Source of the DNA: an uncultured virus (IMG/VR IMGVR_UViG_3300048580_000371) | Lineage: Duplodnaviria > Heunggongvirae > Uroviricota > Caudoviricetes | Virus record (IMG/VR): IMGVR_UViG_3300048580_000371 | Reading direction: 5' to 3' (one strand) | DNA length: 64,000 nucleotides | In this document: piece after piece, positions 1 to 64,000 of the stretch | Layout of the letters: every line of letters begins with the position of its first letter | How positions within the stretch are numbered: position 1 is the first letter of the stretch | Made by a program: the position numbers and the translations under genes | The notes under the pieces: generated by a model | What the model was told of the DNA's origin: nothing | What the model saw: the letters and a program-made list of their open reading frames with translations, nothing else | Database searches by the model: none

Positions 1-2
1 GG

Positions 3-134
3 CAAGCAGTCACGACACTCATGGATTCATCGCCAAATGCTGCTGCAAATAATTCAACTTCAATTATTGGTTCACCTCTATATAGTACTAATATTACTCG
101 TGGTAGCAGAAAACTTTTTGGAAATCGCAAATAA
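3..134 (+). CDS. 3' end of a hypothetical protein (partial)
   Basis: Open frame QAVTTLMDSSPNAAANN...KLFGNRK* running in from the window edge. Confidence 0.4.
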   Translation, partial: QAVTTLMDSSPNAAANNSTSIIGSPLYSTNITRGSRKLFGNRK

Positions 135-191
135 TTTCTTGACAAAATCTCCTATTATGTTATTATAAGGAATAATTTTAGGAGAACCATT

Positions 192-389
192 ATGGACGTT
201 GCTACTGTTATTTCCAACATTGAAAACACCATCAAGGGTAAGGAGCTTCTTCTTGCCGAGCTAAAGAAGCGTTCAACGCTTGGTGGGGATGGTGCATTTG
301 TAGCATCTGTTAGTTCTCGATTCATTGAACTTAATTTAACTGAGCTTCGTACTATTCTTGAACATCTACAAGCAATCGATAAGGAGTAA
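192..389 (+). CDS. hypothetical protein
   Basis: GGAG RBS; TTGACA...TATTAT promoter at 139-166. Confidence 0.6.
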   Translation: MDVATVISNIENTIKGKELLLAELKKRSTLGGDGAFVASVSSRFIELNLTELRTILEHLQAIDKE

Positions 390-394
390 AATTT

Positions 395-1588
395 ATGAAC
401 ATCGAACAAGTAAAAGCAATTCTCGCCAATCCAGAAAACTTTCCCATTTCGGAAATTTTCAATCTATTAACCATTGCATCTGAGCGATATTATAACGCAG
501 TAGATGAAACAGAAATCCTTATGACAGATGCTGAGTTTGATTCGCTTGAGCGTTTCGCTCGTGTTCAAGACCCTACTAATGCATATTTCGTTGGTGTTGG
601 TTCCACTGTAAGAACAGGTAAAACCAATCTTCCATATCCAATGGGTGGATTGGACCAGTCATTTGAAGGTGACACTGTAAAGTTCGTTGATAGCAATGGA
701 CTTCGTGATAAAGCTTTTACTATTGCACAAAAAATGGATGGCACTTCTGCGATGATTATTTATGACGCAGAAGGGAATCTTCAAATTGGGTTTTCAAGAG
801 GGGATTCACAATCAGGGGCTGATATTTTTCGCCACCTTTCCAAGATGAAGAACCTTCCACAAAAGATCAATTGCAAAACTCCACTTGTCATTCGGGCAGA
901 AGTGGAAGTGAAGGAAGAATGGTTCAAAGCCAATCAGCATATTCTTCTAAAGTCAGATGGGACTCCTTATGCCAATGCTCGCAATTATGTTGCGGGTAAG
1001 ATGAATGCCAGTGAATCCCCACAAATTTTTTATGATAATGTTGATATTATCGCCTACACCATTATCTCTCCAGAGATGGAATACAAGGATTATGAACTAA
1101 AATTTTTGAAGAGTCTTGGGTTCACAGTGCCAGAATATTTTGTGTTGGATGGGCGAGAAATGAATGACGATATTCTTTCCAAAATCCTAAAGGACTGGCA
1201 TGAAACTTCCCCATGGGCATTGGATGGTGTTGTTTACACTGTTAATGATCGTAATGTTCAGCGGGAGATGATTGAGAATAAAAATGAGTCATCATCTTTT
1301 AAACCTTGTTTTGCCAGAAAATTTAAAATTAACCAATATGGTTCCATCACTACAGTTCGGGATATTGAGTGGAATCTTTCAAAACATGGGCAGTTAAAGC
1401 CTGTATTGGTTTTTGACCCAATCCTATTGTCAGGAGCAACCTGCACTCGTGCCACAGCATTTAATGCTGAGTTTGTTTATAAGAATAAATTGGGACCAGG
1501 GGCGACCATTGTGGTTGTAAGAAGCGGCGAAGTTATACCATTCGTTACTAAAATTATCACTCCAATGCCTGAACAAAATATGGGCTAA
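395..1588 (+). CDS. ligA: NAD-dependent DNA ligase, N-terminal part (Ia, adenylation, OB fold)
   Basis: YY...MTDAEFD, KMDG adenylation motif, SRGD, RAEV, ARN, DGVV, AxKF, ATAFN, RSGEVIP. Confidence 0.92.
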   Translation: MNIEQVKAILANPENFPISEIFNLLTIASERYYNAVDETEILMTDAEFDSLERFARVQDPTNAYFVGVGSTVRTGKTNLPYPMGGLDQSFEGDTVKFVDSNGLRDKAFTIAQKMDGTSAMIIYDAEGNLQIGFSRGDSQSGADIFRHLSKMKNLPQKINCKTPLVIRAEVEVKEEWFKANQHILLKSDGTPYANARNYVAGKMNASESPQIFYDNVDIIAYTIISPEMEYKDYELKFLKSLGFTVPEYFVLDGREMNDDILSKILKDWHETSPWALDGVVYTVNDRNVQREMIENKNESSSFKPCFARKFKINQYGSITTVRDIEWNLSKHGQLKPVLVFDPILLSGATCTRATAFNAEFVYKNKLGPGATIVVVRSGEVIPFVTKIITPMPEQNMG

Positions 1589-2927
1589 AATGATTTGAAA
1601 AATTAGTTTTCAATTCAACGTCTAATATTTGTACTAAATTATTAAATTGGGTATAAGGGATTCTAAATAACTTATACCCATTTTCTATAGCATATTTATT
1701 TTTTATTTGGTCATTGCTTTTTCTTTTTTCAAAATTTTCCAATATTTTTTCATTGGAAATATTTCCAGTAAAATTTACTGGTTTAAAATGATGGGCACCA
1801 TCATATTCGATTAAACAATTAAATTGTGGTAGATAAAAATCATAACGAAATTTATTTTTGGGGGCATTATTATTTGTTAAATATAATGGTTTGTCAAAAC
1901 TAAAAGTTATATTGTTTTTATTTAAAAAATTAATAATTATTTGTTCTCCTTTTGATATTTTTTTAGAACAACGTGGACAACCACTACCTCGCATATGGTG
2001 TGTTGGTGTTTGTTCAAATTTTCCATGTTTTGGGCATATTATTTTAATTTTAGTATAACTATTAACATATTCCACCAATGAATAATTATATTTATTATTG
2101 TGTACTTCATTGGAAACTTTTAAAAATTGTTTCAAAGGTAATCGTAAAAATAATGAAGAATTTTCATGTTGACAATTTATACAACCAGCTCCATATAAAT
2201 GATCAGATGGTCTTTGTTCGAAATCACCATGTTTTGGGCATGTTATGATGACCTTTGTGAATGAACCAACATATTTAACTTTTGAATAAGTATAAAAATT
2301 ATTATGAAGCTTAGATGCTTTATTGATAAATTCAGCATTTGAACAATTTTTATTTTCATTGGCACAATCAGGACAGCCTTGTTTTTTTAAATGCCCATTT
2401 GGTGTTTGTTCAAAATCACCATGAATTGGACATGTTATTATGACTTTTAAACACGATTTGACATATTTAACTTTTGAATAATCATAAAAATTATTATGAA
2501 TTTTTGACGCTCGGTCAATAAAATCTGTGGATGTTTTTTTTAGGTTCGAACATTTTTTACAACCAAACCCAAGTAAATGGCTGCGAGGGATTTGTTCAAA
2601 ATCACCATGAATTGGGCAGATTATTGTGACTTTCTTACTTGATTTTTCATAATTTACTTTTGAATAAATATAAAAATTATTATGAAGTTTCGTTGCTTTG
2701 TTAATGAACTCTGTAGTGTTTGATTTGTCTCTGTCATTGAAACATTTTTTACAACCATTACCATTTAAATGGTTTGGTGGTGATTGTTCAAATTCCCCAT
2801 GGGTTGGACATATTATTTTAATTTTTGTTTTATTGTTGGTGTAATCGGTCAAAGAATAATCATATTTATTATTATGTTTTAATGCTGCTCGTTCTTTAAA
2901 TTCTGCGTTTGTTATTTTCTTTGTCAT
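1557..2927 (-). CDS. homing endonuclease with tandem CPxHG/CxxC zinc repeats and C-terminal Vsr/DUF559-like PD-(D/E)XK domain
   Basis: Five IICPxHGxFEQxPxxHLxGxGCxxC repeats; SKGE...YDFYL...IEYDGAHH...RIPY. Confidence 0.85.
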   Translation of the reverse strand: MTKKITNAEFKERAALKHNNKYDYSLTDYTNNKTKIKIICPTHGEFEQSPPNHLNGNGCKKCFNDRDKSNTTEFINKATKLHNNFYIYSKVNYEKSSKKVTIICPIHGDFEQIPRSHLLGFGCKKCSNLKKTSTDFIDRASKIHNNFYDYSKVKYVKSCLKVIITCPIHGDFEQTPNGHLKKQGCPDCANENKNCSNAEFINKASKLHNNFYTYSKVKYVGSFTKVIITCPKHGDFEQRPSDHLYGAGCINCQHENSSLFLRLPLKQFLKVSNEVHNNKYNYSLVEYVNSYTKIKIICPKHGKFEQTPTHHMRGSGCPRCSKKISKGEQIIINFLNKNNITFSFDKPLYLTNNNAPKNKFRYDFYLPQFNCLIEYDGAHHFKPVNFTGNISNEKILENFEKRKSNDQIKNKYAIENGYKLFRIPYTQFNNLVQILDVELKTNFSNHFSPYFVQALE

Positions 2928-2931
2928 GATA

Positions 2932-3126
2932 TTATTTACCCCCATCGATGGAATTTAATTCATTGAATATTTCTGTCTCTCTTTTTAGACTTTCATACCA
3001 ACGAGCAGAAAGAATATCACGTTTCAAATCGTGTTGGTCTAAATCAAAGAAATAATCCTTTGTTGTTTTAGTTTGTATTTTTAATAATTCAGTTAAAATT
3101 TGTTTTCTTATATTTTTATTTGACAT
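2932..3126 (-). CDS. hypothetical protein in ligase insertion
   Basis: GGAGG RBS before ATG at 3126; coupled to the endonuclease. Confidence 0.55.
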   Translation of the reverse strand: MSNKNIRKQILTELLKIQTKTTKDYFFDLDQHDLKRDILSARWYESLKRETEIFNELNSIDGGK

Positions 3127-3143
3127 AATAATGTCCTCCACAG

Positions 3144-3239
3144 TATAAATAGTTAGTTACAAGAGAAAAGTGGGTTGTTCCACAGTCCATTTTGGGTGAT
3201 ATGAGCGTATCATCCAAATCTCTTGTAATATTATTTATC
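3144..3239 (-). promoter_or_regulatory. structured endonuclease-leader element with convergent late-promoter motifs (divergent copy)
   Basis: TATAAATA (+, 3144) and GATAAATA (-, 3232-3239) flank stem TTACAAGAGA/TCTCTTGTAA enclosing two hairpins. Confidence 0.6.
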
Positions 3240-3259
3240 ATTTTATTCAAAAAGTGGGG

Positions 3260-3523
3260 TCAAATAGGTGAAAAATCTCGCTTTTTTAATTTATATTTTT
3301 CCCTACTTTTCTTATTAATTTCATCTTTATTTTTGTCATAATATCGTTTTGATATTTCGTTGCGATTTTTCGCAGGTTTAGTGTTGAATATTGTTTTTTG
3401 ACATTCAATGCAAACACCACCTCCTGTGTATCGTTCAGATATATGCCCATTTTTACAAGGTTTCCCTGTAAAATATTTTTCCAATAATAATTCTTGTGCT
3501 TGTTTTCTTGTGATGATTTCCAT
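3260..3523 (-). CDS. HNH-endonuclease-associated Zn domain protein (probable truncated endonuclease)
   Basis: YFTGKPCKNGHISERY...CIEC motif typical of N-termini of phage HNH proteins; no catalytic domain follows. Confidence 0.6.
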   Translation of the reverse strand: MEIITRKQAQELLLEKYFTGKPCKNGHISERYTGGGVCIECQKTIFNTKPAKNRNEISKRYYDKNKDEINKKSREKYKLKKRDFSPI

Positions 3524-3584
3524 TGACAATCCCTCGTTTGTTTGATATAACTATTTAGTATAATTATTTAGATGGAGTTAAAAA

Positions 3585-4385
3585 ATGACAACCACTTATG
3601 AACAAAAATATGATGCTTGGTTCCATTCACAGTTATCTCGATTCGGGAATTATCATTGGACTGATACTGGTGTTGATTTGGAACTTGATAATCCAGAAAA
3701 CAGCCCAGAAGTTGCAATCAAGCAGATGATTTCGTTTTTCGCCGGTATTGGGGCTGAATTTCTTTCTGAAAAAAGTTTTGAAACATTATATGGGCTTGGT
3801 TTTACCACCATTGAATCCATTATTAATTCTTCTCCTGATGAAATTGAAAAAGCTCTTGGTAGTAAAATTGGTCGTAAGGGAATGGAAAGTATTGCGTCCA
3901 AATTAAATCCAATTCCACTTTGGAAGTTATTGGGTTCATCTCCTGTATTTAAAAATGGGATAGGTCGTAGGAAGATGAAATTAATTTATGAACATCATGG
4001 GAAAATTTTAGGGCTTTCTATTGCAGAAATAAAGGCTGTGGGTGGCTTTGAAGAAAAAACAGCCACACAGGTATACAATGGTTTTGCAGAAGCAGCAGCC
4101 TTCTTAACCGCTATTGCGGGCAAGTATACAGAAGAAGTGGCTGTACAGAAGGGTTCGAGCCTAACTGGTAAAACATTCGTCTTCACAGGTTTCCGTGATA
4201 AGGAAGCAGAGTCCATCATTGAAAGTCATGGTGGTAAAATTGGTTCCAGTGTATCCAAGACAACAACATATCTGGTCACTAAAGAGAAAAACTCTACTTC
4301 ATCTAAAGCAGTCAAGGCACAAAGCATTGGTGTGACTGTGATTGGATCTGCAGAGTTGAATGATTTATTGGATGGATTAAAATAA
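3585..4385 (+). CDS. ligA: NAD-dependent DNA ligase, C-terminal part (HhH + BRCT)
   Basis: HhH-like GIG/GFEEKTA motifs; BRCT LTGKTFVFTGFR...GGKIGSSVSKTTTYLV...SSKAVKAQSIGV; own GGAG RBS. Confidence 0.88.
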   Translation: MTTTYEQKYDAWFHSQLSRFGNYHWTDTGVDLELDNPENSPEVAIKQMISFFAGIGAEFLSEKSFETLYGLGFTTIESIINSSPDEIEKALGSKIGRKGMESIASKLNPIPLWKLLGSSPVFKNGIGRRKMKLIYEHHGKILGLSIAEIKAVGGFEEKTATQVYNGFAEAAAFLTAIAGKYTEEVAVQKGSSLTGKTFVFTGFRDKEAESIIESHGGKIGSSVSKTTTYLVTKEKNSTSSKAVKAQSIGVTVIGSAELNDLLDGLK

Positions 4386-4396
4386 GGATAAAATAA

Positions 4397-4657
4397 ATGA
4401 CAGTTGATTTTTTAGTAAATGACTTGATTAAAATTTTTAAATCAGAACAAGAACCTTATGAAAAATTATCCAAAACATATAGTAATTATATTACTATGGT
4501 TTTAGGGATGGATGTTGCCAATTTTTTGAAATTCACCAGACAAACTATGTCATTAAATCTCCCTCTTAATTTGGAGTATATTCCAAATTGGAAAACTTTT
4601 ACAACAAAATATGAGGGTTTAGTGTTCGATGAATATGGACGATTTAGGAGTACTTGA
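4397..4657 (+). CDS. hypothetical protein
   Basis: ORF with AAGGA RBS. Confidence 0.55.
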   Translation: MTVDFLVNDLIKIFKSEQEPYEKLSKTYSNYITMVLGMDVANFLKFTRQTMSLNLPLNLEYIPNWKTFTTKYEGLVFDEYGRFRST

Positions 4658-4941
4658 TTTTGATGCCCTTAAAAATTTATTATGAAAACGACGAAGGTAA
4701 GCTACATTGTTTGAGTGGTCCTGCCAAAGTATGGGATGATGGAGATAGGGAATGGTATGTTGAAGGGAAATCGCATAGAATTGATGGACCGGCAATAGAA
4801 TATTTCACAACAAATGCTTTTGGTTTTTACCTTCATGATAAACATTATACTGTTAAAGAATGGGCTGAACAATTGGTGATACAAGGTTATAAGACCAAAG
4901 AAGAAGCTTTATTGTTGTATTTAAAGTGGGAAAAACGTTGA
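4654..4941 (+). CDS. HRxDGPA-repeat protein with LYLKW C-terminal helix
   Basis: LHCLSGPA, SHRIDGPA; ends EEALLLYLKWEKR. Confidence 0.7.
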   Translation: MILMPLKIYYENDEGKLHCLSGPAKVWDDGDREWYVEGKSHRIDGPAIEYFTTNAFGFYLHDKHYTVKEWAEQLVIQGYKTKEEALLLYLKWEKR

Positions 4942-4957
4942 TTTTCAAAATGGTGGC

Positions 4958-4986
4958 TTGACAACAGCACCAAATCCTGATACTAT
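4958..4986 (+). promoter_or_regulatory. sigma70-like early promoter
   Basis: TTGACA-17 bp-TACTAT. Confidence 0.7.
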
Positions 4987-5010
4987 TAATCATCAACAGG
5001 AGAAAACATC

Positions 5011-5202
5011 ATGAAGCCCACCGACATTATTGGTAAAGATTTTGATGAAACCCTTCGGGAAAAGATTGAAACGCATGTTATGAACATTGGATATGACGCT
5101 TTTAACGTGGTCATTGAAAATGGTTTGTTGTCTTTCACCAATCCGGGGCGTTTTAACGTCCAAGTGATAAATAATAAAGTTAGGAGGTACTGGGCTGGAT
5201 GA
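5011..5202 (+). CDS. hypothetical protein
   Basis: AGGAG RBS, downstream of promoter. Confidence 0.6.
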   Translation: MKPTDIIGKDFDETLREKIETHVMNIGYDAFNVVIENGLLSFTNPGRFNVQVINNKVRRYWAG

Positions 5203-5813
5203 AAGTTAAAAAGAGTGTACACCAAGAAATTATTGAGAAGTATCCATATCTAATGATATTATCCAAGACACGTTCTGACGTTTATTATGGTGACGGGGCA
5301 TCTTGGTTTGTACAAGCCAAGATGAAACGTGATTTTGGAGAGAATGGGTATCAAGTATTTTCCAATGGTAAACACCCACTTCATCGCCAAGCCAGTTCTG
5401 CAGTTATTGACAAAATGCCAGAATTAAAAGGGCATATATTGGGGTTCGCAGTAAGGTCAGATGTTTTGCGTTTTAAATTGGCAATTAGTAATTATATTAG
5501 AATTAAAAATTACAAAAGTACCTTTATTATTGTAAATCAAAATGTTTTATTTGAAATAAATGAATTACAAAAACTTTGGGTTGAATATAAAATTGAAACC
5601 AGTAAAACAACACCCATTGAAAAATGGATGAATGAATTTAGTGCATTTCAATATAAACATAAGTTGAATGATAAAACATCCATTGAATTTTTTGATAGTA
5701 TTAAATCTCAATTTTGTGATTATAAAAAAATATTAGAAGGTGGTAAGGGTGATATTTTTTATAAAAAATTAGAAGAATTTACCGAAACGTTAAAAGGACA
5801 AAGTAAAGATTGA
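5199..5813 (+). CDS. hypothetical protein with internal FKL-motif domain
   Basis: Internal GFAVRSDVLRFKLAI resembles the family motif. Confidence 0.6.
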   Translation: MKVKKSVHQEIIEKYPYLMILSKTRSDVYYGDGASWFVQAKMKRDFGENGYQVFSNGKHPLHRQASSAVIDKMPELKGHILGFAVRSDVLRFKLAISNYIRIKNYKSTFIIVNQNVLFEINELQKLWVEYKIETSKTTPIEKWMNEFSAFQYKHKLNDKTSIEFFDSIKSQFCDYKKILEGGKGDIFYKKLEEFTETLKGQSKD

Positions 5814-6049
5814 TAAAATATAAATATAACCCAGAAGAAATATTAGCAGAACGTTTTTTTAATCTGAAAACAGTACTGATATTTTTTATTTTATGGATAA
5901 TTATATTTGCCACAGTTATAGGAATAACTAATTATACAAAAATAAATTATATTATTGACATTAAACTGCAGTGTGATTCGTTGGGCATACCATTGGATGA
6001 ATGTGAAAAAATATGGGAAGCCAATCCACCATTAGTAACTCCACCATAA
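5810..6049 (+). CDS. hypothetical membrane protein
   Basis: One hydrophobic segment. Confidence 0.5.
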   Translation: MIKYKYNPEEILAERFFNLKTVLIFFILWIIIFATVIGITNYTKINYIIDIKLQCDSLGIPLDECEKIWEANPPLVTPP

Positions 6050-6063
6050 AAGAAAGGTGAAAT

Positions 6064-6327
6064 ATGAGGCATCCATTTGAAGAAACCATTATTGGATTAA
6101 CTGGTTTACCACCATTTCATAATTATGCAGGTGATTATTGGGATGCAATAGTTAGCGTTGAAAAACTATCAAAGGTTGGCATTCATATGAAAATTGATTA
6201 TGAAGAAATTTTTGATATGTGTTTTTATTTTGGTGAGACTGCTGTTGGGAAATGGTGTGTTATTGGTAGTGACGTTTATTTTGAAAAATCAGAAGATGCT
6301 ATAATGTTTAGATTGAAATTCGCTTGA
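6064..6327 (+). CDS. FKLRW-motif family protein
   Basis: ends YFEKSEDAIMFRLKFA. Confidence 0.75.
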   Translation: MRHPFEETIIGLTGLPPFHNYAGDYWDAIVSVEKLSKVGIHMKIDYEEIFDMCFYFGETAVGKWCVIGSDVYFEKSEDAIMFRLKFA

Positions 6328-6352
6328 CAATTTTTAAAAATCACCCTATGCT
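6324..6352 (+). promoter_or_regulatory. sigma70-like promoter
   Basis: TTGACA-17 bp-TATGCT. Confidence 0.6.
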
Positions 6353-6364
6353 AAAATTTCAACA

Positions 6365-6652
6365 TTGAAAGGGTTTGTTGTGAAAATCAAATCAAAGTAT
6401 CCTTGGAAAAGCACAGAACTTTATAGAAACTGTTGGAAGATATATTTTTTGGAAGTTGGTTGGTTAACTTTTGTGGCAACATCAACCCAAGACAGTGATG
6501 ATGGAGAAATCCTTATCAATGAGGTGAAGATTTTTGATCAACTTAAATTTTTTAATCCACCCATTACCTTTAGTGAATTGGACGAAAAAGTTGATATGGC
6601 AATGGATGTAATTTTTTCAGAATGGTTGACGATGAAAAGTAAAAATATTTAA
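6365..6652 (+). CDS. hypothetical protein
   Basis: ORF downstream of promoter. Confidence 0.55.
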   Translation: MKGFVVKIKSKYPWKSTELYRNCWKIYFLEVGWLTFVATSTQDSDDGEILINEVKIFDQLKFFNPPITFSELDEKVDMAMDVIFSEWLTMKSKNI

Positions 6653-6660
6653 AAAAGATG

Positions 6661-6689
6661 TTGCAATGGTGATAAATATCTGGTAGTAT
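6661..6689 (+). promoter_or_regulatory. sigma70-like promoter P1 of ncRNA island
   Basis: TTGCAA-17 bp-TAGTAT; shares ATCTGGTAGTATGATTATATTGAATGA with P2. Confidence 0.7.
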
Positions 6690-6931
6690 GATTATATTGA
6701 ATGAGAGAGAAAGTGAAGTTTAGAAATCTGGTTCTTGTCTAACTATAGCGACCACGACAAGGTTATTGAGGTGATGGTCCGAAGCCTCTTCCGATTCAAT
6801 TTATTAGTTAAATCCCCAATGTCCTTGGGTTCTGTGATGAACAGGTAAAACAGGTTTTGTCCGCAGGTGGGAATGGGGAACTGATATAATCTTTTAGCAT
6901 TTTTAACTCCAATATCAGTTCCCCAAAGACG

Positions 6932-7049
6932 TTTAGGTATTTTTAAAGACGAAGGTTGTCAAAGACGTTCCTTTTGGTTTGGATTTTTCATCTTTCCCTT
7001 GTGGATAGATTAGCTCAAAAATAGAGCGTCGTCTTTAAAAATATCTAAA
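6932..7049 (+). ncRNA. circularly permuted tRNA-like RNA
   Basis: 21-bp closing stem; inside: AGGTT, degenerate T-arm, looped acceptor-like stem ATCTTTCC/GGATAGAT, TA, D-arm GCTC-AAAAATA-GAGC, G. Confidence 0.5.
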
Positions 7050-7059
7050 TAGAATGACG

Positions 7060-7236
7060 TTTTTATTTTTAACGATGGTTGTAAGATCAATAGTAGAGAG
7101 TGTCGCCCCTCGTAAAGTCGCAAGACTTTCCCGTAAAGGACGGTTCAATGCTGGGGCATATAGGTGGAATTATCCCATTTTCCATCTTGACAGGGCTGAA
7201 GGTGCAAGTCCTTCCGACTATCGTTAAAAATAAAAA
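7060..7236 (+). ncRNA. tRNA-like RNA with large structured insert in place of the anticodon loop
   Basis: 22-bp closing stem incl. acceptor ATGGTTG/CGACTAT, D-loop-like AATAGTA, stem TGTCG/TGACA, T-arm GAAGG-TGCAAGT-CCTTC. Confidence 0.55.
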
Positions 7237-7251
7237 AGTTTAAAAAAGTAG

Positions 7252-7280
7252 TTGACAACGTTTTAAAAATCTGGTAGTAT
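7252..7280 (+). promoter_or_regulatory. sigma70-like promoter P2 of the large RNA
   Basis: TTGACA-17 bp-TAGTAT preceded by A-tracts. Confidence 0.8.
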
Positions 7281-7315
7281 GATTATATTGAATGACACAA
7301 CAAGGAGTGAATGAA

Positions 7316-7411
7316 ATGTTTAGTTTTCTTATGTCTCGTGTAGACGCAGCTTGGGTGATGTTTGTTTCCAATGTTACCCCTGTTCTTGTGGCAGTAACGA
7401 GTTTGTTTTAA
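7316..7411 (+). CDS. possible 31-aa hydrophobic leader peptide
   Basis: AAGGAG at 7302-7307, 8 nt to ATG; MFSFLMSRVDAAWVMFVSNVTPVLVAVTSLF*. Confidence 0.35.
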   Translation: MFSFLMSRVDAAWVMFVSNVTPVLVAVTSLF

Positions 7412-8019
7412 AAGTTAAAAACCGAGGAGCAGGTAGCACTCAGAAGCCCAGGAAATCATATGTTTGGAGACAGTGCGAATCCGGTAAGCATATGACGGTC
7501 TGGCTCGTCCGGAACAAGCCTCGAACCGGGTGGAGGAACGATATCCTCCAAATTAAGGCGCAGGAGTCTTCCGCCTAAATCCGAAGGCACCATCCCGCAA
7601 GGGAGCCAACGAGAATACCACGTAGTAGTGAGAATCGTGGGGCTAAAGTCGACTTCACTCCCCAGGCAGGTGTGCAACACCGTAAGCCCTACAGGATTTG
7701 TTTGTATGAAGCACGAGCGCTGGCTGTGAGTCCCAACGTTGAAATGGACGACACTCAGTAGTAAGATGGGGTAGATGCGTTGTATACCTTCTTAGGGTTC
7801 GCTCCTAAGACTTCACAATTCAGCAGGTGTAACACCGTAAGTCTGATAAAATTTTGGATAACTGGTTGGAGGAACCAGTCGCTACAAAAAACCTCCATAG
7901 GCAAGGTCTCGATTGTGAGCGACTCTGAGGAGGCGAGTTCAAGGTGGGATCGGTTGTGGCGGCGGGTAAATGGAAACATGGGGGCCAGCACAACGTAGTA
8001 GAGATTTGTAGTTTGGTGT

Positions 8020-8090
8020 GTTGATGGTGGCTGACGGAAGACGCCCTGCCCTGACCGGGTGAGATATTGGTTCAATTCCAATCTTCAACT
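8020..8090 (+). tRNA. degenerate tRNA-like module embedded in the large RNA (loop CCCTGAC, nominal CUG)
   Basis: Acceptor GTTGATG/CTTCAAC, canonical T-arm ATTGG-TTCAATT-CCAAT; weak D-arm, no U33, no CCA. Confidence 0.35.
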
Positions 8091-9008
8091 TGAATGACGA
8101 TTCAAACACCAAAGTTTTTAAATCGCAATGAAAGTTGCGTCCCATCACGATCCTGCTGAAATGGATGGTGGGCACCCGCTGAAAGGCGACACTGTGTTAA
8201 CTTGGGTAATAGGTGAGCAGGAGGTTGGTTTTATAGTGTAGGCCAGCTTTAAAAGGCTGGTGGACTGCACTATAGAGATTGAAGAGGCAAAGGTCCACTG
8301 TTATGGTGGAAGAAGTCTGAAAGCGATGGTGGGGGCTGTTTGGACAAAAGAATGTGAGGCGTGTTGGGTACCTTCATACTGCCACTGTTGATTCCACTTT
8401 GATCTAGACAAAGTGTTGAGGAGGTGGGTGTCCCTGAATAACCAACATTGTGGAAGATGACCCGCCACAGTTGCCAAAGGGTTGGAGTTTTGGGGATATT
8501 GTGTTAGTATGTCAGGTATTATATATCTGTGCATGAACATATGATTATACACAATAACCCCATTTTAAACATGGTGCTTGGTTTGGCATCTGTCCATGGA
8601 ACGACTGGGAAACCTTCTGTAAGCAATCCTTGGAACAAATCTGCAGATCGATGGTAGTGGGACACGAATCCATCATCTTGTAAAACAAAGTGTGTCTCTG
8701 CATTTGGTGAGCGTGAGATACCATTTCATCAAATGTAAAACAAAGTGTATCTCCCTAACTGAGACGACTGGCGGTCAACAATGTTGGGAAAAACACACAG
8801 CCAGATGCGTTAGTTGAGATGACACATCAACATTTGGGTTTGCCGACAGGACTCCCCACCAAAGTTGAGCGTCAACTAACATTATGGGGTAGTTTGGCTA
8901 TGGAGGGCTGATGTCTCCCAGGTCGTTACGTTCAAGACCTGTTGATTAGTAGGATTATTTTGTCCAACCAATCATAAAGCAGCTTGTCCCTGTAGACTTT
9001 TATTTTTA

Positions 9009-9042
9009 GAAGGAGGTGGGGAAAACTCCACCTCCTTTTTAT
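9009..9042 (+). terminator. rho-independent terminator
   Basis: AAGGAGGTGG-GGAAAACT-CCACCTCCTT followed by T-run. Confidence 0.85.
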
Positions 9043-9061
9043 ATTTGGAAAGGAAATTAAA

Positions 9062-9847
9062 ATGGATAAAGATCTGTACGGAGACCGTATGAAGGGATAT
9101 GAATCTAAAGAACGATTCATGCCATATCTCCCTGTAGTTGCAAGACTTGATGGAAAAGGTTTTAGTAAGTTCACCAAGGGTCTAAAACGCCCCTATGACG
9201 AGCGTATGATAACCCTTATGACAGAAACTGCAAAATACCTTGTGGACAAAAGTAATGCAGTGATTTCACTAAATCAAAGTGATGAAATAACGTTAATTTT
9301 TCGCCCAGAAAATGTATTCTTTGATGGTAAGGTTCAGAAAATGACTTCTGTTCTTGCAAGTATGGCTACAGCTAAATTCAATGAATTAAAGGCTACCATG
9401 CTACCAGAGAAGGCTGCTACATTGGCTGTATTTGATTGTAGGGTGTTCGCTGTGCCGAATGAAACAGAGGCCAGTAACGCATTGTTATGGCGGGTTCATG
9501 ATTGTGTTAAAAATGCAATATCCATGGCTGCACATCATTATTTTGGACATGCGAGAACGATGAATTTGACTGGTAAGGAAAAGCAGGAAAAACTTTTCCA
9601 AGAAGCAGGGGTAAACTTTAATGATTTTAAAAAATCATTTAAAGAAGGTGTTTTTTGTCGTCGTGTTTTGAAAGAAATTGCGATTGATGATGAAACTTGG
9701 GATAAAATTCCAGATAAACATAAACCAGAAAGCAGGGTTGTGTTGCGTCATGCAATTGAAGAGATTGAAATGCCAATTTTCACAAAGGTAATTAATCGTA
9801 ATGATGTTATCTTTAGAAGTGCTGAACCAAAAACTGCTGAAATATAA
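9062..9847 (+). CDS. tRNA(His) guanylyltransferase Thg1-like protein (3'-5' polymerase)
   Basis: RMKxYE, VARLDGKGFSKFT, QSDEITL, FDGKVQKMTS, FDCR, WRxxDCxKNAI. Confidence 0.92.
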   Translation: MDKDLYGDRMKGYESKERFMPYLPVVARLDGKGFSKFTKGLKRPYDERMITLMTETAKYLVDKSNAVISLNQSDEITLIFRPENVFFDGKVQKMTSVLASMATAKFNELKATMLPEKAATLAVFDCRVFAVPNETEASNALLWRVHDCVKNAISMAAHHYFGHARTMNLTGKEKQEKLFQEAGVNFNDFKKSFKEGVFCRRVLKEIAIDDETWDKIPDKHKPESRVVLRHAIEEIEMPIFTKVINRNDVIFRSAEPKTAEI

Positions 9848-9861
9848 AATATTTGATAAAT

Positions 9862-9890
9862 AAGGGAAGGGAAACCTTCCCTTCTTTTTT
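9862..9890 (+). terminator. rho-independent terminator overlapped by late promoter
   Basis: AAGGGAAGG-GAAA-CCTTCCCTT + T-run; GATAAATA at 9855-9862. Confidence 0.8.
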
Positions 9891-9902
9891 GGAGATACTA
9901 TT

Positions 9903-10127
9903 ATGCGTTTAAAAGATTTAATGGAAAATATTGATGATAAAGTTAGAATAGCTGTTGATTCATTTGGGCGTACTTTAAAAAGTCTTACTGTTGGTTCTGA
10001 AGAAGACCAAGATAATATCCTTCATGCAAAATTTGGTCAACTTTCTAAAAATATGACTGAAGATGAAAAGATTGCATTCGCTGATGAACTTAAACGAAAA
10101 TTCAAAATAACAGATTTAAACGATTAA
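9903..10127 (+). CDS. hypothetical late protein, CTS-like N-terminus
   Basis: MRLKDLME; GGAG RBS. Confidence 0.65.
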   Translation: MRLKDLMENIDDKVRIAVDSFGRTLKSLTVGSEEDQDNILHAKFGQLSKNMTEDEKIAFADELKRKFKITDLND

Positions 10128-11002
10128 AATCTTTCAAACATTCCCATCATCATACTTAAACGAAGATGTTTCAAATGGGTAGGATAAGGACCATGGGTTT
10201 TAATATATTCAACAATTTCTGGATATTGTTTTCCATATATGACTAAAAATGCCATCATCATCATTTCATCATTAAAATCAGTAATGCATTTTAAAACATC
10301 TTCTTTTTTGGTTGGGTCATATCCACAACGTTTGATTAATTGTGGTAATAATTGTTGTGTTTTTTTAATATCTTGAAGTTCTTGTTCTTGTTCTTTGTTT
10401 ATTCTATCTAAATCAATTTCGTGTTCAGATGGCTCATGCTCTTGTATTGGACGTTTTTCTTCAATGATGTTTAATATTTTGACTTTGTATTTTCCTGGTT
10501 TCACTATCACTTCATTTTCTTTAGTGGAATATGCCAATGCCCATCTTGGAGCATTATTTAAATCTGCTAAAATCATTGATGGTTCAAAAGTACATTGCAC
10601 CAACATTCCAATGCCAATTAAATCTCCTTCAAAAATTTCTGCATCATCATAATCATCATCTGTGAATGGTTCGTGAGCCATACTATTCCATGATGGGGTT
10701 GAGAATTTTTTACCTTGTTCAATATTGGTTGTCCAACTTTGTGGTGTAGACGAATTAATATTAAAAGACATGCCTTTTTTAATTTTTTCAAATGGTTTTT
10801 TCATTTTATCCAAGAATTCGTCTTTGTCATGGAATTTAAATCCACGATAAAGCGTGTATTGACTATTATTAACTGTTTGTGCTAAATCTTCAACTACTTC
10901 TGGTTTCATAATTTGGGTTGCAGTTGGCAATCCTTTAGTCCAATGTTTTAAAATAACTTCAGTTTCAAATGATATTGATTCGTTTAATTCTTTGTATTTC
11001 AT
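10124..11002 (-). CDS. putative ADP-ribosyltransferase (R-S-E type), CTS-like N-terminus
   Basis: LYRG...QSWTT...ENEVIV; begins MKYKELNE. Confidence 0.6.
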   Translation of the reverse strand: MKYKELNESISFETEVILKHWTKGLPTATQIMKPEVVEDLAQTVNNSQYTLYRGFKFHDKDEFLDKMKKPFEKIKKGMSFNINSSTPQSWTTNIEQGKKFSTPSWNSMAHEPFTDDDYDDAEIFEGDLIGIGMLVQCTFEPSMILADLNNAPRWALAYSTKENEVIVKPGKYKVKILNIIEEKRPIQEHEPSEHEIDLDRINKEQEQELQDIKKTQQLLPQLIKRCGYDPTKKEDVLKCITDFNDEMMMMAFLVIYGKQYPEIVEYIKTHGPYPTHLKHLRLSMMMGMFERF

Positions 11003-11006
11003 ATTA

Positions 11007-11537
11007 TTATCCTATTGGGTCAATTAAAACGTATGTATTACCACGCATCATAACGTTTGAAAAATGTATATCATCACAATGTTTATTTAAATTTGAACCT
11101 AATTTCTGTAAAATATCATTAATGGTTTTGTGTTTTTCAGCCCATATGTTGACATCTGGTGCAAGGTAACTATTTTCTCCATTGTAAAAACGGTGTAATA
11201 ATGCTATGCATTGAATATCATTAGTTGTATTTTCATCTACTATGATTGGTGAAAGTAATTCCATTCGTATTGCAGAATATTCACTATTGATTTTAATAAG
11301 TTTTCCTTTAAATTTTGGTAGGTGTGGTGATTTATTTTTCAAACAAAAAGAAACAAAATTAATATATGCTCTATCTTTGTTAGAAAATAATTTTAAAACA
11401 TATGATTTGTTTTCTTTATAAAAAACGTTGGCGTAGTATCCCTTTCCAATTTCTTTATATCCGGCAGAGATTAATTTTGAAAAAGTTTCTTGTTTAGATG
11501 GTTTTGTAATTTCATTTAATATTTCTCTAATTTTCAT
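11007..11537 (-). CDS. protein kinase-like fold protein, CTS-like N-terminus
   Basis: IGKGYYANVF, VLKLF, MELL, DIHFSNVM, LIDP; GATAAATA at 11555-11562. Confidence 0.7.
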   Translation of the reverse strand: MKIREILNEITKPSKQETFSKLISAGYKEIGKGYYANVFYKENKSYVLKLFSNKDRAYINFVSFCLKNKSPHLPKFKGKLIKINSEYSAIRMELLSPIIVDENTTNDIQCIALLHRFYNGENSYLAPDVNIWAEKHKTINDILQKLGSNLNKHCDDIHFSNVMMRGNTYVLIDPIG

Positions 11538-11615
11538 ATTATTCTCCTTTTTAGTATTTATCTTCTTGTGTGAAAAATGTTTGTGATTTATAATGGTTCA
11601 GATTGGAGGAAGTGA

Positions 11616-11882
11616 ATGACTCGTGTTATAATTATCAATACTGAAGGGCATGTTGTTGCTGCAATAAAATGGTTATGTGCCAATTATAAAAATTGGAGAA
11701 CTGTTACACCTAATTATGATATTAACGATATGCTAAGAACAACGTATACAAAAACAAGTATTGAATGGGATTATCACTTGGCATCACATCATAATTATAA
11801 ATGTTCTGGTGTAAAATTTTATGTTATTTTTGAGTTTGAAAACACTGATGAAGCATTGTTATTTAAAATGAGGTGGGCATGA
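11616..11882 (+). CDS. FKLRW-motif family protein
   Basis: ends FEFENTDEALLFKMRWA. Confidence 0.8.
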   Translation: MTRVIIINTEGHVVAAIKWLCANYKNWRTVTPNYDINDMLRTTYTKTSIEWDYHLASHHNYKCSGVKFYVIFEFENTDEALLFKMRWA

Positions 11883-12163
11883 TGAACGAAATTATTGTTG
11901 TAAAAACGTTGAAAGAATTGTATAATATTTTTTTGTGGTTGTTTGATAACGTTGAAGATTGGGAAACTCTTGAATTTGACAAAGAAAAACATCAACGTGT
12001 AGGATATGGTTATATTAATAAAAATTCAGCACAAGATTGGAAGGATTTTGATTTTAAAAAATATTGGGCTATACAGAAATATAACCAAGATTATGTAGTC
12101 GGTACTATTTTTGTTTTTAAAAATTCAAATGATGCAATGATGTTCAAGTTGAGATGGGGGTGA
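11879..12163 (+). CDS. FKLRW-motif family protein
   Basis: ends DAMMFKLRWG. Confidence 0.8.
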   Translation: MMNEIIVVKTLKELYNIFLWLFDNVEDWETLEFDKEKHQRVGYGYINKNSAQDWKDFDFKKYWAIQKYNQDYVVGTIFVFKNSNDAMMFKLRWG

Positions 12164-12165
12164 TA

Positions 12166-12474
12166 ATGAGAAAATTTAGGTTTATGTTGAAAACCAACAT
12201 TAGGGATCATTATAAAATCATCATCTGGTGCCTGAACAACATCCCAGATGATAACTGGAGAACCATTCGACCATCAGGTGAATTGTTTAGGACAGTTGGG
12301 GATGGAACCTATCTTAACTCAGGTAAGCCACAATATTGGAAGAAAGCTGTTGATGGGAATGAATCAGACCGTATTAGATGGGAGACAAGCATCTTCACAG
12401 AAGAACATGATTTTTTCGCCAGTTATGTTGTGGCTAAAAAATATGCCATGATGTTCAAGTTGAGGTGGACATGA
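12166..12474 (+). CDS. FKLRW-motif family protein
   Basis: ends YAMMFKLRWT. Confidence 0.8.
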   Translation: MRKFRFMLKTNIRDHYKIIIWCLNNIPDDNWRTIRPSGELFRTVGDGTYLNSGKPQYWKKAVDGNESDRIRWETSIFTEEHDFFASYVVAKKYAMMFKLRWT

Positions 12475-12815
12475 TATATTTTTTTAATGAAGATGATCAT
12501 CTTAAATTTTTAGGTTATAATATAGACAGGAATTCATATGACCAGAATTTTAAAATGTTTAATGCTTGGTATGACTACAAGAAAATGATTAAAGTTTTTA
12601 TTGATCAAGATTTATTTTATGAAAAAATAATAGATAAGCATACTTTGAGGGTTTGGTTAACTGCTAATTGTAAATTTGATGTTGTAGTGGCATTAAATAG
12701 ACCAGATATGCATCGTTATCGCAATAACGATAATAATTATGGTTATGGTAATGGGTATCTTTTTTATTTTGATGATACCAATGATGCAATGTTATTTAAA
12801 TTGAGGTGGGCATGA
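12471..12815 (+). CDS. FKLRW-motif family protein
   Basis: ends DAMLFKLRWA. Confidence 0.8.
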   Translation: MIYFFNEDDHLKFLGYNIDRNSYDQNFKMFNAWYDYKKMIKVFIDQDLFYEKIIDKHTLRVWLTANCKFDVVVALNRPDMHRYRNNDNNYGYGNGYLFYFDDTNDAMLFKLRWA

Positions 12816-13006
12816 TAATAGTCAAATATAGACCTAACATGATTGGACGCCATGGTGAACCTGCTGTTTCATATGATCATATTGATAAATTACAAAAATG
12901 GTGCAGTGAACACTGTGAAAATTTTAATGAAGAAGGTGATAGATTTCTTACTTGGAAGTTTATTAATGTCCAAGATGCAATGTTTTTCAAACTAAAATGG
13001 GGATAA
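12812..13006 (+). CDS. FKLRW-motif family protein
   Basis: ends DAMFFKLKWG. Confidence 0.8.
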   Translation: MIIVKYRPNMIGRHGEPAVSYDHIDKLQKWCSEHCENFNEEGDRFLTWKFINVQDAMFFKLKWG

Positions 13007-13069
13007 GTGGCATATTTACCACAAAAAGATAAATAATATCATAACGTTAGTAGAACGAGGTGAAGTAAT

Positions 13070-13297
13070 TTGGTATTTTGGGAAACAGACGTAGTTAAAA
13101 GAACAACAAAGTTACTATCATTATATGAACATGAGGTTAGAATATTAAATCATGATTATGATCCTGTGTTCATTTGGTTGGAAGAACATTGTAAGAGTGG
13201 CTACACCTTTGTAATATGCCCACCACACACTGTATACACTTTTGAAGATAGTCGTGAAGCCATGTTATTTAAATTGCGTTGGGGTGGATTGGAATGA
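13070..13297 (+). CDS. FKLRW-motif family protein
   Basis: ends EAMLFKLRWGGLE; start uncertain. Confidence 0.7.
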   Translation: MVFWETDVVKRTTKLLSLYEHEVRILNHDYDPVFIWLEEHCKSGYTFVICPPHTVYTFEDSREAMLFKLRWGGLE

Positions 13298-13608
13298 TTC
13301 TTGATGATAAAATTGAACAATATACAGAGATACCCAAAGACGAGTTTGACCGTTATAATGTGTTACAATTGATTTCTCGTGGCTGGGATGATTATCCATT
13401 TTGGCGAGATAATTTCCAATTTTTGAAATATTTTCTTTTAAAGCCAGAACGCAAGAGATTATCCAGCACACAATTCAAAAAATTTCTTGAAGGGAAGGAA
13501 CGCTCTATAGTTGCAATAGAGTGTAGACTCGGTGCAAGAGAACGCTCGATTATTATTGGATTCATGAATAAAGCAGATTTAATGCATTTTATGTTGGTGT
13601 TTGGTTAA
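13294..13608 (+). CDS. FKLRW-motif family protein (variant)
   Basis: ends GFMNKADLMHFMLVFG. Confidence 0.7.
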   Translation: MILDDKIEQYTEIPKDEFDRYNVLQLISRGWDDYPFWRDNFQFLKYFLLKPERKRLSSTQFKKFLEGKERSIVAIECRLGARERSIIIGFMNKADLMHFMLVFG

Positions 13609-13615
13609 TCCCCAC

Positions 13616-13644
13616 TTGACAATCTTTTATTTTGGTGTTATTAT
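13616..13644 (+). promoter_or_regulatory. sigma70-like promoter
   Basis: TTGACA-17 bp-TATTAT. Confidence 0.7.
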
Positions 13645-13670
13645 ATGGGATAATTTATGGAGAAGCCATC

Positions 13671-14453
13671 ATGCCGTTCGATCCCAAAATTGATGATGTC
13701 AAGACTTACAATCATCGTATGGAAAAATCCCTTATCGACAAGATTTTCTGGGTTGATAAGGTTGATAGTTCCATCATCGTTGACTATGGTTGTGCCGATG
13801 GTGTTCTCCTAAAGGCACTTCAGAAACTTTTCCCCGACTATACCTATATTGGTTATGACATTTCCGATGAAATGATCAAGATTGCCAACAAAGGTTCTGA
13901 AGGGATTCTATTTACCACTTCTTGGGATGAAGTGATGGAAGCTTTGAATAAGCTGGAAGGTAAGAAGACTCTTGTACTAAATTCTCTCCTGCATGAAATT
14001 TTCGCATATCTTTCTGCTTCTGAGATTGAAGATTTTTGGAAGCGAGTTTGGGGAAGCAACTTCGACTACGTTTGTGTAAGAGATATGATGGTCTCAGAAA
14101 CCACTTCTCGTCCTTCTGACCCGCTTGCAGTAGCGAGGGTTCGTCAGTTGTTTGATAAGCAGAAGCTTGCACAGTGGGAAGGACGTTGGGGTTCCTTGAA
14201 TGAAAATTGGAGTCTTACACATTTTCTTTTAACTTATCACTACGCTGAAACTTCGTGGGAACGAGAATACAAGGAGAATTATCTTTCCAACTCCCTTGAA
14301 ACTTTCATGCAGTTGATTCCGAAAGAATACTTCCCCCATTTCATGGAACATTATACCCTTCCGTATATCCGTTCCAAGGTTATGAAGGACTTTAATATCC
14401 AATTGCAGGACAGAACCCATATCAAGTTGATTCTCAGTAAGGAGCCTTTTTAA
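13671..14453 (+). CDS. class I SAM-dependent methyltransferase
   Basis: IVDYGCADG, GYDISDEM, SLLHEI. Confidence 0.8.
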   Translation: MPFDPKIDDVKTYNHRMEKSLIDKIFWVDKVDSSIIVDYGCADGVLLKALQKLFPDYTYIGYDISDEMIKIANKGSEGILFTTSWDEVMEALNKLEGKKTLVLNSLLHEIFAYLSASEIEDFWKRVWGSNFDYVCVRDMMVSETTSRPSDPLAVARVRQLFDKQKLAQWEGRWGSLNENWSLTHFLLTYHYAETSWEREYKENYLSNSLETFMQLIPKEYFPHFMEHYTLPYIRSKVMKDFNIQLQDRTHIKLILSKEPF

Positions 14454-15076
14454 TGTCTCTTTCACCAAAAAAGATTTTCGCTGGCATAATGAAATTTTGT
14501 TGTGATATTATTATCTATGTTATTCTTATACAAGGTATTTCTGCTAACCACAGCCAACCAACATTAATCACATTTGGTAATGATCCAACTGTTGGATATA
14601 TTTATGGAAAAATTGCCCAATATGCCACTGATGAAATTATTCCGAATGATGTTGAGATTTTGATTTTAAATTCACAAGGTGGAAATGTTGGGGCTGCAGT
14701 TAATTTGCGAAACCAAATCATTGATAGAAAAATTTCAACATATGTTTCGGAAAATGGGATTTGTGTGTCTGCTTGCACAATGGTGTATGGGGCTGGCAAT
14801 TATAGAATGGCAGAAAAATCTTCAATGTTTGGATTTCATTCACCAAGTTATGGGGCAGACCTTTCAACAGAATCAGACACAAATGGTGTAATTAATAAAA
14901 TTAAAAACGATGTTGTGGTTTATGTTAGGAAACAGTATACAGAAATGATGTTAGAAGATGGTTTATCTAATGAATTTATTCAACGATGGATAAATAAAAA
15001 GGAGGTATCATTCTACACAGCAGAACAAATGTTCAAACTTGGTTTTGTTGATGAAGTTTTAGAGGAGGATAAATGA
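14453..15076 (+). CDS. ClpP/crotonase-fold protein with N-terminal hydrophobic segment
   Basis: LNSQGGNV, CVSACT, GFHSP, A..LGFVD. Confidence 0.7.
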   Translation: MSLSPKKIFAGIMKFCCDIIIYVILIQGISANHSQPTLITFGNDPTVGYIYGKIAQYATDEIIPNDVEILILNSQGGNVGAAVNLRNQIIDRKISTYVSENGICVSACTMVYGAGNYRMAEKSSMFGFHSPSYGADLSTESDTNGVINKIKNDVVVYVRKQYTEMMLEDGLSNEFIQRWINKKEVSFYTAEQMFKLGFVDEVLEEDK

Positions 15077-15483
15077 TGAGTATTTTAACATTAATTTTCC
15101 TATTCACTATTAAACATTATTTGGCTGATTTCCAGTTCCAAACATCTTATATGTATTTAAACAAGGGAACTTGGATGCATCCTGGTGGTTTGCTTCATTC
15201 AGGCTTGCATGGGTTGATGACAATGGCTATTTTGTATTTTGTTGATATCTCCATTGTTGAAATCATTTGTTTTGGTGTTTTGGATTTTGGTTGTCATTAT
15301 ATTATTGATTATTATAAAATCAACATTACTAAAAAATTTGGTTGGGCGAAATATGAACAAGATAGCACTGGAAAACCAGCTTTGTGCATTTATGACAATA
15401 AGTTTTTCATTGCATTGGGGCTTGATCAGATGCTACATTGGTTGACTTATTGTTTAATTTTAGCATTAATTGTGTGGATTTGA
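15073..15483 (+). CDS. DUF3307-like membrane protein
   Basis: KHYLADFQFQ, HSGLHG, HYIIDY, GLDQMLH. Confidence 0.75.
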   Translation: MMSILTLIFLFTIKHYLADFQFQTSYMYLNKGTWMHPGGLLHSGLHGLMTMAILYFVDISIVEIICFGVLDFGCHYIIDYYKINITKKFGWAKYEQDSTGKPALCIYDNKFFIALGLDQMLHWLTYCLILALIVWI

Positions 15484-15485
15484 TA

Positions 15486-16076
15486 ATGCGACAATATATG
15501 GATATATTAAAAGAAATGCCCAGTTATATAACTGGTGATTTGGATTTTGGATTAACAGATTTTCAAAAGAACCGAGTAAAAGCACATGATTTAATTGAAT
15601 CAGATTATGAAACAATTGAAAAAACAGACGAACATATTATTGGTAGAGTTGGACAAGATACTGGTGTGGTTTTTATCTATTCTGTATTGGATGATTTGAT
15701 TGACTATTATGTTAAATATGAAATTAAAGATTTTTCAAAAATAAATATTGATTCTGCCATCACCCAAATAGAATTATGGAGGAGAGTTGGTTCAACATAT
15801 AACAATATGACTAATAGAATTTTTTTTAAATATTTAATACCAACATTTAAAACAGTTATAAGTGATAAATCACAAACTGAATCAGGTATGAATTTTTGGA
15901 TTGACAGAATGGTACAAGCAGTTAAAATTGGTTATGATGTTGGTATTATGATTGATAATAAAGTTGACTGGTTTGTTGGTGTTCCCAATGAAATGCTTAT
16001 GTGGATTAATTCTTATACAGCTTGGGGAACTGGTGATTTATTTAAAAAACGAAGATTTATAATAAATGATAAATAG
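15486..16076 (+). CDS. hypothetical protein (CTS-like start; possible GNAT-like fold)
   Basis: MRQYMDILKEMP; ISDKSQTESGMNFW. Confidence 0.6.
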   Translation: MRQYMDILKEMPSYITGDLDFGLTDFQKNRVKAHDLIESDYETIEKTDEHIIGRVGQDTGVVFIYSVLDDLIDYYVKYEIKDFSKINIDSAITQIELWRRVGSTYNNMTNRIFFKYLIPTFKTVISDKSQTESGMNFWIDRMVQAVKIGYDVGIMIDNKVDWFVGVPNEMLMWINSYTAWGTGDLFKKRRFIINDK

Positions 16077-16103
16077 ATAAAACCCAAATAGGAGAATTAA
16101 ATT

Positions 16104-16457
16104 ATGGTTAGTAGTGAAACACAAAAATTCATTAAATTAGTTGAAGCCAAAGAAGATATTGAATTTGGTGTTAGACAAGCATTTGAAGATGCTCACAAAA
16201 TGCCTATTATTAGTGGGCATGGTGGCGAGAGAGGACAATTATTTTATCTTATTTCCAGTCCAACAGAAATATCTGAATATCAAGATACCATTAGTGTTGT
16301 TAACACATCTGCTGTATTAAATATTGGTGCGGGTGATGCATCTGGTAGTAGATTTCATGGGAATTATCAATTATATCTTTGTGATAATGGACCACAAAAA
16401 CAAATGGCAATTAGTGATGCAATTAGGCGTTGGATGAAAAAAGAAAATGTGATGTAA
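16104..16457 (+). CDS. hypothetical late protein
   Basis: GATAAATA 16068-16075, AGGAG RBS, KFIKLVE start. Confidence 0.65.
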   Translation: MVSSETQKFIKLVEAKEDIEFGVRQAFEDAHKMPIISGHGGERGQLFYLISSPTEISEYQDTISVVNTSAVLNIGAGDASGSRFHGNYQLYLCDNGPQKQMAISDAIRRWMKKENVM

Positions 16458-16461
16458 AAAT

Positions 16462-16481
16462 GCCCCTTCGGGGGCTTTTTT
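16462..16481 (+). terminator. rho-independent terminator
   Basis: GCCCC-TTCG-GGGGC + T-run. Confidence 0.85.
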
Positions 16482-16521
16482 ATTGACAAAAAATTATTTT
16501 TAAATTATAAATAGCCCTATC

Positions 16522-16887
16522 ATGAGAATAATAACAGATGCAGAAAAGAAATTATGGGAATTAATTAATAAGGCTACCACGTTAATGGGACAGCCAAGAA
16601 AACCCTTGTTCATTTTGGAAAAATATTCACCACCAACGTCAATTGATTTGCATGGGTGTACTTTGGAACAAGCGTTCAAGGAAACGATTCATTATGTCCA
16701 CGAAGCCTTTGAATATAAACTAAAAAATATCACTATTATCACAGGAAAAGGTGATAGGCATCCTGAAACATCGATTCGTCGTGAATTACCATTTTGGCTT
16801 GAAAACCCAAGGATTGACCATATGGTTAGTTCTTATGAATTAATCAACAATGGGGCATTCTTGATAAAGTTGAAAAAACACAGTTAG
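16522..16887 (+). CDS. Smr domain protein
   Basis: IDLHGCTLEQA, IITGKG, LPFWL, GAFLIKL. Confidence 0.85.
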   Translation: MRIITDAEKKLWELINKATTLMGQPRKPLFILEKYSPPTSIDLHGCTLEQAFKETIHYVHEAFEYKLKNITIITGKGDRHPETSIRRELPFWLENPRIDHMVSSYELINNGAFLIKLKKHS

Positions 16888-17672
16888 CGTAATCCCATTT
16901 TCTTTCTGATTTCTGTTGCCGATATAGCATGGGTTTCATCATCGAAAACTTCTTGTTCAATGACATAACCAACACCACGCCCATAAGTGATTCTAATAAT
17001 ATTGGGAACAACCATGACAGTATATCGTCCTTGATATAATGGGTCCAAATCTCTCTTGATATAATATTCAACCTCTTTGAAATCAAATGGATTTGAATCA
17101 TTCCATCCTTGACAATCACGAATCATAATACACACTTGTCCGGCTTTTTCAATAGCACGTTCAAATAATTTTCTGTGTCCTTCATGCCATGGCTGGAAAC
17201 GCCCCAACATTTGAGCAGTTTCTTTTCTATTATCAAACACAGGTCGTCTTTTATTTTCTAAAATATGTTGGGCAATAAATTCACTCCATAATTCAGCATT
17301 TTTTTCAATAATGCGGAAATCATATTTTTCAGGTTTGACAAACATTGCGTTGGTGTCAGCGAAAAGTCCTTGTTCAATGGTATCAACCCATATTGTCCAA
17401 TCTGCTGAAAAATTGGTTCTCATTTCTTCCAATGGTGCAACAAAATCACAAATAACATAATCAGTTGTTTCACCAGATGCTAATTCTTTCATACGAATGC
17501 TCTGACGAATTCTACCTTCTGGGCTAAAATCCCAATCATTGAATTTCTTTCTAACATCGTCTGCATTAAACCAAGCTATGGTTTTATTATTTTCTTTTAA
17601 TCTTGTGATAATTGCTTGGGCTAACGTTGTCTTTCCAGCCCCGGGCAATCCCATTACTAATATTGTTGTCAT
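16884..17672 (-). CDS. adenylylsulfate-kinase-like P-loop domain fused to cytidylyltransferase-like domain
   Basis: GLPGAGKTTLA, NADDVR, DFSPEGR; GRFQPWHEGH, ISATEIR. Confidence 0.8.
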   Translation of the reverse strand: MTTILVMGLPGAGKTTLAQAIITRLKENNKTIAWFNADDVRKKFNDWDFSPEGRIRQSIRMKELASGETTDYVICDFVAPLEEMRTNFSADWTIWVDTIEQGLFADTNAMFVKPEKYDFRIIEKNAELWSEFIAQHILENKRRPVFDNRKETAQMLGRFQPWHEGHRKLFERAIEKAGQVCIMIRDCQGWNDSNPFDFKEVEYYIKRDLDPLYQGRYTVMVVPNIIRITYGRGVGYVIEQEVFDDETHAISATEIRKKMGLR

Positions 17673-17992
17673 TAATTTCTTCCACCAAATTTTAATTTAA
17701 ATAATACAGCATCATCAGAAATAGTGAATGACGCCTCATTATTGTTTTCAAATTTCCATGGTCCTTTGCAGTTTTCATCACTCCATTTGATTATTTCTTC
17801 TGTGGGATAATCACTATTAAATATAACGTTATATTTAAAACATTTTTTAACATTGACATAAAAATTAACTATTTCTGATAATGTTGGTGCCGCCATTCGT
17901 TGATTAATGTTTTGTTTTTCTTGGTTTGACATATTATTGTATCGTGTTACTTCCCAAAATACACTATTCATTAAAACATTTTTTTCGTTCAA
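17672..17992 (-). CDS. FKLRW-motif family protein
   Basis: WSDENCKGPW...DAVLFKLKFGG. Confidence 0.75.
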   Translation of the reverse strand: MNEKNVLMNSVFWEVTRYNNMSNQEKQNINQRMAAPTLSEIVNFYVNVKKCFKYNVIFNSDYPTEEIIKWSDENCKGPWKFENNNEASFTISDDAVLFKLKFGGRN

Positions 17993-18333
17993 TTCATTTC
18001 TCCATTATCCAATAATTGAAAATCAATACCTTCGTCATATAATTCTTCGGCTTCAGATTTTGTCACAGTTCCCAAAATATCAGCTTCAGCAACCTTTTTT
18101 CCATAATGAACAGCTCGCACTTCATCAGCGAATTTTTCACCAACATATTCATATAATTTGGTGGCACCTTTTTTTGGAATAGCTGGTGCCATCAATGCTT
18201 TTACAATATTAGTATCGCTGCAAGTTGGGCATGAAGTCAAATTGTTTTTTAATATCTTGTCACAAGCATCTGAATTTTGAAACCAAGATTCAAATTCATG
18301 ACCATTTGTGCATTTTAAATTATATTTAATCAT
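17989..18333 (-). CDS. DUF1178 family protein
   Basis: MIKYNLKCxNGHEFESWF, CPTC, KALMAPAI, YVGEKFADEVRAVHYG. Confidence 0.85.
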   Translation of the reverse strand: MIKYNLKCTNGHEFESWFQNSDACDKILKNNLTSCPTCSDTNIVKALMAPAIPKKGATKLYEYVGEKFADEVRAVHYGKKVAEADILGTVTKSEAEELYDEGIDFQLLDNGEMN

Positions 18334-18713
18334 TGGAACCTCATTTTAAACATTATTGCCAAATTCTTGTCTTTAAAACATATGCATGAACTTTCTTCCA
18401 TAACATCAAATATTGGAATTATATAATCTTTGTACATTGAATAATCGTTCAACCATTTCATATAATCATGTTTGTCTTGTTTTAATTCAACTATATAGGG
18501 GAAATGTTCCCTGTATTGCGTTCCTTGTTCTTCAAGCCATTGATTGGCTAATTTTATTTTGGATTTTTCTTGTTCTTCGCATTGTTGTATCCACTCTTTA
18601 AATTCATCATCATAAAAATCCCAATAATCACAATAATAAAAACGCCAATATTTACTATTGCCATCTTTCATTTCTTTGACAAACTTTCTTTCTACTCGCC
18701 TATTATCTGTCAT
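18330..18713 (-). CDS. FKLRW-motif family protein
   Basis: ends CFKDKNLAIMFKMRFQ. Confidence 0.75.
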   Translation of the reverse strand: MTDNRRVERKFVKEMKDGNSKYWRFYYCDYWDFYDDEFKEWIQQCEEQEKSKIKLANQWLEEQGTQYREHFPYIVELKQDKHDYMKWLNDYSMYKDYIIPIFDVMEESSCICFKDKNLAIMFKMRFQ

Positions 18714-19257
18714 TCCCACCCCAAGTTAACCTATATAACATTTGATCTTGTTTGTTGGCGAAATAAATTTTTCCAAATCTGGCATAAACACAACCTTGGC
18801 AAGTTGATTTTATCCAAGAAAACACCGCAGAATAGTCGCTTTGGGAATATTTTTCCACAATTCCAAACTCACCCCTAAAATATTTTAATAAAAATATTTC
18901 ATCGTTTATTGTAAAAAAACGTACACGCTGAGTCCTCCAATATTCAAATTCTTTACCAAACCATTCTGGCAAGTTTGTTCTTGTTGGTGAAATTATTTCT
19001 GTATTTTTATACAATTGTTGTTTTGGGTGATCATATGTTACAGCCATTTTCATTGAAGATGGTTTGTGGAATAATGTCAACGAATAAGTATTGTCTTCTT
19101 TAACTTCCCAGTCTGTGTGTTTATAATATAATGAATCTAAAATTTCATTTGTTAAAACATCCAATGGTGTTCTGGGAAATTTTTCCCAAAATTTCCAATT
19201 GATTTTCCGCCTAACTTTGAAACTATTATCTTTTTCATTTTTTCCAAAAAATAACAT
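18703..19257 (-). CDS. FKLRW-motif family protein (long)
   Basis: ends DQMLYRLTWGG; paralogous to the adjacent gene. Confidence 0.75.
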   Translation of the reverse strand: MLFFGKNEKDNSFKVRRKINWKFWEKFPRTPLDVLTNEILDSLYYKHTDWEVKEDNTYSLTLFHKPSSMKMAVTYDHPKQQLYKNTEIISPTRTNLPEWFGKEFEYWRTQRVRFFTINDEIFLLKYFRGEFGIVEKYSQSDYSAVFSWIKSTCQGCVYARFGKIYFANKQDQMLYRLTWGGNDR

Positions 19258-19874
19258 TATTGACTCCCTTCATTCCCTTCATGTGTCAAACGATAACAAA
19301 TAACATCGTCTTTATTTGAAAGATATAAAATATATCCTGTGTTTGAATTAGTGGTCGTTATATAAGAAACACCAATGCGTTTATTTACCCATTTAAAAAG
19401 TTCTTGTAGTTGGTCAGGTGTTGATTCGTGGTTTTTTTCTATTTTAAAAATAAATTCGTTGTTTAACAGAACATTAATAAATTTTATTTTATTTAGTGTA
19501 AAAAAACTACCACGCTGAACCATCCAACTAAATACCATTATACCAAATATTTTTGACAAATTAATTTTTTCAGGTTTTGATATATTATTACAATATTGTC
19601 TATATCCCCACAATGATGTGTTTGAATAACTAATATCTATCTTAATATCATCTGTTGCCATATATAAATCTTTTGAACCATAAGAATTATAAAAATCACC
19701 CCAAACGTTCCATTTTTCTGGATTGTTAAATATTTGTTCAATCAACTGTTGTTCAACAGTATATTGTTCTTTATTAATTAACAGTTTATTTAACGTCCAT
19801 AAAAATTTGTTCATAAATCCAAATTTTGGCTTGAACTTGTCATCTGTATTTTTGCCGGTTGAAAATAAATTCAT
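19257..19874 (-). CDS. FKLRW-motif family protein (long variant)
   Basis: ends DVICYRLTHEG. Confidence 0.7.
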   Translation of the reverse strand: MNLFSTGKNTDDKFKPKFGFMNKFLWTLNKLLINKEQYTVEQQLIEQIFNNPEKWNVWGDFYNSYGSKDLYMATDDIKIDISYSNTSLWGYRQYCNNISKPEKINLSKIFGIMVFSWMVQRGSFFTLNKIKFINVLLNNEFIFKIEKNHESTPDQLQELFKWVNKRIGVSYITTTNSNTGYILYLSNKDDVICYRLTHEGNEGSQ

Positions 19875-19966
19875 GCTTATATCCTTTCATTTTGTATATT
19901 ATAAGTTAACTGTGGAGTTAATACAACAGGTATTTTCATAAATAAGAGTAAAATATGGAGTTAATT

Positions 19967-20917
19967 ATGAGTTTTTTAAATAAGAGTAACGTATTCAAAA
20001 TGTCAAATCTCTGTGTTCTTTCTGTGGACACGTTATCCAAACCCGTATATTATAATGTTGGTTTTCGTGAAATAATTTTTTGTCGTTCGACCCAATTATT
20101 GGAAAGTATGTTAAATGACCCATTAACACAAATTGATATATTGATAACTGATGATAATATTGAAGGGGCATCAACCCATAATTTATTCAAACAAATCCGC
20201 AACGGAACATTAGGTCCAAACCCATTTTTACCAATAATTGTTGCATTGACAAACAAAGATACTAATGTTATTAATAATATGCTGAGTTCTGGTGTAAATG
20301 ATCTTGTCACCAAACCATTATCTGCAGCTGTTATTAATAAACGAGTTGAAACTTTATTACACTGTGAAAAACACTATGCAATAACAGATAATTATATTGG
20401 ACCAGATCGTCGTCCAAAAGAACGTTTGAATCCTGAAAAAGATGTTCTGGTAAAAGTCCCAAATACATTAAAGATAAAAATCAATGGCAGTAAAAAAGAA
20501 AAAGCATTACTTCAACAAATGATTGAAGAATCAAAAGATAAAATTAATGAAGCTTGTGTTAGGGTAAATGGTAATAGTATCAAGATGGCAATTGAACAAT
20601 TAATTTCAAAAGATTCAGATTCTATTGAGATAAAATTATATTATAAAGTATTGGATGATATGGCGAAAGAATTAATTAAAAAACTTCGCAATAAAACCCA
20701 CATCGTTAATTTATGTGAAATTTTACTTCAAATAATAGTATATCTGAAATCACCAACACATCGTGAAAATCCAAATATATCAACATTATTAACATTGGTT
20801 GGTGATACATTGGCTAAATCAGTTGAAAATTTAGATCAAAGTACAGTTTTGGTTAATAATGTTGTTGGCATCATAAAAAAGAATGATGCATTGCATAAAA
20901 TGTTAGATACCGCCTGA
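19967..20917 (+). CDS. response-regulator receiver domain protein
   Basis: IDILITD, IRNG..GPNPFLPIIV, GVNDLVTKPLS, YIGPDRR; CATAAATA upstream. Confidence 0.8.
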   Translation: MSFLNKSNVFKMSNLCVLSVDTLSKPVYYNVGFREIIFCRSTQLLESMLNDPLTQIDILITDDNIEGASTHNLFKQIRNGTLGPNPFLPIIVALTNKDTNVINNMLSSGVNDLVTKPLSAAVINKRVETLLHCEKHYAITDNYIGPDRRPKERLNPEKDVLVKVPNTLKIKINGSKKEKALLQQMIEESKDKINEACVRVNGNSIKMAIEQLISKDSDSIEIKLYYKVLDDMAKELIKKLRNKTHIVNLCEILLQIIVYLKSPTHRENPNISTLLTLVGDTLAKSVENLDQSTVLVNNVVGIIKKNDALHKMLDTA

Positions 20918-21436
20918 ATACTTTAATTTCAAAAACATTAGTGTTTTGGTTTCAACCAGCTTATTTTTAGTAAGATAATCCAAATAAATATTAAAGGTCT
21001 TCATTTGTTTTCCATTAACGAACCAACTATTACGTCCATAAACTTCTGTGGCTGGTCCATCCAAACGATGAAGTTTGCCTTTTACCCACCATTCTTTATG
21101 ATGCTTTTCATTTTTCATTGGACCAATAAATGCTGGACCATCTAAACGATGGCGCTTTCCATGTTGTTGATAAATTTCAGTACCATCTGGCTGTTTGATC
21201 GCAGGTCCATTTTCTCTATGATACTCGCCATTTTGCATCCAAATTTCATACCTAATACCAGCAGCATTAACAGGACCAACTTGGGCAGGTAAGTCATTAT
21301 CACGATGGCATTTATTGTTGAAATAATATACCTCTACACCATTGGCATAAATGATGCTTGGGTTGTTTGGGTCATTTAAACTACCATCTGGTTGATAATT
21401 ATATCTTGTGCCTTTTGAATCTGTTTGCCAACCCAT
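20903..21436 (-). CDS. HRxDGPA-repeat protein with LKLKY C-terminal helix
   Basis: HRDNDLPA, HRENGPA, HRLDGPA x2; ends LMFLKLKYSGGI. Confidence 0.75.
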   Translation of the reverse strand: MGWQTDSKGTRYNYQPDGSLNDPNNPSIIYANGVEVYYFNNKCHRDNDLPAQVGPVNAAGIRYEIWMQNGEYHRENGPAIKQPDGTEIYQQHGKRHRLDGPAFIGPMKNEKHHKEWWVKGKLHRLDGPATEVYGRNSWFVNGKQMKTFNIYLDYLTKNKLVETKTLMFLKLKYSGGI

Positions 21437-21541
21437 TAAATATTCTCCTACAATTATAATTCATCATATCATAATTTGAGAAAATATCAAGGGAAATGTT
21501 GTTTGGTGAAAATAATTTTTACCAATTTTGAAAGAAAAAGC

Positions 21542-21630
21542 TAAATAAGTATAGCGGGTTGATAGATACGACTAATATCCATCAACAGGCACCAAGGAGG
21601 ATACCTCTTTCCGCTACAATGTTATTTATA
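21542..21630 (+). promoter_or_regulatory. structured endonuclease-leader element (copy A)
   Basis: TAAATA-TAGCGG-[GTTGAT..ATCAAC]-AGGCACCA-[AGGAGG ATA CCTCTT]-CCGCTA-TATTTATA. Confidence 0.75.
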
Positions 21631-21654
21631 CAACAACCAAGGAGAAATGTCAAA

Positions 21655-22626
21655 ATGAATACAGATCTAATAATTTTTCAAGGCACCCAAAATATCATAA
21701 CAGATAATAACATTGATTATTTGGATTTAGTTTGGAAAATGTCCAATAAATCAAAATATGCCAAGTGGTATATGGGGATAATTAAAAAAGCACAAAATAG
21801 AAACATTGAAACAAGAAAAATTGCTAAAGAAAAAATAGGATATGTTGAACAACATCATATAGTTCCTGTATCGTTGGGTGGTGATAATTCTAAATTAAAT
21901 TTAGTATTTTTAACATCTAAAGAGCATTTTATTTCCCATCATTTATTAATAAAAATGTTCTCTTTTGGTATATTTAAAGAAAAAATGAATCTTACATTAT
22001 GGGCATTTATAAATAAAAATAATAATAAAGTGACAGCCAAAACATTTTCTTTAATACGAGAAATTAAAAGTATATCTATGCTTGGCAATTCGTTAGCTAA
22101 AAATAATAAACATACAGAAGAAGGCAACTCGCGAATTTCAAAAGCAATGAAGGGTAATCAACATGCCAAGGGGGCAATTAGATCTGAAGAACAAAAATTG
22201 GCACATTCTTTACTGATATCGGGCGAAAATCATCCAATGTTTGGAAAGGGACATTCACAAGAAACTAAAGATAAAATGTCTATTGCGAAATCAGGCGAAA
22301 ATCATCCAATGTTTGGGAAAGAACACTTACCAGAAACTAAAGATAAAATGTCTATGGCACAAAAGGGTGAAAAAAATCACAGATTTGGTAAAGTTAGTTG
22401 TTTTAAAGGAAAAACACACACCACAAAAACAAGAGAAATAATGAAACAACAACGACAAATACAAACTAAAAGAGAAACAGCATTAATTAATATGTTAGAA
22501 GAGTGGTTGGTAAATAATATTTTGCCAATGGATATCGTTTATCAAGGAAAAAGAAAAGGACATTATGAAAAATTATTTTATGCTAAAGAATTGGTAAAAA
22601 GAGGAATCATAGCCATTTTAATTTGA
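21655..22626 (+). CDS. HNH homing endonuclease with NUMOD3-type repeats
   Basis: EQHHIVPVSLGGDNSKLNLVFLTSKEHFISHHLL; SGENHPMFGKxH..ETKDKMS repeats. Confidence 0.85.
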   Translation: MNTDLIIFQGTQNIITDNNIDYLDLVWKMSNKSKYAKWYMGIIKKAQNRNIETRKIAKEKIGYVEQHHIVPVSLGGDNSKLNLVFLTSKEHFISHHLLIKMFSFGIFKEKMNLTLWAFINKNNNKVTAKTFSLIREIKSISMLGNSLAKNNKHTEEGNSRISKAMKGNQHAKGAIRSEEQKLAHSLLISGENHPMFGKGHSQETKDKMSIAKSGENHPMFGKEHLPETKDKMSMAQKGEKNHRFGKVSCFKGKTHTTKTREIMKQQRQIQTKRETALINMLEEWLVNNILPMDIVYQGKRKGHYEKLFYAKELVKRGIIAILI

Positions 22627-22990
22627 ATAGTATTGCATCACTGGGTTCTTTAAAAATAAAGGTAAATATGTTTTCCAAACCAAAAATAGGCTTGAAACCT
22701 TGATAATTTAATGATATTGCCCACGGGTGTTTGACATTTTCTCCAATCCAATCAAATATTTCTTTAATGTGCATACTTCCTTTGAACCTCGGAAATAAAA
22801 AATGTTGGTGTTCTGGTGCATATAATGTTGTGTGGTAATGAATAAACCTGCCAGCTTTTAATTGTGTTTCTTCTGGTGTTAAAAGTAAAATATTATGTTT
22901 TAATGGTTTGTTGAAACCAGACCAAATTCTCACCGCAAGACTTATGTTATCATCGAGGGCATCAACTACAAATGCACAATCATTGATCAT
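22607..22990 (-). CDS. FKLRW-motif family protein
   Basis: ends DAILFKLKWL. Confidence 0.75.
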   Translation of the reverse strand: MINDCAFVVDALDDNISLAVRIWSGFNKPLKHNILLLTPEETQLKAGRFIHYHTTLYAPEHQHFLFPRFKGSMHIKEIFDWIGENVKHPWAISLNYQGFKPIFGLENIFTFIFKEPSDAILFKLKWL

Positions 22991-23289
22991 TGTTTCCACC
23001 ATAATTTAAATAACATTGCATCATTAGGATTATCAAATACCATTTGAAGGATTTCACAATAATCCCCTATATATCGATGGAATGTTTTTCCGCTACATTT
23101 AGACACACAAAATGTTTTAATTTTTTCTATTATTGGGTAATAAAAATCATCTATTGTAACTGGACGTTGTGATGGTTGCCCATTGACATAAACAACAGTC
23201 ATTTGTCCAACGAAAAAATCATGCAATTCTTTTGAAAAATCTAAGTCAATTGTGGTTTGATTCTTAGATGGAATATCTGATTGCATCAT
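22987..23289 (-). CDS. FKLRW-motif family protein
   Basis: ends DAMLFKLWWKQ. Confidence 0.75.
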   Translation of the reverse strand: MMQSDIPSKNQTTIDLDFSKELHDFFVGQMTVVYVNGQPSQRPVTIDDFYYPIIEKIKTFCVSKCSGKTFHRYIGDYCEILQMVFDNPNDAMLFKLWWKQ

Positions 23290-23828
23290 CCCCACCTCAA
23301 TTTAAATAATATAGCGTCTTTTTTGTTTGAAAAATAAACTTCATTAAAACGATAATAAAAAATACCTTTACAATTTTTCTCACACCAATCAACAATTGTC
23401 TTTTCAAATGAATTCATCATTGTACCAAAACGATTTTCTAAATCTGTTAATGATGCTACTTGATTATTATAAAGATTTGCGTAATTTTCAAAAAAATAAT
23501 TATCATAATGTTCTTTTTTTACTTCAACAGTAGTTCTAAAAGAATGAAAACTTAATATAAATTTTTTACCTTTATAACCAATAGTACTAAATAAATAATA
23601 TCTTGCCACTAATAATGATAACATAACACCAAAATTGGCAAAACTCCATAAATCAGATGGTTTAAATGGTACACCACCAAATAAAAATAAACATATAGAT
23701 ATTGTCGAAAGCATAGCTGTCCAACCAAGTGACCAAAAAAATACTTGTTCGGCAACTATATCAAATTTTTTGTTTGTTAAAAATTTTTTTAATTTTGGAT
23801 GTTTATCAACGAATTTTAATATGTCCAT
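23286..23828 (-). CDS. FKLRW-motif family protein with two TM segments
   Basis: Hydrophobic N-half; ends DAILFKLRWG. Confidence 0.75.
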   Translation of the reverse strand: MDILKFVDKHPKLKKFLTNKKFDIVAEQVFFWSLGWTAMLSTISICLFLFGGVPFKPSDLWSFANFGVMLSLLVARYYLFSTIGYKGKKFILSFHSFRTTVEVKKEHYDNYFFENYANLYNNQVASLTDLENRFGTMMNSFEKTIVDWCEKNCKGIFYYRFNEVYFSNKKDAILFKLRWG

Positions 23829-23883
23829 ACTATTCCCCTTTCAAAATTAACTATAATATGGAATTTTGGATATTGCAATAAAA

Positions 23884-24153
23884 TTATGGTTCAGAGCATG
23901 GAAGAACTAATTTAAACATAATAAGTTGGTGTCGTTCAGAAAGGGAAAATCTATCATAATGAACTACTTTTCTGTCAATTACTTTTGAACTACTTTTAAT
24001 CCACGCCCAACGCCCTTTAACATTATCAAAAAAATCATATGTGGTTTGTTCAAAACAAGTCAAATGAACGTCTATGGAAATCCAATCTTTTATTTCAATT
24101 GGTTCTATTGGAATTGACCATCTTCTATCTATTGGGTTATATAATCGTGGCAT
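23884..24153 (-). CDS. FKLRW-motif family protein (variant)
   Basis: ends QLIMFKLVLP. Confidence 0.6.
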   Translation of the reverse strand: MPRLYNPIDRRWSIPIEPIEIKDWISIDVHLTCFEQTTYDFFDNVKGRWAWIKSSSKVIDRKVVHYDRFSLSERHQLIMFKLVLPCSEP

Positions 24154-24314
24154 AATCCTTTCATATCCTCTGGGTGTAATATTCCATCTTTTCTGAGATC
24201 GTCATATAGCCCAATATTGATATTGTCGGAAAATGTTCTTGGGGATACTTTTTTGCTTATTGGAAAATAAATATTTGGCGATACTTCATTTAGATAATCT
24301 TTAAATGATTTCAT
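24129..24314 (-). CDS. small late protein with CTS-like N-terminus
   Basis: MKSFKDYLNE; GATAAATA 24336-24343; AGGAG RBS. Confidence 0.65.
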   Translation of the reverse strand: MKSFKDYLNEVSPNIYFPISKKVSPRTFSDNINIGLYDDLRKDGILHPEDMKGLCHDYITQ

Positions 24315-24347
24315 TTTAAATCTCCTATCTTGAAATATTTATCATTA

Positions 24348-24680
24348 TTATGATATTGGTTGGACCCATTTTAATTTAAATTGTAAAGCATCTTCTTTAT
24401 TTTCAAAACAAATATATGTTACTTCATATCCAAAATAATTATGAATAAACCTAATTCTATGTCCTTTTAAATTAAAATTTTCACACATTAGTGTTATTAA
24501 TGTTGGGGCTGTATCCTTAATATAATCAATTAAATTATTTATCCAATATGAATTATCTAAATTTAAATTAACTTTGTATTTGAATTTGTCTAATATAATA
24601 TAGTTTCTAATTTCATATTGGGTTTTCTTTCGCAATATAGTATCATATTTTTTCTTTTCTTCCCAAGAAAGTGTCATCAT
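24348..24680 (-). CDS. FKLRW-motif family protein
   Basis: DALQFKLKWV. Confidence 0.75.
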   Translation of the reverse strand: MMTLSWEEKKKYDTILRKKTQYEIRNYIILDKFKYKVNLNLDNSYWINNLIDYIKDTAPTLITLMCENFNLKGHRIRFIHNYFGYEVTYICFENKEDALQFKLKWVQPIS

Positions 24681-24976
24681 ATTATCCATCTCAATTTGAA
24701 CAATATTGCGTCTTGGGAATTTTTAAAATAAAAATTAAACCCAAATGTTCCCCATAAATCCTGACAATGTTCGTCTAACCAATCAGCTACTGGACCATTA
24801 CCTAATGAATCACTGTTCCATTCATAAATTACTTCATTCTTTTCCCATCTTCCCCAAGAATTTGGTTTTGTTAGTGATGCTGAGACGATATAATGAAATT
24901 GTTCAAACGTTGTTTCATCAATTGATAACAGGTCATTACCTTCTTGTATATAAATTCTTATAAATGATTTACTCAT
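24677..24976 (-). CDS. FKLRW-motif family protein
   Basis: DAILFKLRWII. Confidence 0.75.
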   Translation of the reverse strand: MSKSFIRIYIQEGNDLLSIDETTFEQFHYIVSASLTKPNSWGRWEKNEVIYEWNSDSLGNGPVADWLDEHCQDLWGTFGFNFYFKNSQDAILFKLRWII

Positions 24977-25218
24977 CCCCACCTCAACTTGAAAAACATA
25001 AAATCTTTGGAATTTTTAAATGAAATTTTAGTTATTATGTCACATTCATTATAAGAATAATTAAAATGTGTTAGGTTAATATTATCACTCACCCAATCTC
25101 TTATTTCAAATTTCAAAATATATGGTTCAATATAATGTTTATCCTCAAATTCATATTTGTGCCAACCGATATAAAAATTATCCTTTATATTTTCAACTAT
25201 TTTATTAAATAATGCCAT
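24973..25218 (-). CDS. FKLRW-motif family protein
   Basis: DFMFFKLRWG. Confidence 0.75.
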   Translation of the reverse strand: MALFNKIVENIKDNFYIGWHKYEFEDKHYIEPYILKFEIRDWVSDNINLTHFNYSYNECDIITKISFKNSKDFMFFKLRWG

Positions 25219-25220
25219 TA

Positions 25221-25493
25221 TCATCCCCACCTCAATTTGAAAAACATTTCGTCTTTTGGATTTTCAAAAATAAAATCTACACCATGAATAAAAAGATATT
25301 CAGAATATTCATCAAATTCACGCATACTAATATTAATGTTGTGTTCTTCACACCATTGTTTATATGTTTCAATAAGGTCAATATCTATTTGTTTTAAATT
25401 TAGATTTTCTGTATGTTTGATTATTTCATCTATGTTTCCATCTGTGCCAGTTTTGATATGCACATTGACCAAGACATCTGTATAAAATTTCAT
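25221..25493 (-). CDS. FKLRW-motif family protein
   Basis: DEMFFKLRWG. Confidence 0.75.
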   Translation of the reverse strand: MKFYTDVLVNVHIKTGTDGNIDEIIKHTENLNLKQIDIDLIETYKQWCEEHNINISMREFDEYSEYLFIHGVDFIFENPKDEMFFKLRWG

Positions 25494-25672
25494 TTATGAT
25501 CTCCCATTTGTTCAAATCGTTCCCATATCTTTTTGCGTTCTTCTATAGTTAAAGTTTGCCAATTGGTTATTTCATCATGGGTTCGATAACAACCACCACA
25601 ATATTTGTCATCTCCAGATCCTTCATAAACACAATATCCCCAGCAAGGCGATTTTAAATAAGTATTTTCCAT
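25490..25672 (-). CDS. DUF1289 family (Cys-rich) protein
   Basis: SPCWGYC...CGGCYRTHDEITNW. Confidence 0.8.
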   Translation of the reverse strand: MENTYLKSPCWGYCVYEGSGDDKYCGGCYRTHDEITNWQTLTIEERKKIWERFEQMGDHK

Positions 25673-25673
25673 T

Positions 25674-25889
25674 CTAATTAGTCACCATCTCCATTATTAT
25701 GACATCAATGCCATCCAATTTTTCACCCAATTCGTCATCTGTCATTTGGAGTTTTTCATTTAATTCAGGGTCAGCTCGTTGAAGAACAACGTTAGCTCCA
25801 TATTTTTCTAATTCTCGCGCAATTAATACAGCCATACGGGTTTTCTTGGTATGTCCACTTCCAGTTATTGTAATTTGAACTTTTGACAT
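25674..25889 (-). CDS. hypothetical protein (degenerate P-loop-like start)
   Basis: ITITGSGHTKKT; GGAGG RBS. Confidence 0.6.
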   Translation of the reverse strand: MSKVQITITGSGHTKKTRMAVLIARELEKYGANVVLQRADPELNEKLQMTDDELGEKLDGIDVIIMEMVTN

Positions 25890-25974
25890 TTTTATTCCTC
25901 CATTTAAAAGTTATTATTAATAATATATCAAGTTACCAAATAATAAAATTTATTTTTTAATTGTCATAAAAAAT

Positions 25975-26217
25975 TCATGCCCACCATAACTTGAACATCA
26001 TTGCATCATTGGAATTTTCAAAGTGTAGCACATATATTTCACTCCATGCACCAGAATTTAATGGTTCACCCAAAGAAACTTCCCCTTTACAATTCTTTTT
26101 TACCCAATATTGAATTATATCAAATTGCTCAAAAAAAACACTGGTGTCAAATTTGGCGGCTTTTAATTTATCAAACAGGTTTATTTCCACTTCTATCATA
26201 TGGGTATTTATCACCAA
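25975..26217 (-). CDS. FKLRW-motif family protein
   Basis: DAMMFKLWWA. Confidence 0.75.
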   Translation of the reverse strand: MVINTHMIEVEINLFDKLKAAKFDTSVFFEQFDIIQYWVKKNCKGEVSLGEPLNSGAWSEIYVLHFENSNDAMMFKLWWA

Positions 26218-26597
26218 CGCATTTTAAATAACATCATATCTTCTTTTCGTTTAAAAGAAAATATGTAAATTATGTTTTTGTATTCTGGGACACCAAAATA
26301 TATTCCATTAATTAATAATGTTGATAGATATGTTTTTCTTGACATATTTACTAATGGACCTATTTGAAAAGATAAATTATTATTATCATCATCTAACACA
26401 ATATCAGCCTCAAAATCATTCTCAACTTCAATCTTATGGTAACGGAAACGTTTCTTCCCAAACGTCTTGAAACACCATTTAATCATCATATCTTTTTTGT
26501 GTGTGTTATTTTCAGCATCGATTGTAAGCTGGTGTTCCAGTGGTTCGAGGTCGAGGTTGATTAGTGGATAAACGCTTTCCCAAGATTTCTTTTTCAT
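26211..26597 (-). CDS. FKLRW-motif family protein
   Basis: DMMLFKMRW. Confidence 0.75.
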   Translation of the reverse strand: MKKKSWESVYPLINLDLEPLEHQLTIDAENNTHKKDMMIKWCFKTFGKKRFRYHKIEVENDFEADIVLDDDNNNLSFQIGPLVNMSRKTYLSTLLINGIYFGVPEYKNIIYIFSFKRKEDMMLFKMRW

Positions 26598-26599
26598 GT

Positions 26600-26896
26600 C
26601 TATTCCCTTCCACTTAAATTTTCGTCATACTTTCCCCATGTAAGAAAAAAATACATGAATTGTTCAGGGTTGTCAACTACAATCGTGTAGTGACGTTTTG
26701 TGTTGGCGATTCTTCTGGATGTTGTTGTTTTGGCATCTTGGCGAATATCTTCTTCAACATCCCAACGAGTCAGTATTGTGTTTTTAACATTATAATCAAT
26801 CGTCCACACACTATAGAGGATTTTATGTTCTTTCAACCAAGAAAATAATCTCAAACTTTCTTTTGTTATATGATGGAATTTTAAATACCTGTTCAT
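26600..26896 (-). CDS. FKLRW-motif family protein (variant)
   Basis: QFMYFFLTWG. Confidence 0.7.
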   Translation of the reverse strand: MNRYLKFHHITKESLRLFSWLKEHKILYSVWTIDYNVKNTILTRWDVEEDIRQDAKTTTSRRIANTKRHYTIVVDNPEQFMYFFLTWGKYDENLSGRE

Positions 26897-27168
26897 CCAC
26901 CACCCCATCTTAATTTGAATTTGAAGGCATCTTGTTTGTTCATAAACCCACTAATATTACAACCAACCATCCAATCTTGTTCCAGATTACCTTCACACCA
27001 TTTAGCCATTTCAAATAAATTTTGTTCTGTGGTATCATTGTTGATATTATATTTGTATAATGATAATTCAGTTGTCAAGAATTTGTCTTTTAAAATGACA
27101 ATGCTATAAAAATCCCCACTTTCCCTAATTCTTGGGAACCCATCATCATCTATAAAATCCCAATACAT
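26893..27168 (-). CDS. FKLRW-motif family protein
   Basis: DAFKFKLRWGGG. Confidence 0.75.
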   Translation of the reverse strand: MYWDFIDDDGFPRIRESGDFYSIVILKDKFLTTELSLYKYNINNDTTEQNLFEMAKWCEGNLEQDWMVGCNISGFMNKQDAFKFKLRWGGG

Positions 27169-27444
27169 TCAGCACCACCTTAATTTGAAAATCATTGCGT
27201 CATTTGAATCTTTAAAATTAATATCAACAACGTCATCATATAAATCAAAATATTTTTCACTTTGTATATCTGTTAATTCAAGCCAACCAACTTCATCAAC
27301 TGTTGCATTATTTTCTTTAGCATACTTACGTAACGCTATTATGTTTTTATCAGTTCCAATAAACAATATCCTGAATATCAAATCTGATATTTGAATACAA
27401 GCATAACCAAATGATGGACTGGTTGGTGACATTTTTTCAATCAT
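27169..27444 (-). CDS. FKLRW-motif family protein
   Basis: DAMIFKLRWC; start placed at MIEKM. Confidence 0.7.
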   Translation of the reverse strand: MIEKMSPTSPSFGYACIQISDLIFRILFIGTDKNIIALRKYAKENNATVDEVGWLELTDIQSEKYFDLYDDVVDINFKDSNDAMIFKLRWC

Positions 27445-27679
27445 TGTTTTTTCTTCTAATATAAATTTGAAATTCTTCAAATGAAAGATTTCTTGGAATA
27501 ACTGTACCTTGTTCATCACAAGCATCCACAATTTCTTTTTGTTTGTCTGTTAAATCAGCATATTCAATAATTCTTGGTGTTTTTGATTTACTAATTTTAC
27601 CACGAACTTTTGGTTTTTTAACCACTGGTTCTTCTGTTTTTTCTTGTGCTGTTTCATCAACTATTTCTTTGCATCTCAT
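27437..27679 (-). CDS. small protein, CTS-like start, paralogue of 41860-42069
   Basis: MRCKEIVDE...PRIIEYADLTDKQKEIVD. Confidence 0.65.
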   Translation of the reverse strand: MRCKEIVDETAQEKTEEPVVKKPKVRGKISKSKTPRIIEYADLTDKQKEIVDACDEQGTVIPRNLSFEEFQIYIRRKNND

Positions 27680-27730
27680 ATTTCTATCCTCTTTTTGTTT
27701 ATCATAACTCAACATTTTAAATTAGTCAAT

Positions 27731-28351
27731 TTATTTGGCTGTCCAAGCTAACCTAAAGATTAATTCTTGTTCTGGAAGTATCAACACACGCCCATAATAT
27801 TTATCTATCCACTGAAATTGCATCAATGACCTACTTGTTGAATTAAAATTATTATCTTTAAAATTGATGATTGGTTTAAAATTATTATTGGGCATTTTCA
27901 AAGTATGGCGACACCATTCATAAAAATCATCAATTTCTTCTTTTGTGTCACGAATTATTGTCACCATTATAAAATCACCATAGTTTGTATACTTATGGTC
28001 AACTGGATATTGCTCATCAAGTTGTTTAATTTTTTCCATAAGTTCTACTGCTGTTTCTTTATCTTTACAATCAATATTGAAATGAATATATTCAACTATA
28101 TCATAATCAGAATATTTATGAAACCCATTTGTATTATGGTTGTTTCTATCACAATATTGTACACTCAAATTACTAATATATTGTAATAAAATTTTTTCCC
28201 TTATGTAATCAGGATAGCACACGACGCACACCCTCCACCATGTTTTTTTATGTGTCATGTGTGTAAAACCACCAAATTCATCACCACCAGGACCATAATA
28301 ATATTGCATACGAATATTATTTCTATCAGGACCAGCATTTAATCTACCCAT
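27731..28351 (-). CDS. FKLRW-motif family protein (two-domain)
   Basis: ends QELIFRLAWTAK. Confidence 0.7.
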   Translation of the reverse strand: MGRLNAGPDRNNIRMQYYYGPGGDEFGGFTHMTHKKTWWRVCVVCYPDYIREKILLQYISNLSVQYCDRNNHNTNGFHKYSDYDIVEYIHFNIDCKDKETAVELMEKIKQLDEQYPVDHKYTNYGDFIMVTIIRDTKEEIDDFYEWCRHTLKMPNNNFKPIINFKDNNFNSTSRSLMQFQWIDKYYGRVLILPEQELIFRLAWTAK

Positions 28352-28644
28352 TATGCCCACCTCATTTTGAATAACAATACATCAGATGAATTTTCAAACC
28401 CCCACTGTACTTTATCATTATCATCAGACCAAGAAACACAAGCAACATGCCCAGCCATATTTTTCTCAATCCAACCCCAAAAAAAATCCTTGTCATCATT
28501 GGTGATGAATGGGCGTCTGGAAGATTCAAAATATTTACACATTTTATATGGGGTATCGTCCAAAAAATTAACAAGAAACTTTTTCCAATTAAGGTCTTCA
28601 GGACGTTCTTTTTCCATCTCAACTAAAAATTGTTTTTTATTCAT
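28351..28644 (-). CDS. FKLRW-motif family protein
   Basis: DVLLFKMRWA. Confidence 0.75.
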   Translation of the reverse strand: MNKKQFLVEMEKERPEDLNWKKFLVNFLDDTPYKMCKYFESSRRPFITNDDKDFFWGWIEKNMAGHVACVSWSDDNDKVQWGFENSSDVLLFKMRWA

Positions 28645-28964
28645 CCCCACCTCAATTTAAACATTATTGCATCTTGGGATTTTTCAAAAGCGAAAAATAT
28701 ATGATCAAACCCACCAATGCCATTGATTTCAAATTCCCCATTGGAATTAAACCATCCTCGTTGCCAACATGAATCATATAATCCAGAACAATTTCTTTTG
28801 CACCAAGAATTAGCATTTTCCAGTCTATCATGTGGATCAGAATTTTGTCCATAAGATAATTCAACGATATTCTTACTATTATAATAATACTGTTGTATCG
28901 TTCTTGCACCATAATGCTTTTTAAATTCATTTATGGTTTTCTTTCGTCCAAAAATCCAAAACAT
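28641..28964 (-). CDS. FKLRW-motif family protein
   Basis: DAIMFKLRWG. Confidence 0.75.
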   Translation of the reverse strand: MFWIFGRKKTINEFKKHYGARTIQQYYYNSKNIVELSYGQNSDPHDRLENANSWCKRNCSGLYDSCWQRGWFNSNGEFEINGIGGFDHIFFAFEKSQDAIMFKLRWG

Positions 28965-28967
28965 CCA

Positions 28968-29162
28968 TTACCCCCAAATTAACTTGAATAGCATTATGAA
29001 ATTTTCTTCAACATTGTAAAATGTGAAATCAATATACTCTTTATCATGGGTGTAATTAAATTCCCAATCATGGATATTTAAATGAATATTACAAAATTTA
29101 AATATTTTTCTGTTGTCTTCTGGATAATTTTTATTTTTAACCCTAACACAAATGGTTTTCAT
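28968..29162 (-). CDS. FKLRW-motif family protein
   Basis: FIMLFKLIWG. Confidence 0.75.
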   Translation of the reverse strand: MKTICVRVKNKNYPEDNRKIFKFCNIHLNIHDWEFNYTHDKEYIDFTFYNVEENFIMLFKLIWG

Positions 29163-29163
29163 G

Positions 29164-29403
29164 TTAGCCCCAAATTAACTTGAATAACATGGCATCTTGG
29201 GAATTTTCAAATGCAATGAAATCTGTATCAAATTGGATGTTTTTCCCTTTGCATTGTTTGAATAACCAAGAATCTAATTTTTCATATTCTATGCTATTAA
29301 ATTGAACAATATGAACATCTTTCCAAGATTTATCTTGGCTTTGAAAAAACCACATGGTGCGTTTGTTTTTTTGGCAATATTCACAATATTGTTTAAGGTT
29401 CAT
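29164..29403 (-). CDS. FKLRW-motif family protein
   Basis: DAMLFKLIWG. Confidence 0.75.
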   Translation of the reverse strand: MNLKQYCEYCQKNKRTMWFFQSQDKSWKDVHIVQFNSIEYEKLDSWLFKQCKGKNIQFDTDFIAFENSQDAMLFKLIWG

Positions 29404-29701
29404 TTAATAATCCCCGCATTTTAAATAATAATGCTTGTTGTTTTGTTCCAAAATGAAAATTGTATTCCAATACTTCTTCTTTTTGTGTTTTAAAAATTTC
29501 AATACTTATACAACCACCATTTATTAAATTTTCATATGCTGTTTTTAATAATTGGAAATATTGTTCAGTTAGATTAAAACAAGGGAAGTATGATTTTATC
29601 TCATTTCTATCAAGCTTTGTGTGCTTTGACATAATTAACATACAAATGCCATATATTTGGATTTGAAAAGGATTTGATACTTCCATTTTTAAAATATACA
29701 T
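29393..29701 (-). CDS. FKLRW-motif family protein
   Basis: QALLFKMRG. Confidence 0.7.
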   Translation of the reverse strand: MYILKMEVSNPFQIQIYGICMLIMSKHTKLDRNEIKSYFPCFNLTEQYFQLLKTAYENLINGGCISIEIFKTQKEEVLEYNFHFGTKQQALLFKMRGLLNEP

Positions 29702-30021
29702 TGTTGGTCACCCAATTTGAAAAACATTGCAGATTGTTTGTCTTCAAAAAATAAATTAACACAATTACTACCAAATGTTTCTATAGTCAACGAATCAATT
29801 TTTTTATCTTTACACCATTTGATAAACTGAATTAATATTCCTTTTGTAGCCCAAACTAAATCTGAGTTTAAATAATCCTCTAAAGTATTTATATTAATTC
29901 TCACTATTGATGTATCAGTGTAAAATTTTGGTGATTGACGATATGTTTCAAATGTTAACATTAACAATTCAAAGTAAGGTGTTGGTATATAATGTTTAAA
30001 TTTGAGAGTAACTTTTATCAT
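29689..30021 (-). CDS. FKLRW-motif family protein
   Basis: SAMFFKLG. Confidence 0.7.
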   Translation of the reverse strand: MIKVTLKFKHYIPTPYFELLMLTFETYRQSPKFYTDTSIVRININTLEDYLNSDLVWATKGILIQFIKWCKDKKIDSLTIETFGSNCVNLFFEDKQSAMFFKLGDQQCIF

Positions 30022-30302
30022 TTCCATACCATTAAAAAATGTAATAGATGAGATTTTTCTTTGAAATGAATTTCTATATATGTTGGGAGAAATGAGTTTT
30101 CAACCAACCACTGTTCTTCTTTAAATGGGGCTATATTTTTATCCAACCACAGTGTCAGCACTGTATAATAAGTATAATAAAATGGTGAGCTGTGTTCATC
30201 TATCAATGATACCCCTGCTGTATAATTATATCCAAAGGTTTTCACCATTGATGTTGTTTCTCTGTTGGATATGTCTAAATCTAATCCGGATAATTTTGTC
30301 AT
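30018..30302 (-). CDS. FKLRW-motif family protein (variant)
   Basis: HLLHFLMVWK. Confidence 0.7.
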   Translation of the reverse strand: MTKLSGLDLDISNRETTSMVKTFGYNYTAGVSLIDEHSSPFYYTYYTVLTLWLDKNIAPFKEEQWLVENSFLPTYIEIHFKEKSHLLHFLMVWK

Positions 30303-30532
30303 CTGATAATTTCTCCAAATTTTAATTTAACCATCATCGCAATAGTTTTGTCTTTTACAAATATGGTACCAAACTCAAACCCCCAATCATTAGTCATTAA
30401 ATCAAAATTATCTAATCTCCCAAAATTTACAGATAACCAATGTAATAATTCCCTTATTGTGTGTGGGTTATCTTGACTTTGGATATTAAACGTATATGGA
30501 TATAAACAACTTGAATCAAGTTCATACTTCAT
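30299..30532 (-). CDS. FKLRW-motif family protein
   Basis: IAMMVKLKFG; start at MKYEL. Confidence 0.7.
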   Translation of the reverse strand: MKYELDSSCLYPYTFNIQSQDNPHTIRELLHWLSVNFGRLDNFDLMTNDWGFEFGTIFVKDKTIAMMVKLKFGEIIR

Positions 30533-30710
30533 TAATCCAATTCTCTTTGAATGTTTGATAATCTGATTTATTTTTAAAATACAATGCCCATCCATCATTA
30601 ATAGCACGATATTCAATTGGGTAGCATTGTACTTCAAGTGAATGTTTATGAAGCCATCCTGCAACTTTTTCAATTTCAACATCAAACAATTTAACTTTAA
30701 AAGTCTTCAT
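30522..30710 (-). CDS. FKLRW-motif family protein (variant)
   Basis: YFKNKSDYQTFKENW; AAGGAG RBS. Confidence 0.7.
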   Translation of the reverse strand: MKTFKVKLFDVEIEKVAGWLHKHSLEVQCYPIEYRAINDGWALYFKNKSDYQTFKENWINEV

Positions 30711-30722
30711 TTTTAGTCTCCT

Positions 30723-30920
30723 TTATCGTTTCCATTTAAGTGTGAAGTGTATTGCTACTTTTGGGTCTTTAAAAGTGTATAATCTATAACATAACGAATC
30801 CCATTCTATATTAGGATAATGGGTTTGTATCCAATTTTCAATTTGATTGTGTCTATAATAAGACCATCCCCCCATATTAAATCTATCATATTCAACAGGC
30901 AAATCAATCGTGTAAGTCAT
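30723..30920 (-). CDS. FKLRW-motif family protein
   Basis: VAIHFTLKWKR. Confidence 0.7.
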   Translation of the reverse strand: MTYTIDLPVEYDRFNMGGWSYYRHNQIENWIQTHYPNIEWDSLCYRLYTFKDPKVAIHFTLKWKR

Positions 30921-30927
30921 AATTCCT

Positions 30928-31323
30928 CTAATATTTTAATTTAAACAGCATAGCATCTTGTTTTTGGCAAAAATCTATTCTAATATTATTTATTAAATTC
31001 AATTCTAAATCTTTATTTAATGTCCAATTGTCAATTGATACTATCGTTGGTTCAATGTTGCGTATTCCAGAAATCCAAATATTATAATATCCTTTGGTAT
31101 TATCATTCAACCAATCTATAAAATCTTGTTTAACAACGAAATTGATATTATCATTAAAATTCAAAACTTTCAATATTTTTTCATCATTTTCTAAAATTAT
31201 TGAAAGTTCTGTTGGATGCCCAAAAACTAATAAACGATTTGTGTACATCAATTGTTCTTGTTTTCGTAACACAAGTTTCATATAATTTTCAACATCCATT
31301 AATAATTCATTTTTAAAAAACAT
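30928..31323 (-). CDS. FKLRW-motif family protein
   Basis: DAMLFKLKY. Confidence 0.7.
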   Translation of the reverse strand: MFFKNELLMDVENYMKLVLRKQEQLMYTNRLLVFGHPTELSIILENDEKILKVLNFNDNINFVVKQDFIDWLNDNTKGYYNIWISGIRNIEPTIVSIDNWTLNKDLELNLINNIRIDFCQKQDAMLFKLKY

Positions 31324-31523
31324 TATATCCACCTCAATCTAAATAACACAACATTAATTTATTTTTTATATAAAAATCCATTAACACTTGAAATAATATA
31401 GCATCATTGGTGTTTTCAAAAAGTATAACACAATCAGGACGCAAATTTATAATGTCAAAACACCATTTCCCTTTACAATTTTCATAATGTTGTAACATCA
31501 TTTCTTGACAAATATATTTTCAT
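31323..31523 (-). pseudogene. decayed FKLRW-family cassette(s) with orphan 3' motif
   Basis: Frameshifted ...NCKGKWC...FENTNDAILF; separate stop-bounded VVLFRLRWI* at 31323-31355. Confidence 0.55.
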
Positions 31524-31759
31524 TTCACCCACCTCAATTTAAATAACATCTCATGGTTAGTATTTGTGAATGAAAAATCTGCACCTGTTGGACCAATATC
31601 CCAAGTTTCATATTCATTCCCAAAAGTTACTTTGCACCATGTGGCAATTTCATTAATAAAATTAATAACTTCTTGCATATCTTCATGGTTTCTTCCACCT
31701 TTATAACCAACAATATAATGATGTGGTTGTTCTGTTGGTCTAACTACTAACATTTGCAT
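31520..31759 (-). CDS. FKLRW-motif family protein
   Basis: HEMLFKLRWVK. Confidence 0.75.
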   Translation of the reverse strand: MQMLVVRPTEQPHHYIVGYKGGRNHEDMQEVINFINEIATWCKVTFGNEYETWDIGPTGADFSFTNTNHEMLFKLRWVK

Positions 31760-31946
31760 ACCTCAATTTGAATAATATTGCATCACTTGGATTTTCAAAA
31801 TTAAAACATCCTCTAAGAGGATATTGTTTCCTTTCAAATGAATATTTAATATTTTGTTGATCTAATATTTGTTGAAATCGTTCCATATCACGCTTAAACC
31901 AAAATAACCCAGAACCATCAACATATAAAATTTCAATTACAGTCAT
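31740..31946 (-). CDS. FKLRW-motif family protein
   Basis: FENPSDAILFKLRY. Confidence 0.75.
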   Translation of the reverse strand: MTVIEILYVDGSGLFWFKRDMERFQQILDQQNIKYSFERKQYPLRGCFNFENPSDAILFKLRYANVSS

Positions 31947-32359
31947 AATTGATAATCATCCTCATACCATTTTTTACAATATTCAATAGCATTTATATTC
32001 GAATTCATACAATGGTCAATTTTTTTATACCAAAACATTTTAAATTTAGCTGCATCTGATTTATTATAAAAAAACATCAATATATCAATAATATGTACAT
32101 TTTCGTCCATATACCCATAACTAATATAATAATTAATATCTTGTTCTCCACACCATTTCATAATGTGTCGAATTTGTGAAAATTCAGTTCGTTCTTCCCA
32201 TGTAATCATACCTATAACATATTTTACCACTGATAATTTATCTAAATAAGACATTTCATGATAAGTGTTATGATCTAAATGCCCCAAAACTGGGACATAA
32301 TCATAATATAATGGGTATTTTGGTGAAAACAATTTAATTGGTTTTAACCTAAATTCCAT
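31943..32359 (-). CDS. FKLRW-motif family protein
   Basis: DAAKFKMFWY with C-terminal extension. Confidence 0.7.
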   Translation of the reverse strand: MEFRLKPIKLFSPKYPLYYDYVPVLGHLDHNTYHEMSYLDKLSVVKYVIGMITWEERTEFSQIRHIMKWCGEQDINYYISYGYMDENVHIIDILMFFYNKSDAAKFKMFWYKKIDHCMNSNINAIEYCKKWYEDDYQL

Positions 32360-32360
32360 T

Positions 32361-32642
32361 TTATCCCCATTTCAATTTGAATAACATTGCATCACTTGGA
32401 TTTTCAAAATAAAAATATGCTGTAAGTTTTTTGCGTGGTGACACTTGCAATTTAATTCCAAATAAGTTAAATCTGTGTCTCCACGCTTCTCCAGATCTGT
32501 CAATGATATTACCTGCTTTATCGATTTGTCCAACATCAGGACCATGACAAGTTTCCCATTTGGTATCATCTACATTTTCAAATAACCAAGTAAAAATTTG
32601 TTCATACTCATTTTTATATTTGTCAAGAGTTACAAGTGTCAA
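32361..32642 (-). CDS. FKLRW-motif family protein
   Basis: FENPSDAMLFKLKWG. Confidence 0.75.
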   Translation of the reverse strand: MTLVTLDKYKNEYEQIFTWLFENVDDTKWETCHGPDVGQIDKAGNIIDRSGEAWRHRFNLFGIKLQVSPRKKLTAYFYFENPSDAMLFKLKWG

Positions 32643-32938
32643 CGCAATTCATCTGCTGCAGAATGGTCAATTTCATTAATGGCAAGTTTGAATGCAAGAA
32701 CGTTTGGTGATTGAACCAACCCCAAATAATAAACCCTTGGCCATTCTGAAAATGGTCTTGCTTGTTCAATGGTAAAATCTTGTCCTGGTTGATTCCCAAA
32801 CAATCTATCAACCATTGCCACAAATTTAACATATTCTTTTGGAGTATCAATGACTAATTCAATCCAAGCTCCCTTGTATTCATTTTTCGTCCATGGTGGT
32901 CGCAACTCATCTGATATAAAATATGCTTGCACAGCCAT
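32639..32938 (-). CDS. FKLRW-motif family protein (variant)
   Basis: NVLAFKLAI. Confidence 0.6.
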   Translation of the reverse strand: MAVQAYFISDELRPPWTKNEYKGAWIELVIDTPKEYVKFVAMVDRLFGNQPGQDFTIEQARPFSEWPRVYYLGLVQSPNVLAFKLAINEIDHSAADELR

Positions 32939-32940
32939 TT

Positions 32941-33381
32941 TTATTCTCCTCTAAATTTTCTTTTACTAATATATAAAATATCATAAGCAGGATATTTTAA
33001 TTTCATTAACATAGCATCACCCTTGGTATCAATCCCAATAATTCCAAAATTAACATCTTCTGGGTTTGTATCACGACATTTAATGCACAATCCTTTATAT
33101 GGATGAATAGTTTGGTTTTTTTCAATTTTATCCAAAAATCCAACTTGCCAATATGGATGCTTTTTGAAAATATCATGCAATTTTACTGTAAAAAGAGAAC
33201 TATACATTAAACCAATATTGCCCTTTTGTAAATGTGGATTATCAAGTGATTCAGGTCTAATAAAATATAAAAACCACCCTTCTCGACTCTGCAATTCATA
33301 TTTGGTTTCAACAGCAAGACTTTTTGGTATAAGTGGTTTATTATATTGAATAATTGGTATTAATCCTGACAAATCAATCAT
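32941..33381 (-). CDS. FKLRW-motif family protein (variant)
   Basis: DAMLMKLKY. Confidence 0.65.
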   Translation of the reverse strand: MIDLSGLIPIIQYNKPLIPKSLAVETKYELQSREGWFLYFIRPESLDNPHLQKGNIGLMYSSLFTVKLHDIFKKHPYWQVGFLDKIEKNQTIHPYKGLCIKCRDTNPEDVNFGIIGIDTKGDAMLMKLKYPAYDILYISKRKFRGE

Positions 33382-33809
33382 AATTCATACACCACAGGAT
33401 TGATAATTTCTTCTTCAATGATTTGTGAAATAATTCTCCAATCTCCCCCTGCCAATCCTGCTGAAATTTTTGGCATTGCAACAGGCATATTACCAACACA
33501 ATTGGTTACCTTTTTTAAACAAGTTCTAATGGCTTCATAATTACAATATTGCCTACCATCATGCCCATAAAATTGTTGGGTTACCATATTAAAGATAATA
33601 TACTTTCCATCTTGAGTCAACGCTGGAATGTTGTTGCCCAAAAATAATCCATGGTTGGTATATTCTTGATGATATAATTCATACACTTCTGGATACTTTG
33701 CCCGAATGGCTTTGGCTATTCCAGAGGCCATACGACCTTGGGCATTGCATGATTGGGCAAGTATCATTTCTGGTGCTTTTAATAGATCACCTTTTTTATA
33801 AATTATCAT
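33378..33809 (-). CDS. macro domain protein (ADP-ribose-1''-phosphatase-like)
   Basis: GDLL, QSCNAQGRMASGIAKAI, AMPKISAGLAGGDW. Confidence 0.9.
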   Translation of the reverse strand: MIIYKKGDLLKAPEMILAQSCNAQGRMASGIAKAIRAKYPEVYELYHQEYTNHGLFLGNNIPALTQDGKYIIFNMVTQQFYGHDGRQYCNYEAIRTCLKKVTNCVGNMPVAMPKISAGLAGGDWRIISQIIEEEIINPVVYEL

Positions 33810-34072
33810 GTTTTAATTCTTCCTTCCCATGTCAATTTGAATAATAAAAATTGTTGTTCATCTTTAAATGTTATCCAATATCCCCGCCAAGGGTCTTCAT
33901 TATAATCAGAATATGCAGCATTATCAAATATTTTTAATTCGCAATCTATATTATTATATTTCAACCAAACAAGAACAGGTTTATAAAAATCCTCACAATG
34001 ATGTTTTTTCTCTGCATAAATTGACCTATTATCCAGACCAAACATACGAACAGTTGGAAAATTTAATGTCAT
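33806..34072 (-). CDS. FKLRW-motif family protein
   Basis: QFLLFKLTWEG. Confidence 0.75.
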   Translation of the reverse strand: MTLNFPTVRMFGLDNRSIYAEKKHHCEDFYKPVLVWLKYNNIDCELKIFDNAAYSDYNEDPWRGYWITFKDEQQFLLFKLTWEGRIKT

Positions 34073-34296
34073 CCTTTACTCCATTTTAATACCAACATTA
34101 TGGCTTCTTCGTTGGTTTTATATTTTTTCTCCACTAAAGTATTTGCCCATTGTTGTATTGTCAAACATATTTTCCCATCAATATACCAAAGAAAATTATC
34201 ATTACATTTTACTGCAGGTCCATCTTCACAATGTAATAATCCATCCTTATAGTGTCTGAACAAAGCATTGCTTTGATGCCAACCATTTCTTGCCAT
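34069..34296 (-). CDS. HRxDGPA-repeat protein with LVLKW helix
   Basis: LHCEDGPA; YKTNEEAIMLVLKW. Confidence 0.7.
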   Translation of the reverse strand: MARNGWHQSNALFRHYKDGLLHCEDGPAVKCNDNFLWYIDGKICLTIQQWANTLVEKKYKTNEEAIMLVLKWSKG

Positions 34297-35393
34297 TAAC
34301 CAGCCCCAAAAACGTTATTGATTTGGGCAGTTACTTGTACAAACGTTGCCCGTTTTGGCATTTCTTTAATGGTTCGTGCGCCCATATATGTGGCTGCAGA
34401 ATTCAACCCACCAAGGATTTCAGAGATAGTATTCTTGACTGGACCACGATATGGGACATCAACAGACTTACCTTCAGATGCCCGATATTCCTTTAATCCA
34501 CCATTATATTTTTCCATGGCTTCTTTACTGGACATACCATATGCACGTTTGAATTTTTTTACTTCAACAATCTGCTTATCATTTTCGTCCAATTCATTGG
34601 TAAGGAACCGCTTGGTGATAATTTCACCACCAGACTCATCATGCCCAGCGAACATCCCACCAACCATCGTGAAATCAGCACCACCAGAATAGGCTTTAGC
34701 GAAGTCACCAGGGACTGTCAACCCACCATCTGCACAAACCATGCCACCAACACCATGGGCAGCATCTGCACATTCAATAACAGATGATAGTTGTGGATAA
34801 CCAATGCCTGTGACTTTGCGGGTAAGACAAAATGCCCCAGGACCAATACCAATTTTTACCACAGATACACCAGACAAAATCAATTCTTCAGTCATTTCTG
34901 GTGTGACAACGTTGCCAGCCATAACCGCAATATTGGGGAATTCATCTTTGAACCGTTTGATAAAATCAACGAATGATTGCTGATAACCATTGGCAACATC
35001 AATACAAATTTTGTTTGGTTGTAGTTCAGTTGGCAATAGTGAATTGACTGTGCGAAGTTTTTCCATATCTTTCTCAACCAAACCAATACTATACCAAGTA
35101 TTTCCAGTCACTGTGGAAGACTCATTCTTCCAAAAATCAATTAAAGTTTCAACGTCATAATGTTTGTGAATGGCTGTCATACAAGAATGTTCTGATAGTG
35201 CCTTTGCCATCTCAAGGGTACCTGATGAATCCATATTGGCTGCGATGATTGGGGTACCTTGCCATTCAACAGTGGAGTGTAGGAACTTGAATTTGCGAAC
35301 CAACGATACCTCTGAACGAGATGATAGGGTTGACCGTTTTGGTACAAGTAGAACATTTGAATAATCGAGCTTGACGCCATCTTGAAACCGCAT
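34296..35393 (-). CDS. guaC: GMP reductase
   Basis: VLLVPKRSTLSSRSEVSL, IIAANMD, CIDVANGY, KIGIGPGAFCLTR, GYPQLSSVIECADAAHG, YRASEGK; TTGACA-17-TATGAT upstream. Confidence 0.95.
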   Translation of the reverse strand: MRFQDGVKLDYSNVLLVPKRSTLSSRSEVSLVRKFKFLHSTVEWQGTPIIAANMDSSGTLEMAKALSEHSCMTAIHKHYDVETLIDFWKNESSTVTGNTWYSIGLVEKDMEKLRTVNSLLPTELQPNKICIDVANGYQQSFVDFIKRFKDEFPNIAVMAGNVVTPEMTEELILSGVSVVKIGIGPGAFCLTRKVTGIGYPQLSSVIECADAAHGVGGMVCADGGLTVPGDFAKAYSGGADFTMVGGMFAGHDESGGEIITKRFLTNELDENDKQIVEVKKFKRAYGMSSKEAMEKYNGGLKEYRASEGKSVDVPYRGPVKNTISEILGGLNSAATYMGARTIKEMPKRATFVQVTAQINNVFGAG

Positions 35394-35491
35394 AATATTT
35401 CCTCCTCTAAATTACCCTTCATCATAACTCAATTTTTCCAATTTGTCAATAAATTGATAAATACCTTATACCAAATTTTGGAGGTTAAATT

Positions 35492-36163
35492 ATGCGTTGG
35501 AAAGAAATTATCAATGAAACAGAATCGGAAACAATAATATATGGTCGCACAATTACACAGTGGGAAGATTTTTATTATTATTTACAAAATAGTGTAGCAG
35601 ATTTGAGAAAAGGTTCTTTGTTTTGGAAACAATATAAATTAACATTTGATAGAAGAACAACAAAAGAATTTCAGGATAATTTTGTTAAAACAGCTAACTG
35701 GTTATATCATAACGCAGGCAAAGAATTTACAAATACTGAAATAGGACTCAATATTATGCGATTTGTTGGGCATTTTGTGAGAGGTTATCCTGAATATGAA
35801 AATTTCATGAATGACATAAAAAAAATGATTAATGATAATCCTATATTATATAAAGTAGGAGACACTGTTGAATATGAATATTATATTTCAAGTCGTGTGG
35901 TGGACAAACATGGTGAAACTTGGAATTCATATCATACAGAAAAACGAGGTATTTGGCCATTTAAAAATGACCACATAGTAAAAACAACAAATTACAAATC
36001 ACCAACATATAAAACAGATAACAAACGTATTGTCAGCCATGGCATTATTTTAAAAATAGAACGTGATGATAGTTCATATAAAGTTTATTATGTTGTTAAA
36101 AAACCTGATTCTTATGTTAATGATAAAATAAGTCAAAAATCTGTGATTAAAAAAATAGGATAA
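35492..36163 (+). CDS. hypothetical late protein, CTS-like start
   Basis: MRWKEIINE; GATAAATA 35456-35463; GGAGG RBS. Confidence 0.7.
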   Translation: MRWKEIINETESETIIYGRTITQWEDFYYYLQNSVADLRKGSLFWKQYKLTFDRRTTKEFQDNFVKTANWLYHNAGKEFTNTEIGLNIMRFVGHFVRGYPEYENFMNDIKKMINDNPILYKVGDTVEYEYYISSRVVDKHGETWNSYHTEKRGIWPFKNDHIVKTTNYKSPTYKTDNKRIVSHGIILKIERDDSSYKVYYVVKKPDSYVNDKISQKSVIKKIG

Positions 36164-36171
36164 TTTAAAAC

Positions 36172-37260
36172 ATGAAATTAAAAGAATTATTAATGGAAAC
36201 TCTTCATTCTGAATTCAAAATTGGATTCGAGTTGGAAGCTCTTTATCCAGGTAATAATATGTTCGCAGAAGATTACTTTGAAGACATTGAACCCATTTTA
36301 AAAAAATATTTCCCACAAGTCAATAAATTTGATTTGAAAGGTGATGGTTCAATTAAACCCTTTGAAGGTTATATGGGTTTTGAATGGGCATCACCAACAT
36401 TCAATCTAACACCATCATTTGTCAAACAAACTTCCATTTTCTTTTCAGAATTGAATAAGAATAAAATAAAAATAAATGAATCGTGTGGGCTTCATGTTCA
36501 TATGTCTTTTCCAAAAATGACCAATCAAGATATGGCATGGGTAACTTGTCATCTTGCATTGCATCCAGAAGTCATTGATAGTCTATCATCAATTGATGAA
36601 TTTTCGTTTGAGTCAGAACATGCTAACACTGATTCATTAATACAATTAGAACAAGATTTAAAGAATAAAAATTGGAAAAGCGTTTCAAAACTTTTAAACC
36701 ATGATAAGTATAAATTTCTTCGTATGCACCCACAAGGTAGTCTTGAATGGAGGGCACCAAGAGGATTTTTGGTAAGACAAGATTATCTATTGATGAAACG
36801 ATTTTTCGTGATGGTGTATAGTTTCACACGCTGGATTATGAAATTCCAAAATGAAAAAACAATAAATGGAATATCAAGGGAAGAATTTTTTAACCATGTT
36901 AGTAATTCATTCACCAAAACAACTACTTCAACAAGGGATGTTGTCAATAAAATTAATAAAATGTTGTATTCTGGTGGATATAATACAGAAGAAAAAATAA
37001 CAGAATTTTTAAGTAAATTACATGTTAATAAATTAAAACAAATAATTTTGTGTGACAAATTTTTGTTCAAATATATTGAAAATCCATCATTGGAATTATT
37101 ACAATTCTCTCTTGAGAATGGGAGTTTAATTAGTGCTGAACAAGTCAGAAAAATTATTCTAAATAATAACACCGATGATATAACACCAGAATTGAAAAAA
37201 TTAATAAAAACAAAATTCCCATTCTTTAAAGAATTACTTCTTATGATTTCAGCCACGTAA
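36172..37260 (+). CDS. putative amidoligase (COOH-NH2 ligase type), CTS-like start
   Basis: IGFELE, DGSI, GFEWASP, SCGLHVHMS, KY, LEWR. Confidence 0.75.
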   Translation: MKLKELLMETLHSEFKIGFELEALYPGNNMFAEDYFEDIEPILKKYFPQVNKFDLKGDGSIKPFEGYMGFEWASPTFNLTPSFVKQTSIFFSELNKNKIKINESCGLHVHMSFPKMTNQDMAWVTCHLALHPEVIDSLSSIDEFSFESEHANTDSLIQLEQDLKNKNWKSVSKLLNHDKYKFLRMHPQGSLEWRAPRGFLVRQDYLLMKRFFVMVYSFTRWIMKFQNEKTINGISREEFFNHVSNSFTKTTTSTRDVVNKINKMLYSGGYNTEEKITEFLSKLHVNKLKQIILCDKFLFKYIENPSLELLQFSLENGSLISAEQVRKIILNNNTDDITPELKKLIKTKFPFFKELLLMISAT

Positions 37261-37485
37261 AATTTGTTCAATTTCCATCATATATTTTTGTGCAAGATAG
37301 CTTTTATATGCCTGTTTTATTTCCCAATTAATCCCACTTTCAGACGTGGCTGTAGCTCTCCAAGCCAAACCTTGATTAGATAATCCTTCTTCACCTTTTT
37401 TCATTGCGGTGAAGAGGTCTCCTTTTTCTGAACTTGATTTGTTAATCACTACTGTTTTTTCAAATTCTTTAAATGAAGAAATCAT
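37249..37485 (-). CDS. hypothetical protein
   Basis: Coupled ORF. Confidence 0.55.
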   Translation of the reverse strand: MISSFKEFEKTVVINKSSSEKGDLFTAMKKGEEGLSNQGLAWRATATSESGINWEIKQAYKSYLAQKYMMEIEQILRG

Positions 37486-37889
37486 TTTTTTAATCCTTTA
37501 ATATATTTTTTCATATCACGAATAATATCAGACAACGTTACTGGTTTGCAAGTTATCCAATCAAAACCGATGAATGAATATTCAGATTTTGATTCAAGTT
37601 TGTGTGGCGTTTGGAAAATATTCTTATTGCGCCAATTTGATTTATTAGTTTCTTTGTCCCAAATCATTCGGTCAATTTCTTTGAACAACATAATAAAATC
37701 TGGAACAATATCCAACCCATTGCAACGTTCCACACTTTCAAGAATGCGGGTTTGGTATGCTTTCAATCCATCACAGGAAAACCGACGAATGGATGAACCT
37801 GCATATGGACCGATATATTCCAACTTACAAATTTTTTCAGCCAATTTTTTAACTTCAGCTAACTGAGAAGTGACCATGGGGTTCATCAT
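37482..37889 (-). CDS. hypothetical protein
   Basis: AAGGAG RBS. Confidence 0.6.
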   Translation of the reverse strand: MMNPMVTSQLAEVKKLAEKICKLEYIGPYAGSSIRRFSCDGLKAYQTRILESVERCNGLDIVPDFIMLFKEIDRMIWDKETNKSNWRNKNIFQTPHKLESKSEYSFIGFDWITCKPVTLSDIIRDMKKYIKGLKK

Positions 37890-39101
37890 TTACTCCTTTA
37901 AATCGTTAATAAATTTGATAGCATCTTTATCTGTTTTACATTGCCCAAGAATATGCCCTTTAATATGTTTTTCAATCTTAGTATCATCTTGATTATTAAT
38001 TGCAAACATATAAAGTGGGAAGTTTTTAAAATCCTTCCAAATTTTTGCAAATTCTGATTTATCATTTTTGTTGGTAACATCACCTGTGAAAGTGTTTTTA
38101 ACTTTAATGACATCAGATACAGTAGCATTGAAATATGCAGACACCTTTTCATATACTTCAATCATACGATCTCTAATGTCACCTGTTACCATAAGAGAAA
38201 TTGCATCATCAATGGTTTCATCAATGGTCATTTCAACATACATACGGTCCCCACGCTGTTTTTCAATAAAATGACGATGCATGTTTTCATACCAATTTGT
38301 TTTGACTTTGATAAGAGTTCCGTCAGAAAAACGAACAACCCAACCTTCAACATTTTTAGATGTTTTCTGAAAATCAATTAGGTTATCAATAGACATTGAA
38401 CTTGGAAATTTGAACAAATCAGTAGTATTTTTAGTATCAATGTCCTGATAATTGATTACTTGAGAAATCCTCATGGAAGCAATAATATCTGTCATATTTT
38501 TGAATTCACCAGTTTTTTCATGTCGAATTTGTACAACACGAAGCTCGGGTTTTTCATATTTCAATACAATTTCATTGTCAGGTCCAATCATTTCACAAAT
38601 AATTGCATAGTTGTTATCTGGACCATTTTTATGAAGATGTGCCTCAATATAATCTTTAAGATATTTACTTTTGTGAAGAAGTTCCAACGCCATTTCGCAA
38701 TGTGGTCCAACAGCAGAACCCTTGGACTTTGCAATAATACGACCATTTGGGAGGCGAATGAACCGAATGAGTGACCCATCCAATTTTTCGGTGATTTCAA
38801 CGATTTGTTTATCTTTGACATCATTGTACATGGCACCATTAGTCTGATTCAAACACCAAAATTTAGGGAGCATTAGATAACGATGATATAGACCATTATC
38901 TTCAACAAAAGTCAAACCCCGAAGTTCAAGAGCATTAATGGTTTTGTTCCCCTTGATAGGCTCCATGAAATCTTGATAACCAGGCAAACGATAGTTGAAA
39001 GTATGGATTTTATATCCATCAATTTCTTCAATTGTATGCTTGAAAGCATCATTCGCTGCAACAATTGCAACAGAATCTTCAAATGTGGGTAGATAAGTCA
39101 T
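37890..39101 (-). CDS. RNA ligase 1 (T4 Rnl1-like)
   Basis: FNYRL, ELRGLTF, KFW, TEKLDGSLI, CEMIGPDNEIV, EGWVV, KVKTNWY. Confidence 0.88.
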   Translation of the reverse strand: MTYLPTFEDSVAIVAANDAFKHTIEEIDGYKIHTFNYRLPGYQDFMEPIKGNKTINALELRGLTFVEDNGLYHRYLMLPKFWCLNQTNGAMYNDVKDKQIVEITEKLDGSLIRFIRLPNGRIIAKSKGSAVGPHCEMALELLHKSKYLKDYIEAHLHKNGPDNNYAIICEMIGPDNEIVLKYEKPELRVVQIRHEKTGEFKNMTDIIASMRISQVINYQDIDTKNTTDLFKFPSSMSIDNLIDFQKTSKNVEGWVVRFSDGTLIKVKTNWYENMHRHFIEKQRGDRMYVEMTIDETIDDAISLMVTGDIRDRMIEVYEKVSAYFNATVSDVIKVKNTFTGDVTNKNDKSEFAKIWKDFKNFPLYMFAINNQDDTKIEKHIKGHILGQCKTDKDAIKFINDLKE

Positions 39102-39149
39102 AATGGGTGAAACTCCTTGAATTTCACCCATTATAGCAGTTTTTAAAAA

Positions 39150-39359
39150 TTAGTCAATTGTTTTTCGTAAATTAACCATTTTATTATAAGTGTCAATGTG
39201 TCGTTGAATTTCGTTAATTAATGATTGTGCTTTTTTTGGAAACTCATCGTTTGGAAACATTAAATTAACACGATAACTTGAAAGTCTATCTCTCAATTGT
39301 TCAAAATCAACATAATCATATTTTTCTCTATATAATTTTGCATATTCTTCTTTTGTCAT
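39150..39359 (-). CDS. hypothetical protein
   Basis: Coupled ORF. Confidence 0.55.
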   Translation of the reverse strand: MTKEEYAKLYREKYDYVDFEQLRDRLSSYRVNLMFPNDEFPKKAQSLINEIQRHIDTYNKMVNLRKTID

Positions 39360-40624
39360 GATATGTCCTTTGTAAATCCTGGCGCAAAAACTTGTAATAG
39401 TTCAATGATTCTATCAGATGTTTTTTCGTCAACTGGTTGTTTATTATTTTTATTATAAAATTCCATAAATGAACTTACCACTTTATTGAATTTAAAATTT
39501 TCAACATTATATTTCAATTGTTTTTCAAGCATTGTTAAATCAATTGTGGTTGTGCCTTCTTCAGACAACCATTTTTTCATACGATTTAAAAATCTCCGAA
39601 CCCCAACGATATGTGAATCAGACCAATCGCCGCCATCAAAATAATGCCCAATGAACATTAGATACATTCTGAGTTCATCAGAATTAAATTCATCTGGTGA
39701 AACAACATTGCCTCTTGATTTGGACATTTTAGCCCCATCTTTGGTAATCATCCCCTGATGAATAACTTTTTTAAATGGTTCTTCATTTGGAACAATTCCT
39801 AAATCATATAAAAACATATGAATAAAACGGGCATATATAAGATGCATACATGCGTGTTCTGGACCACCAACATACAAATCGACTTGTTTATAATCACCAG
39901 ATGGTAAAAATTCATCATTGGCATTAGTACAATAGCGAAGATAATAAAATGATGAATCGACAAATGTATCCAAAGTATCAGTTTCACCTTCAATTGGTAT
40001 TGGGCACCCCCATTTCCTCTGCCTTGATACACACCAATCTCGCAAATTTTCCAACCAAACTCGTTGTTGTTTAATAGTACCAGATGGATAATCTAAAGTA
40101 TCAAGATTTTTAATCAAACGATCTTTGTATTCTGTGATTTTAAAATACCATTGATTGAGATTTTTCATTTCAACTTTTGTCCCACAACGTTCACAAATAC
40201 CATCTTTAGCTTGTTCATTTGCCAATACTGTATCACAAGATGGACAAAAATTGACATCGCCATATGATTTATAGGCAAGACCTTTCTCATATAATTTTGT
40301 AAAAACCCATTGTGTCCATTTAATATAATTAGGTTCGCTTGTTACTAATTTTTCTTCATAACAAGTGTTCATATGTTCCATTTGTTTTCGAAAATTTATA
40401 ATATTGTTGTTAGTTACAATTCTTGGATCGCCGCCGATTTTAATAGCATAATTTTCAGCTGGCAAACCAAATGCATCATATCCAAATGGTTGGAAAACTT
40501 CTTCCCCTTGAAGTTTTAACCAACGACAATATGAATCCACAATTGCATAATTATAATAATGTCCTATATGTAGCCCATCACCAGATGGATACGGGAACAT
40601 CACACAAATATATTTTTGTTCCAT
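39356..40624 (-). CDS. leuS: minimal leucyl-tRNA synthetase (no CP1 editing domain)
   Basis: MFPYPSGDGLHIGH, GYDAFGLPAENYAIK, VLANEQ, RDWCVSRQRKWGCPIP, ETDTLDTFVDSS, YVGGPEHA, KMSKS. Confidence 0.9.
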   Translation of the reverse strand: MEQKYICVMFPYPSGDGLHIGHYYNYAIVDSYCRWLKLQGEEVFQPFGYDAFGLPAENYAIKIGGDPRIVTNNNIINFRKQMEHMNTCYEEKLVTSEPNYIKWTQWVFTKLYEKGLAYKSYGDVNFCPSCDTVLANEQAKDGICERCGTKVEMKNLNQWYFKITEYKDRLIKNLDTLDYPSGTIKQQRVWLENLRDWCVSRQRKWGCPIPIEGETDTLDTFVDSSFYYLRYCTNANDEFLPSGDYKQVDLYVGGPEHACMHLIYARFIHMFLYDLGIVPNEEPFKKVIHQGMITKDGAKMSKSRGNVVSPDEFNSDELRMYLMFIGHYFDGGDWSDSHIVGVRRFLNRMKKWLSEEGTTTIDLTMLEKQLKYNVENFKFNKVVSSFMEFYNKNNKQPVDEKTSDRIIELLQVFAPGFTKDIS

Positions 40625-40833
40625 TAAAGTTTCTCCGGATCAACATCGCCTTTGCGTTTGCCATACTTGTCTGTCAATGATGGACCTTGACTGATTTCAA
40701 CAGTTTTGCGAACATATTCATTGACATTCTTTGACGCTGTGGCGTGTAAATCCATCCCAACATCAACAACTTTTAACCACATATCAACCCATAATAGAGC
40801 TATTTCTTTTTGTACTTCGAATAATTGTTTCAC
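40624..40833 (-). CDS. hypothetical protein
   Basis: AAGGAG RBS, GTG start. Confidence 0.55.
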   Translation of the reverse strand: MKQLFEVQKEIALLWVDMWLKVVDVGMDLHATASKNVNEYVRKTVEISQGPSLTDKYGKRKGDVDPEKL

Positions 40834-40915
40834 GATTTTTCTCCTTTTTTGACTATATACCCACTATACCATGAATGTTATTGACTGACAATTTAAAAAT
40901 CTATATAATTTTAAT

Positions 40916-41203
40916 ATGAAAGAAGAATGGTTAACATGGGGTGGAACCCCACAATTTCTTATTTATAAACGTTGGGATGAAAGTTGTCCTCCCAAAAAAT
41001 TCCCTATACTCTATATCAAAGAATGGAAAAATAATGATTTGGCAAGATTTAACATTGATGTTTTTGTCAAAAAGTGTGTAGAAAAAAATATTCAAGTGGC
41101 TTGGAACCCTCCCCATTTTACCGAGTATCATTATGGACAATGGAAGTTTTATTTTAAAACAGAAGATGATAAGTTATTGGCTGTATTATCAATGCCGCCA
41201 TAA
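40916..41203 (+). CDS. FKLRW-motif family protein (variant)
   Basis: FYFKTEDDKLLAVL. Confidence 0.55.
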   Translation: MKEEWLTWGGTPQFLIYKRWDESCPPKKFPILYIKEWKNNDLARFNIDVFVKKCVEKNIQVAWNPPHFTEYHYGQWKFYFKTEDDKLLAVLSMPP

Positions 41204-41476
41204 TGTAAACAACATTAAATCATTTTTGTCTTTAAAATAAATAACATTACTTAGCCATTCCCATTTAGCATCATAATTTAAAATTTCATAATTACTTGTA
41301 TTTGATGTAAAAAATATCATTGGTTCACCCAATGTTTCAACTAACCATTTAATCCAGTGTTGTGGTGGAAAATCAGTATGTATATATTGATAGGGAAAAT
41401 TATTTGATAGATATTTTGTAAATATACACACATGTTCGTCATTATATTCATCAAAATATTTAAATGGTAGTGTCAT
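41189..41476 (-). CDS. FKLRW-motif family protein
   Basis: YFKDKNDLMLFTLWRH. Confidence 0.7.
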   Translation of the reverse strand: MTLPFKYFDEYNDEHVCIFTKYLSNNFPYQYIHTDFPPQHWIKWLVETLGEPMIFFTSNTSNYEILNYDAKWEWLSNVIYFKDKNDLMLFTLWRH

Positions 41477-41867
41477 TGTCTATATTTTCTTTAATGGGGA
41501 ATTCATCATTGTATTGATTAACAAATTGTTCTTTTAAATTAAACATTTCGTGGTGTGTCGTTAGACAAATTAATTTAATATCATTGTTTTCTTTTTTGTA
41601 TACCAACAATGGGTCGCCATTATTTTTGATCCCCAAATGGCAATGATATATATTATTTAAATGGTATGGTTTGAAAATATCATTATTTTTATTTTTTCCT
41701 GATTTTTTATCAACTCTGAAATGTTGTTCTGGTAATGGAGTTTCTGTTGCCTTGTGTGTTTCAAATATTTTAACTAATGATAATACTCTAATATCATCAT
41801 ATTTGTTCACCAAACAAATGTCTTTAACGCTTTTCCAAAAATAATCATCATATTTTATTTTAAGCAT
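41460..41867 (-). CDS. YafQ/RelE-like ribonuclease toxin
   Basis: IKYDDYFWKSVK...YHCHL...DPLLVYK...LICLTTHHEMF parallels the YafQ layout. Confidence 0.55.
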   Translation of the reverse strand: MLKIKYDDYFWKSVKDICLVNKYDDIRVLSLVKIFETHKATETPLPEQHFRVDKKSGKNKNNDIFKPYHLNNIYHCHLGIKNNGDPLLVYKKENNDIKLICLTTHHEMFNLKEQFVNQYNDEFPIKENIDNDTTI

Positions 41868-42069
41868 TTCGTACTTTATCCAACATCCATCCCATTAATT
41901 CATCGTCAGATAAATGCATCGGAACTTCCCCATCTGCAGGTTTGTTACTTATATCAACTATTTTTTGTTGGGTTGGAGTCATGTCTTCATATTCAATTAT
42001 TCTTGGTTTTTGTTTAGTAGTTGGTCTTTCCATAGTATTATTTTCTTTGATAAATTCTTTTGCTCTCAT
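41860..42069 (-). CDS. small protein, CTS-like start; possible antitoxin
   Basis: MRAKEFIKE; GATAAATA 42095-42102; overlaps the toxin start. Confidence 0.6.
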   Translation of the reverse strand: MRAKEFIKENNTMERPTTKQKPRIIEYEDMTPTQQKIVDISNKPADGEVPMHLSDDELMGWMLDKVRNA

Positions 42070-42116
42070 ATTGGACACCTCTTTTTTATTCTTATATTTA
42101 TCATTGTAACATAAAA

Positions 42117-42455
42117 TCAACCCCACTTCAAATAAAGAAACAGAACTTCGTCTTTGGTTTTATATCCAAGGTCAACCAATGCTGTGGAATATTCTTTGAA
42201 CGAAAAATATCTTATACCATGTAGATAATAATGGGGGTCAATATCTAAATTTGTAAATATTATCGCTGGTCCATCTAAACGATGAATGACACCATTTAAA
42301 TACCATGCTTCATTATTCTTATTTGGATATCTTTTATCGATGGTTATAACAGATGGACCATCATCCTTATGAAGATAAGGTAAATCTGAACGATAAAAAC
42401 GAGTTATCTGTCTATAATGATTATCGTCATATACTGTATGATATTTATGGTTCAT
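42117..42455 (-). CDS. HRxDGPA-repeat protein with LYLKW helix
   Basis: LHKDDGPS, IHRLDGPA; YKTKDEVLFLYLKWG. Confidence 0.7.
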   Translation of the reverse strand: MNHKYHTVYDDNHYRQITRFYRSDLPYLHKDDGPSVITIDKRYPNKNNEAWYLNGVIHRLDGPAIIFTNLDIDPHYYLHGIRYFSFKEYSTALVDLGYKTKDEVLFLYLKWG

Positions 42456-42515
42456 TTTAATACTTCCTTTATTTGAGTTATTATAAATTATTTTTACACA
42501 TTTTTCAACATAAAA

Positions 42516-42604
42516 GATAAATAAGTATAGCGGGCAGTTGAATGCTTCACTATTCAACTGCAGATACCAAGGAGGATATCCTTTCCGCTATAACTGTATT
42601 TATA
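42516..42604 (+). promoter_or_regulatory. structured endonuclease-leader element (copy B)
   Basis: GATAAATA-TAGCGG-[GCAGTTGAAT..ATTCAACTGC]-AGATACC-[AAGGA..TCCTT]-CCGCTA-TATTTATA. Confidence 0.75.
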
Positions 42605-42628
42605 ACAAAACACGAGGAGAATGTCAAA

Positions 42629-43756
42629 ATGGTTAAATTTAATAAGACTGATTTTATTAAAAAAGCAGAAAAAATACACAATAAAAAATATAATTATTCA
42701 TTGGTTGATTATATAAATTCTCAGATCAAAATTAAAATTATATGTCCAATTCATGGTGATTTTGAACAAAAACCAGCACACCATTTACGAGGACAAGGCT
42801 GTGTAAGATGTGCTGGTTTGGAACGAAAAACAACAGAACAATTTATTAAAGAAGCATCAAAAGTTCATAATGGAAAGTATGATTATTCATTAGTTAATTA
42901 TAAAAATAGTGATACTAAAGTTAAAATTATATGCTCAATTCATGGTGAATTTGAACAAAACCCAGACAATCATGTTAATAAAAATATAGGGTGCCCAAAA
43001 TGTTCTAATGAAAAAAAAAGTTTGAAAATGCTATCATCAACAGAAGAATTTATAAAAAAAGCCAATATTATTCATAATAATTTTTATTCATATGAAAAAT
43101 CACAATATATTTCAGCAAGAGATCAAATATTAATAACTTGTCCAAAACATGGGGATTTCAGCCAAACAGTTGATACACATTTGAGTGGGGCTGGGTGTTT
43201 TGAGTGTGGCAAACAAAAAATAGTTAATTTTTTTTCATTAACACAAGAAGAATTTATACAACGAGCCAAAATTGTTCATGGTAATTTATATTCATATGAT
43301 AAGGTTGTTTATATTAAAGGAAAAAATAAAGTAATCATTACTTGTCCAGTTCATGGGGATTTTCATCAATTGGCTGTTAATCATTTATTAGGTAGGGGTT
43401 GCCCTGTGTGTAATTCATATTCAAAAGCAGAAGAAATAATGGTAAGAATTTTAAATAAATATAATATTAATTTTCAATATCAAAAAACGTTTGAAAACTT
43501 TCGAAATAAAGATACTGGTTATCTATTAAGATTTGATTTTTATTTTCCATTAATAAATACTATAGTTGAATATGATGGAAAACAACATTTTGAACCAATT
43601 GAATATTGGGGAGGGTTGAAAAATCTAAAATTAATTCAAGAACGAGATAAATTAAAAAGCGATTATTGTTTAAAAAATAATATTAATTTATTAAGAATAT
43701 CTTATAAAGACAAACATAAAATCGAAGAAATATTAATAATGAATGGGATTATTTAA
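42629..43756 (+). CDS. homing endonuclease with CPxHG zinc repeats and Vsr/DUF559-like domain
   Basis: Four repeats; LRFDFYF...VEYDGKQHF...LLRISY; paralogue of 1557-2927. Confidence 0.85.
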   Translation: MVKFNKTDFIKKAEKIHNKKYNYSLVDYINSQIKIKIICPIHGDFEQKPAHHLRGQGCVRCAGLERKTTEQFIKEASKVHNGKYDYSLVNYKNSDTKVKIICSIHGEFEQNPDNHVNKNIGCPKCSNEKKSLKMLSSTEEFIKKANIIHNNFYSYEKSQYISARDQILITCPKHGDFSQTVDTHLSGAGCFECGKQKIVNFFSLTQEEFIQRAKIVHGNLYSYDKVVYIKGKNKVIITCPVHGDFHQLAVNHLLGRGCPVCNSYSKAEEIMVRILNKYNINFQYQKTFENFRNKDTGYLLRFDFYFPLINTIVEYDGKQHFEPIEYWGGLKNLKLIQERDKLKSDYCLKNNINLLRISYKDKHKIEEILIMNGII

Positions 43757-44031
43757 CTCCCATTCATATAATCCTTCAAAAATTCAAAAACGTCTTCCTC
43801 ATTGGTGAATTGTTTTGTTGTGGTTTTAAATGATAAATGGATAACTGAACCAAAGTGCCGGATCACACCAAAATTTTCAAACCGCCCATTGCCGGGTTCT
43901 CTACCAACCCATCTTGAGTGATTACTCAAATATTTGTTACCTTCATCATCATATCGGTCTATAATTGGGACAAAATCATGATCGCAATTAAGTATTTCAG
44001 CGCAACGCTGATAAAATGTTTCTCTTTTCAT
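43753..44031 (-). CDS. hypothetical protein
   Basis: SRWVGREPGNGRF; TTGACA promoter upstream. Confidence 0.6.
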   Translation of the reverse strand: MKRETFYQRCAEILNCDHDFVPIIDRYDDEGNKYLSNHSRWVGREPGNGRFENFGVIRHFGSVIHLSFKTTTKQFTNEEDVFEFLKDYMNGS

Positions 44032-44149
44032 AATGACTCATTGTATGGTAAAAATATTAGATTGTCAATGATTTTTTCATTAAATTAGGTGTTAACTTTC
44101 TCCATTAAAAGATAAATAATAGATAAAACTTTTTATGGAGAAATAGAAA

Positions 44150-46981
44150 ATGGGATTATCATTCAGTGGGGCATTAACACCAACAGGACGTACAACTACC
44201 CGTGCCAATAAAGCACCAACATGGTCATCAACAGGTAATTTAGGGCAGACATTAGGGAATAAACCTTTTACTGCTAACCTTCTTGGTAGTGATCCTGAAG
44301 GGGCTACAATAAAATATGGGATATATGATGGTGGGGTTATTCCAAGTGGTTTGACTTTATCAGAAACAGGTGTTTTATCAGGTACACCTGCGAATAATCC
44401 AGGTGTTAAAACATTCCCAATTTATATAACCGATGGCGTTGACGTAATCCCCCAAACATTCACTTTGGAAATCCAAAATGCAACTCCTGTATGGGCAACA
44501 TTAGCAGGGTCTTTGGGCACCATTAATGAAAATACTGCTTTTTCTATTTCTTTATCTGCATCAGATGAAAATTTAGATACATTGACATTTACAAAAACAG
44601 CAGGTACTTTACCACCAGGATTGACTTTGGCATCAGATGGCACACTATCTGGAACTACTGGACAGGTCAATCAAACAACAGTTTATAATTTCACTGTTCA
44701 GGTTAACGATGGTGCAACTGGTTTATCCAGTAGGGCATTTAGTATAACTGTTAATAATAATATTAATGAACCACCTGTATGGAGTACTGCAGCAGGTAGT
44801 TTAGGTATATTGAACGAACAAACTGATTTCTCTTATAATCTTTCAGTTACAGACCCAGATGTCGATGATACTATTACTTATGGTGTATCTTCTGGTACTT
44901 TACCAATTGGATTGACATTAAACACAGCCACCGGTGTTATATCTGGTAATACTGGCGTTGCAACCGGTAATGTTACTTATGATTTTATGATTAGTGCCCA
45001 AGATGGACATAATCCAATTATCTATAGGGCTTTTTCCATTACAGTATTAAATAACATTAACGAACCACCTGTGTGGACTACAGCAGCTGGTAATATAGGT
45101 TCATTTAATCAAGGCGCAAGTATTAATTTCTCATTTGTTGCAACTGACCAAAATGGTGATGGTATTACTTATTCATTAACCAGTGGCGCATTACCAACTG
45201 GGTTATCACTTTCAAGTGCAGGGGCGTTAACTGGTTCTACAAGTCAAACAGGCACATTTAATTTTACAGTGACTGCCACAGATACAAATTCAGGCACAAC
45301 TGCAAGAGCATTTAGTTTAGTTAGCCAAGTATTAAATGACCCATATTGGAACAATGTTTCTTTGTTAATGCATTTAAATGGTACAGGTTCAACTTATATT
45401 GACAATGGATCATTCAATAGAACAGGGTTTGTCACTACAGGAGCGATCACACAAACAAATACAGTTTCCAAATTCGGGACATCTTCAATGGTGTTTTCAA
45501 GTGGCCATTTGACAAACACCGCCTGTGACTGTATAACTGGTGGTACAACTCCCTTTACTATAGAATTTTGGTATAAATCTGCTACTAAACCAACGTCTGG
45601 GAATTATTATTTCCTTTGTGGACAGGCTGGTTCATTTCCAATGAATTTTTGGAGTGGTACTAATGGTCCATTTTATGGTGTTTGGGTTGGTTCAACTGGT
45701 GCTGTTTTATGGCAGATGTATGGTGGTTCTAACAATAATATAGCTATTAGTGGTTCTGCTAATATTTGTGATGGCAATTGGCACCATTTTGCAGTTTCAA
45801 ATTCTGCATCTGGTATGAGAATGTTTATTGATGGGACACAAGATGGTTCTACTTATGGTTCATCAATTTATACAGCAGCAAAACCAACGTCAGCTTCTGG
45901 TTTTTATTTTGGTGAAACATCTTCAGGTGGACAAGTAGCTGCAGGTTATTTGGACGAATTGCGTATTACTGATGGTGTTGCACGTTATACCAGTAATTTT
46001 ACATCTTCCTTACCATCATCAGCATTTATTGATGGTCCAGTTTGGACAACAAGCACACTTCCAAATTATTCCACAGGTGTTGCATATAATCAAACTGTTG
46101 TTGCAACAGGCAGCACAGTTATCTATAGTGTTGTATCTGGAACACTGCCAACAGGATTGTCATTGAATAGCTCAACAGGTGTTATATCAGGAACTTCTTC
46201 TGCTTCTTCATCTGCGACTATTACAATCCGTGCAACAGATATCAATACATCATATGCAGATAGAACATTCACTATCAACGTTGGTGACCCAAGTTTCACA
46301 AACGTTTCACTTTTGTTACATCTTGATAATAATTGGAATGATAGTTCAACAAGAAACTTATCAATATCATCATCAGGAGCAACGTTATCATCAACACAAT
46401 CAAAATTTGGTGGTTATTCTGCATATTTTGCTGGTTCACAAACAACTGCACCTAAAACAACAAGCGCAACTTATTTACAATTTACAGGTAGCACACACAT
46501 GACGTGGGAATGCTGGGTGTATCCAACTACCACTGCACAAGGAGCTGTACTATTTTTCAATAACGCAGGTGGGACAGCCCAAATTACACCTGGTATTTAT
46601 TGGCAAAATGGGTATTTTTATATGGAATGGTGGACTGGAACAGGATATAGTTATGCAGGAGATATACAAACAACAATTCCTCGTGTGGCTGCATCCATAA
46701 ATAATTGGCACCATGTTGCAGGTGTTTATACTCAAACATCTGGTAATACAGGGACAGCTAAAATGTTCATAAATGGCACCCAAAGTGGTGACACTGTTTC
46801 ATGTTCACCAAATTCAACACAATATGGCAATTCTGATACACTATGGTTAGGACTATATAGCTATAGTGGTGGGACAATAATACCATTTACGGGATATATT
46901 GATGAAGTTCGCATTACCAAGGGTGTTGCTCGTTATACAGCAAACTTTACCCCACCAACTACACCATTCCCTAATTCATAA
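44150..46981 (+). CDS. virion structural/adhesin protein with Ig-like (He_PIG) repeats and two LamG/ConA domains
   Basis: PxWxTxAG...GTLPxGLTL...G.ISG repeats; NVSLLMHLNG, FTIEFW, WHHFAV, GYLDELRITDGVARY; GATAAATA 44111-44118. Confidence 0.85.
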   Translation: MGLSFSGALTPTGRTTTRANKAPTWSSTGNLGQTLGNKPFTANLLGSDPEGATIKYGIYDGGVIPSGLTLSETGVLSGTPANNPGVKTFPIYITDGVDVIPQTFTLEIQNATPVWATLAGSLGTINENTAFSISLSASDENLDTLTFTKTAGTLPPGLTLASDGTLSGTTGQVNQTTVYNFTVQVNDGATGLSSRAFSITVNNNINEPPVWSTAAGSLGILNEQTDFSYNLSVTDPDVDDTITYGVSSGTLPIGLTLNTATGVISGNTGVATGNVTYDFMISAQDGHNPIIYRAFSITVLNNINEPPVWTTAAGNIGSFNQGASINFSFVATDQNGDGITYSLTSGALPTGLSLSSAGALTGSTSQTGTFNFTVTATDTNSGTTARAFSLVSQVLNDPYWNNVSLLMHLNGTGSTYIDNGSFNRTGFVTTGAITQTNTVSKFGTSSMVFSSGHLTNTACDCITGGTTPFTIEFWYKSATKPTSGNYYFLCGQAGSFPMNFWSGTNGPFYGVWVGSTGAVLWQMYGGSNNNIAISGSANICDGNWHHFAVSNSASGMRMFIDGTQDGSTYGSSIYTAAKPTSASGFYFGETSSGGQVAAGYLDELRITDGVARYTSNFTSSLPSSAFIDGPVWTTSTLPNYSTGVAYNQTVVATGSTVIYSVVSGTLPTGLSLNSSTGVISGTSSASSSATITIRATDINTSYADRTFTINVGDPSFTNVSLLLHLDNNWNDSSTRNLSISSSGATLSSTQSKFGGYSAYFAGSQTTAPKTTSATYLQFTGSTHMTWECWVYPTTTAQGAVLFFNNAGGTAQITPGIYWQNGYFYMEWWTGTGYSYAGDIQTTIPRVAASINNWHHVAGVYTQTSGNTGTAKMFINGTQSGDTVSCSPNSTQYGNSDTLWLGLYSYSGGTIIPFTGYIDEVRITKGVARYTANFTPPTTPFPNS

Positions 46982-46984
46982 AAT

Positions 46985-47008
46985 AAAAGCCCCGAAAGGG
47001 GCTTTTTT
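46985..47008. terminator. bidirectional terminator
   Basis: AAAAGCCCC-GAAA-GGGGCTTTTTT between convergent genes. Confidence 0.85.
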
Positions 47009-47009
47009 A

Positions 47010-47939
47010 TTATATTTCTTTTAATTTCTTTATATAATGAAAAATTTCACCAACATATCGTTTATAATTTCTCTGCACGGTATAGGGTTTTAAAACGTTT
47101 TTGTGCAATTGCATTAATTTTTCAATATCATACACCCATTCTTTCTTGCCAACTTTAAATGCTTGTAAATCAAACATATCCCTAACCAACATTCTTATTG
47201 GAAGAAAAACATTTTGAACAGATTTTTCATTGTCCCATTTTGTTCTATATATCATATCATATAGTTCTTGATATTGTGCATCATAAAATTCTTTAAAACG
47301 ATTAAAAAATTCTTTCATTACTGGACCAGACACACCCATGCTTGCCCATTTTTGAATTAATTGTTTTCTTGTGAAGGTGTTGAAATATTTTTCTCGATCA
47401 TAAGATGGTTGTTGGAAACGTTGCAACGCTGCATCAATGTTGCCATCCATTAAATATGTCCCAATTTCAACCAACACAGCTTCATGTTCTGAAGGTGCTT
47501 TGTGGTGGTTTATTTCATAATCAAATGCAGGATTGTTGGAATTTTTCTCACGTTGTTCTCTTTCATAATCCAAGAACCCGTTGATTTTTTGACTAACATG
47601 TGTCATTTCGTGAGCTAACGTCATACGGGCATGTTTAATGTTTTTATCCAAGTCATCACTAATACCCCATTTACCATTAATTTCTTCTTGGTAATTATTG
47701 GTTGTAATTTCTACAATTGCTCTATTATCATAAGAAGTTGCAAGTGATCTTTGTATATTTGGTGACCATTCCACACTAACTTTATATTTAAAATACCCAT
47801 GTGGTAATTCGATATTTTTGATGGAAAACTTACCAGATGGCCAATGTCCACCAGCCACCATTTCATCAAATTTCTTTAATGCAATATTGGTTAATCTATT
47901 ATAATTTGATACACTTTCTGTTAATTCATATGCTCTCAT
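47010..47939 (-). CDS. putative zinc metallopeptidase, CTS-like start
   Basis: LAHEMTHVSQ (HExxH) with downstream EHEA; MRAYELTE; GATAAATA 47947-47954. Confidence 0.6.
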   Translation of the reverse strand: MRAYELTESVSNYNRLTNIALKKFDEMVAGGHWPSGKFSIKNIELPHGYFKYKVSVEWSPNIQRSLATSYDNRAIVEITTNNYQEEINGKWGISDDLDKNIKHARMTLAHEMTHVSQKINGFLDYEREQREKNSNNPAFDYEINHHKAPSEHEAVLVEIGTYLMDGNIDAALQRFQQPSYDREKYFNTFTRKQLIQKWASMGVSGPVMKEFFNRFKEFYDAQYQELYDMIYRTKWDNEKSVQNVFLPIRMLVRDMFDLQAFKVGKKEWVYDIEKLMQLHKNVLKPYTVQRNYKRYVGEIFHYIKKLKEI

Positions 47940-47968
47940 GATAATCTATTTATCAAAAATTTTTAAAT

Positions 47969-47997
47969 TTGACATTTTTAAATTACCATCTTATGAT
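47969..47997 (+). promoter_or_regulatory. sigma70-like promoter
   Basis: TTGACA-17 bp-TATGAT. Confidence 0.7.
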
Positions 47998-48017
47998 AAA
48001 ACAAAGGAGAAAAAACA

Positions 48018-48755
48018 ATGATAGGACGATTTTTAGATTTAACCAATTTGAGTGAAGGCGCAACAGAACAGGATATTATCGATCTTTGTTCTTTAGCCAA
48101 AGAAAATCCCACAATAGTTGCAGGCGTTTGTTCATGGCCAATTTTTGCAGATGTGATTAAAAATGAACTCCAAAATACAGACTTGAAAACTGTCTGCGTT
48201 TTAAATTTCCCCCATGGTCATTCTTGTGATATGGATAATGAAATTAAAAAACATAAAATAGTGCTGCAAGCTTTTTGTGATGAAATTGATGTTGTGTTTG
48301 ATTATGGATATGTTAAAAAAACTACAGGTGCAAATTCAGGTAACGTTTTAAAAACTAAAGACATATTTGGTAAAAAAACTGTTAAAGTTATATTAGAATC
48401 TGGAATTTTATCTCCCTATGAATGCCAAATGGCTGCTCATGATGCTATTAATTCTGGCGCTGATTTTTTAAAAACAAGTACTGGGAAAACTGCTATTTAT
48501 GGTAATGAAATGTGTAATATCGGTGCCACACCATTGGCTGTTAAAATTATGTGCAATGAGATTGCACATCATTATTCAAAAACAAAACGAAAGGTTGGAA
48601 TTAAAGTTTCTGGTGGTGTAAAGACTAATGACCAAGCCCAAGAATATATTGAAATAGTAAGGGAATTATTAGGCGACGAATGGTTGGTCCCAGAATTATT
48701 CCGTATAGGTATAGGGACAACATCAAATCTTTTAAATGAATGGAAGACAAATTGA
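48018..48755 (+). CDS. deoC: deoxyribose-phosphate aldolase
   Basis: LDLTNL, NFPHG, DEIDVV, KVILESG, GADFLKTSTGK, GIKVSGGV, FRIG. Confidence 0.93.
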   Translation: MIGRFLDLTNLSEGATEQDIIDLCSLAKENPTIVAGVCSWPIFADVIKNELQNTDLKTVCVLNFPHGHSCDMDNEIKKHKIVLQAFCDEIDVVFDYGYVKKTTGANSGNVLKTKDIFGKKTVKVILESGILSPYECQMAAHDAINSGADFLKTSTGKTAIYGNEMCNIGATPLAVKIMCNEIAHHYSKTKRKVGIKVSGGVKTNDQAQEYIEIVRELLGDEWLVPELFRIGIGTTSNLLNEWKTN

Positions 48756-49201
48756 AACCATCTAATAGAACATTGGAAATTATGTTGTTGGTTGTGGTTG
48801 GATTGAATGCCATTGGGTCAATTTATGAAATTATACACTTGATGGTATATATGACTTTTAACCCAACAATATATTTGCCTACGTTGGTATTTATGGTATT
48901 ATCTCGGTATTGGATATGTCATAAATATGCTGGATTTGGATGGAAAAATTTAATATTATCATTTGATATATTTTCCCATATTGTCGTTATTACAGAAGAA
49001 CAAAAAACCAATTATGCAATGACAAAATTTAAATCCGAAATAGAAAATGTTGAACATGGTAAAATGCTTGTGTTTTTTCCTGATACAGTTTTGGTTGACT
49101 GGTTGAAAAATAATATTAAAGGACCATATTATAAAGAATTTAATAGGGTAAAATTTCTAAATAAGAAAGATGCAATGATGTTTAAATTGGTATGGAGTTA
49201 A
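48740..49201 (+). CDS. FKLRW-motif family protein with TM segments
   Basis: DAMMFKLVWS. Confidence 0.75.
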   Translation: MEDKLKPSNRTLEIMLLVVVGLNAIGSIYEIIHLMVYMTFNPTIYLPTLVFMVLSRYWICHKYAGFGWKNLILSFDIFSHIVVITEEQKTNYAMTKFKSEIENVEHGKMLVFFPDTVLVDWLKNNIKGPYYKEFNRVKFLNKKDAMMFKLVWS

Positions 49202-49203
49202 TT

Positions 49204-49524
49204 ATGGATGCTTTTGAAAAAATGAAAATTGAAGATGCAACAAAAAGGATGTATGAAGAAATACGCAACATGCGCCCAAATAAATTTGACCCACCATGGG
49301 ACAATTTAAATAGAAAAATTCAAGATTGTTTTCGTGCAATGGCAAGAGTTACAATGAACAATTATGAAACATTTCCTGATATCTATATGGCTACAAGCAC
49401 CATGTATGAAACATTCACATCAATGAGACAATCTCCTCTTTATATGGATGCACCATGGGGTGAATTGATGGAAAAATATAAACAAGGGTTTGAATTATTG
49501 ACCAAAACAGTGTTGAGATTATGA
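49204..49524 (+). CDS. hypothetical protein with two internal repeats
   Basis: MYE..R...D.PW..L..K....F twice. Confidence 0.6.
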   Translation: MDAFEKMKIEDATKRMYEEIRNMRPNKFDPPWDNLNRKIQDCFRAMARVTMNNYETFPDIYMATSTMYETFTSMRQSPLYMDAPWGELMEKYKQGFELLTKTVLRL

Positions 49525-49763
49525 GTATTAGAGTAGATATATTCAATAAAAGTGAAATTGAATGGGCTGAAATATGCAAGTGGTTGTTGGAAAACGCCCA
49601 TGCAGATATACAAGATGGGCATAACAATTCGTTGTTTAGGGAAATTCAACATTGGGCAGAACGTGATAAAACATATTTGATCACAACCAATAACGAATTT
49701 TGGGGAACAATGTATTTCGAAGATAGTAAAGATGCCATGCTATACAAAATGAGATGGGGGTGA
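49521..49763 (+). CDS. FKLRW-motif family protein
   Basis: DAMLYKMRWG. Confidence 0.75.
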   Translation: MSIRVDIFNKSEIEWAEICKWLLENAHADIQDGHNNSLFREIQHWAERDKTYLITTNNEFWGTMYFEDSKDAMLYKMRWG

Positions 49764-49780
49764 AGATGATTGAAATCAGG

Positions 49781-49809
49781 TTGACAAAATTATACTTTCA
49801 TTGTATTAT
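49781..49809 (+). promoter_or_regulatory. sigma70-like promoter
   Basis: TTGACA-17 bp-TATTAT. Confidence 0.65.
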
Positions 49810-49835
49810 TAGAATTGGTATATCAAACAAAGAAG

Positions 49836-50081
49836 ATGAATATGGAAATAATGATAGGAAAACATGATTTTTATCATCGCCAACAAGAAATTGTAAATTG
49901 GTGTATTAAAAATTTTGGAACAAGGGGTTCCACGTTATATTTTTCAAAATATCCTGAACGTTGGGCATATGAAATTTTTTTTGGCAATGGTATATTCAAA
50001 TTTAAAACCAATGCAGATGCAATGTTGTTCAAATTATGTTGGGGTGGAACAGTGTCACCTGAAAACCATATGGGGTCATAA
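49836..50081 (+). CDS. FKLRW-motif family protein
   Basis: DAMLFKLCWGG. Confidence 0.7.
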   Translation: MNMEIMIGKHDFYHRQQEIVNWCIKNFGTRGSTLYFSKYPERWAYEIFFGNGIFKFKTNADAMLFKLCWGGTVSPENHMGS

Positions 50082-50557
50082 TGAAAAACTCTAAAGATTT
50101 TCCATACCTTGTTGAAATATCCCATAAGGCATATTATGGGAAACATGAGTTTTATAATAGGTACAATAATGTGACTAATTGGAAATGGTCAAATGATGGG
50201 AAAAAGAACAATGTGTCAGCATATAATCATGGTTTGCGTAAAGAAATAAATCAATGGATTGTTGATAATACTGATGGGGGAATAGAGGATAACACTATTC
50301 TTTATTGGAGGTTTAAATTTGAAAAAGATGCTCAAAAATTCATTGATGTAGGTTTTGGTTCATATGAAGTCAGACTTCGTGATTTATCATCTTTTGAAAA
50401 ATCACAACTAATTAGTTGGTATGTAAATACATCATTAGAAAGTATTTGGCGTGGAACCCACTTTTTCAATCCAGATAGAGAAATTAAATATACCCATAAT
50501 GTCATAAAATTTGATAAAAAAGAAGAAGCAATGTTTTGTAAATTAAAGTGGGGATAA
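50081..50557 (+). CDS. FKLRW-motif family protein (two tandem domains)
   Basis: internal FKFEKDAQKF and terminal EAMFCKLKWG. Confidence 0.75.
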   Translation: MKNSKDFPYLVEISHKAYYGKHEFYNRYNNVTNWKWSNDGKKNNVSAYNHGLRKEINQWIVDNTDGGIEDNTILYWRFKFEKDAQKFIDVGFGSYEVRLRDLSSFEKSQLISWYVNTSLESIWRGTHFFNPDREIKYTHNVIKFDKKEEAMFCKLKWG

Positions 50558-50616
50558 ATATTGACTTGAGTGATAAAATTGTTATACAGTATTTAAAATA
50601 TTAAAGGAGTTATTGT

Positions 50617-51627
50617 ATGAGAACCATATTGGAAAAAGAAGATGTTATAATCTATTTCGCTGGGAAGACTTGGCACGCTGATAAATTCCGCATAATGCAT
50701 GAGAAGGGGTATAATACCAATGCTTCTTGGGTATATCTACCTGGGAAATTAACCAGCCGTGAAGATTTTCATCCACCTATTCAAACAATGACAAGGGAAC
50801 AAAAAGAAGAAATTTGGCACCATTGTTTATATGAAAGTTCCCACTGTGATATAGTGGTTCTTTATTGTGAACCAGAAGATGGGGATATGTTGTCTGGTGC
50901 TATATCGGAAGCAGGTTCTGCAATGGCTCATGGGAAACAAGTTTACCAGATTGGTTCATGCTCTTCAGTCGAACCAAATAAAAATTCCGATAAAGCGTTC
51001 ACCTATTGTTCTTTTTGGCATGTTGTTCCAGAAACAGATTTGGAAAAAGGTCTTGAATGGATTTTTAATCATTACAATAATAATTATGTTGGAAATTGGC
51101 AAAAAACTCGAAATAATCAACGAATTGAAATCCCAAAACCAACTTCGGTTATGAAATGCAACGACGATAGAACAAAATTTTGGATAGAGAAAGAGAAACC
51201 AGCGCCGACGATGGAAGATATCTTGGGGTCCATTCGCAGGATATTGTCTGAAGATGCTGAAGATGAAAAATTCCCACCAAAACCAACCAAACGTTTTGAT
51301 TGTACAAATGAAGATGAAGAAGCCCTTATGAAAGAATGGGCTGCAATGTCTGATGATAATAGTGAAATTGAAGATACAGGACAAATGGCTGCAGAATGGG
51401 AAGCCATGCTTGGTGCAGGAGAACCATCACATGATAAACAACGTGAAGAGCTTCAACGAAAACTTGCCCATGCAAGGAAAATTGCACCTGAATTCATGGA
51501 AGTAACTGAAAAAGCGTTGAGTCCAAATGAATCTGAATTGTCAGCATTAAAAGAACGTGTTGCTAAATTGGAAACAATTATTAATAATATGATTAATTAT
51601 ACTGATATTGATGGTCCAATTAATTAA
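50617..51627 (+). CDS. nucleoside 2-deoxyribosyltransferase-like domain fused to PopZ-helix-1-like and FliM-like motifs and a coiled coil
   Basis: IYFAG...CDIVV...GAISEAGSAMAHGKQVY; PTMEDILGSIRRILSED; EALMKEWAAM, QMAAEWEAML. Confidence 0.7.
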   Translation: MRTILEKEDVIIYFAGKTWHADKFRIMHEKGYNTNASWVYLPGKLTSREDFHPPIQTMTREQKEEIWHHCLYESSHCDIVVLYCEPEDGDMLSGAISEAGSAMAHGKQVYQIGSCSSVEPNKNSDKAFTYCSFWHVVPETDLEKGLEWIFNHYNNNYVGNWQKTRNNQRIEIPKPTSVMKCNDDRTKFWIEKEKPAPTMEDILGSIRRILSEDAEDEKFPPKPTKRFDCTNEDEEALMKEWAAMSDDNSEIEDTGQMAAEWEAMLGAGEPSHDKQREELQRKLAHARKIAPEFMEVTEKALSPNESELSALKERVAKLETIINNMINYTDIDGPIN

Positions 51628-51680
51628 TCAAAATTTGTGAAAATTTCATAAATAGTATTAACTATTTGTGGAGATTTAAT

Positions 51681-52466
51681 ATGAGATGGTTTGAAATTTG
51701 TGAAACGTATAGTAGAGATAATATAGCATTAATGCGTTATATGAAAGATGGTAAATTTGATCCACACCAATTGTGGTGGTATGTTTGTGTATGGGCTGAA
51801 GACACAGATAATATTGATGCATTTAATGTTGATGCAGGTTCTGAACAAGAATTGAATGAAGAAGACCCAGAATTATTTTGGACATTACCACAAAACCTAC
51901 AAAAAGAATGTATCCAATGGGTATATGATTATGTTAGTCAAAATGACCCATCAGAATTACCAACCCATCAATATCTTAATTTAAAAGACAAACAACTTTT
52001 AAAAAGAACCACTTGGTTAGTTCATTTTTCCAATTCAGCAGATGATATTGCCTATAATGGTTTCACCCAAGGCGTGGATGATATGGGAAGATTGGGGTTA
52101 ACTACCCATTTAGATAGTTTTTATAAAAATGATGCAGGATTTAACTTCGCTTTTTTGGCCAAATCAAGAGATGCCCAATATGCAGCCAGTAAAGAAAAAT
52201 ATGGTGAAGAAGCAGTGTTATTCCAAAATAGTGGTGTTTATGCTTACCATGGGTCAGATGAAGAAAATCAGGTAATGTTTTATGGACCAGATGTGAAACC
52301 AGAAAATATTGTATGGTTGAGAAAAAGAGATGGTGATTGGTGTGTATATCCAAAAGGAAAATGGACTGAAAACAAAGACGGATTATTCACTGGTGACTTT
52401 GATAAATGCGTTGATTGGGTAATAAGTAATTTCGCCCAATATAGAAAGGTATTAACTGGAAAATAA
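51681..52466 (+). CDS. hypothetical late protein, CTS-like start
   Basis: MRWFEICE; CATAAATA 51647-51654. Confidence 0.7.
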   Translation: MRWFEICETYSRDNIALMRYMKDGKFDPHQLWWYVCVWAEDTDNIDAFNVDAGSEQELNEEDPELFWTLPQNLQKECIQWVYDYVSQNDPSELPTHQYLNLKDKQLLKRTTWLVHFSNSADDIAYNGFTQGVDDMGRLGLTTHLDSFYKNDAGFNFAFLAKSRDAQYAASKEKYGEEAVLFQNSGVYAYHGSDEENQVMFYGPDVKPENIVWLRKRDGDWCVYPKGKWTENKDGLFTGDFDKCVDWVISNFAQYRKVLTGK

Positions 52467-52509
52467 TAATAAATATTTATATAATTAATTTTATATTGAG
52501 GAAAAAATA

Positions 52510-53475
52510 ATGTTTCATAATATGTCAAACCAAAATATTAAAAAAAGTGGTGTATATGCAATTGTCAATAACATAACAGGAAAAATGTATATTGGTAGCA
52601 CTAAAATGTTTATCAAACGCTTTACTTATCACAAAAATGAATTAATAAAAAATAAACACCATTCTATAAAATTACAAAGATCATACAATAAATATGGTGG
52701 TGAGTTTTTTGAATTTATAATTTTAGAAGAAGTATTGGATAAAAATGAATTATATGTTATTGAGCAGAATTGGTTAAATAAAACACAAGTATGGATTGAT
52801 GGATATAATATATCTCCTTATGCTGGTAATTATCAATTAGCATATGATAATAAACAACGGGCATCAAAGGAATATATTGTGATTTCTCCAACAGATGAAC
52901 AATATAATGTTTTTGGATTAAATGATTTTTGTGAAGAACATAATTTAGATGCATCAGGAATGACAAAAGTAGCAAAGGGTATTTACAACCATGTTAAAGG
53001 GTGGCGTTGTTTTTATAAAGAATTGGCACCAACATTTATTGTGCCTTTTATTGAATTTAAAAATAACATCGACCAACAAAACAAAATAATCAAACATAAA
53101 ATAGTAACAAAAATGTCAGAACAGAATATTAAAACTTATACTGTTGTTGACCCAAATAATAATATATTTTTAATTAAAAATTTAAAAATGTTTTGTAAAA
53201 AAAATAATTTGAAATATTCAAGCATGTTAAATATATCAATTGGTTATCAATCACAGCATAAAGGTTGGCAATGTTTTCTGGGTAAAAAAACAGAAACAGA
53301 AATACCATTATTAGTAAAAAAAATTTGGACTATTGTTTCACCAACAGGTGTGTTTTATTCTTCAGACTCTCTTAAAAAATTATGCGTTGAACATAATTTA
53401 AGACAAAGTAATATGTCAAATGTTGCAGCAGGAAGAATTCAACACCATAAAGGATGGGGTTGTTTTTATAAATGA
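52510..53475 (+). CDS. GIY-YIG homing endonuclease
   Basis: SGVYAIVNNITGKMYIGST, R...H, E..W, GYN; three C-terminal repeats ending HKGW. Confidence 0.88.
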   Translation: MFHNMSNQNIKKSGVYAIVNNITGKMYIGSTKMFIKRFTYHKNELIKNKHHSIKLQRSYNKYGGEFFEFIILEEVLDKNELYVIEQNWLNKTQVWIDGYNISPYAGNYQLAYDNKQRASKEYIVISPTDEQYNVFGLNDFCEEHNLDASGMTKVAKGIYNHVKGWRCFYKELAPTFIVPFIEFKNNIDQQNKIIKHKIVTKMSEQNIKTYTVVDPNNNIFLIKNLKMFCKKNNLKYSSMLNISIGYQSQHKGWQCFLGKKTETEIPLLVKKIWTIVSPTGVFYSSDSLKKLCVEHNLRQSNMSNVAAGRIQHHKGWGCFYK

Positions 53476-54665
53476 GAGCATATGAATTTTTATTAGAATA
53501 TAGAAGAAATAATACACCTAAACAAAATGCTTTTGAGGTGTTGAAACAATATAAAGATCGTGATGATATATATATTTCATTCACCAAATTAGATAAACTT
53601 GGGTTGAACCCAAAAACACAATGGGCAACACCAATAGGAATATATTCCTATCCACTAAAAGCTGCATGGGATTATTATGATATTGGACGTAAACAATTTG
53701 GGGGGTTTCCTTGGGCTGCATCAGAACCATATATTTGGGTTTTTGAAGCTGACATTAAAGATTTAACACAATTAACAGAACAAGATTATAATAATGCTGT
53801 TGATTATATTTTCGCTAATAACATCATGAGTGAAATGGCTCTTGATAATTATATCAACAGTGAAAACACAGAAATCTATAAAAGAAATAACAAATGGGGT
53901 CCATTAATATGGGATATGACAAGAAAGGCAACTGTTAGACAAAAAACCGATAGTGAAAAAGGTTATTATAATGTTAATAAATGGTCTAAATTATTATTAG
54001 ATTTGGGATATAATGGGCTATCAGATAAACACGGCAATTCAATTATTCATAGTAATGAGCCTTGTCAGGCGGTATTCTTTACCACCAAAGGTATTAAAAT
54101 AGTTGAAAAAATTTATAATAATCGCCCATTAAGAAAAGAACAAGGTGTTAAAATAGCGGCTAAGAAAAAACTTGTGAATAGTCTGTCTGATGATGAATTT
54201 ATTTATAAATTAAAACATGGTGGTATTGAGGCTGATGAATTGATAATAGACAGTGATGAAATGGTATTATATAAAAAGAATCCAACACCAGATTTACAGT
54301 GGGGCATTTATAATTTTTCCCCAAGATTTGCAGCAAGAATAAAAAATTTGATACCAGAAATACAAGAAAAAGTGGTTAAAATAGATGGTACCCATATTAA
54401 ATTTTTCCCAAATGCAGATGCTAAAATTCAAATAGCAGCAATTGAATTTGGTGGTTTTGACTCCATAAAATTAATAAAAAATATAAAACCAGAAACAATT
54501 AAATATATCATTGATAATGACCCAATGTTAATTGAATATGTCCAAATAATACCGCCTGAAATTCAAATGTATGCGTTGAATACTAATATTAATTTATACA
54601 AAAAAATTAAAAATCCATGTGGATTGGCTACTAAATACTATAATGAACACAAAGGAACACCATGA
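53472..54665 (+). CDS. hypothetical protein, CTS-like start
   Basis: MRAYEFLLE; TPIGIYSYPL, GYNGLSD...IIHSNEPCQAVFF; C-terminal helical repeats. Confidence 0.7.
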   Translation: MRAYEFLLEYRRNNTPKQNAFEVLKQYKDRDDIYISFTKLDKLGLNPKTQWATPIGIYSYPLKAAWDYYDIGRKQFGGFPWAASEPYIWVFEADIKDLTQLTEQDYNNAVDYIFANNIMSEMALDNYINSENTEIYKRNNKWGPLIWDMTRKATVRQKTDSEKGYYNVNKWSKLLLDLGYNGLSDKHGNSIIHSNEPCQAVFFTTKGIKIVEKIYNNRPLRKEQGVKIAAKKKLVNSLSDDEFIYKLKHGGIEADELIIDSDEMVLYKKNPTPDLQWGIYNFSPRFAARIKNLIPEIQEKVVKIDGTHIKFFPNADAKIQIAAIEFGGFDSIKLIKNIKPETIKYIIDNDPMLIEYVQIIPPEIQMYALNTNINLYKKIKNPCGLATKYYNEHKGTP

Positions 54666-56104
54666 AAATAAAAGATATATTTAAAGAATCAATAGTAGGA
54701 TTAAACATAACTGGTGATATAACAAAATATGCCAATTATGTTGATAAGTATTTGGATGAATTAAATTCCCAAAATACTATAGAAACAGATGGAGTGAAAA
54801 AACAACTTATCAATCAAACTAATTCCAATATGAAAATTTTCATTGATAAAATCCAACAAGCATTTCCAAAAATTCAATCAAAGTGGTTGGGAAGCAGCGT
54901 TAAAGTTGTTCCACACTTTAATACCGGTTGGGATTTTCCTATTCATGAAGGTTGTTCTGATTTTTCCATATATGTTATTAATGGTAAAGACAAGCCTGAT
55001 TTCACAACTTTTAATTTTGGTGCAAATTTGGGCGACGTTTTGGATGGTGGTGATGAGGATTTTTTCTCTAATCCAAACACAGAAAATGATTATTTTTTAT
55101 TAGTTAATTTATTAGAACGCCCAGAAATATTTGATCACCCAGAACGAGAAATCACACTCTATACAGCAAGACCAAAAAAGGATAGAGAGATATTCTCTGG
55201 TAATACTATACCATCTAATATATTTTTAACCAATGATCCAGATGAAGCAGAAGGATATGCAAGAGATTTTGGCGATAGAGACATTTATAAAGTTAAAATT
55301 CAACAACAATATTTGACCCAAACATTAAATGCTGGTAGAAAGAAAAATTTCCAAACAGTTTCCCCTACAGGTAAAGTGCCTGTAGTGTGGATTGATAATT
55401 TATCGGAATCCAAAGATGTTTTTGGTAAACAAACCCCATCATTGGAACAAATTTATCAAAAATGGAAACATAAAGGTATATCGTTGGATTATTTGAAATC
55501 ACAAATGAAAAAGGGAACAGCCATTGAACATGAACATACAAATGACATGTTGGTAGCCAATGAAATATGCAGAGATCATCTTTCTGAATTACCTGACTAT
55601 TATGATTTATTGGCTAATATGGAAAAGAAAGGTAAGGCTGAGTTGAAAGAAGCTGTTAGCCCATTTTCTGGTAAATTAAATCGTCCAATAGAAATCCCAA
55701 AATTATGGTCAAAACCTGAAGATGAACCAAAACAAGATGGTGTGGTGTTTGGTGCATATTATAAAAGTACAAATACTTTATCGAGTTACAATAGTTATAA
55801 TAAATTTTCAAAGAAAAAAGGACCATTGGGTGATGGTGTATATTTTACCGGTGCGCCATATCAAGATTTTGATAGATGGGATGTTAATTATATTGAAGTA
55901 GCGATTGGTCCATTAATGAATCCAATATATGTTTATGGCAACACAACCACCGAAGCGGTAAAATATTTCAAGTCAATGAAAAATAAACCTGCAGGTTATG
56001 ATGGTATAATTTGGTTGGATACTTTGAAAACAATACGGGGTGGGGTGGTATTTAATTCAGAGTTAATCAAATATGAACGCAACCCGAGGTCATTGGATGA
56101 ATAA
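54662..56104 (+). CDS. multidomain protein with DUF5661-like motif, CTS-like start
   Basis: MKIKDIFKE; GTAIEHEHT...EICRDHLSELPDYY; C-terminal GDGVYFT...GYDGII. Confidence 0.65.
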   Translation: MKIKDIFKESIVGLNITGDITKYANYVDKYLDELNSQNTIETDGVKKQLINQTNSNMKIFIDKIQQAFPKIQSKWLGSSVKVVPHFNTGWDFPIHEGCSDFSIYVINGKDKPDFTTFNFGANLGDVLDGGDEDFFSNPNTENDYFLLVNLLERPEIFDHPEREITLYTARPKKDREIFSGNTIPSNIFLTNDPDEAEGYARDFGDRDIYKVKIQQQYLTQTLNAGRKKNFQTVSPTGKVPVVWIDNLSESKDVFGKQTPSLEQIYQKWKHKGISLDYLKSQMKKGTAIEHEHTNDMLVANEICRDHLSELPDYYDLLANMEKKGKAELKEAVSPFSGKLNRPIEIPKLWSKPEDEPKQDGVVFGAYYKSTNTLSSYNSYNKFSKKKGPLGDGVYFTGAPYQDFDRWDVNYIEVAIGPLMNPIYVYGNTTTEAVKYFKSMKNKPAGYDGIIWLDTLKTIRGGVVFNSELIKYERNPRSLDE

Positions 56105-56327
56105 GTATATCATTAGACAGCATCATTTTGAAGATAAAGGTAAACAACACTATTATTATATTGGGGAAGGTAAGGCAATGGACCCATTTGATATTCGTAT
56201 TAACCAAAGCTTTATTTTTGAAGACAGAACAGAAGCAGAAAAAATAAGAAGACAACTTTTGAATGATTATGAAGATTTGGAAATAGTCGCTGTCAAGCTC
56301 CAAATCACTCCCATTAGGGCAAAATAA
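56097..56327 (+). CDS. hypothetical protein
   Basis: Coupled ORF. Confidence 0.55.
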   Translation: MNKYIIRQHHFEDKGKQHYYYIGEGKAMDPFDIRINQSFIFEDRTEAEKIRRQLLNDYEDLEIVAVKLQITPIRAK

Positions 56328-56384
56328 ATTTTGACGTTTTCCAAAAATATGCTATATTAGTATAAACATACAATGGAGATGATA

Positions 56385-56540
56385 ATGGGGTATGAAGAAG
56401 AATGCGATTTACAGGATAAAATTTGGGTTGCGGTCCATGACCTTGTAGACAAAATGCTTGAAGGTGTTCCACTGGAAAGTGATGAAAACATTCGTATGAG
56501 GTTAACCGAAACATTCCGTTTTTGGCATCGTGAACGCTAA
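56385..56540 (+). CDS. small hypothetical protein (51 aa, below ORF-track cutoff)
   Basis: TTGACG promoter, GGAG RBS; MGYEEECDLQDKIWVAVHDLVDKML...WHRER*. Confidence 0.55.
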   Translation: MGYEEECDLQDKIWVAVHDLVDKMLEGVPLESDENIRMRLTETFRFWHRER

Positions 56541-56541
56541 A

Positions 56542-56715
56542 ATGAATTATGAAGTTACAGTTTTAGAATATGGGAAATATGTTCAAGCTACTGAATGGTT
56601 AATGGAAAATGTTAACAAAAATAATTGGCAGCAAGAACATTCTTCATCACCCGGATGGATATTTTTACTCAAATATAAAAAAGATGCTTTTTTGTTAAAA
56701 ATGAAATGGGGTTGA
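56542..56715 (+). CDS. FKLRW-motif family protein
   Basis: DAFLLKMKWG. Confidence 0.7.
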   Translation: MNYEVTVLEYGKYVQATEWLMENVNKNNWQQEHSSSPGWIFLLKYKKDAFLLKMKWG

Positions 56716-56717
56716 GA

Positions 56718-57035
56718 ATGTATCAAATTATTTATTATGCTGAAAAAACTGGAAGAGTATTCACGATGATGGACTCCCCAAAAGAATGGGTTGATGTATC
56801 TGATGGATGGTTAGAAGGAGAATTCCCGTTTTATATTAGGCAATTATTTTGTAAAAATAACTATCAACATAAATTTAAAATTTATTCCCAATATGTTGGT
56901 GTGAATTTTTACAATCAAAATTTAATTCATAATTATAAATTTTGTGTTGATGATAAAGCATCATTGATGCATTTTATTTTAAAATTTGATAATGAATTTG
57001 AATTTGAAAAAATTAACTATAGTACTAAAGAATAA
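56718..57035 (+). CDS. FKLRW-motif family protein (variant)
   Basis: SLMHFILKF. Confidence 0.65.
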   Translation: MYQIIYYAEKTGRVFTMMDSPKEWVDVSDGWLEGEFPFYIRQLFCKNNYQHKFKIYSQYVGVNFYNQNLIHNYKFCVDDKASLMHFILKFDNEFEFEKINYSTKE

Positions 57036-57042
57036 GGATTCA

Positions 57043-57387
57043 ATGATGAGAATTACCCAATTAAAAAATGAATTATCTAAAGAAGAATTTGAACAAATAC
57101 ACAATGTTGAATTTTTTAAAAATAGATTTGAACTAATCAGTAGAGACAAAAAAATATCAGATAAGTATGGTGAAAAATATAAAGGACACCCCATAAGAAA
57201 TTATCCAATTGATTGTTTGAGTGAAGACATTGATGTTTTTCTTAAAGAAAGAACGACCAATTTGTATTATGTTAAATGCCCAGAATATAAACCATATATT
57301 TCAGAAAACAAATGGACAATATATTTTCTTTCACCTGATGATGCTATAATGTTCAAATTAACATTTTGTGGAGATAATAATGTTTAA
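57043..57387 (+). CDS. FKLRW-motif family protein
   Basis: DAIMFKLTFCG. Confidence 0.7.
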   Translation: MMRITQLKNELSKEEFEQIHNVEFFKNRFELISRDKKISDKYGEKYKGHPIRNYPIDCLSEDIDVFLKERTTNLYYVKCPEYKPYISENKWTIYFLSPDDAIMFKLTFCGDNNV

Positions 57388-57571
57388 TACTGAAAAGAAA
57401 CGCCCAACAGTCAATCAAGTATATAATTATCTTCGTATATTATTTGGTAAATCAGCAGTCGATATTATGGATAGTTTGGAAGGGCACAAAGACGAATATA
57501 ATATTTTAGTCGAGTTAGTGGCTAATGAACAAGATGAACAAATTCTTGAAATTTTTAGTGATTTTAAATAG
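57380..57571 (+). CDS. hypothetical protein
   Basis: GGAG RBS. Confidence 0.55.
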   Translation: MFNTEKKRPTVNQVYNYLRILFGKSAVDIMDSLEGHKDEYNILVELVANEQDEQILEIFSDFK

Positions 57572-57622
57572 AATTTACAAGAAAAATGATATATAATGAT
57601 ATAAATTAAAAGAGGATTTCAT

Positions 57623-58495
57623 ATGACAATAACAGATTTAATCGTTGCAGCTAAACAAAATGTTAGGGGTATTTCTTTAGAAACAGATGGGTCGGAACAT
57701 TACAATGAAGACCCAAAATTATTTAAAGTCATTCATTATTTTCGTCAATTTTCATATGAAGATGAAATTTATTATTTTGTTTTTGGATTGCGAACAGTTG
57801 ATATTGATGAAGAAGATGGTACAAAATATAAAGGACATCATTTAGAATATCGTTTCCAAAAAAATCATAACACCAATCATTATTTAATTGCGATGCATAG
57901 TAAAGAAGAATCCTTTGATGGGATTCACACTTATTTTCCAAAATTTGATATTAATGAGTTTGATTATCGTTCTTTTTTATGTTCAGAAATGAAATATGTA
58001 AATTTCCCAGAGTGGGCAATAAATTATGTGTTGGACAACGAAAAAGGAAATGGTGTATGTTCTCATGCAATAAACCCAATAGTTGAAACATTGCATGATA
58101 GAATAAAAATAGTAGAAAAACCATTTACTACCATTACTAATTCAACAGCTATAATTTTGGATGAGGTCTTTAGTGAATCTGAAGATGGTTCCCGTCCTAT
58201 AGCAATCCGGTCCAATAAAAGACGCCAACGAGCAAGAAAAATGTTTGGACTAACCTCAAATTCATACTCTGGTTCAAAGATTATTCCATTTAATAGATTT
58301 ACAGAGTTTTTAGAAAATCATAGGGGGTATTTTTATCCAAATGATACTTTGACTAATGCTGAAATTCTTGAATGGTTGAATCATAACACCACAGGGAATA
58401 TTCATATTTATGGTACAAAAGCATTTTGGAAAATATTGTTCTTTGAAAACAAAACAGATGCATTCAATTTTAAAATGTTTTGGGGTGATAGTTAA
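57623..58495 (+). CDS. FKLRW-motif family protein (long)
   Basis: ends FFENKTDAFNFKMFWG. Confidence 0.75.
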   Translation: MTITDLIVAAKQNVRGISLETDGSEHYNEDPKLFKVIHYFRQFSYEDEIYYFVFGLRTVDIDEEDGTKYKGHHLEYRFQKNHNTNHYLIAMHSKEESFDGIHTYFPKFDINEFDYRSFLCSEMKYVNFPEWAINYVLDNEKGNGVCSHAINPIVETLHDRIKIVEKPFTTITNSTAIILDEVFSESEDGSRPIAIRSNKRRQRARKMFGLTSNSYSGSKIIPFNRFTEFLENHRGYFYPNDTLTNAEILEWLNHNTTGNIHIYGTKAFWKILFFENKTDAFNFKMFWGDS

Positions 58496-58794
58496 TGGAT
58501 GTTTATTCCAAATATATAAAATCTTCAGAACAAGATATGTTAGAATCAATTATAAATTATAAACAAGTAGAATTTTGTCATTTTGATAAAATTTTTTATT
58601 ATAAAATGTTTCCATATGGCAAAGTAAAATACAAATTGGTATTATATGATGAAGTAGCAGAATTTTTAAAAAATAAAGATTTTTTTTGGTCAAGAGATAT
58701 TGCATTAATAACCGCCCAAAATCATGGTGTTAAATTTTGGTTTAAAAATTCAGATGATTTGATTTATTTTTTATTAAAATGGGGGAATAGATGA
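58495..58794 (+). CDS. FKLRW-motif family protein
   Basis: DLIYFLLKWG. Confidence 0.75.
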   Translation: MDVYSKYIKSSEQDMLESIINYKQVEFCHFDKIFYYKMFPYGKVKYKLVLYDEVAEFLKNKDFFWSRDIALITAQNHGVKFWFKNSDDLIYFLLKWGNR

Positions 58795-59075
58795 GTTGTC
58801 CATTTCAATTTTATAATCCTGCAACCAATCATGATGATGTGATAGATTGGTTGGAAGAAAATTATAAATTTAAATTTGAATTCAATTGTAAATCAAGTAT
58901 TCACACTTGGTTATGGGAAAATTTTGGGGATACAATTTTTGCAATGGAATCAAATGAAGATGGATATTGTAGAGTTATAAATCCATATGCAAAATGGGAG
59001 GTAATGGATGGTCATCTTTATATTAAAGACGTTGATGATGCATTAATTTTTAAATTGAAATGGATAGAACAATGA
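58791..59075 (+). CDS. FKLRW-motif family protein
   Basis: DALIFKLKW. Confidence 0.75.
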   Translation: MSCPFQFYNPATNHDDVIDWLEENYKFKFEFNCKSSIHTWLWENFGDTIFAMESNEDGYCRVINPYAKWEVMDGHLYIKDVDDALIFKLKWIEQ

Positions 59076-59317
59076 CAGGTTTCAAACACACAAGGGTAAT
59101 ACCATATAAACACAACTTTGAATATAAACGAATGTCAAACAATCTATCCAATCAGGCAATGAAAATTTTTCTTGAAAAATTAGAAAATTGGGCTAAACAT
59201 CATTTAAATGACGAATGGACATGGGAGTTTGATACTTGGGGGAATTTTGTGTTTAAAATAAAAGAAGACAATGACGCTGTATTGTTTAAATTGAAATGGT
59301 GTGGTGATGAGCAGTAA
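59072..59317 (+). CDS. FKLRW-motif family protein
   Basis: DAVLFKLKWCG. Confidence 0.75.
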   Translation: MTGFKHTRVIPYKHNFEYKRMSNNLSNQAMKIFLEKLENWAKHHLNDEWTWEFDTWGNFVFKIKEDNDAVLFKLKWCGDEQ

Positions 59318-59552
59318 AAAATCAGATTTTACAGTATTTCATGTCACCTTTAAAAATATTGATAGAACACAATCAAGTAGGGGATACTATACTGATGAAT
59401 ACCAAAATCAATATAAACAAATGGAAAAATGGTGCAACGAAAATATAAATGAAAGATATTGGTTATTCGGGTCATCAGCTTGGGAGGAGTATGATTATGA
59501 ATGTTGGATTCCACCAAAACATGCAGTAATGTTTAAATTGAGGTGGTGTTAA
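59307..59552 (+). CDS. FKLRW-motif family protein
   Basis: HAVMFKLRWC. Confidence 0.75.
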   Translation: MSSKKSDFTVFHVTFKNIDRTQSSRGYYTDEYQNQYKQMEKWCNENINERYWLFGSSAWEEYDYECWIPPKHAVMFKLRWC

Positions 59553-59553
59553 A

Positions 59554-59829
59554 ATGTCATGTATAATAGAAATAAAAATTAAAAATGATTTAAATACTAT
59601 CAAAAATATTTTAAAAAATATTGTAACCATCATTCCTTATAATAACTGGGGGTTTGGAACTGGTGAAACTATAACAGATGACACATTTACATATAATTTC
59701 AAAAACAGTTGGTTAGAATGGGCTAAAAATTCCCCAGATGTGATGTTTTCATCAACTACAAAATTTTGGTTTTATTTTTATTTTAAAACATCAAGTGATG
59801 CAATGCTGTTTAAATTGAGGTGTTTATAG
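59554..59829 (+). CDS. FKLRW-motif family protein
   Basis: DAMLFKLRCL. Confidence 0.75.
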   Translation: MSCIIEIKIKNDLNTIKNILKNIVTIIPYNNWGFGTGETITDDTFTYNFKNSWLEWAKNSPDVMFSSTTKFWFYFYFKTSSDAMLFKLRCL

Positions 59830-60146
59830 TGGACCAGATTATGGTTGGATATTATCAATCAGAAATATCATTTAATGAATTAAATGAGTTTTTTAAATTA
59901 CACAATATAGACGACCCTTGTATTTTGGGCAATGTTATGATACTACCAAAACATTTAATTGATATATTTTGTGAAACATTTAGTATTGTTTTTTTTAATA
60001 AAATATCGGATGAAATGATAAAATGGTGTGAAGAAAATATAAAATCATTTTATTCCATTCATGGCGATGAAGAAACTTTGTCACAAAAATATATTTTGAT
60101 TAAAGATAAAAATGAACATTTGTTGTTCAAACTTACGTGGGGATGA
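59820..60146 (+). CDS. FKLRW-motif family protein
   Basis: EHLLFKLTWG; start uncertain. Confidence 0.7.
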   Translation: MFIVDQIMVGYYQSEISFNELNEFFKLHNIDDPCILGNVMILPKHLIDIFCETFSIVFFNKISDEMIKWCEENIKSFYSIHGDEETLSQKYILIKDKNEHLLFKLTWG

Positions 60147-60397
60147 ATATGACAATTGAATATATCAGATATAGTGATTTAAAAAACACCAGCTTGAGAA
60201 AAATTAATCAATGGCTGTTGGATAATAATATTAAACACGCTTGGGTTGGGTGGAACCCATGTTTTGATAATGATATGTCAGATTTAGACATTGAACTCCA
60301 AATTGAATGGGGCATAATGTGTGGTGATTATGAAGATGATCCAAAATTTATTGAATTATCAAGAAACGACTACATGCGATTTAAATTGACATTATGA
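60143..60397 (+). CDS. FKLRW-motif family protein
   Basis: DYMRFKLTL; paralogue of the next gene. Confidence 0.7.
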   Translation: MNMTIEYIRYSDLKNTSLRKINQWLLDNNIKHAWVGWNPCFDNDMSDLDIELQIEWGIMCGDYEDDPKFIELSRNDYMRFKLTL

Positions 60398-60627
60398 TTA
60401 CAACAAAGGATATATGTGAACATGGGTCTGGGAATATTGTTCAATGGTTAGACGACAACCATATTGAATATTCTTGGGCGAAGGAGTTTGAATATTCTTG
60501 GGCGAAGGAGTTTGATCCATCTAAACAAACACTTGTACTTGAATGGGCAATTATGTCCGGTGGTTCAGATAGCATTGCCATTATAATTTCAAAAAATGAC
60601 TATATGAGGTTCAAATTGGCATTTTAA
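60394..60627 (+). CDS. FKLRW-motif family protein
   Basis: DYMRFKLAF. Confidence 0.7.
   Translation: MITTKDICEHGSGNIVQWLDDNHIEYSWAKEFEYSWAKEFDPSKQTLVLEWAIMSGGSDSIAIIISKNDYMRFKLAF
60464..60515 (+). repeat. perfect 24-bp in-frame tandem duplication
   Basis: TTGAATATTCTTGGGCGAAGGAGT x2 (EYSWAKEF x2). Confidence 0.9.
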
Positions 60628-60691
60628 TATTGATTTGATAGTGATTAATGATCTACTATCAATTATTAACTTAACAGAAGGAGTACTAAAA

Positions 60692-60970
60692 ATGAGTATC
60701 GCAGCATTATCAACAGACGACAAGGATCGTTTAAAAGAAGTTATCACTAAAGCAGCCAAGATGAAATTGGAAGCCAAGGATATTAATGATTCAGTTCGTG
60801 ATTTAATCAAGAACACAGCCGAACAAACAGGCGTTGAAAAGAAAGTCATCGCTGCAGCAGTGAAATATGAATTCAAAGCTCTTGGTAGCGTTGAAGGTGG
60901 TGACATCGAGAAAGATAAAGAAGACCTTTCAGATGTTGAAGAATTATTGCACGTTTGTGGAATTATTTAA
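60692..60970 (+). CDS. T4 DsbA-like double-stranded DNA-binding protein
   Basis: LKEVITKAAKMKLE...RDLIKNTAEQTGVEKK...DVEELL pattern; AAGGAG RBS; near the polymerase gene. Confidence 0.6.
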   Translation: MSIAALSTDDKDRLKEVITKAAKMKLEAKDINDSVRDLIKNTAEQTGVEKKVIAAAVKYEFKALGSVEGGDIEKDKEDLSDVEELLHVCGII

Positions 60971-60977
60971 TCGCTAT

Positions 60978-61009
60978 TATCCCCAGATTAATTTCTGGGG
61001 ATAGTTTTC
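60978..61009 (+). terminator. rho-independent terminator
   Basis: TATCCCCAGA-TTAATT-TCTGGGGATA + GTTTT. Confidence 0.7.
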
Positions 61010-61022
61010 TTTGGAGGTTTGT

Positions 61023-61301
61023 ATGGGGCATTATGATGATTATTATGAACAAATTGAAATTAATACTAAAAAAACAAGACAAAGAAAAATTGTAAAAATA
61101 TGTTCAGAATATAAACAAACCTTTGATGATATGACGCTTTTTTTCAGAGATTTTGGTGACATAATTAGTAAAGATGAACTTAATGCAATAACAAATGCTT
61201 GGGAAACTTTTCAAGATAAAATTAATAGAGTTAAAATAAATAATGGGGTTTTGATAACAGACCCTAATATAATAATAAATGAACTTAAAAAAGGAAAATA
61301 G
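61023..61301 (+). CDS. hypothetical protein
   Basis: GGAGG RBS. Confidence 0.55.
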   Translation: MGHYDDYYEQIEINTKKTRQRKIVKICSEYKQTFDDMTLFFRDFGDIISKDELNAITNAWETFQDKINRVKINNGVLITDPNIIINELKKGK

Positions 61302-61305
61302 AGGA

Positions 61306-62418
61306 TTACTCCTCTATTTTCAATATTCCCCTCTTATTTAATTCCTTGGCATAATATAATTTTTCTGGAAACCCTTTTGGTTTTTTAGGTGGATAAATTA
61401 ATTCTGTTGGAACTGTATTAGATATTATCCAAATATCAAATAATTGAACTAATAATTTTTCATTTTGTCGTCTAATGAGTTGTTTCTTTTTCATATTATT
61501 TTTTCGTTCATCTGATAATTTAATCCCAAGATGTGATTTTGACATTTTTTGTCTACGTTCTAATGGAACTGGGACACCATACGAAGGACTGTTTTCACCT
61601 GAAAATATTTCTGATAATTTTTTCTTTGTTTCTTCACTATGATGATGACCATAATGAGCAGCCAATTCACCTGTTTTTCCATAATTAGGGTTTTTTTCAC
61701 CAGAAACTCTTTCTGATTGTTTTCGTTTAGTCTCATCAGAGTGTTTATATCCAAATAATGGATTATTTTCACCGGATCGTAACATTGACAATAGTTGTTT
61801 TGTTTCTTCTGAATGTTTAAAACCAAACAGAGGATGTGCCTCACCTGTAACCCCAAACATTGGATGATTTTCACCTGAAAATATTTCTGATAATTTTTTC
61901 TTTGTTTCTTCACTATGATGTTGACCATAATGAGCAGCCAATTCACCTGTTTTTCCATACCAATAAGCATTTTCACCTGAATTAGCTTTGTTATATTCAA
62001 TTTTTATATTTTCAAATACAGAGGCTGTTATTTTATCAAATCGCTCTGTTCTTGAGCCATTAATAAAGGACCAAAGTGCCACCGTCATCATATTTTTAAA
62101 TTTTTTATTATTAATCATTTTAACTAATAAATGGTGAACAACAAAATGTTCTTTGGCTGACAAAAATACCAAATTATTTTTATCATTATTTCCACCAAAC
62201 GAACTTGGGAGTATGTGATGATTTTCAACATATCCCAATTTTTCCTTGGCTATTTTTCTATTTTTAAAATTTCTTATTTGTGCTTTTTTAATTATCCCTA
62301 TATACCACTTGGCGTATTTTGATTTATTGGACATTTTCCAAATTATATCTAAATAATCAATGTTGTTATCTGTTATAACATTATTTGTGCTTTGATAAAT
62401 TATTAGATCATTATTCAT
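61306..62418 (-). CDS. HNH homing endonuclease with NUMOD3-type repeats
   Basis: ENHHILPSSFGGNNDKNNLVFLSAKEHFVVHHLL; HSEETKKKLS/SGEN repeats; close paralogue of 21655-22626. Confidence 0.85.
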   Translation of the reverse strand: MNNDLIIYQSTNNVITDNNIDYLDIIWKMSNKSKYAKWYIGIIKKAQIRNFKNRKIAKEKLGYVENHHILPSSFGGNNDKNNLVFLSAKEHFVVHHLLVKMINNKKFKNMMTVALWSFINGSRTERFDKITASVFENIKIEYNKANSGENAYWYGKTGELAAHYGQHHSEETKKKLSEIFSGENHPMFGVTGEAHPLFGFKHSEETKQLLSMLRSGENNPLFGYKHSDETKRKQSERVSGEKNPNYGKTGELAAHYGHHHSEETKKKLSEIFSGENSPSYGVPVPLERRQKMSKSHLGIKLSDERKNNMKKKQLIRRQNEKLLVQLFDIWIISNTVPTELIYPPKKPKGFPEKLYYAKELNKRGILKIEE

Positions 62419-62442
62419 TTTGACATTTCTCCTTGGTTGTTG

Positions 62443-62534
62443 TATAAATAACATTGTAGCGGAAAGAGGCATCCTCCTTGGTGTCTGTTGATGGATACGC
62501 TAATATTCATCAACCCGCTATAATGTTATTTATC
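62443..62534 (-). promoter_or_regulatory. structured endonuclease-leader element (copy C)
   Basis: 18/19-bp terminal inverted repeat ATAAATAACATT(G/A)TAGCGG enclosing two hairpins. Confidence 0.78.
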
Positions 62535-62629
62535 TTTTTCTTTAAAATTTGTGTAATTTATTTTCATAAATATTGATTTTTCTTTCTCCATTGTTGTAGT
62601 ATTGGTTAATAACAGATGGAGATAAAAAT

Positions 62630-64000
62630 ATGTATGTTGACGCAATTAAAGATAATGATACTATTTTGTTAGTAGAACGAGTTGATGAAGAACGGGTTTA
62701 TAGAGAATTCCCTGTTGAATATTATTTTTATATTGAAAATCCCAAAGGGAAATATACAACCATTTTTGGGACCAAGGCAGAAAAAATTACATCTGCTAAT
62801 GGAAAAAAATTTAGAGGTGATTTGGCTATATATGATAACGAACGAAAATTCGAATCCGACATCAACCCAATATTCAAGTGCCTTGAAAAACATTATCGTG
62901 ATTGCGAAAACCCAAAATTAAATGTGTGTTTTTTCGACATCGAAACAGATTTTGACCCGCAGCGCGGTTTTTCGAGTCCCGACGATCCTTTTGCACCCAT
63001 TACAGCTATAACATGCTATCTCAATTGGGCAGACCAATTGATAACATTAGTATTACCACCACCAACTGTTTCAATGGATTTTGCCCAAAAAACTTGTACT
63101 GAATTTGAAAATACTTTTGTGTGTGATTCAGAAGAACAACTTTTAGAAACGTTTTATGATGTAATTGAAGATGCAGATATTCTTTCAGGTTGGAACTCTG
63201 GATTTTATGATATTCCATATATCATCAGACGAACTGAAAAAATCCTTAATAAAGAACTCACAAGAAAGTTGTGTCTTTGGAATAAATTACCACTCAAAAA
63301 AGAAGTAGAACGTGGATGGGGAAAATCAACAACATTTGATCTTGTTGGAAGAGTCCATCTCGACTATCTTGATATCTATAAAAAACATACTTATTCAGAA
63401 CAACCAAGTTATAAATTGGATTCAATTGGGTTTGTTGAAGTAGGCGAAACCAAAACCCAATATGAAGGGTCGTTGGATGATTTATATAAAAAGGACTTCA
63501 AGAAATTTATTGAATATAACAGGCAGGACGTTATGCTCTTGGTAAAGATTGATAGAAAGTTAAAATTCATGGAATTGTCAAATCAGTTAGCCCACCAAAA
63601 TAGTGTGACGCTAAAAACTACTTTAGGTTCTGTTGCCCTTATTGAACAGTCCATTGTGAATGAATCCCATGACCGTGGTATGGTTATGGCAGATCAAAAA
63701 ACCAAAGAAGAGAATGATAAGCATTCACTTATCATTTATGATAAAGCAGAACAGGAATACAAGAAATCAGTTGCAGGAGCTTACGTGGCAGAGCCTCAAG
63801 TTGGATTATCCCATTGGATAGGCAGCATTGACATTAACTCTCTTTATCCATCTGTTATTAGAAGTCTAAACATGGGTCCAGAAACCATCGTTGCCCAAAT
63901 TAGACAAGATGCTACCAAAAAATGCATCACAGATAGATTTGAAGATCAACAAGGACCAGGACCGAAATATAAACAGGCAAGCATGGCAGACTGCTGGAAC
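62630..64000 (+). CDS. family B DNA polymerase (partial, runs off the window)
   Basis: Hand-translated: ExoI FFDIETD, ExoII SGWNSGFYDIPY, ExoIII YNRQDV, GAYV, motif A SIDINSLYPSVI; GGAG RBS. Confidence 0.95.
   Translation, partial: MYVDAIKDNDTILLVERVDEERVYREFPVEYYFYIENPKGKYTTIFGTKAEKITSANGKKFRGDLAIYDNERKFESDINPIFKCLEKHYRDCENPKLNVCFFDIETDFDPQRGFSSPDDPFAPITAITCYLNWADQLITLVLPPPTVSMDFAQKTCTEFENTFVCDSEEQLLETFYDVIEDADILSGWNSGFYDIPYIIRRTEKILNKELTRKLCLWNKLPLKKEVERGWGKSTTFDLVGRVHLDYLDIYKKHTYSEQPSYKLDSIGFVEVGETKTQYEGSLDDLYKKDFKKFIEYNRQDVMLLVKIDRKLKFMELSNQLAHQNSVTLKTTLGSVALIEQSIVNESHDRGMVMADQKTKEENDKHSLIIYDKAEQEYKKSVAGAYVAEPQVGLSHWIGSIDINSLYPSVIRSLNMGPETIVAQIRQDATKKCITDRFEDQQGPGPKYKQASMADCWN

Follow-up and report, generated by a model that had tools for sequence, protein, structure and literature searches.

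The locus lies in a 64,000-nt stretch of DNA from an uncultured phage (the whole stretch is called the window below), the phage context of which is clear. Positions 7287-9042 are a real non-coding transcription unit (unit 2), bracketed by a promoter at 7252-7280 and a terminator hairpin at 9008-9039. It is preceded by a second non-coding stretch (unit 1) and followed by a gene of the Thg1 family (Table 1).

Table 1. Features of the non-coding locus and the gene downstream of it (positions in the window).
Feature	Position	Strand	Description
Promoter block copy, head of unit 1	6650-6704	+	TTGCAA-17-TAGTAT with TG
Non-coding unit 1	6697-7250	+	strong self-complementarity, long helices, e.g. 7059-7082 / 7216-7240
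Candidate 31-codon ORF	7316-7411	+	hydrophobic peptide; AAGGAG 8 nt before ATG; stop codon 7409-7411
Optional module 1	7412-7546	+	long hairpin 7445-7505 (centroid fold); 135 nt exactly skipped in contigs of DNA runs X4 and X5
5' core	7547-8005	+	duplicated modules M2 and M3; AGUA-GNRA sites at 7624, 7757 and 7997
Optional tRNA-like module	8006-8119	+	helix 8012-8019 / 8106-8113 around cloverleaf 8020-8090 and a small hairpin
Middle core	8120-8415	+	two GAAA hairpins; repeat CTGAAANNGATGGTGGG at 8156 and 8317; long hairpin 8232-8274
AT-rich stretch	8416-8566	+	hairpin 8491-8562 (inverted repeat)
3' core	8567-8994	+	direct repeat TGTAAAACAAAGTGTNTCTC at 8679 and 8734; deepest part in both RNA libraries
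Intrinsic terminator	9008-9046	+	14-bp stem (9008-9039), 7 G-C pairs, 4-nt loop, then T run
Thg1-family gene (tRNA-His guanylyltransferase)	9062-9847	+	Pfam PF04446 (6.1e-34); PHROG 4717 (3e-73)

A sequence-only reading had described one unit that runs from a near-consensus promoter (7252-7280) to a strong terminator (9009-9042) and is richer in GC than the genome, and we found all three features. The promoter is of the host type; it consists of TTGACA and TAGTAT with a 17-nt spacer, an extended -10 TG and an A-rich tract upstream, and has 10 of the 12 consensus letters. Such sites are common here, since the region 6000-10500 contains 19 of them (12.0 +/- 4.2 in shuffles). On the plus strand, the only terminator-like site between the promoter and the terminator is a weak one at 7353-7379. 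The GC content is 0.463 in 7287-9007 vs 0.317 across the window, about 5 SD at the peak, and all 500-nt segments with a GC content of at least 0.44 lie inside 7101-8700 (maximum elsewhere 0.434). The unit is bracketed as proposed, but it is not isolated, since its promoter block recurs upstream.

The two copies of the promoter block (6650-6704 and 7241-7295, 55 nt, 84% identity) are positioned 591 nt apart and share an exact 27-nt match (6678-6704 = 7269-7295), while none of 100 shuffles gave a match. The upstream copy heads unit 1, which has no ORF longer than 62 codons. Its minimum free energy (MFE) corresponds to a z-score of -4.3 to -4.4 and none of 100 shuffles folded equally well; among the tested non-coding stretches, unit 1 alone folds clearly below shuffled sequence. 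In one DNA relative two stretches are missing, 6724-6809 and 7087-7208; the latter forms the interior of this unit's long helix. Outside the promoter block we observed no significant similarity between the two units (best local score 20 vs a null of 21.8 +/- 1.8). Because they are alike only in that block, the idea that the module 7087-7208 is a homologue of M2 and M3 in unit 2 was dropped. Neither a second copy nor extended complementarity was found elsewhere in the window.

All six frames of unit 2 are closed by 16-37 stops each. Every frame contains all three kinds of stop codon, with at least three of each kind, so the recoding of a single stop would open no frame and we ruled stop-codon recoding out. 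The longest ORF has 108 amino acids and lies on the minus strand; no homologue of it was found among 5.8 billion proteins, and the three longest ORFs of the unit matched none of the PHROG families. This agrees with the earlier description of short, non-phage-like ORFs only, and the conserved protein-coding signal that would have spoken against a non-coding RNA was absent from the six frames, the PHROG families and the proteins searched.

Conserved cores (7547-8005, 8120-8415 and 8567-8994) alternate within the unit with replaceable parts (7412-7546, 8006-8119 and the sequence upstream of 8567). The modules M2 (7612-7700) and M3 (7745-7857) are duplicates of each other; 54 columns of their alignment are invariant, and M3 carries a 29-nt insertion. 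The recurrent GTAGTA was recovered at 7622, 7758 and 7995, and 10 of 1000 shuffles reach three copies. The longer motif AGTAGNRA occurs three times in the unit vs 0.27 expected from shuffles, 3 of 1000 of which reach this number. Across the window it has 16 sites, four of them on the plus strand within 7092-8004. The long hairpin claimed at 8232-8273 was found as well, at 8232-8274.

The replaceable parts were recognized by comparison with relatives in DNA runs X4 and X5. Among these relatives we observed three clean module indels within or beside the unit. In the X5 relative a single A stands in place of all 114 nt of 8006-8119, with the enclosing helix gone too, and an X4 contig has 22 unlike letters immediately before 8567. 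Among the matches listed (23 of 44 contig pieces), the non-coding sequence of X4 showed 25 differences over 1204 nt and its flanking genes 51 over 699 nt, and the same comparison in X5 gave 8 over 758 nt and 30 over 974 nt; the divergence is 1-2% in the locus vs 3-7% in the neighbouring genes. An X4 contig in the 3' core has 3 differences in 231 nt and an X5 contig over 8173-8348 has none. Mosaic recombination among strains could also be the source of the lower divergence, and the contigs could come from several genomes. The phage was found in lake samples from four different studies. In 20 further sequencing runs 8-23% of the sampled words were present; these are word counts only and were not used as evidence.

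RNA libraries from two freshwater studies (X2 and X3) contain contigs 100% identical to 7379-7672, 7479-7640, 7645-7795, 8583-8994 and 8607-8990, so the absence of a transcript, which would have spoken against the RNA, is not the case here. These are assembled contigs, which give no strand, ends or continuity, and their ends may reflect strain variation. The 8583-8994 contig belongs to X2 and has a depth of 7.6, with the 5' part in the same library at 2-2.7. In X3 the 8607-8990 contig has a depth of 169 and the 5' part 12.8. The two parts of the unit are therefore 3- to 13-fold apart, with the 3' part deeper in both libraries. The contigs of the two studies end at 8994 and 8990, which is at most a weak hint at a 3' end and is explained equally well by strain variation downstream. 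Neither library has a contig on 6000-6754, 7796-8582 or 9020-10500. The DNA runs cover most of these stretches, and missing cover is not evidence.

As the sequence-only reading had proposed, we scanned the locus against Rfam; the 4227 covariance models include GOLLD, ROOL, tRNA, OLE, HEARO, raiA, group I and II introns, RNase P, tmRNA and rRNA, and no known family matched. The GOLLD and ROOL models gave no match at the gathering score over the whole window and none at E <= 10 in 6500-9300, 7400-8450 and 8400-9050. The sole Rfam matches were to unrelated small families with E of 0.28 to 8.4, far under the gathering scores; the best of them, a Moco riboswitch (E 0.28), was really the terminator hairpin.

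Searches for divergent homologues, also proposed earlier, found none in the phage, IMG/VR, JGI metagenome and GTDB collections. By blastn no record among 50,697 phage records matched the unit at E 1e-5. At E <= 1 there were only 26-57-nt matches to the promoter region 7226-7280 (E 0.2-0.7), mostly where no gene is annotated, two in terminal repeats and one under a hypothetical protein. Pattern scans of IMG/VR gave no match with four of five motifs and none with a sixth pattern. An unspecific 15-mer hit at least 120 chance loci in IMG/VR, none of them alike by BLAST, and the seven loci among JGI metagenome contigs were all chance. In GTDB genomes both a Thg1-anchored scan and a two-motif pattern gave nothing. 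Two huge phages with a Thg1 gene had no similar RNA anywhere in their records (0/2), and their Thg1 flanks are dissimilar. For polB, the relatives in IMG/VR reach only 44-51% identity, so those collections in effect lack this lineage. A full-text literature search found no published description of this RNA.

Next to this we weighed how the transcript would fold. The bracketing by one promoter and one strong terminator with a single weak internal site (7353-7379), the GC enrichment, the repeated modules, and the local GNRA and long hairpins could all belong to one mature RNA of ~1.7 kb whose 5' and 3' ends would pair to close a single ornate fold, and which would be a giant relative in kind of GOLLD and ROOL. 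The nested complementarity proposed for the ends (7333/8933, 7350/8910, 7364/8901 and 7373/8886) does exist, with a duplex of -39.3 kcal/mol, but it does not exceed chance: when the remaining RNA was shuffled with its dinucleotides preserved, the 5' segment found an equal or better duplex in 158 of 200 cases. In the real sequence this segment has a better partner at ~8765 (-41.2), and the full-length MFE structure lacks the end pairing. Moreover, the 5' arm of the closing helix sits in the candidate small ORF 7316-7411. The three GNRA hairpins were found where they had been described (7593-7604, 8124-8139 and 8177-8188), but they are not enriched (5 in 6697-9007 vs 2.62 +/- 1.63; 67 of 500 shuffles reach 5).

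The z-scores of the MFE are +0.27 for 7547-8005, -2.0 for 8120-8420 and -0.76 for 8567-8994, which resemble those of the coding controls (-1.2 and -2.0) and for the domains lie near zero. Segments of 150 nt had a mean z of -0.89 in the locus vs 0.06 and -0.41 in the flanks, and by the strand asymmetry of the folding energy the locus was not separable from the coding controls. The unequal depth of the 5' and 3' parts in both RNA libraries also speaks against a single molecule. Every relative seen is 95-100% identical, so that only few substitutions are visible for a structural comparison. One giant ornate fold for 7287-9042 is unproven, and we consider it unlikely.

The proposed module with a T arm at 8020-8090 was confirmed by ARAGORN, which at default settings called a tRNA-Val(GAC) with a perfect T arm there and made no default call in 200 shuffles. 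The MFE structure of 8006-8119 is the cloverleaf within its enclosing helix (fold z -0.11). The call could also mark a tRNA pseudogene in a decaying tRNA island, that is a former tRNA array without function whose strong promoter is still active. The Rfam tRNA model did not match the cloverleaf at E <= 10, and the cloverleaf departs from a canonical tRNA by a U.U pair in the acceptor stem, a C.A pair in the anticodon stem and a C at position 37. Relaxed ARAGORN settings gave six cloverleaf-like calls vs 1.14 +/- 1.0, a number reached by none of 100 shuffles, and the X5 relative dispenses with the module. In a related huge phage (L002, LR745206.1), 13 tRNAs lie within the 4.5 kb that precede the Thg1 gene.

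However, the minus strand accounts for two of the six relaxed calls, and an HMM that we trained on the 13 real tRNAs of L002 found no match in the unit. BLAST with each of these tRNAs gave only 9-13-nt matches with E >= 0.008. Neither the internal duplications nor the enrichment of AGUA-GNRA is typical of tRNAs, and a functionless remnant would hardly diverge less among strains than the neighbouring genes or reach such a high depth in the RNA libraries. We find a decaying island unlikely. The default settings found no tmRNA and no further tRNA gene in the window, so there is no tRNA island in it; permuted tmRNA, intron-bearing tRNA-His and tRNA-Glu calls of the relaxed search were rejected for their poor stems.

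The promoter might instead serve an mRNA for the 31-codon hydrophobic ORF, perhaps with other micro-ORFs, the rest being a long 3' UTR or spacer. This ORF has AAGGAG ahead of its ATG at 7316, another ORF of 31 codons, with AAGGA, is found at 7148, and the deletion of 7412-7546 in the relatives begins exactly after the stop codon. AGGAG occurs six times in the unit, however, a mild enrichment (20 of 1000 shuffles have as many; for GGAGG 37 of 1000), so one copy ahead of this ATG is unsurprising. Behind the upstream copy of the promoter, the homologous position lacks an ORF of this kind. Since the ORF takes up 96 of ~1750 nt and would leave the GC content, the conservation and the depth of the 3' part unexplained, we regard an mRNA as very unlikely.

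The Thg1 gene begins 15 nt past the T run of the terminator, with no promoter-like site between, and has 739 relatives, the best of them 92% identical. An Rnl1-type RNA ligase is encoded in the same window. Of six other Thg1 loci, tRNAs adjoin the gene only in L002; the five without tRNAs were assessed by ARAGORN (L001) or by annotation within 3 kb (the other four). None of the six has an RNA similar to unit 2, and the link between the RNA and Thg1 has little comparative support. That the unit is a cis-acting leader of Thg1, which would sense e.g. uncharged or damaged tRNA and set the read-through at 9008-9039, fits the close spacing but is highly improbable, since no riboswitch or T-box model matched (the best was the Moco match to the terminator hairpin), the X4 and X5 relatives have unlike sequence just upstream of 9047/9052, five other Thg1 loci lack such a leader, and 1.7 kb far exceeds known leaders, none of which to our knowledge comes near this length.

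We consider it rather probable that a widespread freshwater jumbo phage here carries a transcribed, selectively conserved and modular locus for non-coding RNA. From the proposal of a new class of large structured phage RNA we retain the non-coding character, the phage origin, the lack of a known family, the tRNA-like module and the presence of RNA; the single structured fold was not borne out. Host RNA polymerase would make one primary transcript from the promoter at 7252-7280, which would be cut into pieces of unequal stability. In strains that carry the tRNA-like module, which some lack, the cutting would likely fall to RNase P and RNase Z. The stable pieces may, like GOLLD and ROOL, be abundant RNAs with a function in trans. 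Given the Thg1 gene that comes next and the Rnl1-type RNA ligase encoded in the window, their likeliest targets would be tRNA or the translation machinery. Thg1 itself would be expressed only through read-through of the terminator.

A bolder version seems improbable to us: that the whole of 7287-9042 is one mature RNA of ~1.75 kb, about twice GOLLD and the largest structured non-coding RNA known from a phage. It would be built of duplicated modules with sarcin-ricin-like AGUA-GNRA hairpins, might form a higher-order particle with the tRNA-like module as optional cargo or handle, and could act on the tRNA pool of the host together with the Thg1 and the RNA ligase of the phage.

Phage RNAs freed by processing are known from the tRNA cluster of T4, in which the stable RNAs C and D (species 1 and 2) of ~120-140 nt are transcribed together with tRNAs and then cut free by the enzymes of tRNA processing; their function is unknown. 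The processing model for unit 2 would follow that of RNAs C and D, which differ in their small size and in lying among eight genuine tRNAs.

The locus is new and looks comparable in kind to GOLLD and ROOL. One report describes both as phage RNAs near tRNA islands and as recently shown RNA-only cages, ROOL as abundant as 16S rRNA, and GOLLD with a 3' region that is conserved, a 5' region that varies and, in some cases, tRNAs in a linker (PMC12286853). Unit 2 shares with GOLLD (>800 nt, phage or prophage) that it is large, phage-encoded, from lake samples and abundant in RNA data, with the 3' region more conserved or abundant and the 5' region variable, and a tRNA occurs in the linker of some GOLLD RNAs just as a tRNA-like module is optional in unit 2. 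It differs in being about twice as long, in giving no match to the GOLLD model even on short sub-stretches at E <= 10 and in showing neither a covariation-supported structure nor signs of a compact fold or of oligomers. ROOL, by the same account, is likewise an abundant phage RNA, often near tRNA islands, but its model does not match and the window has one tRNA-like call and no island. The lncRNAs of Staphylococcus phage K are abundant too and are likened by their authors to GOLLD and ROOL by abundance and proximity to tRNA genes (PMC9241854). Unit 2 shares with them that it is an abundant non-coding phage transcript, but it is similar to no record of the phage collection save for the weak promoter-region matches.

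Large abundant phage non-coding RNAs such as GOLLD and ROOL are few and functionally obscure, and a further unrelated example would widen the class. Even if unstructured, the locus would be an unusual GC-rich, conserved and highly represented non-coding transcript in a phage of 32% GC. Its natural deletion variants would form a series for locating the functional core.

The phage is a large T4-like or jumbo phage, AT-rich (GC 0.317 in the window), whose polB shares 45-48% identity with its counterparts in Atu_ph07, Phosso and PA5oct. In the window, 2.4 kb without a credible ORF separate a gene ending at 6652 from the Thg1 gene. Unit 2, the stretch studied here, starts behind a near-consensus promoter and ends in a strong terminator (see table), as the sequence-only reading had claimed. 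It is also GC-richer than the window as a whole (0.463 in 7287-9007 vs 0.317), and 500-nt windows with a GC of at least 0.44 are confined to this locus (maximum elsewhere 0.434). A second copy of the 55-nt promoter block lies upstream (6650-6704; 84% identity, including an exact run of 27 nt). None of 100 shuffles yielded such a match, therefore the locus consists of two tandem units.

The expectation of only short, non-phage-like ORFs held as well. The longest ORF of unit 2 (108 aa, minus strand) had no homologue among 5.8 billion proteins, and the three longest gave no PHROG families. Since each of the six frames contains 16-37 stops, with at least three of each kind, stop reassignment opens no frame. 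A protein-coding gene, standard or stop-recoded, was rejected because of these stops and the absent homologues.

Parts of the locus were present in public freshwater and lake runs, four of which we compared with 6000-10500. RNA-library contigs from two different studies (X2 and X3) were 100% identical to the window; the presence of unit 2 as RNA is real. These are assembled contigs, which do not give strand, ends or continuity and whose ends may reflect strain variation, and the X3 library holds only 3.96 million letters.

Two DNA runs (X4 and X5) contain relatives 95-100% alike. In both, the non-coding locus diverged less than the flanking genes, by counts resting on 23 of 44 contig pieces, and mosaic recombination or mixed strains could be behind part of this contrast. 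The conservation of the locus is real. Both relatives skip 7412-7546, while in X5 a single A replaces 8006-8119, so that the tRNA-like module and its enclosing helix (8012-8019/8106-8113) are gone. The relatives carry unlike sequence before 8567 and before 9047/9052. Few substitutions were listed and they are anecdotal: through G7216A a predicted U.G pair becomes U-A, C7119T makes a U.G pair out of C-G, and the remaining ones lie in loops or would disrupt predicted pairs.

Coordinates and measurements of the features at the locus and in its surroundings
Feature	Position	Strand	Detail
Unit 2	7287-9042	+	downstream, larger share of the 2.4-kb ORF-free gap
Unit 2 promoter	7252-7280	+	TTGACA-17-TAGTAT with TG, 10/12
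Unit 2 terminator	9008-9039	+	14 pairs (7 G-C), then T run
Candidate 31-codon hydrophobic ORF	7316-7411	+	AAGGAG site
5' core	7547-8005		MFE z +0.27
Middle core	8120-8415 (folded as 8120-8420)		MFE z -2.0
3' core	8567-8994		MFE z -0.76
Skipped segment	7412-7546		MFE z +0.16
Segment with tRNA-like module	8006-8119		MFE z -0.84
Two coding controls			MFE z -2.0 and -1.2
X3 RNA contig	7379-7672		depth 12.8
X2 RNA contigs	7479-7640 and 7645-7795		depth 2-2.7
X2 RNA contig	8583-8994		depth 7.6
X3 RNA contig	8607-8990		depth 169
X4 differences			non-coding locus 25/1204 nt; flanking genes 51/699 nt
X5 differences			non-coding locus 8/758 nt; flanking genes 30/974 nt
Thg1 gene	9062-9847	+	Pfam match 6.1e-34
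NAD-ligase, adenylation and OB domains	395-1588	+	
NAD-ligase, HhH and BRCT domains	3585-4385	+	
HNH/DUF723 homing-endonuclease ORF	1557-2945	-	between NAD-ligase halves

We lean towards reading the locus as a transcribed, conserved and modular non-coding RNA locus, new at family level, in which optional inserts separate the conserved cores and accumulation is highest for the 3' core. The host polymerase would make the primary transcript, which may be processed, possibly at the tRNA-like insert, into abundant trans-acting products as in GOLLD and ROOL. According to passages of PMC12286853, GOLLD and ROOL are of phage origin, highly abundant, conserved at the 3' and variable at the 5' side, and occasionally carry linker tRNAs; our locus is like them in phage origin, abundance and layout, and carries an optional tRNA-like module. 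It would add to the large, abundant phage non-coding RNAs, an already known kind. Full-text searches and passages gave no description of this RNA, and candidates in an IMG/VR-based catalogue of viral structured RNAs average 67 bases in the passages available.

No known family was recognised. At gathering scores, none of the 4227 families of Rfam 15 matched anywhere in the window, therefore GOLLD, ROOL, OLE, introns, RNase P, tmRNA and tRNA were not assigned; sub-stretches gave just unrelated sub-threshold matches (E of at least 0.28). We found no homologue of the locus in the phage collection, IMG/VR, JGI metagenome contigs, GTDB genomes or the complete records of two huge phages that carry Thg1. 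The lineage itself is almost absent from the searched collections, where Thg1 reaches at most 44% identity and polB 44-51% in IMG/VR, so the lack of homologues says little about the spread of the RNA.

Of the proposed new or expanded class of large structured phage RNA, the non-coding nature, presence as RNA and lack of an Rfam family stood, but not the structured fold. A single giant fold with paired ends is doubtful. The nested complementarity of the ends exists (duplex -39.3 kcal/mol), but an equal or better duplex for the 5' segment arose in 158 of 200 dinucleotide shuffles of the remaining sequence, the real RNA offers it a better partner elsewhere, and the pairing is absent from the full-length MFE. 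GNRA-capped hairpins are present (five) but not enriched (2.62 +/- 1.63 in shuffles; 67 of 500 reach five). The mean z of 150-nt windows was -0.89 in unit 2 vs 0.06 and -0.41 in the flanks, with the strongly negative windows of unit 2 containing the terminator or the long hairpins 8232-8274, which had been noted earlier, and 8491-8562. Strand asymmetry of folding energy was uninformative for the locus. Thermodynamics therefore backs no ornate unit-2 fold, although one may exist, and a 1.7-kb ornate structure has no support so far.

Unit 2 does contain repeats. Modules 7612-7700 and 7745-7857 are duplicates with 54 invariant columns, the latter carrying an inserted 29-nt hairpin. An AGUA-GNRA motif, presumably similar to a sarcin-ricin or loop-E hairpin, is present three times in unit 2 (7624, 7757 and 7997) and once in unit 1 (7092). 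Of the 16 sites in the window, these four lie on the + strand inside 0.9 kb, and just 3 of 1000 shuffles equalled the unit-2 count.

ARAGORN called tRNA-Val(GAC) at 8020-8090 (default call in 0/200 shuffles), and the T arm noticed earlier is perfect. A genuine tRNA is contradicted by a U.U pair in the acceptor, a C.A pair in the anticodon stem, a C at position 37 and the absence of an Rfam tRNA match at E <= 10, as well as by the dispensability of the module in X5. Relaxed ARAGORN made six calls in 6650-9060 (1.14 +/- 1.0 in shuffles; 0/100 reach six), with poor stems and two on the minus strand. An HMM built from 13 genuine tRNAs of a phage found no match at the locus, and a decaying tRNA island seems improbable.

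That unit 2 is a long-tailed mRNA encoding a micro-protein is quite unlikely. Its candidate 31-codon ORF has an AAGGAG site, but AGGAG occurs six times in unit 2 and the ORF is missing behind the upstream promoter copy. A second candidate 31-codon ORF with an AAGGA RBS-like site (7148-7243) lies within a unit-1 module absent from one relative.

Thg1 starts 15 nt past the T run, no promoter-like site was found between and Thg1 is probably expressed by terminator read-through. The RNA-Thg1 association has little comparative backing, with 13 tRNAs upstream of Thg1 in LR745206.1 and protein-coding surroundings without tRNA at the other five of six further phage Thg1 loci (ARAGORN for one, annotation within 3 kb for the others). 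That unit 2 is a Thg1 leader is very improbable.

Unit 1 (6697-7250), the upstream non-coding neighbour, is strongly self-complementary (MFE z = -4.3) and shares no significant similarity with unit 2 apart from the promoter block. Behind its promoter copy lie three long AT-rich helices. Segments 6724-6809 and 7087-7208 are absent from a DNA relative, the latter, skipped in X4, being the interior of the helix 7059-7082/7216-7240. No X2 or X3 contigs were seen on unit 1, where an uncovered part is not evidence of absence. A 646-nt X2 RNA contig (depth 20) from another organism shares just 7232-7256 (the promoter's A-rich upstream and -35 portion) and the 18-nt unit-1 piece 6831-6848, while the remainder differs; the contig may represent a related locus in another phage.

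The window also encodes an Rnl1-type RNA ligase (37890-39131; PHROG 562, 2e-39), which together with Thg1 looks like a tRNA-repair toolkit; despite both, the 64 kb contain no canonical tRNA gene. The top GC outside the RNA locus belongs to a dehydrogenase gene (34296-35393; PHROG 9582, 8.5e-113) that may be a recent acquisition. An NAD-dependent DNA ligase is split across 395-4385; its halves are also separated by about 640 nt lacking any clear gene, and Rfam matched no group I or group II intron there. The window holds five homing-endonuclease-like ORFs, HNH and others (1557-2945, 21559-22626, 42542-43756, 52510-53475 and 61306-62472), including two pairs that share PHROG families 559 and 655.

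Follow-up and report, generated by a model that had tools for sequence, protein, structure and literature searches.

The translation of a gene from a Shine-Dalgarno (SD) sequence that resides within its upstream neighbour, combined with an overlap of stop and start codon in an ATGA, is a textbook mechanism. Tandem arrays of paralogues can evolve by unequal crossing-over, and the gene cassettes of integrons are small promoterless genes of a single orientation that are expressed from outside the cassette.

In gene pairs overlapping as ATGA or TGATG, the downstream gene usually follows an intragenic SD located in the upstream gene, and removal of this SD reduced re-initiation in four of five E. 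coli pairs, as described in the sections considered here of a study that sets the threshold for a 'strong' SD motif at -8.4 kcal/mol (Huber et al. 2019, PMC6728339). A different type of modularity is found in the PeSLs of T4-type phages, which, in the portion of the work that we draw upon, are non-coding elements of about 100 bp that combine a sigma-70-like promoter with a stem-loop terminator (Arbiol et al. 2010, PMC2839356).

The locus described in this study resembles the intragenic-SD pairs, as far as the considered sections of that work (PMC6728339) portray them, in its co-directional genes, whose stops and starts overlap by 4 or 1 nt, and in an SD-like motif among the final codons of the gene upstream. 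It differs from them in that the putative SD sits in a residue motif common to about 50 paralogues, so that one conserved protein tail forms the standard junction along whole arrays, whose coupling we infer.

A phage protein family with a common C-terminal tail

The window, the whole stretch of 64,000 nucleotides that was analysed, is a section of a large phage genome that is rich in AT and comes from lake water, and it carries about 50 strongly diverged tandem paralogues of one unnamed family of small proteins. A first-pass annotation had noticed a recurring motif at gene ends, and this motif is real. A search with AAATTGAGGTGGG allowing for up to two mismatches returned 23 matches in the window, compared to an average of 3.13 (sd 1.89, maximum 9) in 100 dinucleotide shuffles, none of which reached 23. 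Every match is located at the 3' end of a small ORF, where it reads in frame as F-K-L-R-W-(G/A)-stop, and the eight sites initially named are all among them (11865, 12457 and 12798 on the plus strand; 23291, 24978, 25226, 28356 and 28646 on the minus strand). With a custom HMM, we identified 54 family members among the 998 stop-to-stop ORFs of the window, with the domain at the C-terminus; the family accounts for up to about one third of the ORFs of the window. The range 11868..32380 originally assigned to the feature does contain the family, which also extends beyond it to 6064-6327, 32941-34075, 41189-41479, 48740-50557 and 56506-60146. The arrays and selected members are:

6064..6327, plus strand: lone family member with the tail FRLKFA, without AGG and without a nearby downstream start
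11616..13297, plus strand: array of six family genes, from HMM and ORF list (11616-11882, 11879-12163, 12166-12474, 12471-12815, 12812-13006, 13070-13297)
12791..12815, plus strand: type example of the tail, TTA TTT AAA TTG AGG TGG GCA TGA
17672..19874, minus strand: group of four family genes (17672-17992, 18330-18713, 18703-19257, 19257-19874)
17989-18333, minus strand: non-family DUF1178 gene, starting in an ATGA overlap after the family tail ATG AGG TTC CAA TGA
22607..34075, minus strand: main array of 29 family ORFs by HMM and a few non-family genes
25490-25672: non-family DUF1289 gene inside the main array
48740..50557, plus strand: four more family members by HMM, outside the range first assigned
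56506..60146, plus strand: nine more family members by HMM, likewise outside that range

The main array is located downstream of a gene of the IMPDH/GMP-reductase family (34296-35393). In the array at 11616..13297, the first gene has its own GGAGG upstream and three of the five junctions consist of an ATGA overlap following an (A/T)TG AGG TGG tail. In the type example, the ATG at 12812 overlaps with the TGA stop of gene 12471-12815 and is preceded by GAGGTG at a distance of 3 nt and by its GAGG core at 5 nt. Tails with AGG are also found in the array at 56506..60146, in genes 59295-59552 and 59542-59829.

Members of the family have in common a C-terminal domain some 45 residues long, which is modelled as a helix followed by two strands and a second helix, with the latter carrying the terminal motif DAxxFKL(R/K/T)WG. 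In the AlphaFold model, which is of moderate confidence (mean pLDDT 74), the tail is contained within a helix. The N-terminal parts are very diverse and the identity between members outside the tail is about 25%. Relatives in contigs of 27-57% GC retain the tail residues with different codons, which places the conservation at the level of the protein, and the conserved item is thus, first of all, a protein feature. The family is confined to phages and comprises 2,712 cluster representatives in public data, which also include two-domain fusions of neighbouring family genes. In Pfam searches, none of ten window members scored above the cut-off and no significant family was found for 119 members of an extended set (A3), with PLATZ (0.0029) and RF3_C (0.007) as lone weak matches, and searches of PHROGs returned no match for any of the same ten and 119 proteins. 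A Foldseek comparison of the family model (pLDDT 74) with the PDB contained no match at E<=0.001, the best hits in BFVD (E 0.2) were uncharacterised phage proteins, and the best match in a wide VIA-align search was a split beta-alpha-beta protein with a Z of 4.1.

For a description of the junctions, we anchored 48 family tails on their Trp codon. Their stop codons are TGA in 28, TAA in 16 and TAG in four cases, and the next ATG is found 2 nt past the Trp codon, resulting in an ATGA overlap, in 11 and within 9 nt in 26 of the 48 tails. With gene starts set by a crude rule, the 45 gene pairs with a family gene upstream overlap by 4 nt in 15, by 1 nt in four and by other lengths in eight cases, and nine pairs are separated by gaps of 0-10 nt. 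Overlaps of 4 nt are about equally frequent behind family (15/45) and non-family genes (14/52), and this packing is thus a genome-wide property here rather than one specific to the family. The conserved tail, initially estimated at about 30 bp, extends at the DNA level over about 45-58 nt with 60-91% identity, and no two tails have more than 25 consecutive nt in common.

Codon choice and the proposed Shine-Dalgarno reading of the tail

The first-pass annotation had proposed that the codons for Arg and Trp in the tail double as SD of the next gene, with Arg repeatedly encoded by AGG or AGA. As a general description of the tails this holds in part, with AGG in just 14 of the 48 anchored tails and the Lys codon AAA at the same position in 15. 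Where the residue is Arg, the choice of its codon is striking, with AGG in 14 of 20 cases compared to 2.4 expected from a background of about 12%. The suggested comparison of synonymous sites in the tail with genome usage places the codons for Asp, Ala, Lys and Gly at background frequency (p = 0.19 to 0.61); the Leu of the tail is encoded by TTG in 19 of 39 cases (10.5 expected). The codon preceding AGG or AGA ends in G in 16 of 18 tails (TTG 12, ATG 4) and thereby generates GAGG or GAGA. AGG is also associated with the proximity of the next gene, being present in 12 of the 26 tails in which a start follows within 9 nt of the Trp codon and in two of the 22 others (Fisher p=0.009), and the same applies to the Arg residue itself (15/26 vs 5/22, p=0.02), where these and all other p-values are naive since paralogues are non-independent samples.

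In AGG tails, GAGGTG is located 5-12 nt ahead of the ATG. Non-family genes contain motifs of the AAGGAG/GGAGG type before their starts, and the genome thus uses canonical SDs. The predicted duplex energies average -9.6 kcal/mol for starts behind AGG tails (n=12), -6.0 kcal/mol for other genes (n=89) and -2.6 kcal/mol for random positions, as calculated with a generic anti-SD, which may differ from that of the host. Ten of the 12 AGG-tail starts are predicted with this generic anti-SD at -10.3 kcal/mol or stronger, beyond the value that defines a 'strong' motif in the considered sections of the work on intragenic-SD pairs (PMC6728339).

The pattern recurs in 112 de-duplicated tails from 32 other, unrelated loci. 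Arg is present in 40 of them and encoded by AGG in 21 (3.9 expected from the codon usage of those loci, with all long six-frame ORFs, uncurated, as background), and AGG is found in 17 of 56 tails with a close start compared to four of 56 without (p=0.003). If only tails with Arg are considered, the link between AGG and closeness in these loci is not significant (18/33 vs 4/14, p=0.12). Among 126 tails of related lineages, Thr occupies the position of Arg in 36 and Val in 16; with either residue found there in many lineages, the strong SD reading is not family-wide, and lineages with Thr or Val retain just the weaker G-run of Trp-Gly(-stop).

The resemblance of the tail to an SD could in principle be incidental, with similar DNA reflecting protein conservation and shared ancestry, and AGG being either inherited or gene-converted. 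The proteins do form a clear family, in which Trp has a single codon and Phe and Lys have two, and AGG and the ATGA overlap could move together in one short tract. Since recombination at tails does occur (see below), gene conversion is possible. Inheritance is difficult to reconcile with the background usage at neighbouring synonymous sites next to the pronounced excess of AGG, and with the distribution of its carriers: on the basis of the 40 residues ahead of the tail, the nearest relative of an AGG member also contains AGG in one of 14 cases (28% expected), and the carriers thus do not form a clade. AGG members differ in the codon that follows Trp (GCA in four, GGA in four and six others), which means that no stretch of 15 nt or more was homogenised, and adjacent tails are no closer in sequence than distant ones (similarity 0.622 vs 0.608, p=0.29). 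With the AGG excess and its association with close starts also reappearing in the 32 unrelated loci, we consider this explanation quite unlikely.

As another alternative, AGG might be retained for its rarity, or for acting as an SD-like pause site inside the gene and near the stop, so that the ribosome is slowed while the upstream protein folds or is released, without any relation to the next gene. AGG is indeed rare in the genome, where it accounts for 10-19% of Arg codons (48/480 in non-family genes and 28/149 in family gene bodies), and it is located two codons ahead of the stop in most of its carriers. A pause acting on the upstream protein should be independent of a close start, and the dependence observed in the window and in the other loci thus counts against it. 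The G-ending codon before AGG fits base pairing and not codon rarity, and this proposal appears highly improbable.

We thus return to the explanation that we regard as probable, in which the protein tail doubles as SD of the next gene and is subject to occasional recombination. Its SD part is supported by the statistics of codon choice, close starts and replication described above. Overlaps of 4 or 1 nt pack genes throughout the genome, and the ribosome-binding site of a downstream gene consequently has to be encoded within the final codons of its upstream neighbour. The terminal Leu-Arg-Trp-Gly of the family, if written as TTG AGG TGG GGN, yields a GAGGTG(G) that is complementary to the common 16S 3' end and precedes the next ATG by 5 to 12 nt. 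According to this proposal, selection for this second reading would have fixed the rare AGG and the G-ending codon before it specifically where a start follows closely, and it has probably also biased the residue towards Arg over Lys or Thr where the start is near. The next gene may then be translated either through re-initiation by the ribosome that has just terminated or through a new initiation event at the tail, which would couple translation along the arrays. The coupling mechanism itself is ordinary and already known. The tail would offer a clean natural case of a single stretch that holds two codes, one for a conserved protein end and one for the signal by which a neighbouring gene is translated, with an effect at the level of the codon and possibly of the residue that is replicated in unrelated phage lineages.

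Gain and loss of genes between tails

Tail-to-tail loss or gain of a gene has occurred at least once in nature. In one contig of a related lake strain, position 24972 is joined to 25221, which skips 248 nt and thus exactly one gene unit, an event documented by a single 296-nt contig with a depth of 4.5. The features involved are:

24973..25220, minus strand: gene unit missing from the contig of the related strain (83-residue member 24973-25224)
24973..24987, minus strand: 15-nt block of tail and stop/start (coding strand TTGAGGTGGGGATGA) that forms the homology at the indel junction
25221..25235, minus strand: second exact copy of the 15-nt block

If the 11 nt upstream are included, the copies agree in 26 of 27 nt. 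Short-homology recombination or slippage between two tails could have led to the loss or addition of a whole gene because all members end alike, and such an event would leave the frames of the neighbours, the ATGA junction and the SD all intact.

The initial annotation had gone further in proposing that the tails allow genes to be shuffled as integrase-free cassettes. In this form, the tail would above all be a recombination site, with genes mobile within and between phages in a PeSL-like manner. Such a role would agree with the exact one-gene indel and its 15-nt tail junction, with the tails of 45-58 nt and 60-91% identity that flank every member, with the N-terminal diversity and the two-domain fusions, and with the precedent of the PeSLs in the portion of that work used here (Arbiol et al. 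2010, PMC2839356). Mapping of indel breakpoints in relatives provides a mixed picture: the described event is the one clean tail-to-tail case, and two whole-gene indels between relatives in other lineages, L117/L128 and L004/L005, are not bounded by two tails. Among the eight listed joints one is clean, and the remainder either fall within a gene from outside the family or have sides of 20-21 nt. The similarities of adjacent and distant tails given above contain no sign of concerted evolution, exact homology is limited to 25 nt and the tail is part of a folded protein whose residues are conserved across 27-57% GC. The window contains four terminator-like sites compared to 8.0 in shuffles, with none recurring at tails. 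Promoter-like matches number 148, with 124.7 expected for AT-rich sequence, and are not patterned around the tails, which thus lack a promoter-plus-terminator pair. We therefore hold a primary role as recombination site to be unlikely, and exchange between tails seems to arise now and then as a by-product of the tandem arrangement and not from a dedicated cassette system.

In relation to the PeSLs, as they are presented in the consulted portion of PMC2839356, the tails share the property of a conserved expression signal that flanks numerous small genes without assigned function in the variable parts of a large phage genome, where recombination between two copies deletes or inserts a whole gene and preserves expressibility, as in the one event found here. 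Unlike these elements, the tail is coding, carries a translation signal only and shares at most 25 nt exactly, without a promoter/terminator pair. Arrays that evolve by unequal crossing-over likewise contain head-to-tail paralogues with a conserved segment at which whole units are gained or lost, whereas the members of the present family are extremely diverged and display no homogenisation, from which it follows that exchange must be rare.

Similar to integron cassettes, the genes of the family are small, promoterless, of one orientation and expressed from outside. An assignment as integron cassettes was rejected, as Pfam scans of the larger ORFs contained no integrase family and the repeat resides inside the reading frame.

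A stronger version of the dual reading, which we offer tentatively and regard as rather doubtful, would view the tail as a true dual-coding module, in which the need for an SD dictates both AGG and the choice of Arg over Lys, Thr or Val at the end of a protein domain, and where large phages swap ORFans at tail blocks. If correct, the tails would correspond, at the level of translation, to the PeSL cassettes that act at the level of transcription, ORFans could be added, lost and swapped at tail blocks without breaking frames or expression, and the build-up of arrays of dozens of genes in certain large phage lineages could be explained. If tail-to-tail exchange turned out to be frequent, ORFan arrays of large phages could grow and turn over by simple means.

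Start codons within the tail

Annotators of freshwater large-phage genomes will encounter members of this large, unnamed and phage-only family, and gene callers should beware of false GTG starts within the tail. The starts reading MGM or MDM, which the first-pass annotation had called spurious and rightly explained by the tail, are artefacts of mechanical ORF listing, with ten ORFs opening at the GTG contained in AGGTGG, 3-9 nt before the ATG.

The family and its distribution

A search of the window for the motif AAATTGAGGTGGG with up to two mismatches identified 23 matches, whereas shuffled sequence gave 3.13 on average and never more than 9. The eight places that the first-pass annotation had named as examples of a recurrent gene end are all found among them. 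When read in frame, every match constitutes the end of a small ORF terminating in ...D-A-x-x-F-K-L-R-W-(G/A)-stop. Using an HMM constructed from the window's own tails on stop-to-stop ORFs of at least 30 amino acids, the domain was detected at the C-terminus of 54 out of 998 ORFs.

Family genes detected by the HMM in the window
11.6-13.3 kb, + strand: six genes
17.7-19.9 kb, - strand: four genes
22.6-34.1 kb, - strand: 29 genes
48.7-50.6 kb, + strand: four genes
56.5-60.1 kb, + strand: nine genes
elsewhere: two single genes

The family accounts for about one in three of the 152 ORFs retained by a crude gene caller. The motif and the gene ends are as had been described, but the range of 11868..32380 ascribed to them was too narrow, as the family extends beyond it. 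The MGM and MDM starts had rightly been considered spurious: ten ORFs start with MGM, MDM, MGI or MDI at the GTG inside AGGTGG, and in these the ATG located a few bases past this GTG is likely the true start. A candidate frameshift at 49766-49836 was dropped; the member found there has its own ATG and the gap carries promoter-like sequence. This 72-nt gap (49763-49836), which follows the uncoupled member 49521-49763, contains the elements TTGACA-17-TATTAT, and members of the arrays that have no start shortly behind them may represent operon ends.

Within their last 50 residues, family members share only 16-50% identity with a reference member, and conservation is seen in the tail, in an F-x-F strand and at a Trp situated some 30-35 residues upstream of the tail. 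An AlphaFold model based on 119 sequences (mean pLDDT 74, pTM 0.55) displays in its C-terminal part a helix (36-49), two strands (55-57 and 61-63) and a second helix (67-77). Searches of Pfam and PHROG assigned no family, fold searches of the model against solved and viral structures returned no match at E<=0.001 (best Z 4.1), and the Atlas contains only hypothetical phage clusters. When 1.84 billion representatives were searched with a profile, 2,712 proteins were retrieved at E<=0.001, three of them at E<=1e-10, and the source names of relatives are either 'hypothetical protein' or absent. Pattern scans located family arrays in 16 loci from IMG/VR and 37 from metagenomes, covering 27-57% GC, and no relative matching DA[MI][LMI]FKLxW was found in bacterial and archaeal genomes. 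Relatives keep the tail residues with other codons, such as CTC ACG TGG, which excludes a purely DNA-level element, and we infer a common C-terminal domain combined with N-terminal parts that vary widely. The public relatives P0001, P0011, P0023, P0042, P0059 and P0102 contain two or three family domains, as if array neighbours had been fused with loss of the stop/start junction. The N-terminal part of the member at 23286-23828 shows two hydrophobic stretches which, judged by eye from the sequence, are membrane-spanning in appearance.

At the DNA level, blastn searches (setting 'distant') of 50,697 phage records yielded no match for the regions 5000-10000 and 22900-29500, and neither did tblastn searches of 50,697 phage records with two family members (E<=0.01 and E<=1). 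Parts of the array are present in eleven lake-water metagenome runs, and one of these, in which every sampled word occurs, may be the run from which the window derives. For the protein encoded at 23286-23825, two matching stretches but no loci were obtained in viral contigs, and none in metagenome contigs. The 143-aa ORF at 33378-33806 and the GMP-reductase-family gene have relatives only at <=57% identity, and the 83 loci of those relatives (~1.0 Mb) contain no family member.

Tail codons and the start of the following gene

AAGGAG/GGAGG-type motifs precede the starts of non-family genes, and the phage therefore relies on canonical Shine-Dalgarno (SD) pairing. As background for the codon choice in the tails, AGG encodes 48 of the 480 Arg residues of non-family genes, and 28 of the 149 in family bodies.

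Synonymous codon choice in the tails of the window
Arg: AGG 14, AGA 4, CGT 2; AGG expected 2.4; p=2e-12 (naive chi-square)
Leu: TTG 19/39; expected 10.5; p=0.04
Asp: as background; p=0.45
Ala: as background; p=0.36
Lys: as background; p=0.61
Gly: as background; p=0.19

The codon before AGG or AGA is TTG in 12, ATG in four and TTA in two cases, and before other tail codons it is TTA in 14, TTG in seven, ATG in five and CTN in four. The Phe located four codons before the Trp is the sole other synonymous site of the tail that departs from background (TTC in 19 of 42 vs 9.1 expected, p=2e-4), perhaps because long runs of T ahead of the AAA are avoided.

The preference for AGG is related to the position of the next start. 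AGG is found in 12 of 26 tails with an ATG at <=9 nt from the Trp codon, compared to two of the 22 remaining tails (Fisher p=0.009), and the Arg residue itself in 15 of the 26 close tails vs 5 of the 22 others (p=0.02). In uncoupled tails, AAA encoding Lys is the commonest codon (6/12). With respect to ancestry, the members with AGG show no greater similarity among themselves over the 40 residues preceding the tail (mean identity 0.249 vs 0.259 and 0.264). Their nearest relative likewise carries AGG in only 1 out of 14 cases, and the codon 3' of the Trp differs among them. With a generic anti-SD sequence that may not be the one of the host, the predicted duplex at starts behind AGG tails has a mean energy of -9.6 kcal/mol (10 of 12 at -10.3 or stronger), compared to -5.6 kcal/mol for close starts behind other tails, -6.0 kcal/mol for other genes (n=89) and -2.6 kcal/mol for random positions. 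Overlaps of 4 nt are about as common behind non-family (14/52) as behind family genes (15/45), so that tight gene spacing with SDs embedded in the preceding gene characterises the genome as a whole and not the family.

The same features were found in other loci. Among 126 tails with downstream sequence from 39 non-redundant loci, the residue preceding the Trp is Arg in 47, Thr in 36, Val in 16 and Lys in 14 cases. Removal of near-identical tails left 112 from 32 loci, with Arg in 40, of which 21 are encoded by AGG vs 3.9 expected from the long ORFs of those loci, and with AGG in 17 of 56 close tails compared to 4 of 56 that are not close (p=0.003). When confined to Arg tails of other loci, the link between AGG and closeness is not significant (18/33 vs 4/14, p=0.12). 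Lineages in other contigs such as L001, L121, L125 and L126 (41-47% GC) repeat the pattern (T/C)TG AGG TGG nnn TGA with the ATG placed in the stop or adjoining it. Many lineages contain Thr or Val instead, leaving only the G-run of Trp-Gly-stop, as in the TGG GGA TGA of locus L103. This locus (8.6 kb, 28% GC) is the densest of the arrays found with 15 family tails, almost all reading FKLVWG and TGG GGA T(G/A)A; 11 of these tails have the next ATG 2-11 nt past the Trp codon, and in this lineage the G-run of Trp-Gly-stop is used instead of AGG.

The initial proposal that the tail doubles as SD of the next gene is, at the level of sequence, borne out by tests of codon choice, position, ancestry and recurrence in other loci, and this putative role appears well supported. 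Against it stand the non-significant link among Arg tails of other loci, the lineages with Thr or Val, and the similar frequency of 4-nt overlaps behind non-family genes. In Huber et al., 2019 (PMC6728339), SD motifs inside the upstream gene are described to precede the downstream gene of ATGA/TGATG pairs, with a variable, often large contribution to re-initiation, and the mechanism proposed for the tail is, on that account, a case of established intragenic-SD re-initiation. The searched literature contains no description of the family or its tail motif. New are the family itself and the apparent double role that the tail has throughout it, whereas the mechanism is already known. The nearest precedent for the tail as a gene-flanking expression signal is the PeSL of T4-type phages, where ORFan genes are flanked by conserved expression signals through which they are gained and lost (Arbiol et al., 2010, PMC2839356). 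In contrast to the PeSL, which is a transcription signal, the tail is coding, short and a putative translation signal, and it lacks the promoter and stem-loop by which the PeSL is defined.

Proposed recombination between tails

The tails had also been proposed to provide homology for recombination, by which genes could be shuffled as integrase-free cassettes. Contigs of four lake runs were compared with the region 15000-34900, which is informative only for those parts of the array with contig cover. One clean joint was found in a contig of run X3 (296 nt, depth 4.5, ~92% identical in both flanks), which connects 24972 to 25221 and thereby skips 248 nt; 15 nt at the joint can be assigned to either side. 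In the window sequence, the skipped stretch is exactly the unit of the gene 24973-25224, and the indel is bordered by the block TTGAGGTGGGGATGA as it occurs in two successive tails, the two copies sharing 26 of 27 nt if the preceding bases are counted. In the joined form, putative SD and ATGA start of the next gene are supplied by the upstream tail. This one-gene indel represents either a deletion in the X3 strain or an insertion in the window.

Other candidates were rejected: six further joints in 16961-17530 are located inside a non-family gene, a joint 26234->31463 with sides of only 20-21 nt was taken as motif-to-motif match of another paralogue, and high-depth records of '30942->19091' with only ~18 nt matching per side were left out. 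Between related loci, a one-gene indel in L117/L128 has its borders at gene ends, the left one behind a non-family gene, and a 1.2-kb indel in L004/L005 is found before the single family gene and contains two opposite-strand ORFs. The IMG/VR pairs L008/L009, L011/L013, L012/L014 and L005/L006 are uninformative because they are identical or nearly so. Adjacent tails are no more alike than distant ones, both in nucleotide identity (0.622 vs 0.608, p=0.29) and in same-residue codon identity (0.575 vs 0.571), and the longest exact run common to any two tails is 25 nt. The cassette proposal has thus found one good natural example in the X3 joint, but the remaining evidence is neutral or negative and speaks against a system dedicated to shuffling.

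Gene content of the window

The window has a GC content of ~28-40% and its larger ORFs encode phage-type replication and nucleotide functions. An IMPDH/GMP-reductase-family gene and several homing-endonuclease-like genes are also present.

Larger genes of the window
395-1588, + strand: NAD-dependent DNA ligase, apparently split, adenylation and OB domains
3585-4385, + strand: BRCT domain of the apparently split NAD-dependent DNA ligase
9062-9847: Thg1-like guanylyltransferase
37890-39131: T4 Rnl1-type RNA ligase
39356-40624: class I tRNA-synthetase-like ORF, 422 aa
21559-22626, 52510-53475 and 61306-62472: homing-endonuclease-like genes; NUMOD3 repeats in two, GIY-YIG in the third
62630-64000: family B DNA polymerase gene, running off the window end

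Between the ligase halves, a 462-aa ORF on the opposite strand (1557-2945) contains DUF723 and treble-clef zinc-finger domains, and a second ORF of this type is found at 42542-43756. One of the homing-endonuclease-like genes adjoins the gene of the polymerase, whose best tblastn matches all come from large phages, with 48% for Sinorhizobium phage Phosso and Agrobacterium phage Atu_ph07 and 45% for PA5oct-like phages. The density of tRNA-related genes (Thg1-like, tRNA-synthetase-like and RNA ligase) is unusually high. The region at ~6.4-8.9 kb contains few convincing ORFs, a tRNA-Val (8020-8090) and possibly small RNA genes. It also holds two 79-nt direct repeats (6635-6713 and 7226-7304) that are 80% alike, each with a promoter-like TTG(A/C)(C/A)A ... 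TATGAT stretch.

Follow-up and report, generated by a model that had tools for sequence, protein, structure and literature searches.

A candidate mimic of host PopZ and FliM motifs in the tail of an NDT-fold protein from a lake-water jumbo phage

Results

The open reading frame and its genomic context

In the 64-kb window, by which we mean the whole stretch of phage DNA analysed here, we studied a single open reading frame (ORF) and its product, P0001 (Table 1). The ORF is a genuine gene, carried by a jumbo phage that comes from lake water. The interval that had been singled out in a preliminary description of the window (51190-51627) corresponds to residues 192-336 and the stop codon of the plus-strand ORF 50617-51627. 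The DNA polymerase of the window shares 48% identity with the polymerases of Sinorhizobium phage Phosso and Agrobacterium phage Atu_ph07. Further genes encode Thg1, a T4-type RNA ligase and a large number of homing endonucleases, and receiver-type proteins are encoded both in the window and in the related phage G306 (see below).

The promoter-like site upstream of the ORF is weak evidence, because it lies in an AT-rich region where we counted 13 sigma-70-like sites compared to 7.8 expected. In the RNA run X20, coverage was restricted to positions 52224-52395, which lie inside the downstream gene. A natural variant of the gene from a lake-water run carries 12 synonymous and two non-synonymous codon differences over the ORF. 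Searches of phage and protein resources gave few leads. Neither P0001 nor its tail matched a family in PHROGs (0 families), and P0001 and its two neighbours matched none in PADLOC (0 families). Against 50,697 cultured-phage records, P0001 had no tblastn match at E<=0.01, and the tail alone had two chance matches at E<=10. Feature scores in the ESM Atlas reached 0.82-0.83 at best, which is within the chance range.

Table 1. Features of the P0001 locus, with positions in the window
Feature	Position	Strand	Remarks
Weak sigma-70-like site	50561-50590		9/12 positions matched
Shine-Dalgarno-like AAGGAG	50604..50609	+	Read from sequence; ATG 7 nt downstream
Whole ORF (P0001)	50617..51627	+	336 aa plus stop
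N-terminal NDT/DNPH1-type domain, residues 2-163	50620..51105	+	Predicted from Pfam, AlphaFold2, VIA-align, BFVD
H1 motif PTMEDILGSIRRILSED, residues 197-213	51205..51255	+	Copy of PopZ client-binding helix; predicted helix 199-211
W1 motif EDEEALMKEWAAM, residues 232-244	51310..51348	+	Copy of first Magnetospirillum-type FliM N-terminal motif; predicted helix 232-245
W2 motif MAAEWEAMLGAG, residues 257-268	51385..51420	+	Copy of second motif of the same FliM; predicted helix 255-264
C-terminal helical region, residues 272-330	51430..51606	+	Heptad zipper at residues 298-325

The N-terminal domain has a predicted nucleoside 2-deoxyribosyltransferase fold

The preliminary description had placed a domain resembling nucleoside 2-deoxyribosyltransferases (NDTs) ahead of the tail, and the modelled fold agrees with it. 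The AlphaFold2 model of the domain is of moderate confidence (pLDDT 60-88 in most blocks). When residues 2-163 of this model were compared with known structures using VIA-align, the best match was the NDT 7o62 (Z 11.4, rmsd 3.5, 128 aligned). Further NDTs followed with Z-scores of 10.5, 9.8, 9.5 and 9.0, as did MilB (9.4) and RCL (9.3). Of the ten best-scoring chains, nine have an NDT-type fold or are nucleotide N-glycosidases (NDTs, a putative NDT, YtoQ, MilB and RCL), and one is a conserved protein without a name. Among five BFVD matches at E<=1e-3, three are named NDT or N-deoxyribosyltransferase, and Foldseek of the model against the PDB gave an E-value of 2.9e-3 at best. Sequence profiles stay below threshold: PF05014 matches residues 12-111 (E 1.4e-4; 22.4 bits, gathering threshold 28.8) and PF15891 reaches 13.4 bits (gathering threshold 30). 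The domain sequence yielded only chance antibody matches in the PDB. Only two relatives were found among 5.8 billion clusters, and a metagenome scan with an alignment of the domain gave 595 pattern matches, of which 0 were confirmed. Taken as modelled, residues 2-163 adopt an NDT/DNPH1-type fold.

Enzymes of the NDT/DNPH1 superfamily use a glutamate as nucleophile. In P0001, Glu98 lies within SGAISEAG inside the Pfam-aligned stretch and is invariant in the three known family members; it would take the position of the catalytic region of the NDT/DNPH1 family. P0001 resembles phage NDT-like proteins (PF05014/PF15891; the N-glycosidases DNPH1/RCL, MilB and BcmB) in its fold and in its N-terminal Gly-rich strand-loop, whereas it differs from them in its sub-threshold Pfam score and in the added motif tail.

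The tail carries a PopZ helix and two FliM motifs

The tail of P0001 comprises 147 residues, is acidic and is predicted to be mostly disordered (AlphaFold2 pLDDT 27-64). A likeness to helix 1 of PopZ had been proposed for the string PAPTMEDILGSIRRILSED, which we located at residues 195-213, and the proposed HMM search substantiated it. The NCBIfam profile PopZ_fam (NF052660) matches the tail with an E-value of 6.8e-9 (37.2 bits) over profile positions 2-109 of 167. Furthermore, a three-sequence profile searched against the whole PDB had PopZ 6xry as its top match (E 2.2e-4), and BLASTP against a Magnetospirillum PopZ aligned 27 residues of which 19 are identical (E 2e-7). The source of the motif is the Magnetospirillum-type Rhodospirillales and not Caulobacter, which was named earlier. 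The 15-residue core of H1 is identical at 14 of 15 positions to PopZ from three of five Rhodospirillales genomes, where the form is IRRIL; the remaining two have IRKIL. With Caulobacter-type PopZ, the core shares 12 of 15 positions. In the five host genomes searched, the H1 pattern occurs in the PopZ frame only.

The likeness to PopZ is confined to part of the protein. In both proteins, an amphipathic helix of 15-17 residues with near-identical sequence is followed by an acidic segment (NF052660; 6xry). However, H1 is N-terminal in PopZ and internal in P0001, where it sits on a phage enzyme. PopZ has an oligomerisation domain and P0001 is without it: PF10691 (DUF2497) gave no Pfam match in P0001 at E-values up to 10, and BLASTP returned for it only a non-significant 14-residue stretch (E 0.21). 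The PopZ_fam score is 34.4 bits for the whole of P0001, far under the curated cut-off of 125, compared to 137.2 bits for host PopZ.

The acidic segments downstream had been likened, with less certainty, to the N-termini of FliM and FliN. The FliM part of this proposal is stronger than claimed, whereas the FliN part did not hold. EALMKEWAAM lies within residues 232-244 and QMAAEWEAMLG at residues 256-266, and the W1 13-mer and the W2 12-mer recur without a mismatch in the N-terminus of FliM from Paramagnetospirillum marisnigri and its relatives (BLASTP, E 1e-10). P0001 reproduces, letter for letter and in the same order, the first two motifs of a lineage-specific extension of this FliM. The W1 pattern was found at 51 genome loci, always at the beginning of the same kind of ORF; 50 of these run on into the same FliM sequence and the remaining one is cut after 56 residues. 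One locus, L003, scores 301.6 bits on TIGR01397. In host FliM, both motifs precede the start of the TIGR01397 model (residue 75). The W1 core is invariant in eight of eight aligned motif-bearing proteins, and EWEAML of W2 in 34 of 34 FliM-type sequences. In the natural variant of P0001, the Glu preceding the Trp of W2 is replaced by Ala; the motif thus has no strict need of this residue, provided that the change is not an error in the one low-depth contig that carries it.

In four of five host genomes, W1 and W2 were found in FliM only, and the fifth adds one Sel1/FliG_C-like protein. Other in-frame E-W-x-A-M matches in the host genomes comprise four in one conserved ORF of ~710 aa and one in a Trp-rich ORF of 252 aa, the rest being in short or unlikely frames. 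In a six-frame translation of the window, the tail motifs are confined to ORF 50617-51627. The same six-frame pattern search detected no CheY-P docking peptide of the EIDAL type (EIDSLL) in the window, and P0001 matched none of PF02154, PF01052 and TIGR01397, which cover the FliM middle domain and the C-terminal SpoA domain. Unlike Magnetospirillum-type FliM, P0001 is thus without the FliM core and the EIDSLL peptide, and its spacer between W1 and W2 is shorter (12 residues) and acidic, whereas that of FliM is Gly-rich. Because P0001 has no PopZ oligomerisation domain, no FliM core and no EIDSLL peptide, it belongs to neither the PopZ nor the FliM family. An AlphaFold2 model of one host FliM, built with 34 sequences, has a mean pLDDT of 52.6, with 27-51 in the N-terminal helices; given these values and those of the P0001 tail, the models are silent on docking.

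At the C-terminus, a coiled coil had been suggested from the string ELSALKERVAKLE, which lies at residues 307-319. The heptad signal peaks over four heptads (residues 298-325) at a level that 0 of 300 shuffles reached, which upholds the suggestion, and AlphaFold2 predicts helices at residues 272-301 and 305-330 with low pLDDT. With a short leucine zipper of this kind, P0001 should be at least dimeric and hence multivalent. Similar ends, consisting of a zipper and DGP, occur in P0002 and P0004. The C-terminal 67 residues had no match at E<=1 in five candidate-host genomes, in a search run with no positive control.

Relatives of the tail in phages and bacteria

H1 and the W motifs recur together on different proteins, namely in eight of the ten motif-bearing proteins listed. 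The cassette is found on the NDT-fold enzyme (P0001, P0002), on FliM (543-kb phage G306, P0005 and P0006) and on proteins without a known family (P0004, P0007 and P0010), of which P0004 ends in a zipper. Three of three phage-type FliM carry H1 compared to 0 of 31 bacterial FliM, and the combination of motifs was found in phage-type proteins only. The order H1-W1-W2 is common to P0001 and the N-terminus of phage-type FliM, which are 49% identical. P0001 and P0002 are 76% identical overall; their motifs are intact and their linkers have diverged, and P0002 has a second H1-like copy. P0003, on the other hand, is a stand-alone N-domain of 192 aa without a tail. The third-position G+C (GC3) of the P0001 tail is 0.22, which equals the phage's own usage, compared to 0.67 for the host FliM N-terminus. 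Conserved motifs amid diverged linkers, together with phage-type codons, look like a pattern of selection on the peptides.

A metagenome scan with P0001 recovered 25 loci: the 543-kb phage and 24 high-GC loci with W motifs. The latter comprise 20 FliM with a core, two cut FliM starts and two copies of a longer ORF that has W1-like, W2 and EID motifs and no FliM core. Scans of IMG/VR with P0004 and P0006 yielded no loci. Two extra IMG/VR loci from the A1 scan were rejected as relatives, as they encode a 149-aa protein that is unrelated and has KALMKEWAAL by chance.

Phage G306 has a completeness rating of 100%. It encodes a capsid protein of the Gp23 type and a DNA polymerase that is 51% identical to that of the window. 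Its gene products include CheY-like receivers, two FliN and a FliM that shares 75% identity with the FliM of the host; judged from this gene content, G306 would target the same machinery as the motifs of P0001. From the motif matches, Magnetospirillum-type Rhodospirillales are the likely host group. This assignment is indirect, and a point against it is the G+C content, which is 32% in the window compared to 54-69% in the metagenome FliM loci measured.

Discussion

We propose that the tail of P0001 is a mimic of host short linear motifs that would either direct the enzyme towards the flagellated pole or act as a competitor for the readers of these motifs, and we assign this reading a probability of roughly 0.58. 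The peptides are identical to those of the host and lie in a disordered region, they are conserved as islands, and in the host they are absent from such a context, which is the pattern expected of a mimic. The preliminary description had suspected a chimeric mimic, and at the sequence level this is borne out, as the tail joins motifs that the likely host keeps separately on PopZ and FliM. By displaying H1, W1 and W2, the tail would engage the host proteins that normally read these peptides at the flagellated pole. The published partners of the FliM N-terminus are CheY-P and FlhG. If the tail serves as an address, the enzyme would be concentrated at the pole or the motor; if it serves as a decoy, partners would be titrated away from PopZ and FliM. 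Candidates in the second case would include CpdR, RcdA and ChpT for H1, going by Caulobacter, and CheY-P and FlhG for the FliM motifs. In published work, H1 both recruits the partners of PopZ and touches the oligomerisation domain of PopZ itself (PMC12999525), CpdR, RcdA and ChpT elicit responses in residues E7-E23 of PopZ (PMC11519897), and FlhG works via the FliM N-terminus (PMC12826062). With either outcome, the phage probably taps into the polar and motor wiring of its host or blocks it.

Several other explanations of the tail were considered. The tail might be a phage analogue of PopZ that self-assembles into a hub or condensate, recruits PopZ clients together with the fused enzyme and so forms a phage-made polar or factory compartment. 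The order of parts in P0001 equals the plan described in PMC12999525 and PMC9512792 (H1, an acidic disordered region and a C-terminal helical oligomerisation domain), the NCBIfam match reaches profile position 109, residues 190-270 have a net charge of -14, and a heptad zipper is present. We nevertheless regard this as unlikely, since the PopZ oligomerisation domain is unmatched, the score is 37 bits where the cut-off is 125 and true host PopZ reaches 137, a single zipper offers low valency, and proline makes up six of the 81 residues of the linker compared to the 23-29% given for the PopZ linker in PMC9512792. A trap for receivers and adaptors, directed at signalling and not at placement, appears a little less probable still. 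Here, H1 would titrate ClpXP adaptors and phosphorelay proteins (CpdR, RcdA, ChpT) and W1/W2, as degenerate CheY-docking helices, would titrate CheY-type proteins, so that cell cycle and chemotaxis are frozen. This idea draws on the response of PopZ E7-E23 to the receiver protein CpdR, on the receiver-type proteins encoded by both the window and G306, and on a common template that W1, W2 and EIDSLL seem to share by eye (Glu, large hydrophobic, small/acidic, small, Met/Leu, Leu/Ala, Gly). However, the only peptide with known CheY-P binding is absent from P0001 and P0002, and the contact between CpdR and PopZ is described as weak and transient in PMC11519897.

The tail could also be an evolutionary leftover, in which a 5' fragment of a phage fliM that already contained H1, W1 and W2 was recombined onto the NDT gene and has no function. 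The motif order and the 49% identity shared with the phage-type FliM N-terminus fit such an origin, as does the tail-less P0003. Loss of function is improbable, though, when the motifs remain intact between P0001 and P0002 while the linkers diverge, P0002 carries an additional H1-like copy, codon usage is fully phage-like, synonymous changes outnumber non-synonymous ones across the ORF of the natural variant, and the zipper end is common to P0001 and P0004. We consider it highly improbable that H1 and W1/W2 bind each other and form a cross-linked network with host PopZ or FliM or among themselves. H1 contains Arg-Arg and the W motifs are acidic, and both kinds of motif occur together in most of the motif-bearing proteins; yet the AlphaFold2 model has no confident intramolecular packing (pLDDT 27-42 at residues 170-270). 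Furthermore, a popZ deletion in Magnetospirillum gryphiswaldense keeps bipolar flagella according to PMC6414705, which indicates that FliM placement in this species is independent of PopZ.

Beyond the reading of P0001 as a motif mimic, H1, W1 and W2 could tentatively be regarded as a portable 'flagellated-pole cassette' of a lake-water megaphage clade that takes over the motor and pole of its host, although we hold this broader picture to be doubtful. Such phages would have their own FliM, FliN and CheY-like proteins, with the PopZ client helix bolted onto FliM, and would use the cassette again for delivering or anchoring cargo, for instance the N-glycosidase-type enzyme of P0001. With W1 and W2 read as extra receiver-docking helices, and with H1, which has the receiver protein CpdR among its known partners, as a third, the cassette might be multivalent and serve at the pole as a platform or trap for signalling through receiver domains.

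The mimicry of short linear motifs is a main strategy of eukaryotic viruses. Like these mimics, P0001 carries short host-like peptides that are conserved as islands in a disordered viral region, and it may likewise engage host domains. It differs from them in its phage and bacterial setting and in that a single chain unites three motifs of two hubs of the host. In literature searches on PopZ and phages (titles and abstracts of the matches listed), on FliM and jumbo phages, and on short-linear-motif mimicry by bacteriophages, we found no described case of such mimicry. P0001 is a clean and testable candidate for a rare phage motif mimic, and natural controls exist in the tail-less P0003, P0002 with its two H1 copies, P0004 without an enzyme domain, and phage FliM tagged with H1. 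H1 is furthermore a natural transplantable module for asking which partners PopZ H1 has outside Caulobacter, and, for a group of 0.5-Mb phages otherwise without an assigned host, the motifs hint at a host group. Lastly, the tail draws attention to an uncharacterised part of FliM, namely the invariant extension of its N-terminus in magnetotactic spirilla and related bacteria; among the matches listed for the Magnetospirillum FliM N-terminus and EIDAL, no paper was plainly on W1/W2. That a phage has copied this extension points to a putative new motor-regulating interaction.

PopZ-type motif in the tail of a phage protein

The 336-codon ORF of P0001 encodes an N-terminal domain (NDT/DNPH1-type) and a tail that is acidic (net charge -14 and 6 prolines in residues 190-270). 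The interval highlighted in the preliminary description, 51190-51627, comprises the final 145 codons and the stop of this ORF, and all four of the strings quoted there are found in it. An AAGGAG ribosome-binding site lies 7 nt upstream; long reverse-strand ORFs across the gene are shadows. The stretch is present in lake-water metagenomes. In one lake-water run, variant contigs (95-99% identical) differ at 14 codons within the ORF, of which 12 are synonymous. We thus conclude that the reading frame is under purifying selection.

Residues 197-213 (H1) had been likened to the N-terminal helix of PopZ, and the profile searches bear this out. The tail matches the NCBIfam model PopZ_fam with E 6.8e-9 (37.2 bits, profile positions 2-109 of 167; cut-off 125). 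N-terminal pieces of genuine Magnetospirillum PopZ reach 38-40 bits when scored alone, so that the phage motif scores like a real H1. When a profile of three phage proteins is compared to the whole PDB, the best match is PopZ (6xry, E 2.2e-4), and the Caulobacter sequence quoted earlier is visible in this alignment. PopZ from five Rhodospirillales genomes reads PSMEDILASIRRILSED or PSMEDILASIRKILSED; the phage core MEDILGSIRRILSED shares 14 of 15 positions with the PSMEDILASIRRILSED form and 12 of 15 with the Caulobacter-type MEEILASIRRIISED. The PopZ oligomerisation domain was not detected in P0001, which is not a member of the PopZ family.

FliM-type motifs in the same tail

Two tryptophan motifs follow, W1 (residues 232-244) and W2 (residues 257-268). 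When the tail was compared by phmmer with 1.84 billion representatives, only eight proteins, including P0001 itself, reached E<=1e-3, and the W1 core is invariant in all eight. A scan for the W1 pattern across 185,579 species, each represented by a single genome, yielded 51 loci, whose titles name Magnetospirillum, Paramagnetospirillum, Phaeospirillum, Telmatospirillum, Haematospirillum, Novispirillum, Stygiobacter and MAGs of Rhodospirillaceae, Rhodospirillales, Alphaproteobacteria, Proteobacteria or Pseudomonadota. Two further MAGs among them are labelled Actinomycetota and Bacteroidota; as they match the other loci in sequence type, these labels are probably binning errors.

All 51 loci have W1 among the first 40 residues of a single type of ORF, in the order W1, Gly-rich spacer, W2, RVLNQDEIDSLLGFD and FliM core. 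The EIDSLL peptide is reached in 50 of these, the remaining ORF being cut after 56 residues. One such ORF matches TIGR01397 with 301.6 bits, and the model begins only at residue 75; W1 and W2 thus form a lineage-specific extension before canonical FliM. The phage peptides EDEEALMKEWAAM and MAAEWEAMLGAG reproduce FliM W1 and W2 exactly and in the same order; the spacer between them is shorter and acidic. The EIDSLL peptide and the FliM core are both absent from P0001. EWEAML and the EIDSLL block are each invariant in an alignment of 31 bacterial and three phage-type FliM. Compared by eye, W1, W2 and EIDSLL share a template (Glu, bulky hydrophobic, acidic/small, small, Met/Leu, Leu/Ala, Gly), and W1 and W2 may be diverged docking helices, which we offer as a lead only. 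The available parts of the literature gave no natural function of W1 and W2 in FliM.

N-terminal domain and coiled coil

The NDT-like domain named in the preliminary description is recovered by fold, but it stays below the threshold of Pfam PF05014 Nuc_deoxyrib_tr (E 1.4e-4, 22.4 bits, residues 12-111; cut-off 28.8). The AlphaFold2 model, for which the three known family members served as input, is of moderate confidence in this domain and of low confidence in the tail. Foldseek returned no PDB match for the model at E<=1e-3. In an all-against-representatives structure alignment (residues 2-163), the model is closest to nucleoside 2-deoxyribosyltransferases and N-glycosidase relatives (Z 11.4 for 7o62, 10.7 for YtoQ, 10.5 for 6evs, 9.8 for 6qai, 9.4 for MilB and 9.3 for RCL), with TIR domains ranking next (Z ~8). 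Three of the five viral BFVD matches at E<=1e-3 are named deoxyribosyltransferase. The family is very small: a search of 5.8 billion clusters yielded two relatives, of which P0002 (395 aa) is 76% identical and shares the tail, and P0003 (192 aa) is tail-less. Glu98 within SGAISEAG is invariant in the three sequences.

The model places, each with low confidence, short helices at 199-211 (H1), 232-245 (W1) and 255-264 (W2) and long ones at 272-301 and 305-330. The coiled coil noted before is supported by a heptad score that peaks at residues 298-325, a maximum reached by none of 300 shuffles. A search with the C-terminal 67 residues gave no match in five candidate-host genomes.

Phage setting, hosts and the related phage G306

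The window is phage DNA with a G+C content of 0.317. Its DNA polymerase is 48% identical to the closest ones, from Sinorhizobium phage Phosso and Agrobacterium phage Atu_ph07, whose genomes measure ~0.47-0.49 Mb. Its gene content includes a T4-type RNA ligase, a split NAD-ligase, Thg1, a GMP-reductase-type enzyme, a Macro domain, a ClpP-like protein and many homing endonucleases. The halves of the NAD-dependent DNA ligase (adenylation and OB domains, then HhH and BRCT domains) lie ~2 kb apart, separated by a stretch that encodes an HNH/DUF723-type endonuclease on the other strand; this may be an intron or an intein-less split by a homing element. Directly upstream of the target are five consecutive small ORFs. 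All except the second share the C-terminal motif AM-x-[FYC]K-[LM]-x-W-[GS] (KDAMMFKLVWS, KDAMLYKMRWG, ADAMLFKLCWGG, EEAMFCKLKWG), and judging from this motif they look like a local paralogous family, for which Pfam has no match.

Coordinates of features in the window and in related genomes
Feature	Sequence	Coordinates	Strand	Remark
Target ORF (P0001)	window	50617-51627	+	336 codons
Small ORFs, five in series	window	48740-50557	+	
Second small ORF	window	49192-49524		lacks the shared motif
Split ligase region	window	395-1585, 1560-2945 (-), 3585-4382		
Class I aminoacyl-tRNA-synthetase-like	window	39359-40624	-	megaphage-style auxiliary gene
Thg1	window	9062-9844	+	megaphage-style auxiliary gene
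GMP-reductase/IMPDH-type	window	34299-35393	-	megaphage-style auxiliary gene
Macro	window	33381-33809	-	megaphage-style auxiliary gene
ClpP-like	window	14453-15073	+	megaphage-style auxiliary gene
Smr	window	16522-16884	+	megaphage-style auxiliary gene
Receiver-like protein	window	19955-20914	+	320 aa
FliM region	G306, L001	5920-7815		H1 at FliM N-terminus, then two FliN
Canonical CheY-type receiver	G306, L133	1423-1806		
Weaker receiver-like ORF	G306, L132	1498-1965		
ORF next to canonical receiver	G306, L133	1806-2258		150 aa
Sel1-repeat protein	P. marisnigri, L109	3599-5983		794 aa, 7.9-kb contig

In the five candidate-host genomes, matches to the PopZ model are confined to the PopZ frame. 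A degenerate E-W-x-A-M DNA pattern occurs at 21 places in them: ten are FliM W1/W2, four belong to one conserved ORF of ~710 aa, one to a Sel1-repeat protein of Paramagnetospirillum marisnigri, and the remainder are short or unlikely frames. This Sel1 protein, the sole non-FliM carrier of W1 found there, combines five Sel1 repeats with a borderline FliG_C match (23.1 bits vs 23.3), a W2-like segment and an exact-type W1 (DDEEALMAEWAAMAG); it adjoins a 1150-aa ORF with, by eye, an ATPase-type GSGKS loop and tetratricopeptide-like repeats.

H1 was found in none of the 31 bacterial FliM, no H1-like string occurs on the FliM strand of the 51 W1 loci, and H1 is present in all three phage-type FliM. 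One of the latter lies on G306, an IMG/VR contig of 543,035 bp that is a phage (CheckV completeness 100%; Gp23-type major capsid protein, 270 bits; DNA polymerase 51% identical to that of the window). The FliM of this phage shares 75% identity with that of P. marisnigri (residues 11-350); H1 precedes it (PopZ_fam positions 1-40, E 1.2e-7) and two FliN genes directly follow. Neighbouring genes are gp30.3-like and NDT-like (PF15891). G306 also encodes a canonical single-domain receiver (PF00072, 98 bits; 34-36% identical to two Magnetospirillum CheY) and a weaker one. An ORF without a Pfam family overlaps the canonical receiver by one base. The 320-aa protein of the window matches the receiver family PF00072 below threshold (E 8.9e-6, residues 58-131), has a long helical C-terminal part and is 28% identical to a receiver-like ORF of G306.

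The candidate host group of the window phage is suggested solely by motif identity. There is a large G+C gap between the window (0.32) and the metagenome FliM loci measured (0.54-0.69); G306 has 0.49. Nothing similar to P0001 was found among 50,697 records of cultured phages.

Other proteins carry one or more of these motifs. In P0004, two EID-type peptides occur together with W2, W1, H1 and a zipper whose DGP end resembles that of P0001; P0007 and P0010 both contain W1 and two copies of H1. P0009 (364 aa), named PopZ by one source, has three H1 copies. P0008 (413 aa; cluster members P0012-P0014) carries a TIR domain (PF13676, E 6.5e-16; PADLOC TIR-type matches are weak) followed by four tandem H1 copies. 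In P0004 and P0007-P0010 the PopZ_fam match is limited to the first 23-55 positions. H1 seems to be a portable module reused outside PopZ. One speculation is that a TIR protein bearing H1 copies as bait may act as a decoy-type sensor.

Signs of selection on the peptides and proposed function

The preliminary description had proposed a chimeric mimic. A comparison of P0001 with P0002 shows diverged linkers but conservation of all three motifs and of the zipper; P0002 has also gained a second, degenerate H1-like copy (EPTTEEICAAIKRIVDED), which is inserted after the conserved HARKI-PEFME segment and ahead of the zipper. GC3 is 0.22 in the tail, 0.28 in the N-terminal domain and 0.67 in the host FliM N-terminus. 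The peptides have thus persisted through complete codon amelioration, which argues against recent capture or chimeric assembly. A natural variant with Glu260 changed to Ala directly before the W2 Trp (one contig, depth ~3) speaks against a strict requirement. Such host-identical peptides under selection may bind host partners.

According to published work, PopZ across alphaproteobacteria consists of H1, an acidic linker and a conserved oligomerisation domain (PMC9512792). H1 recruits partners and, in the dilute phase, contacts PopZ's own oligomerisation domain (PMC12999525). The receiver protein CpdR elicits a response in PopZ residues E7-E23, a region mapped before for RcdA and ChpT (PMC11519897), and the FliM N-terminus is the route of FlhG action (PMC12826062). 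Taken with the anatomy of the tail, these roles lead us to infer that it is a multivalent mimic of short linear motifs of the host. As an address, the tail would carry the enzyme to the flagellated pole, where PopZ partners and readers of the FliM N-terminus concentrate; as a decoy, it would compete against PopZ and FliM for the same partners.

Viral motif mimicry as such is already known. In the available parts of the literature on PopZ and phages, jumbo phages and FliM, and phage motif mimicry, no phage protein is described that mimics PopZ or FliM peptides. What is new here is a phage case in which motifs from two bacterial polar hubs are joined to an enzyme. As the related phage G306 carries H1 before its own FliM, together with FliN and CheY-like genes, this phage group invests in the motor and pole of its host.
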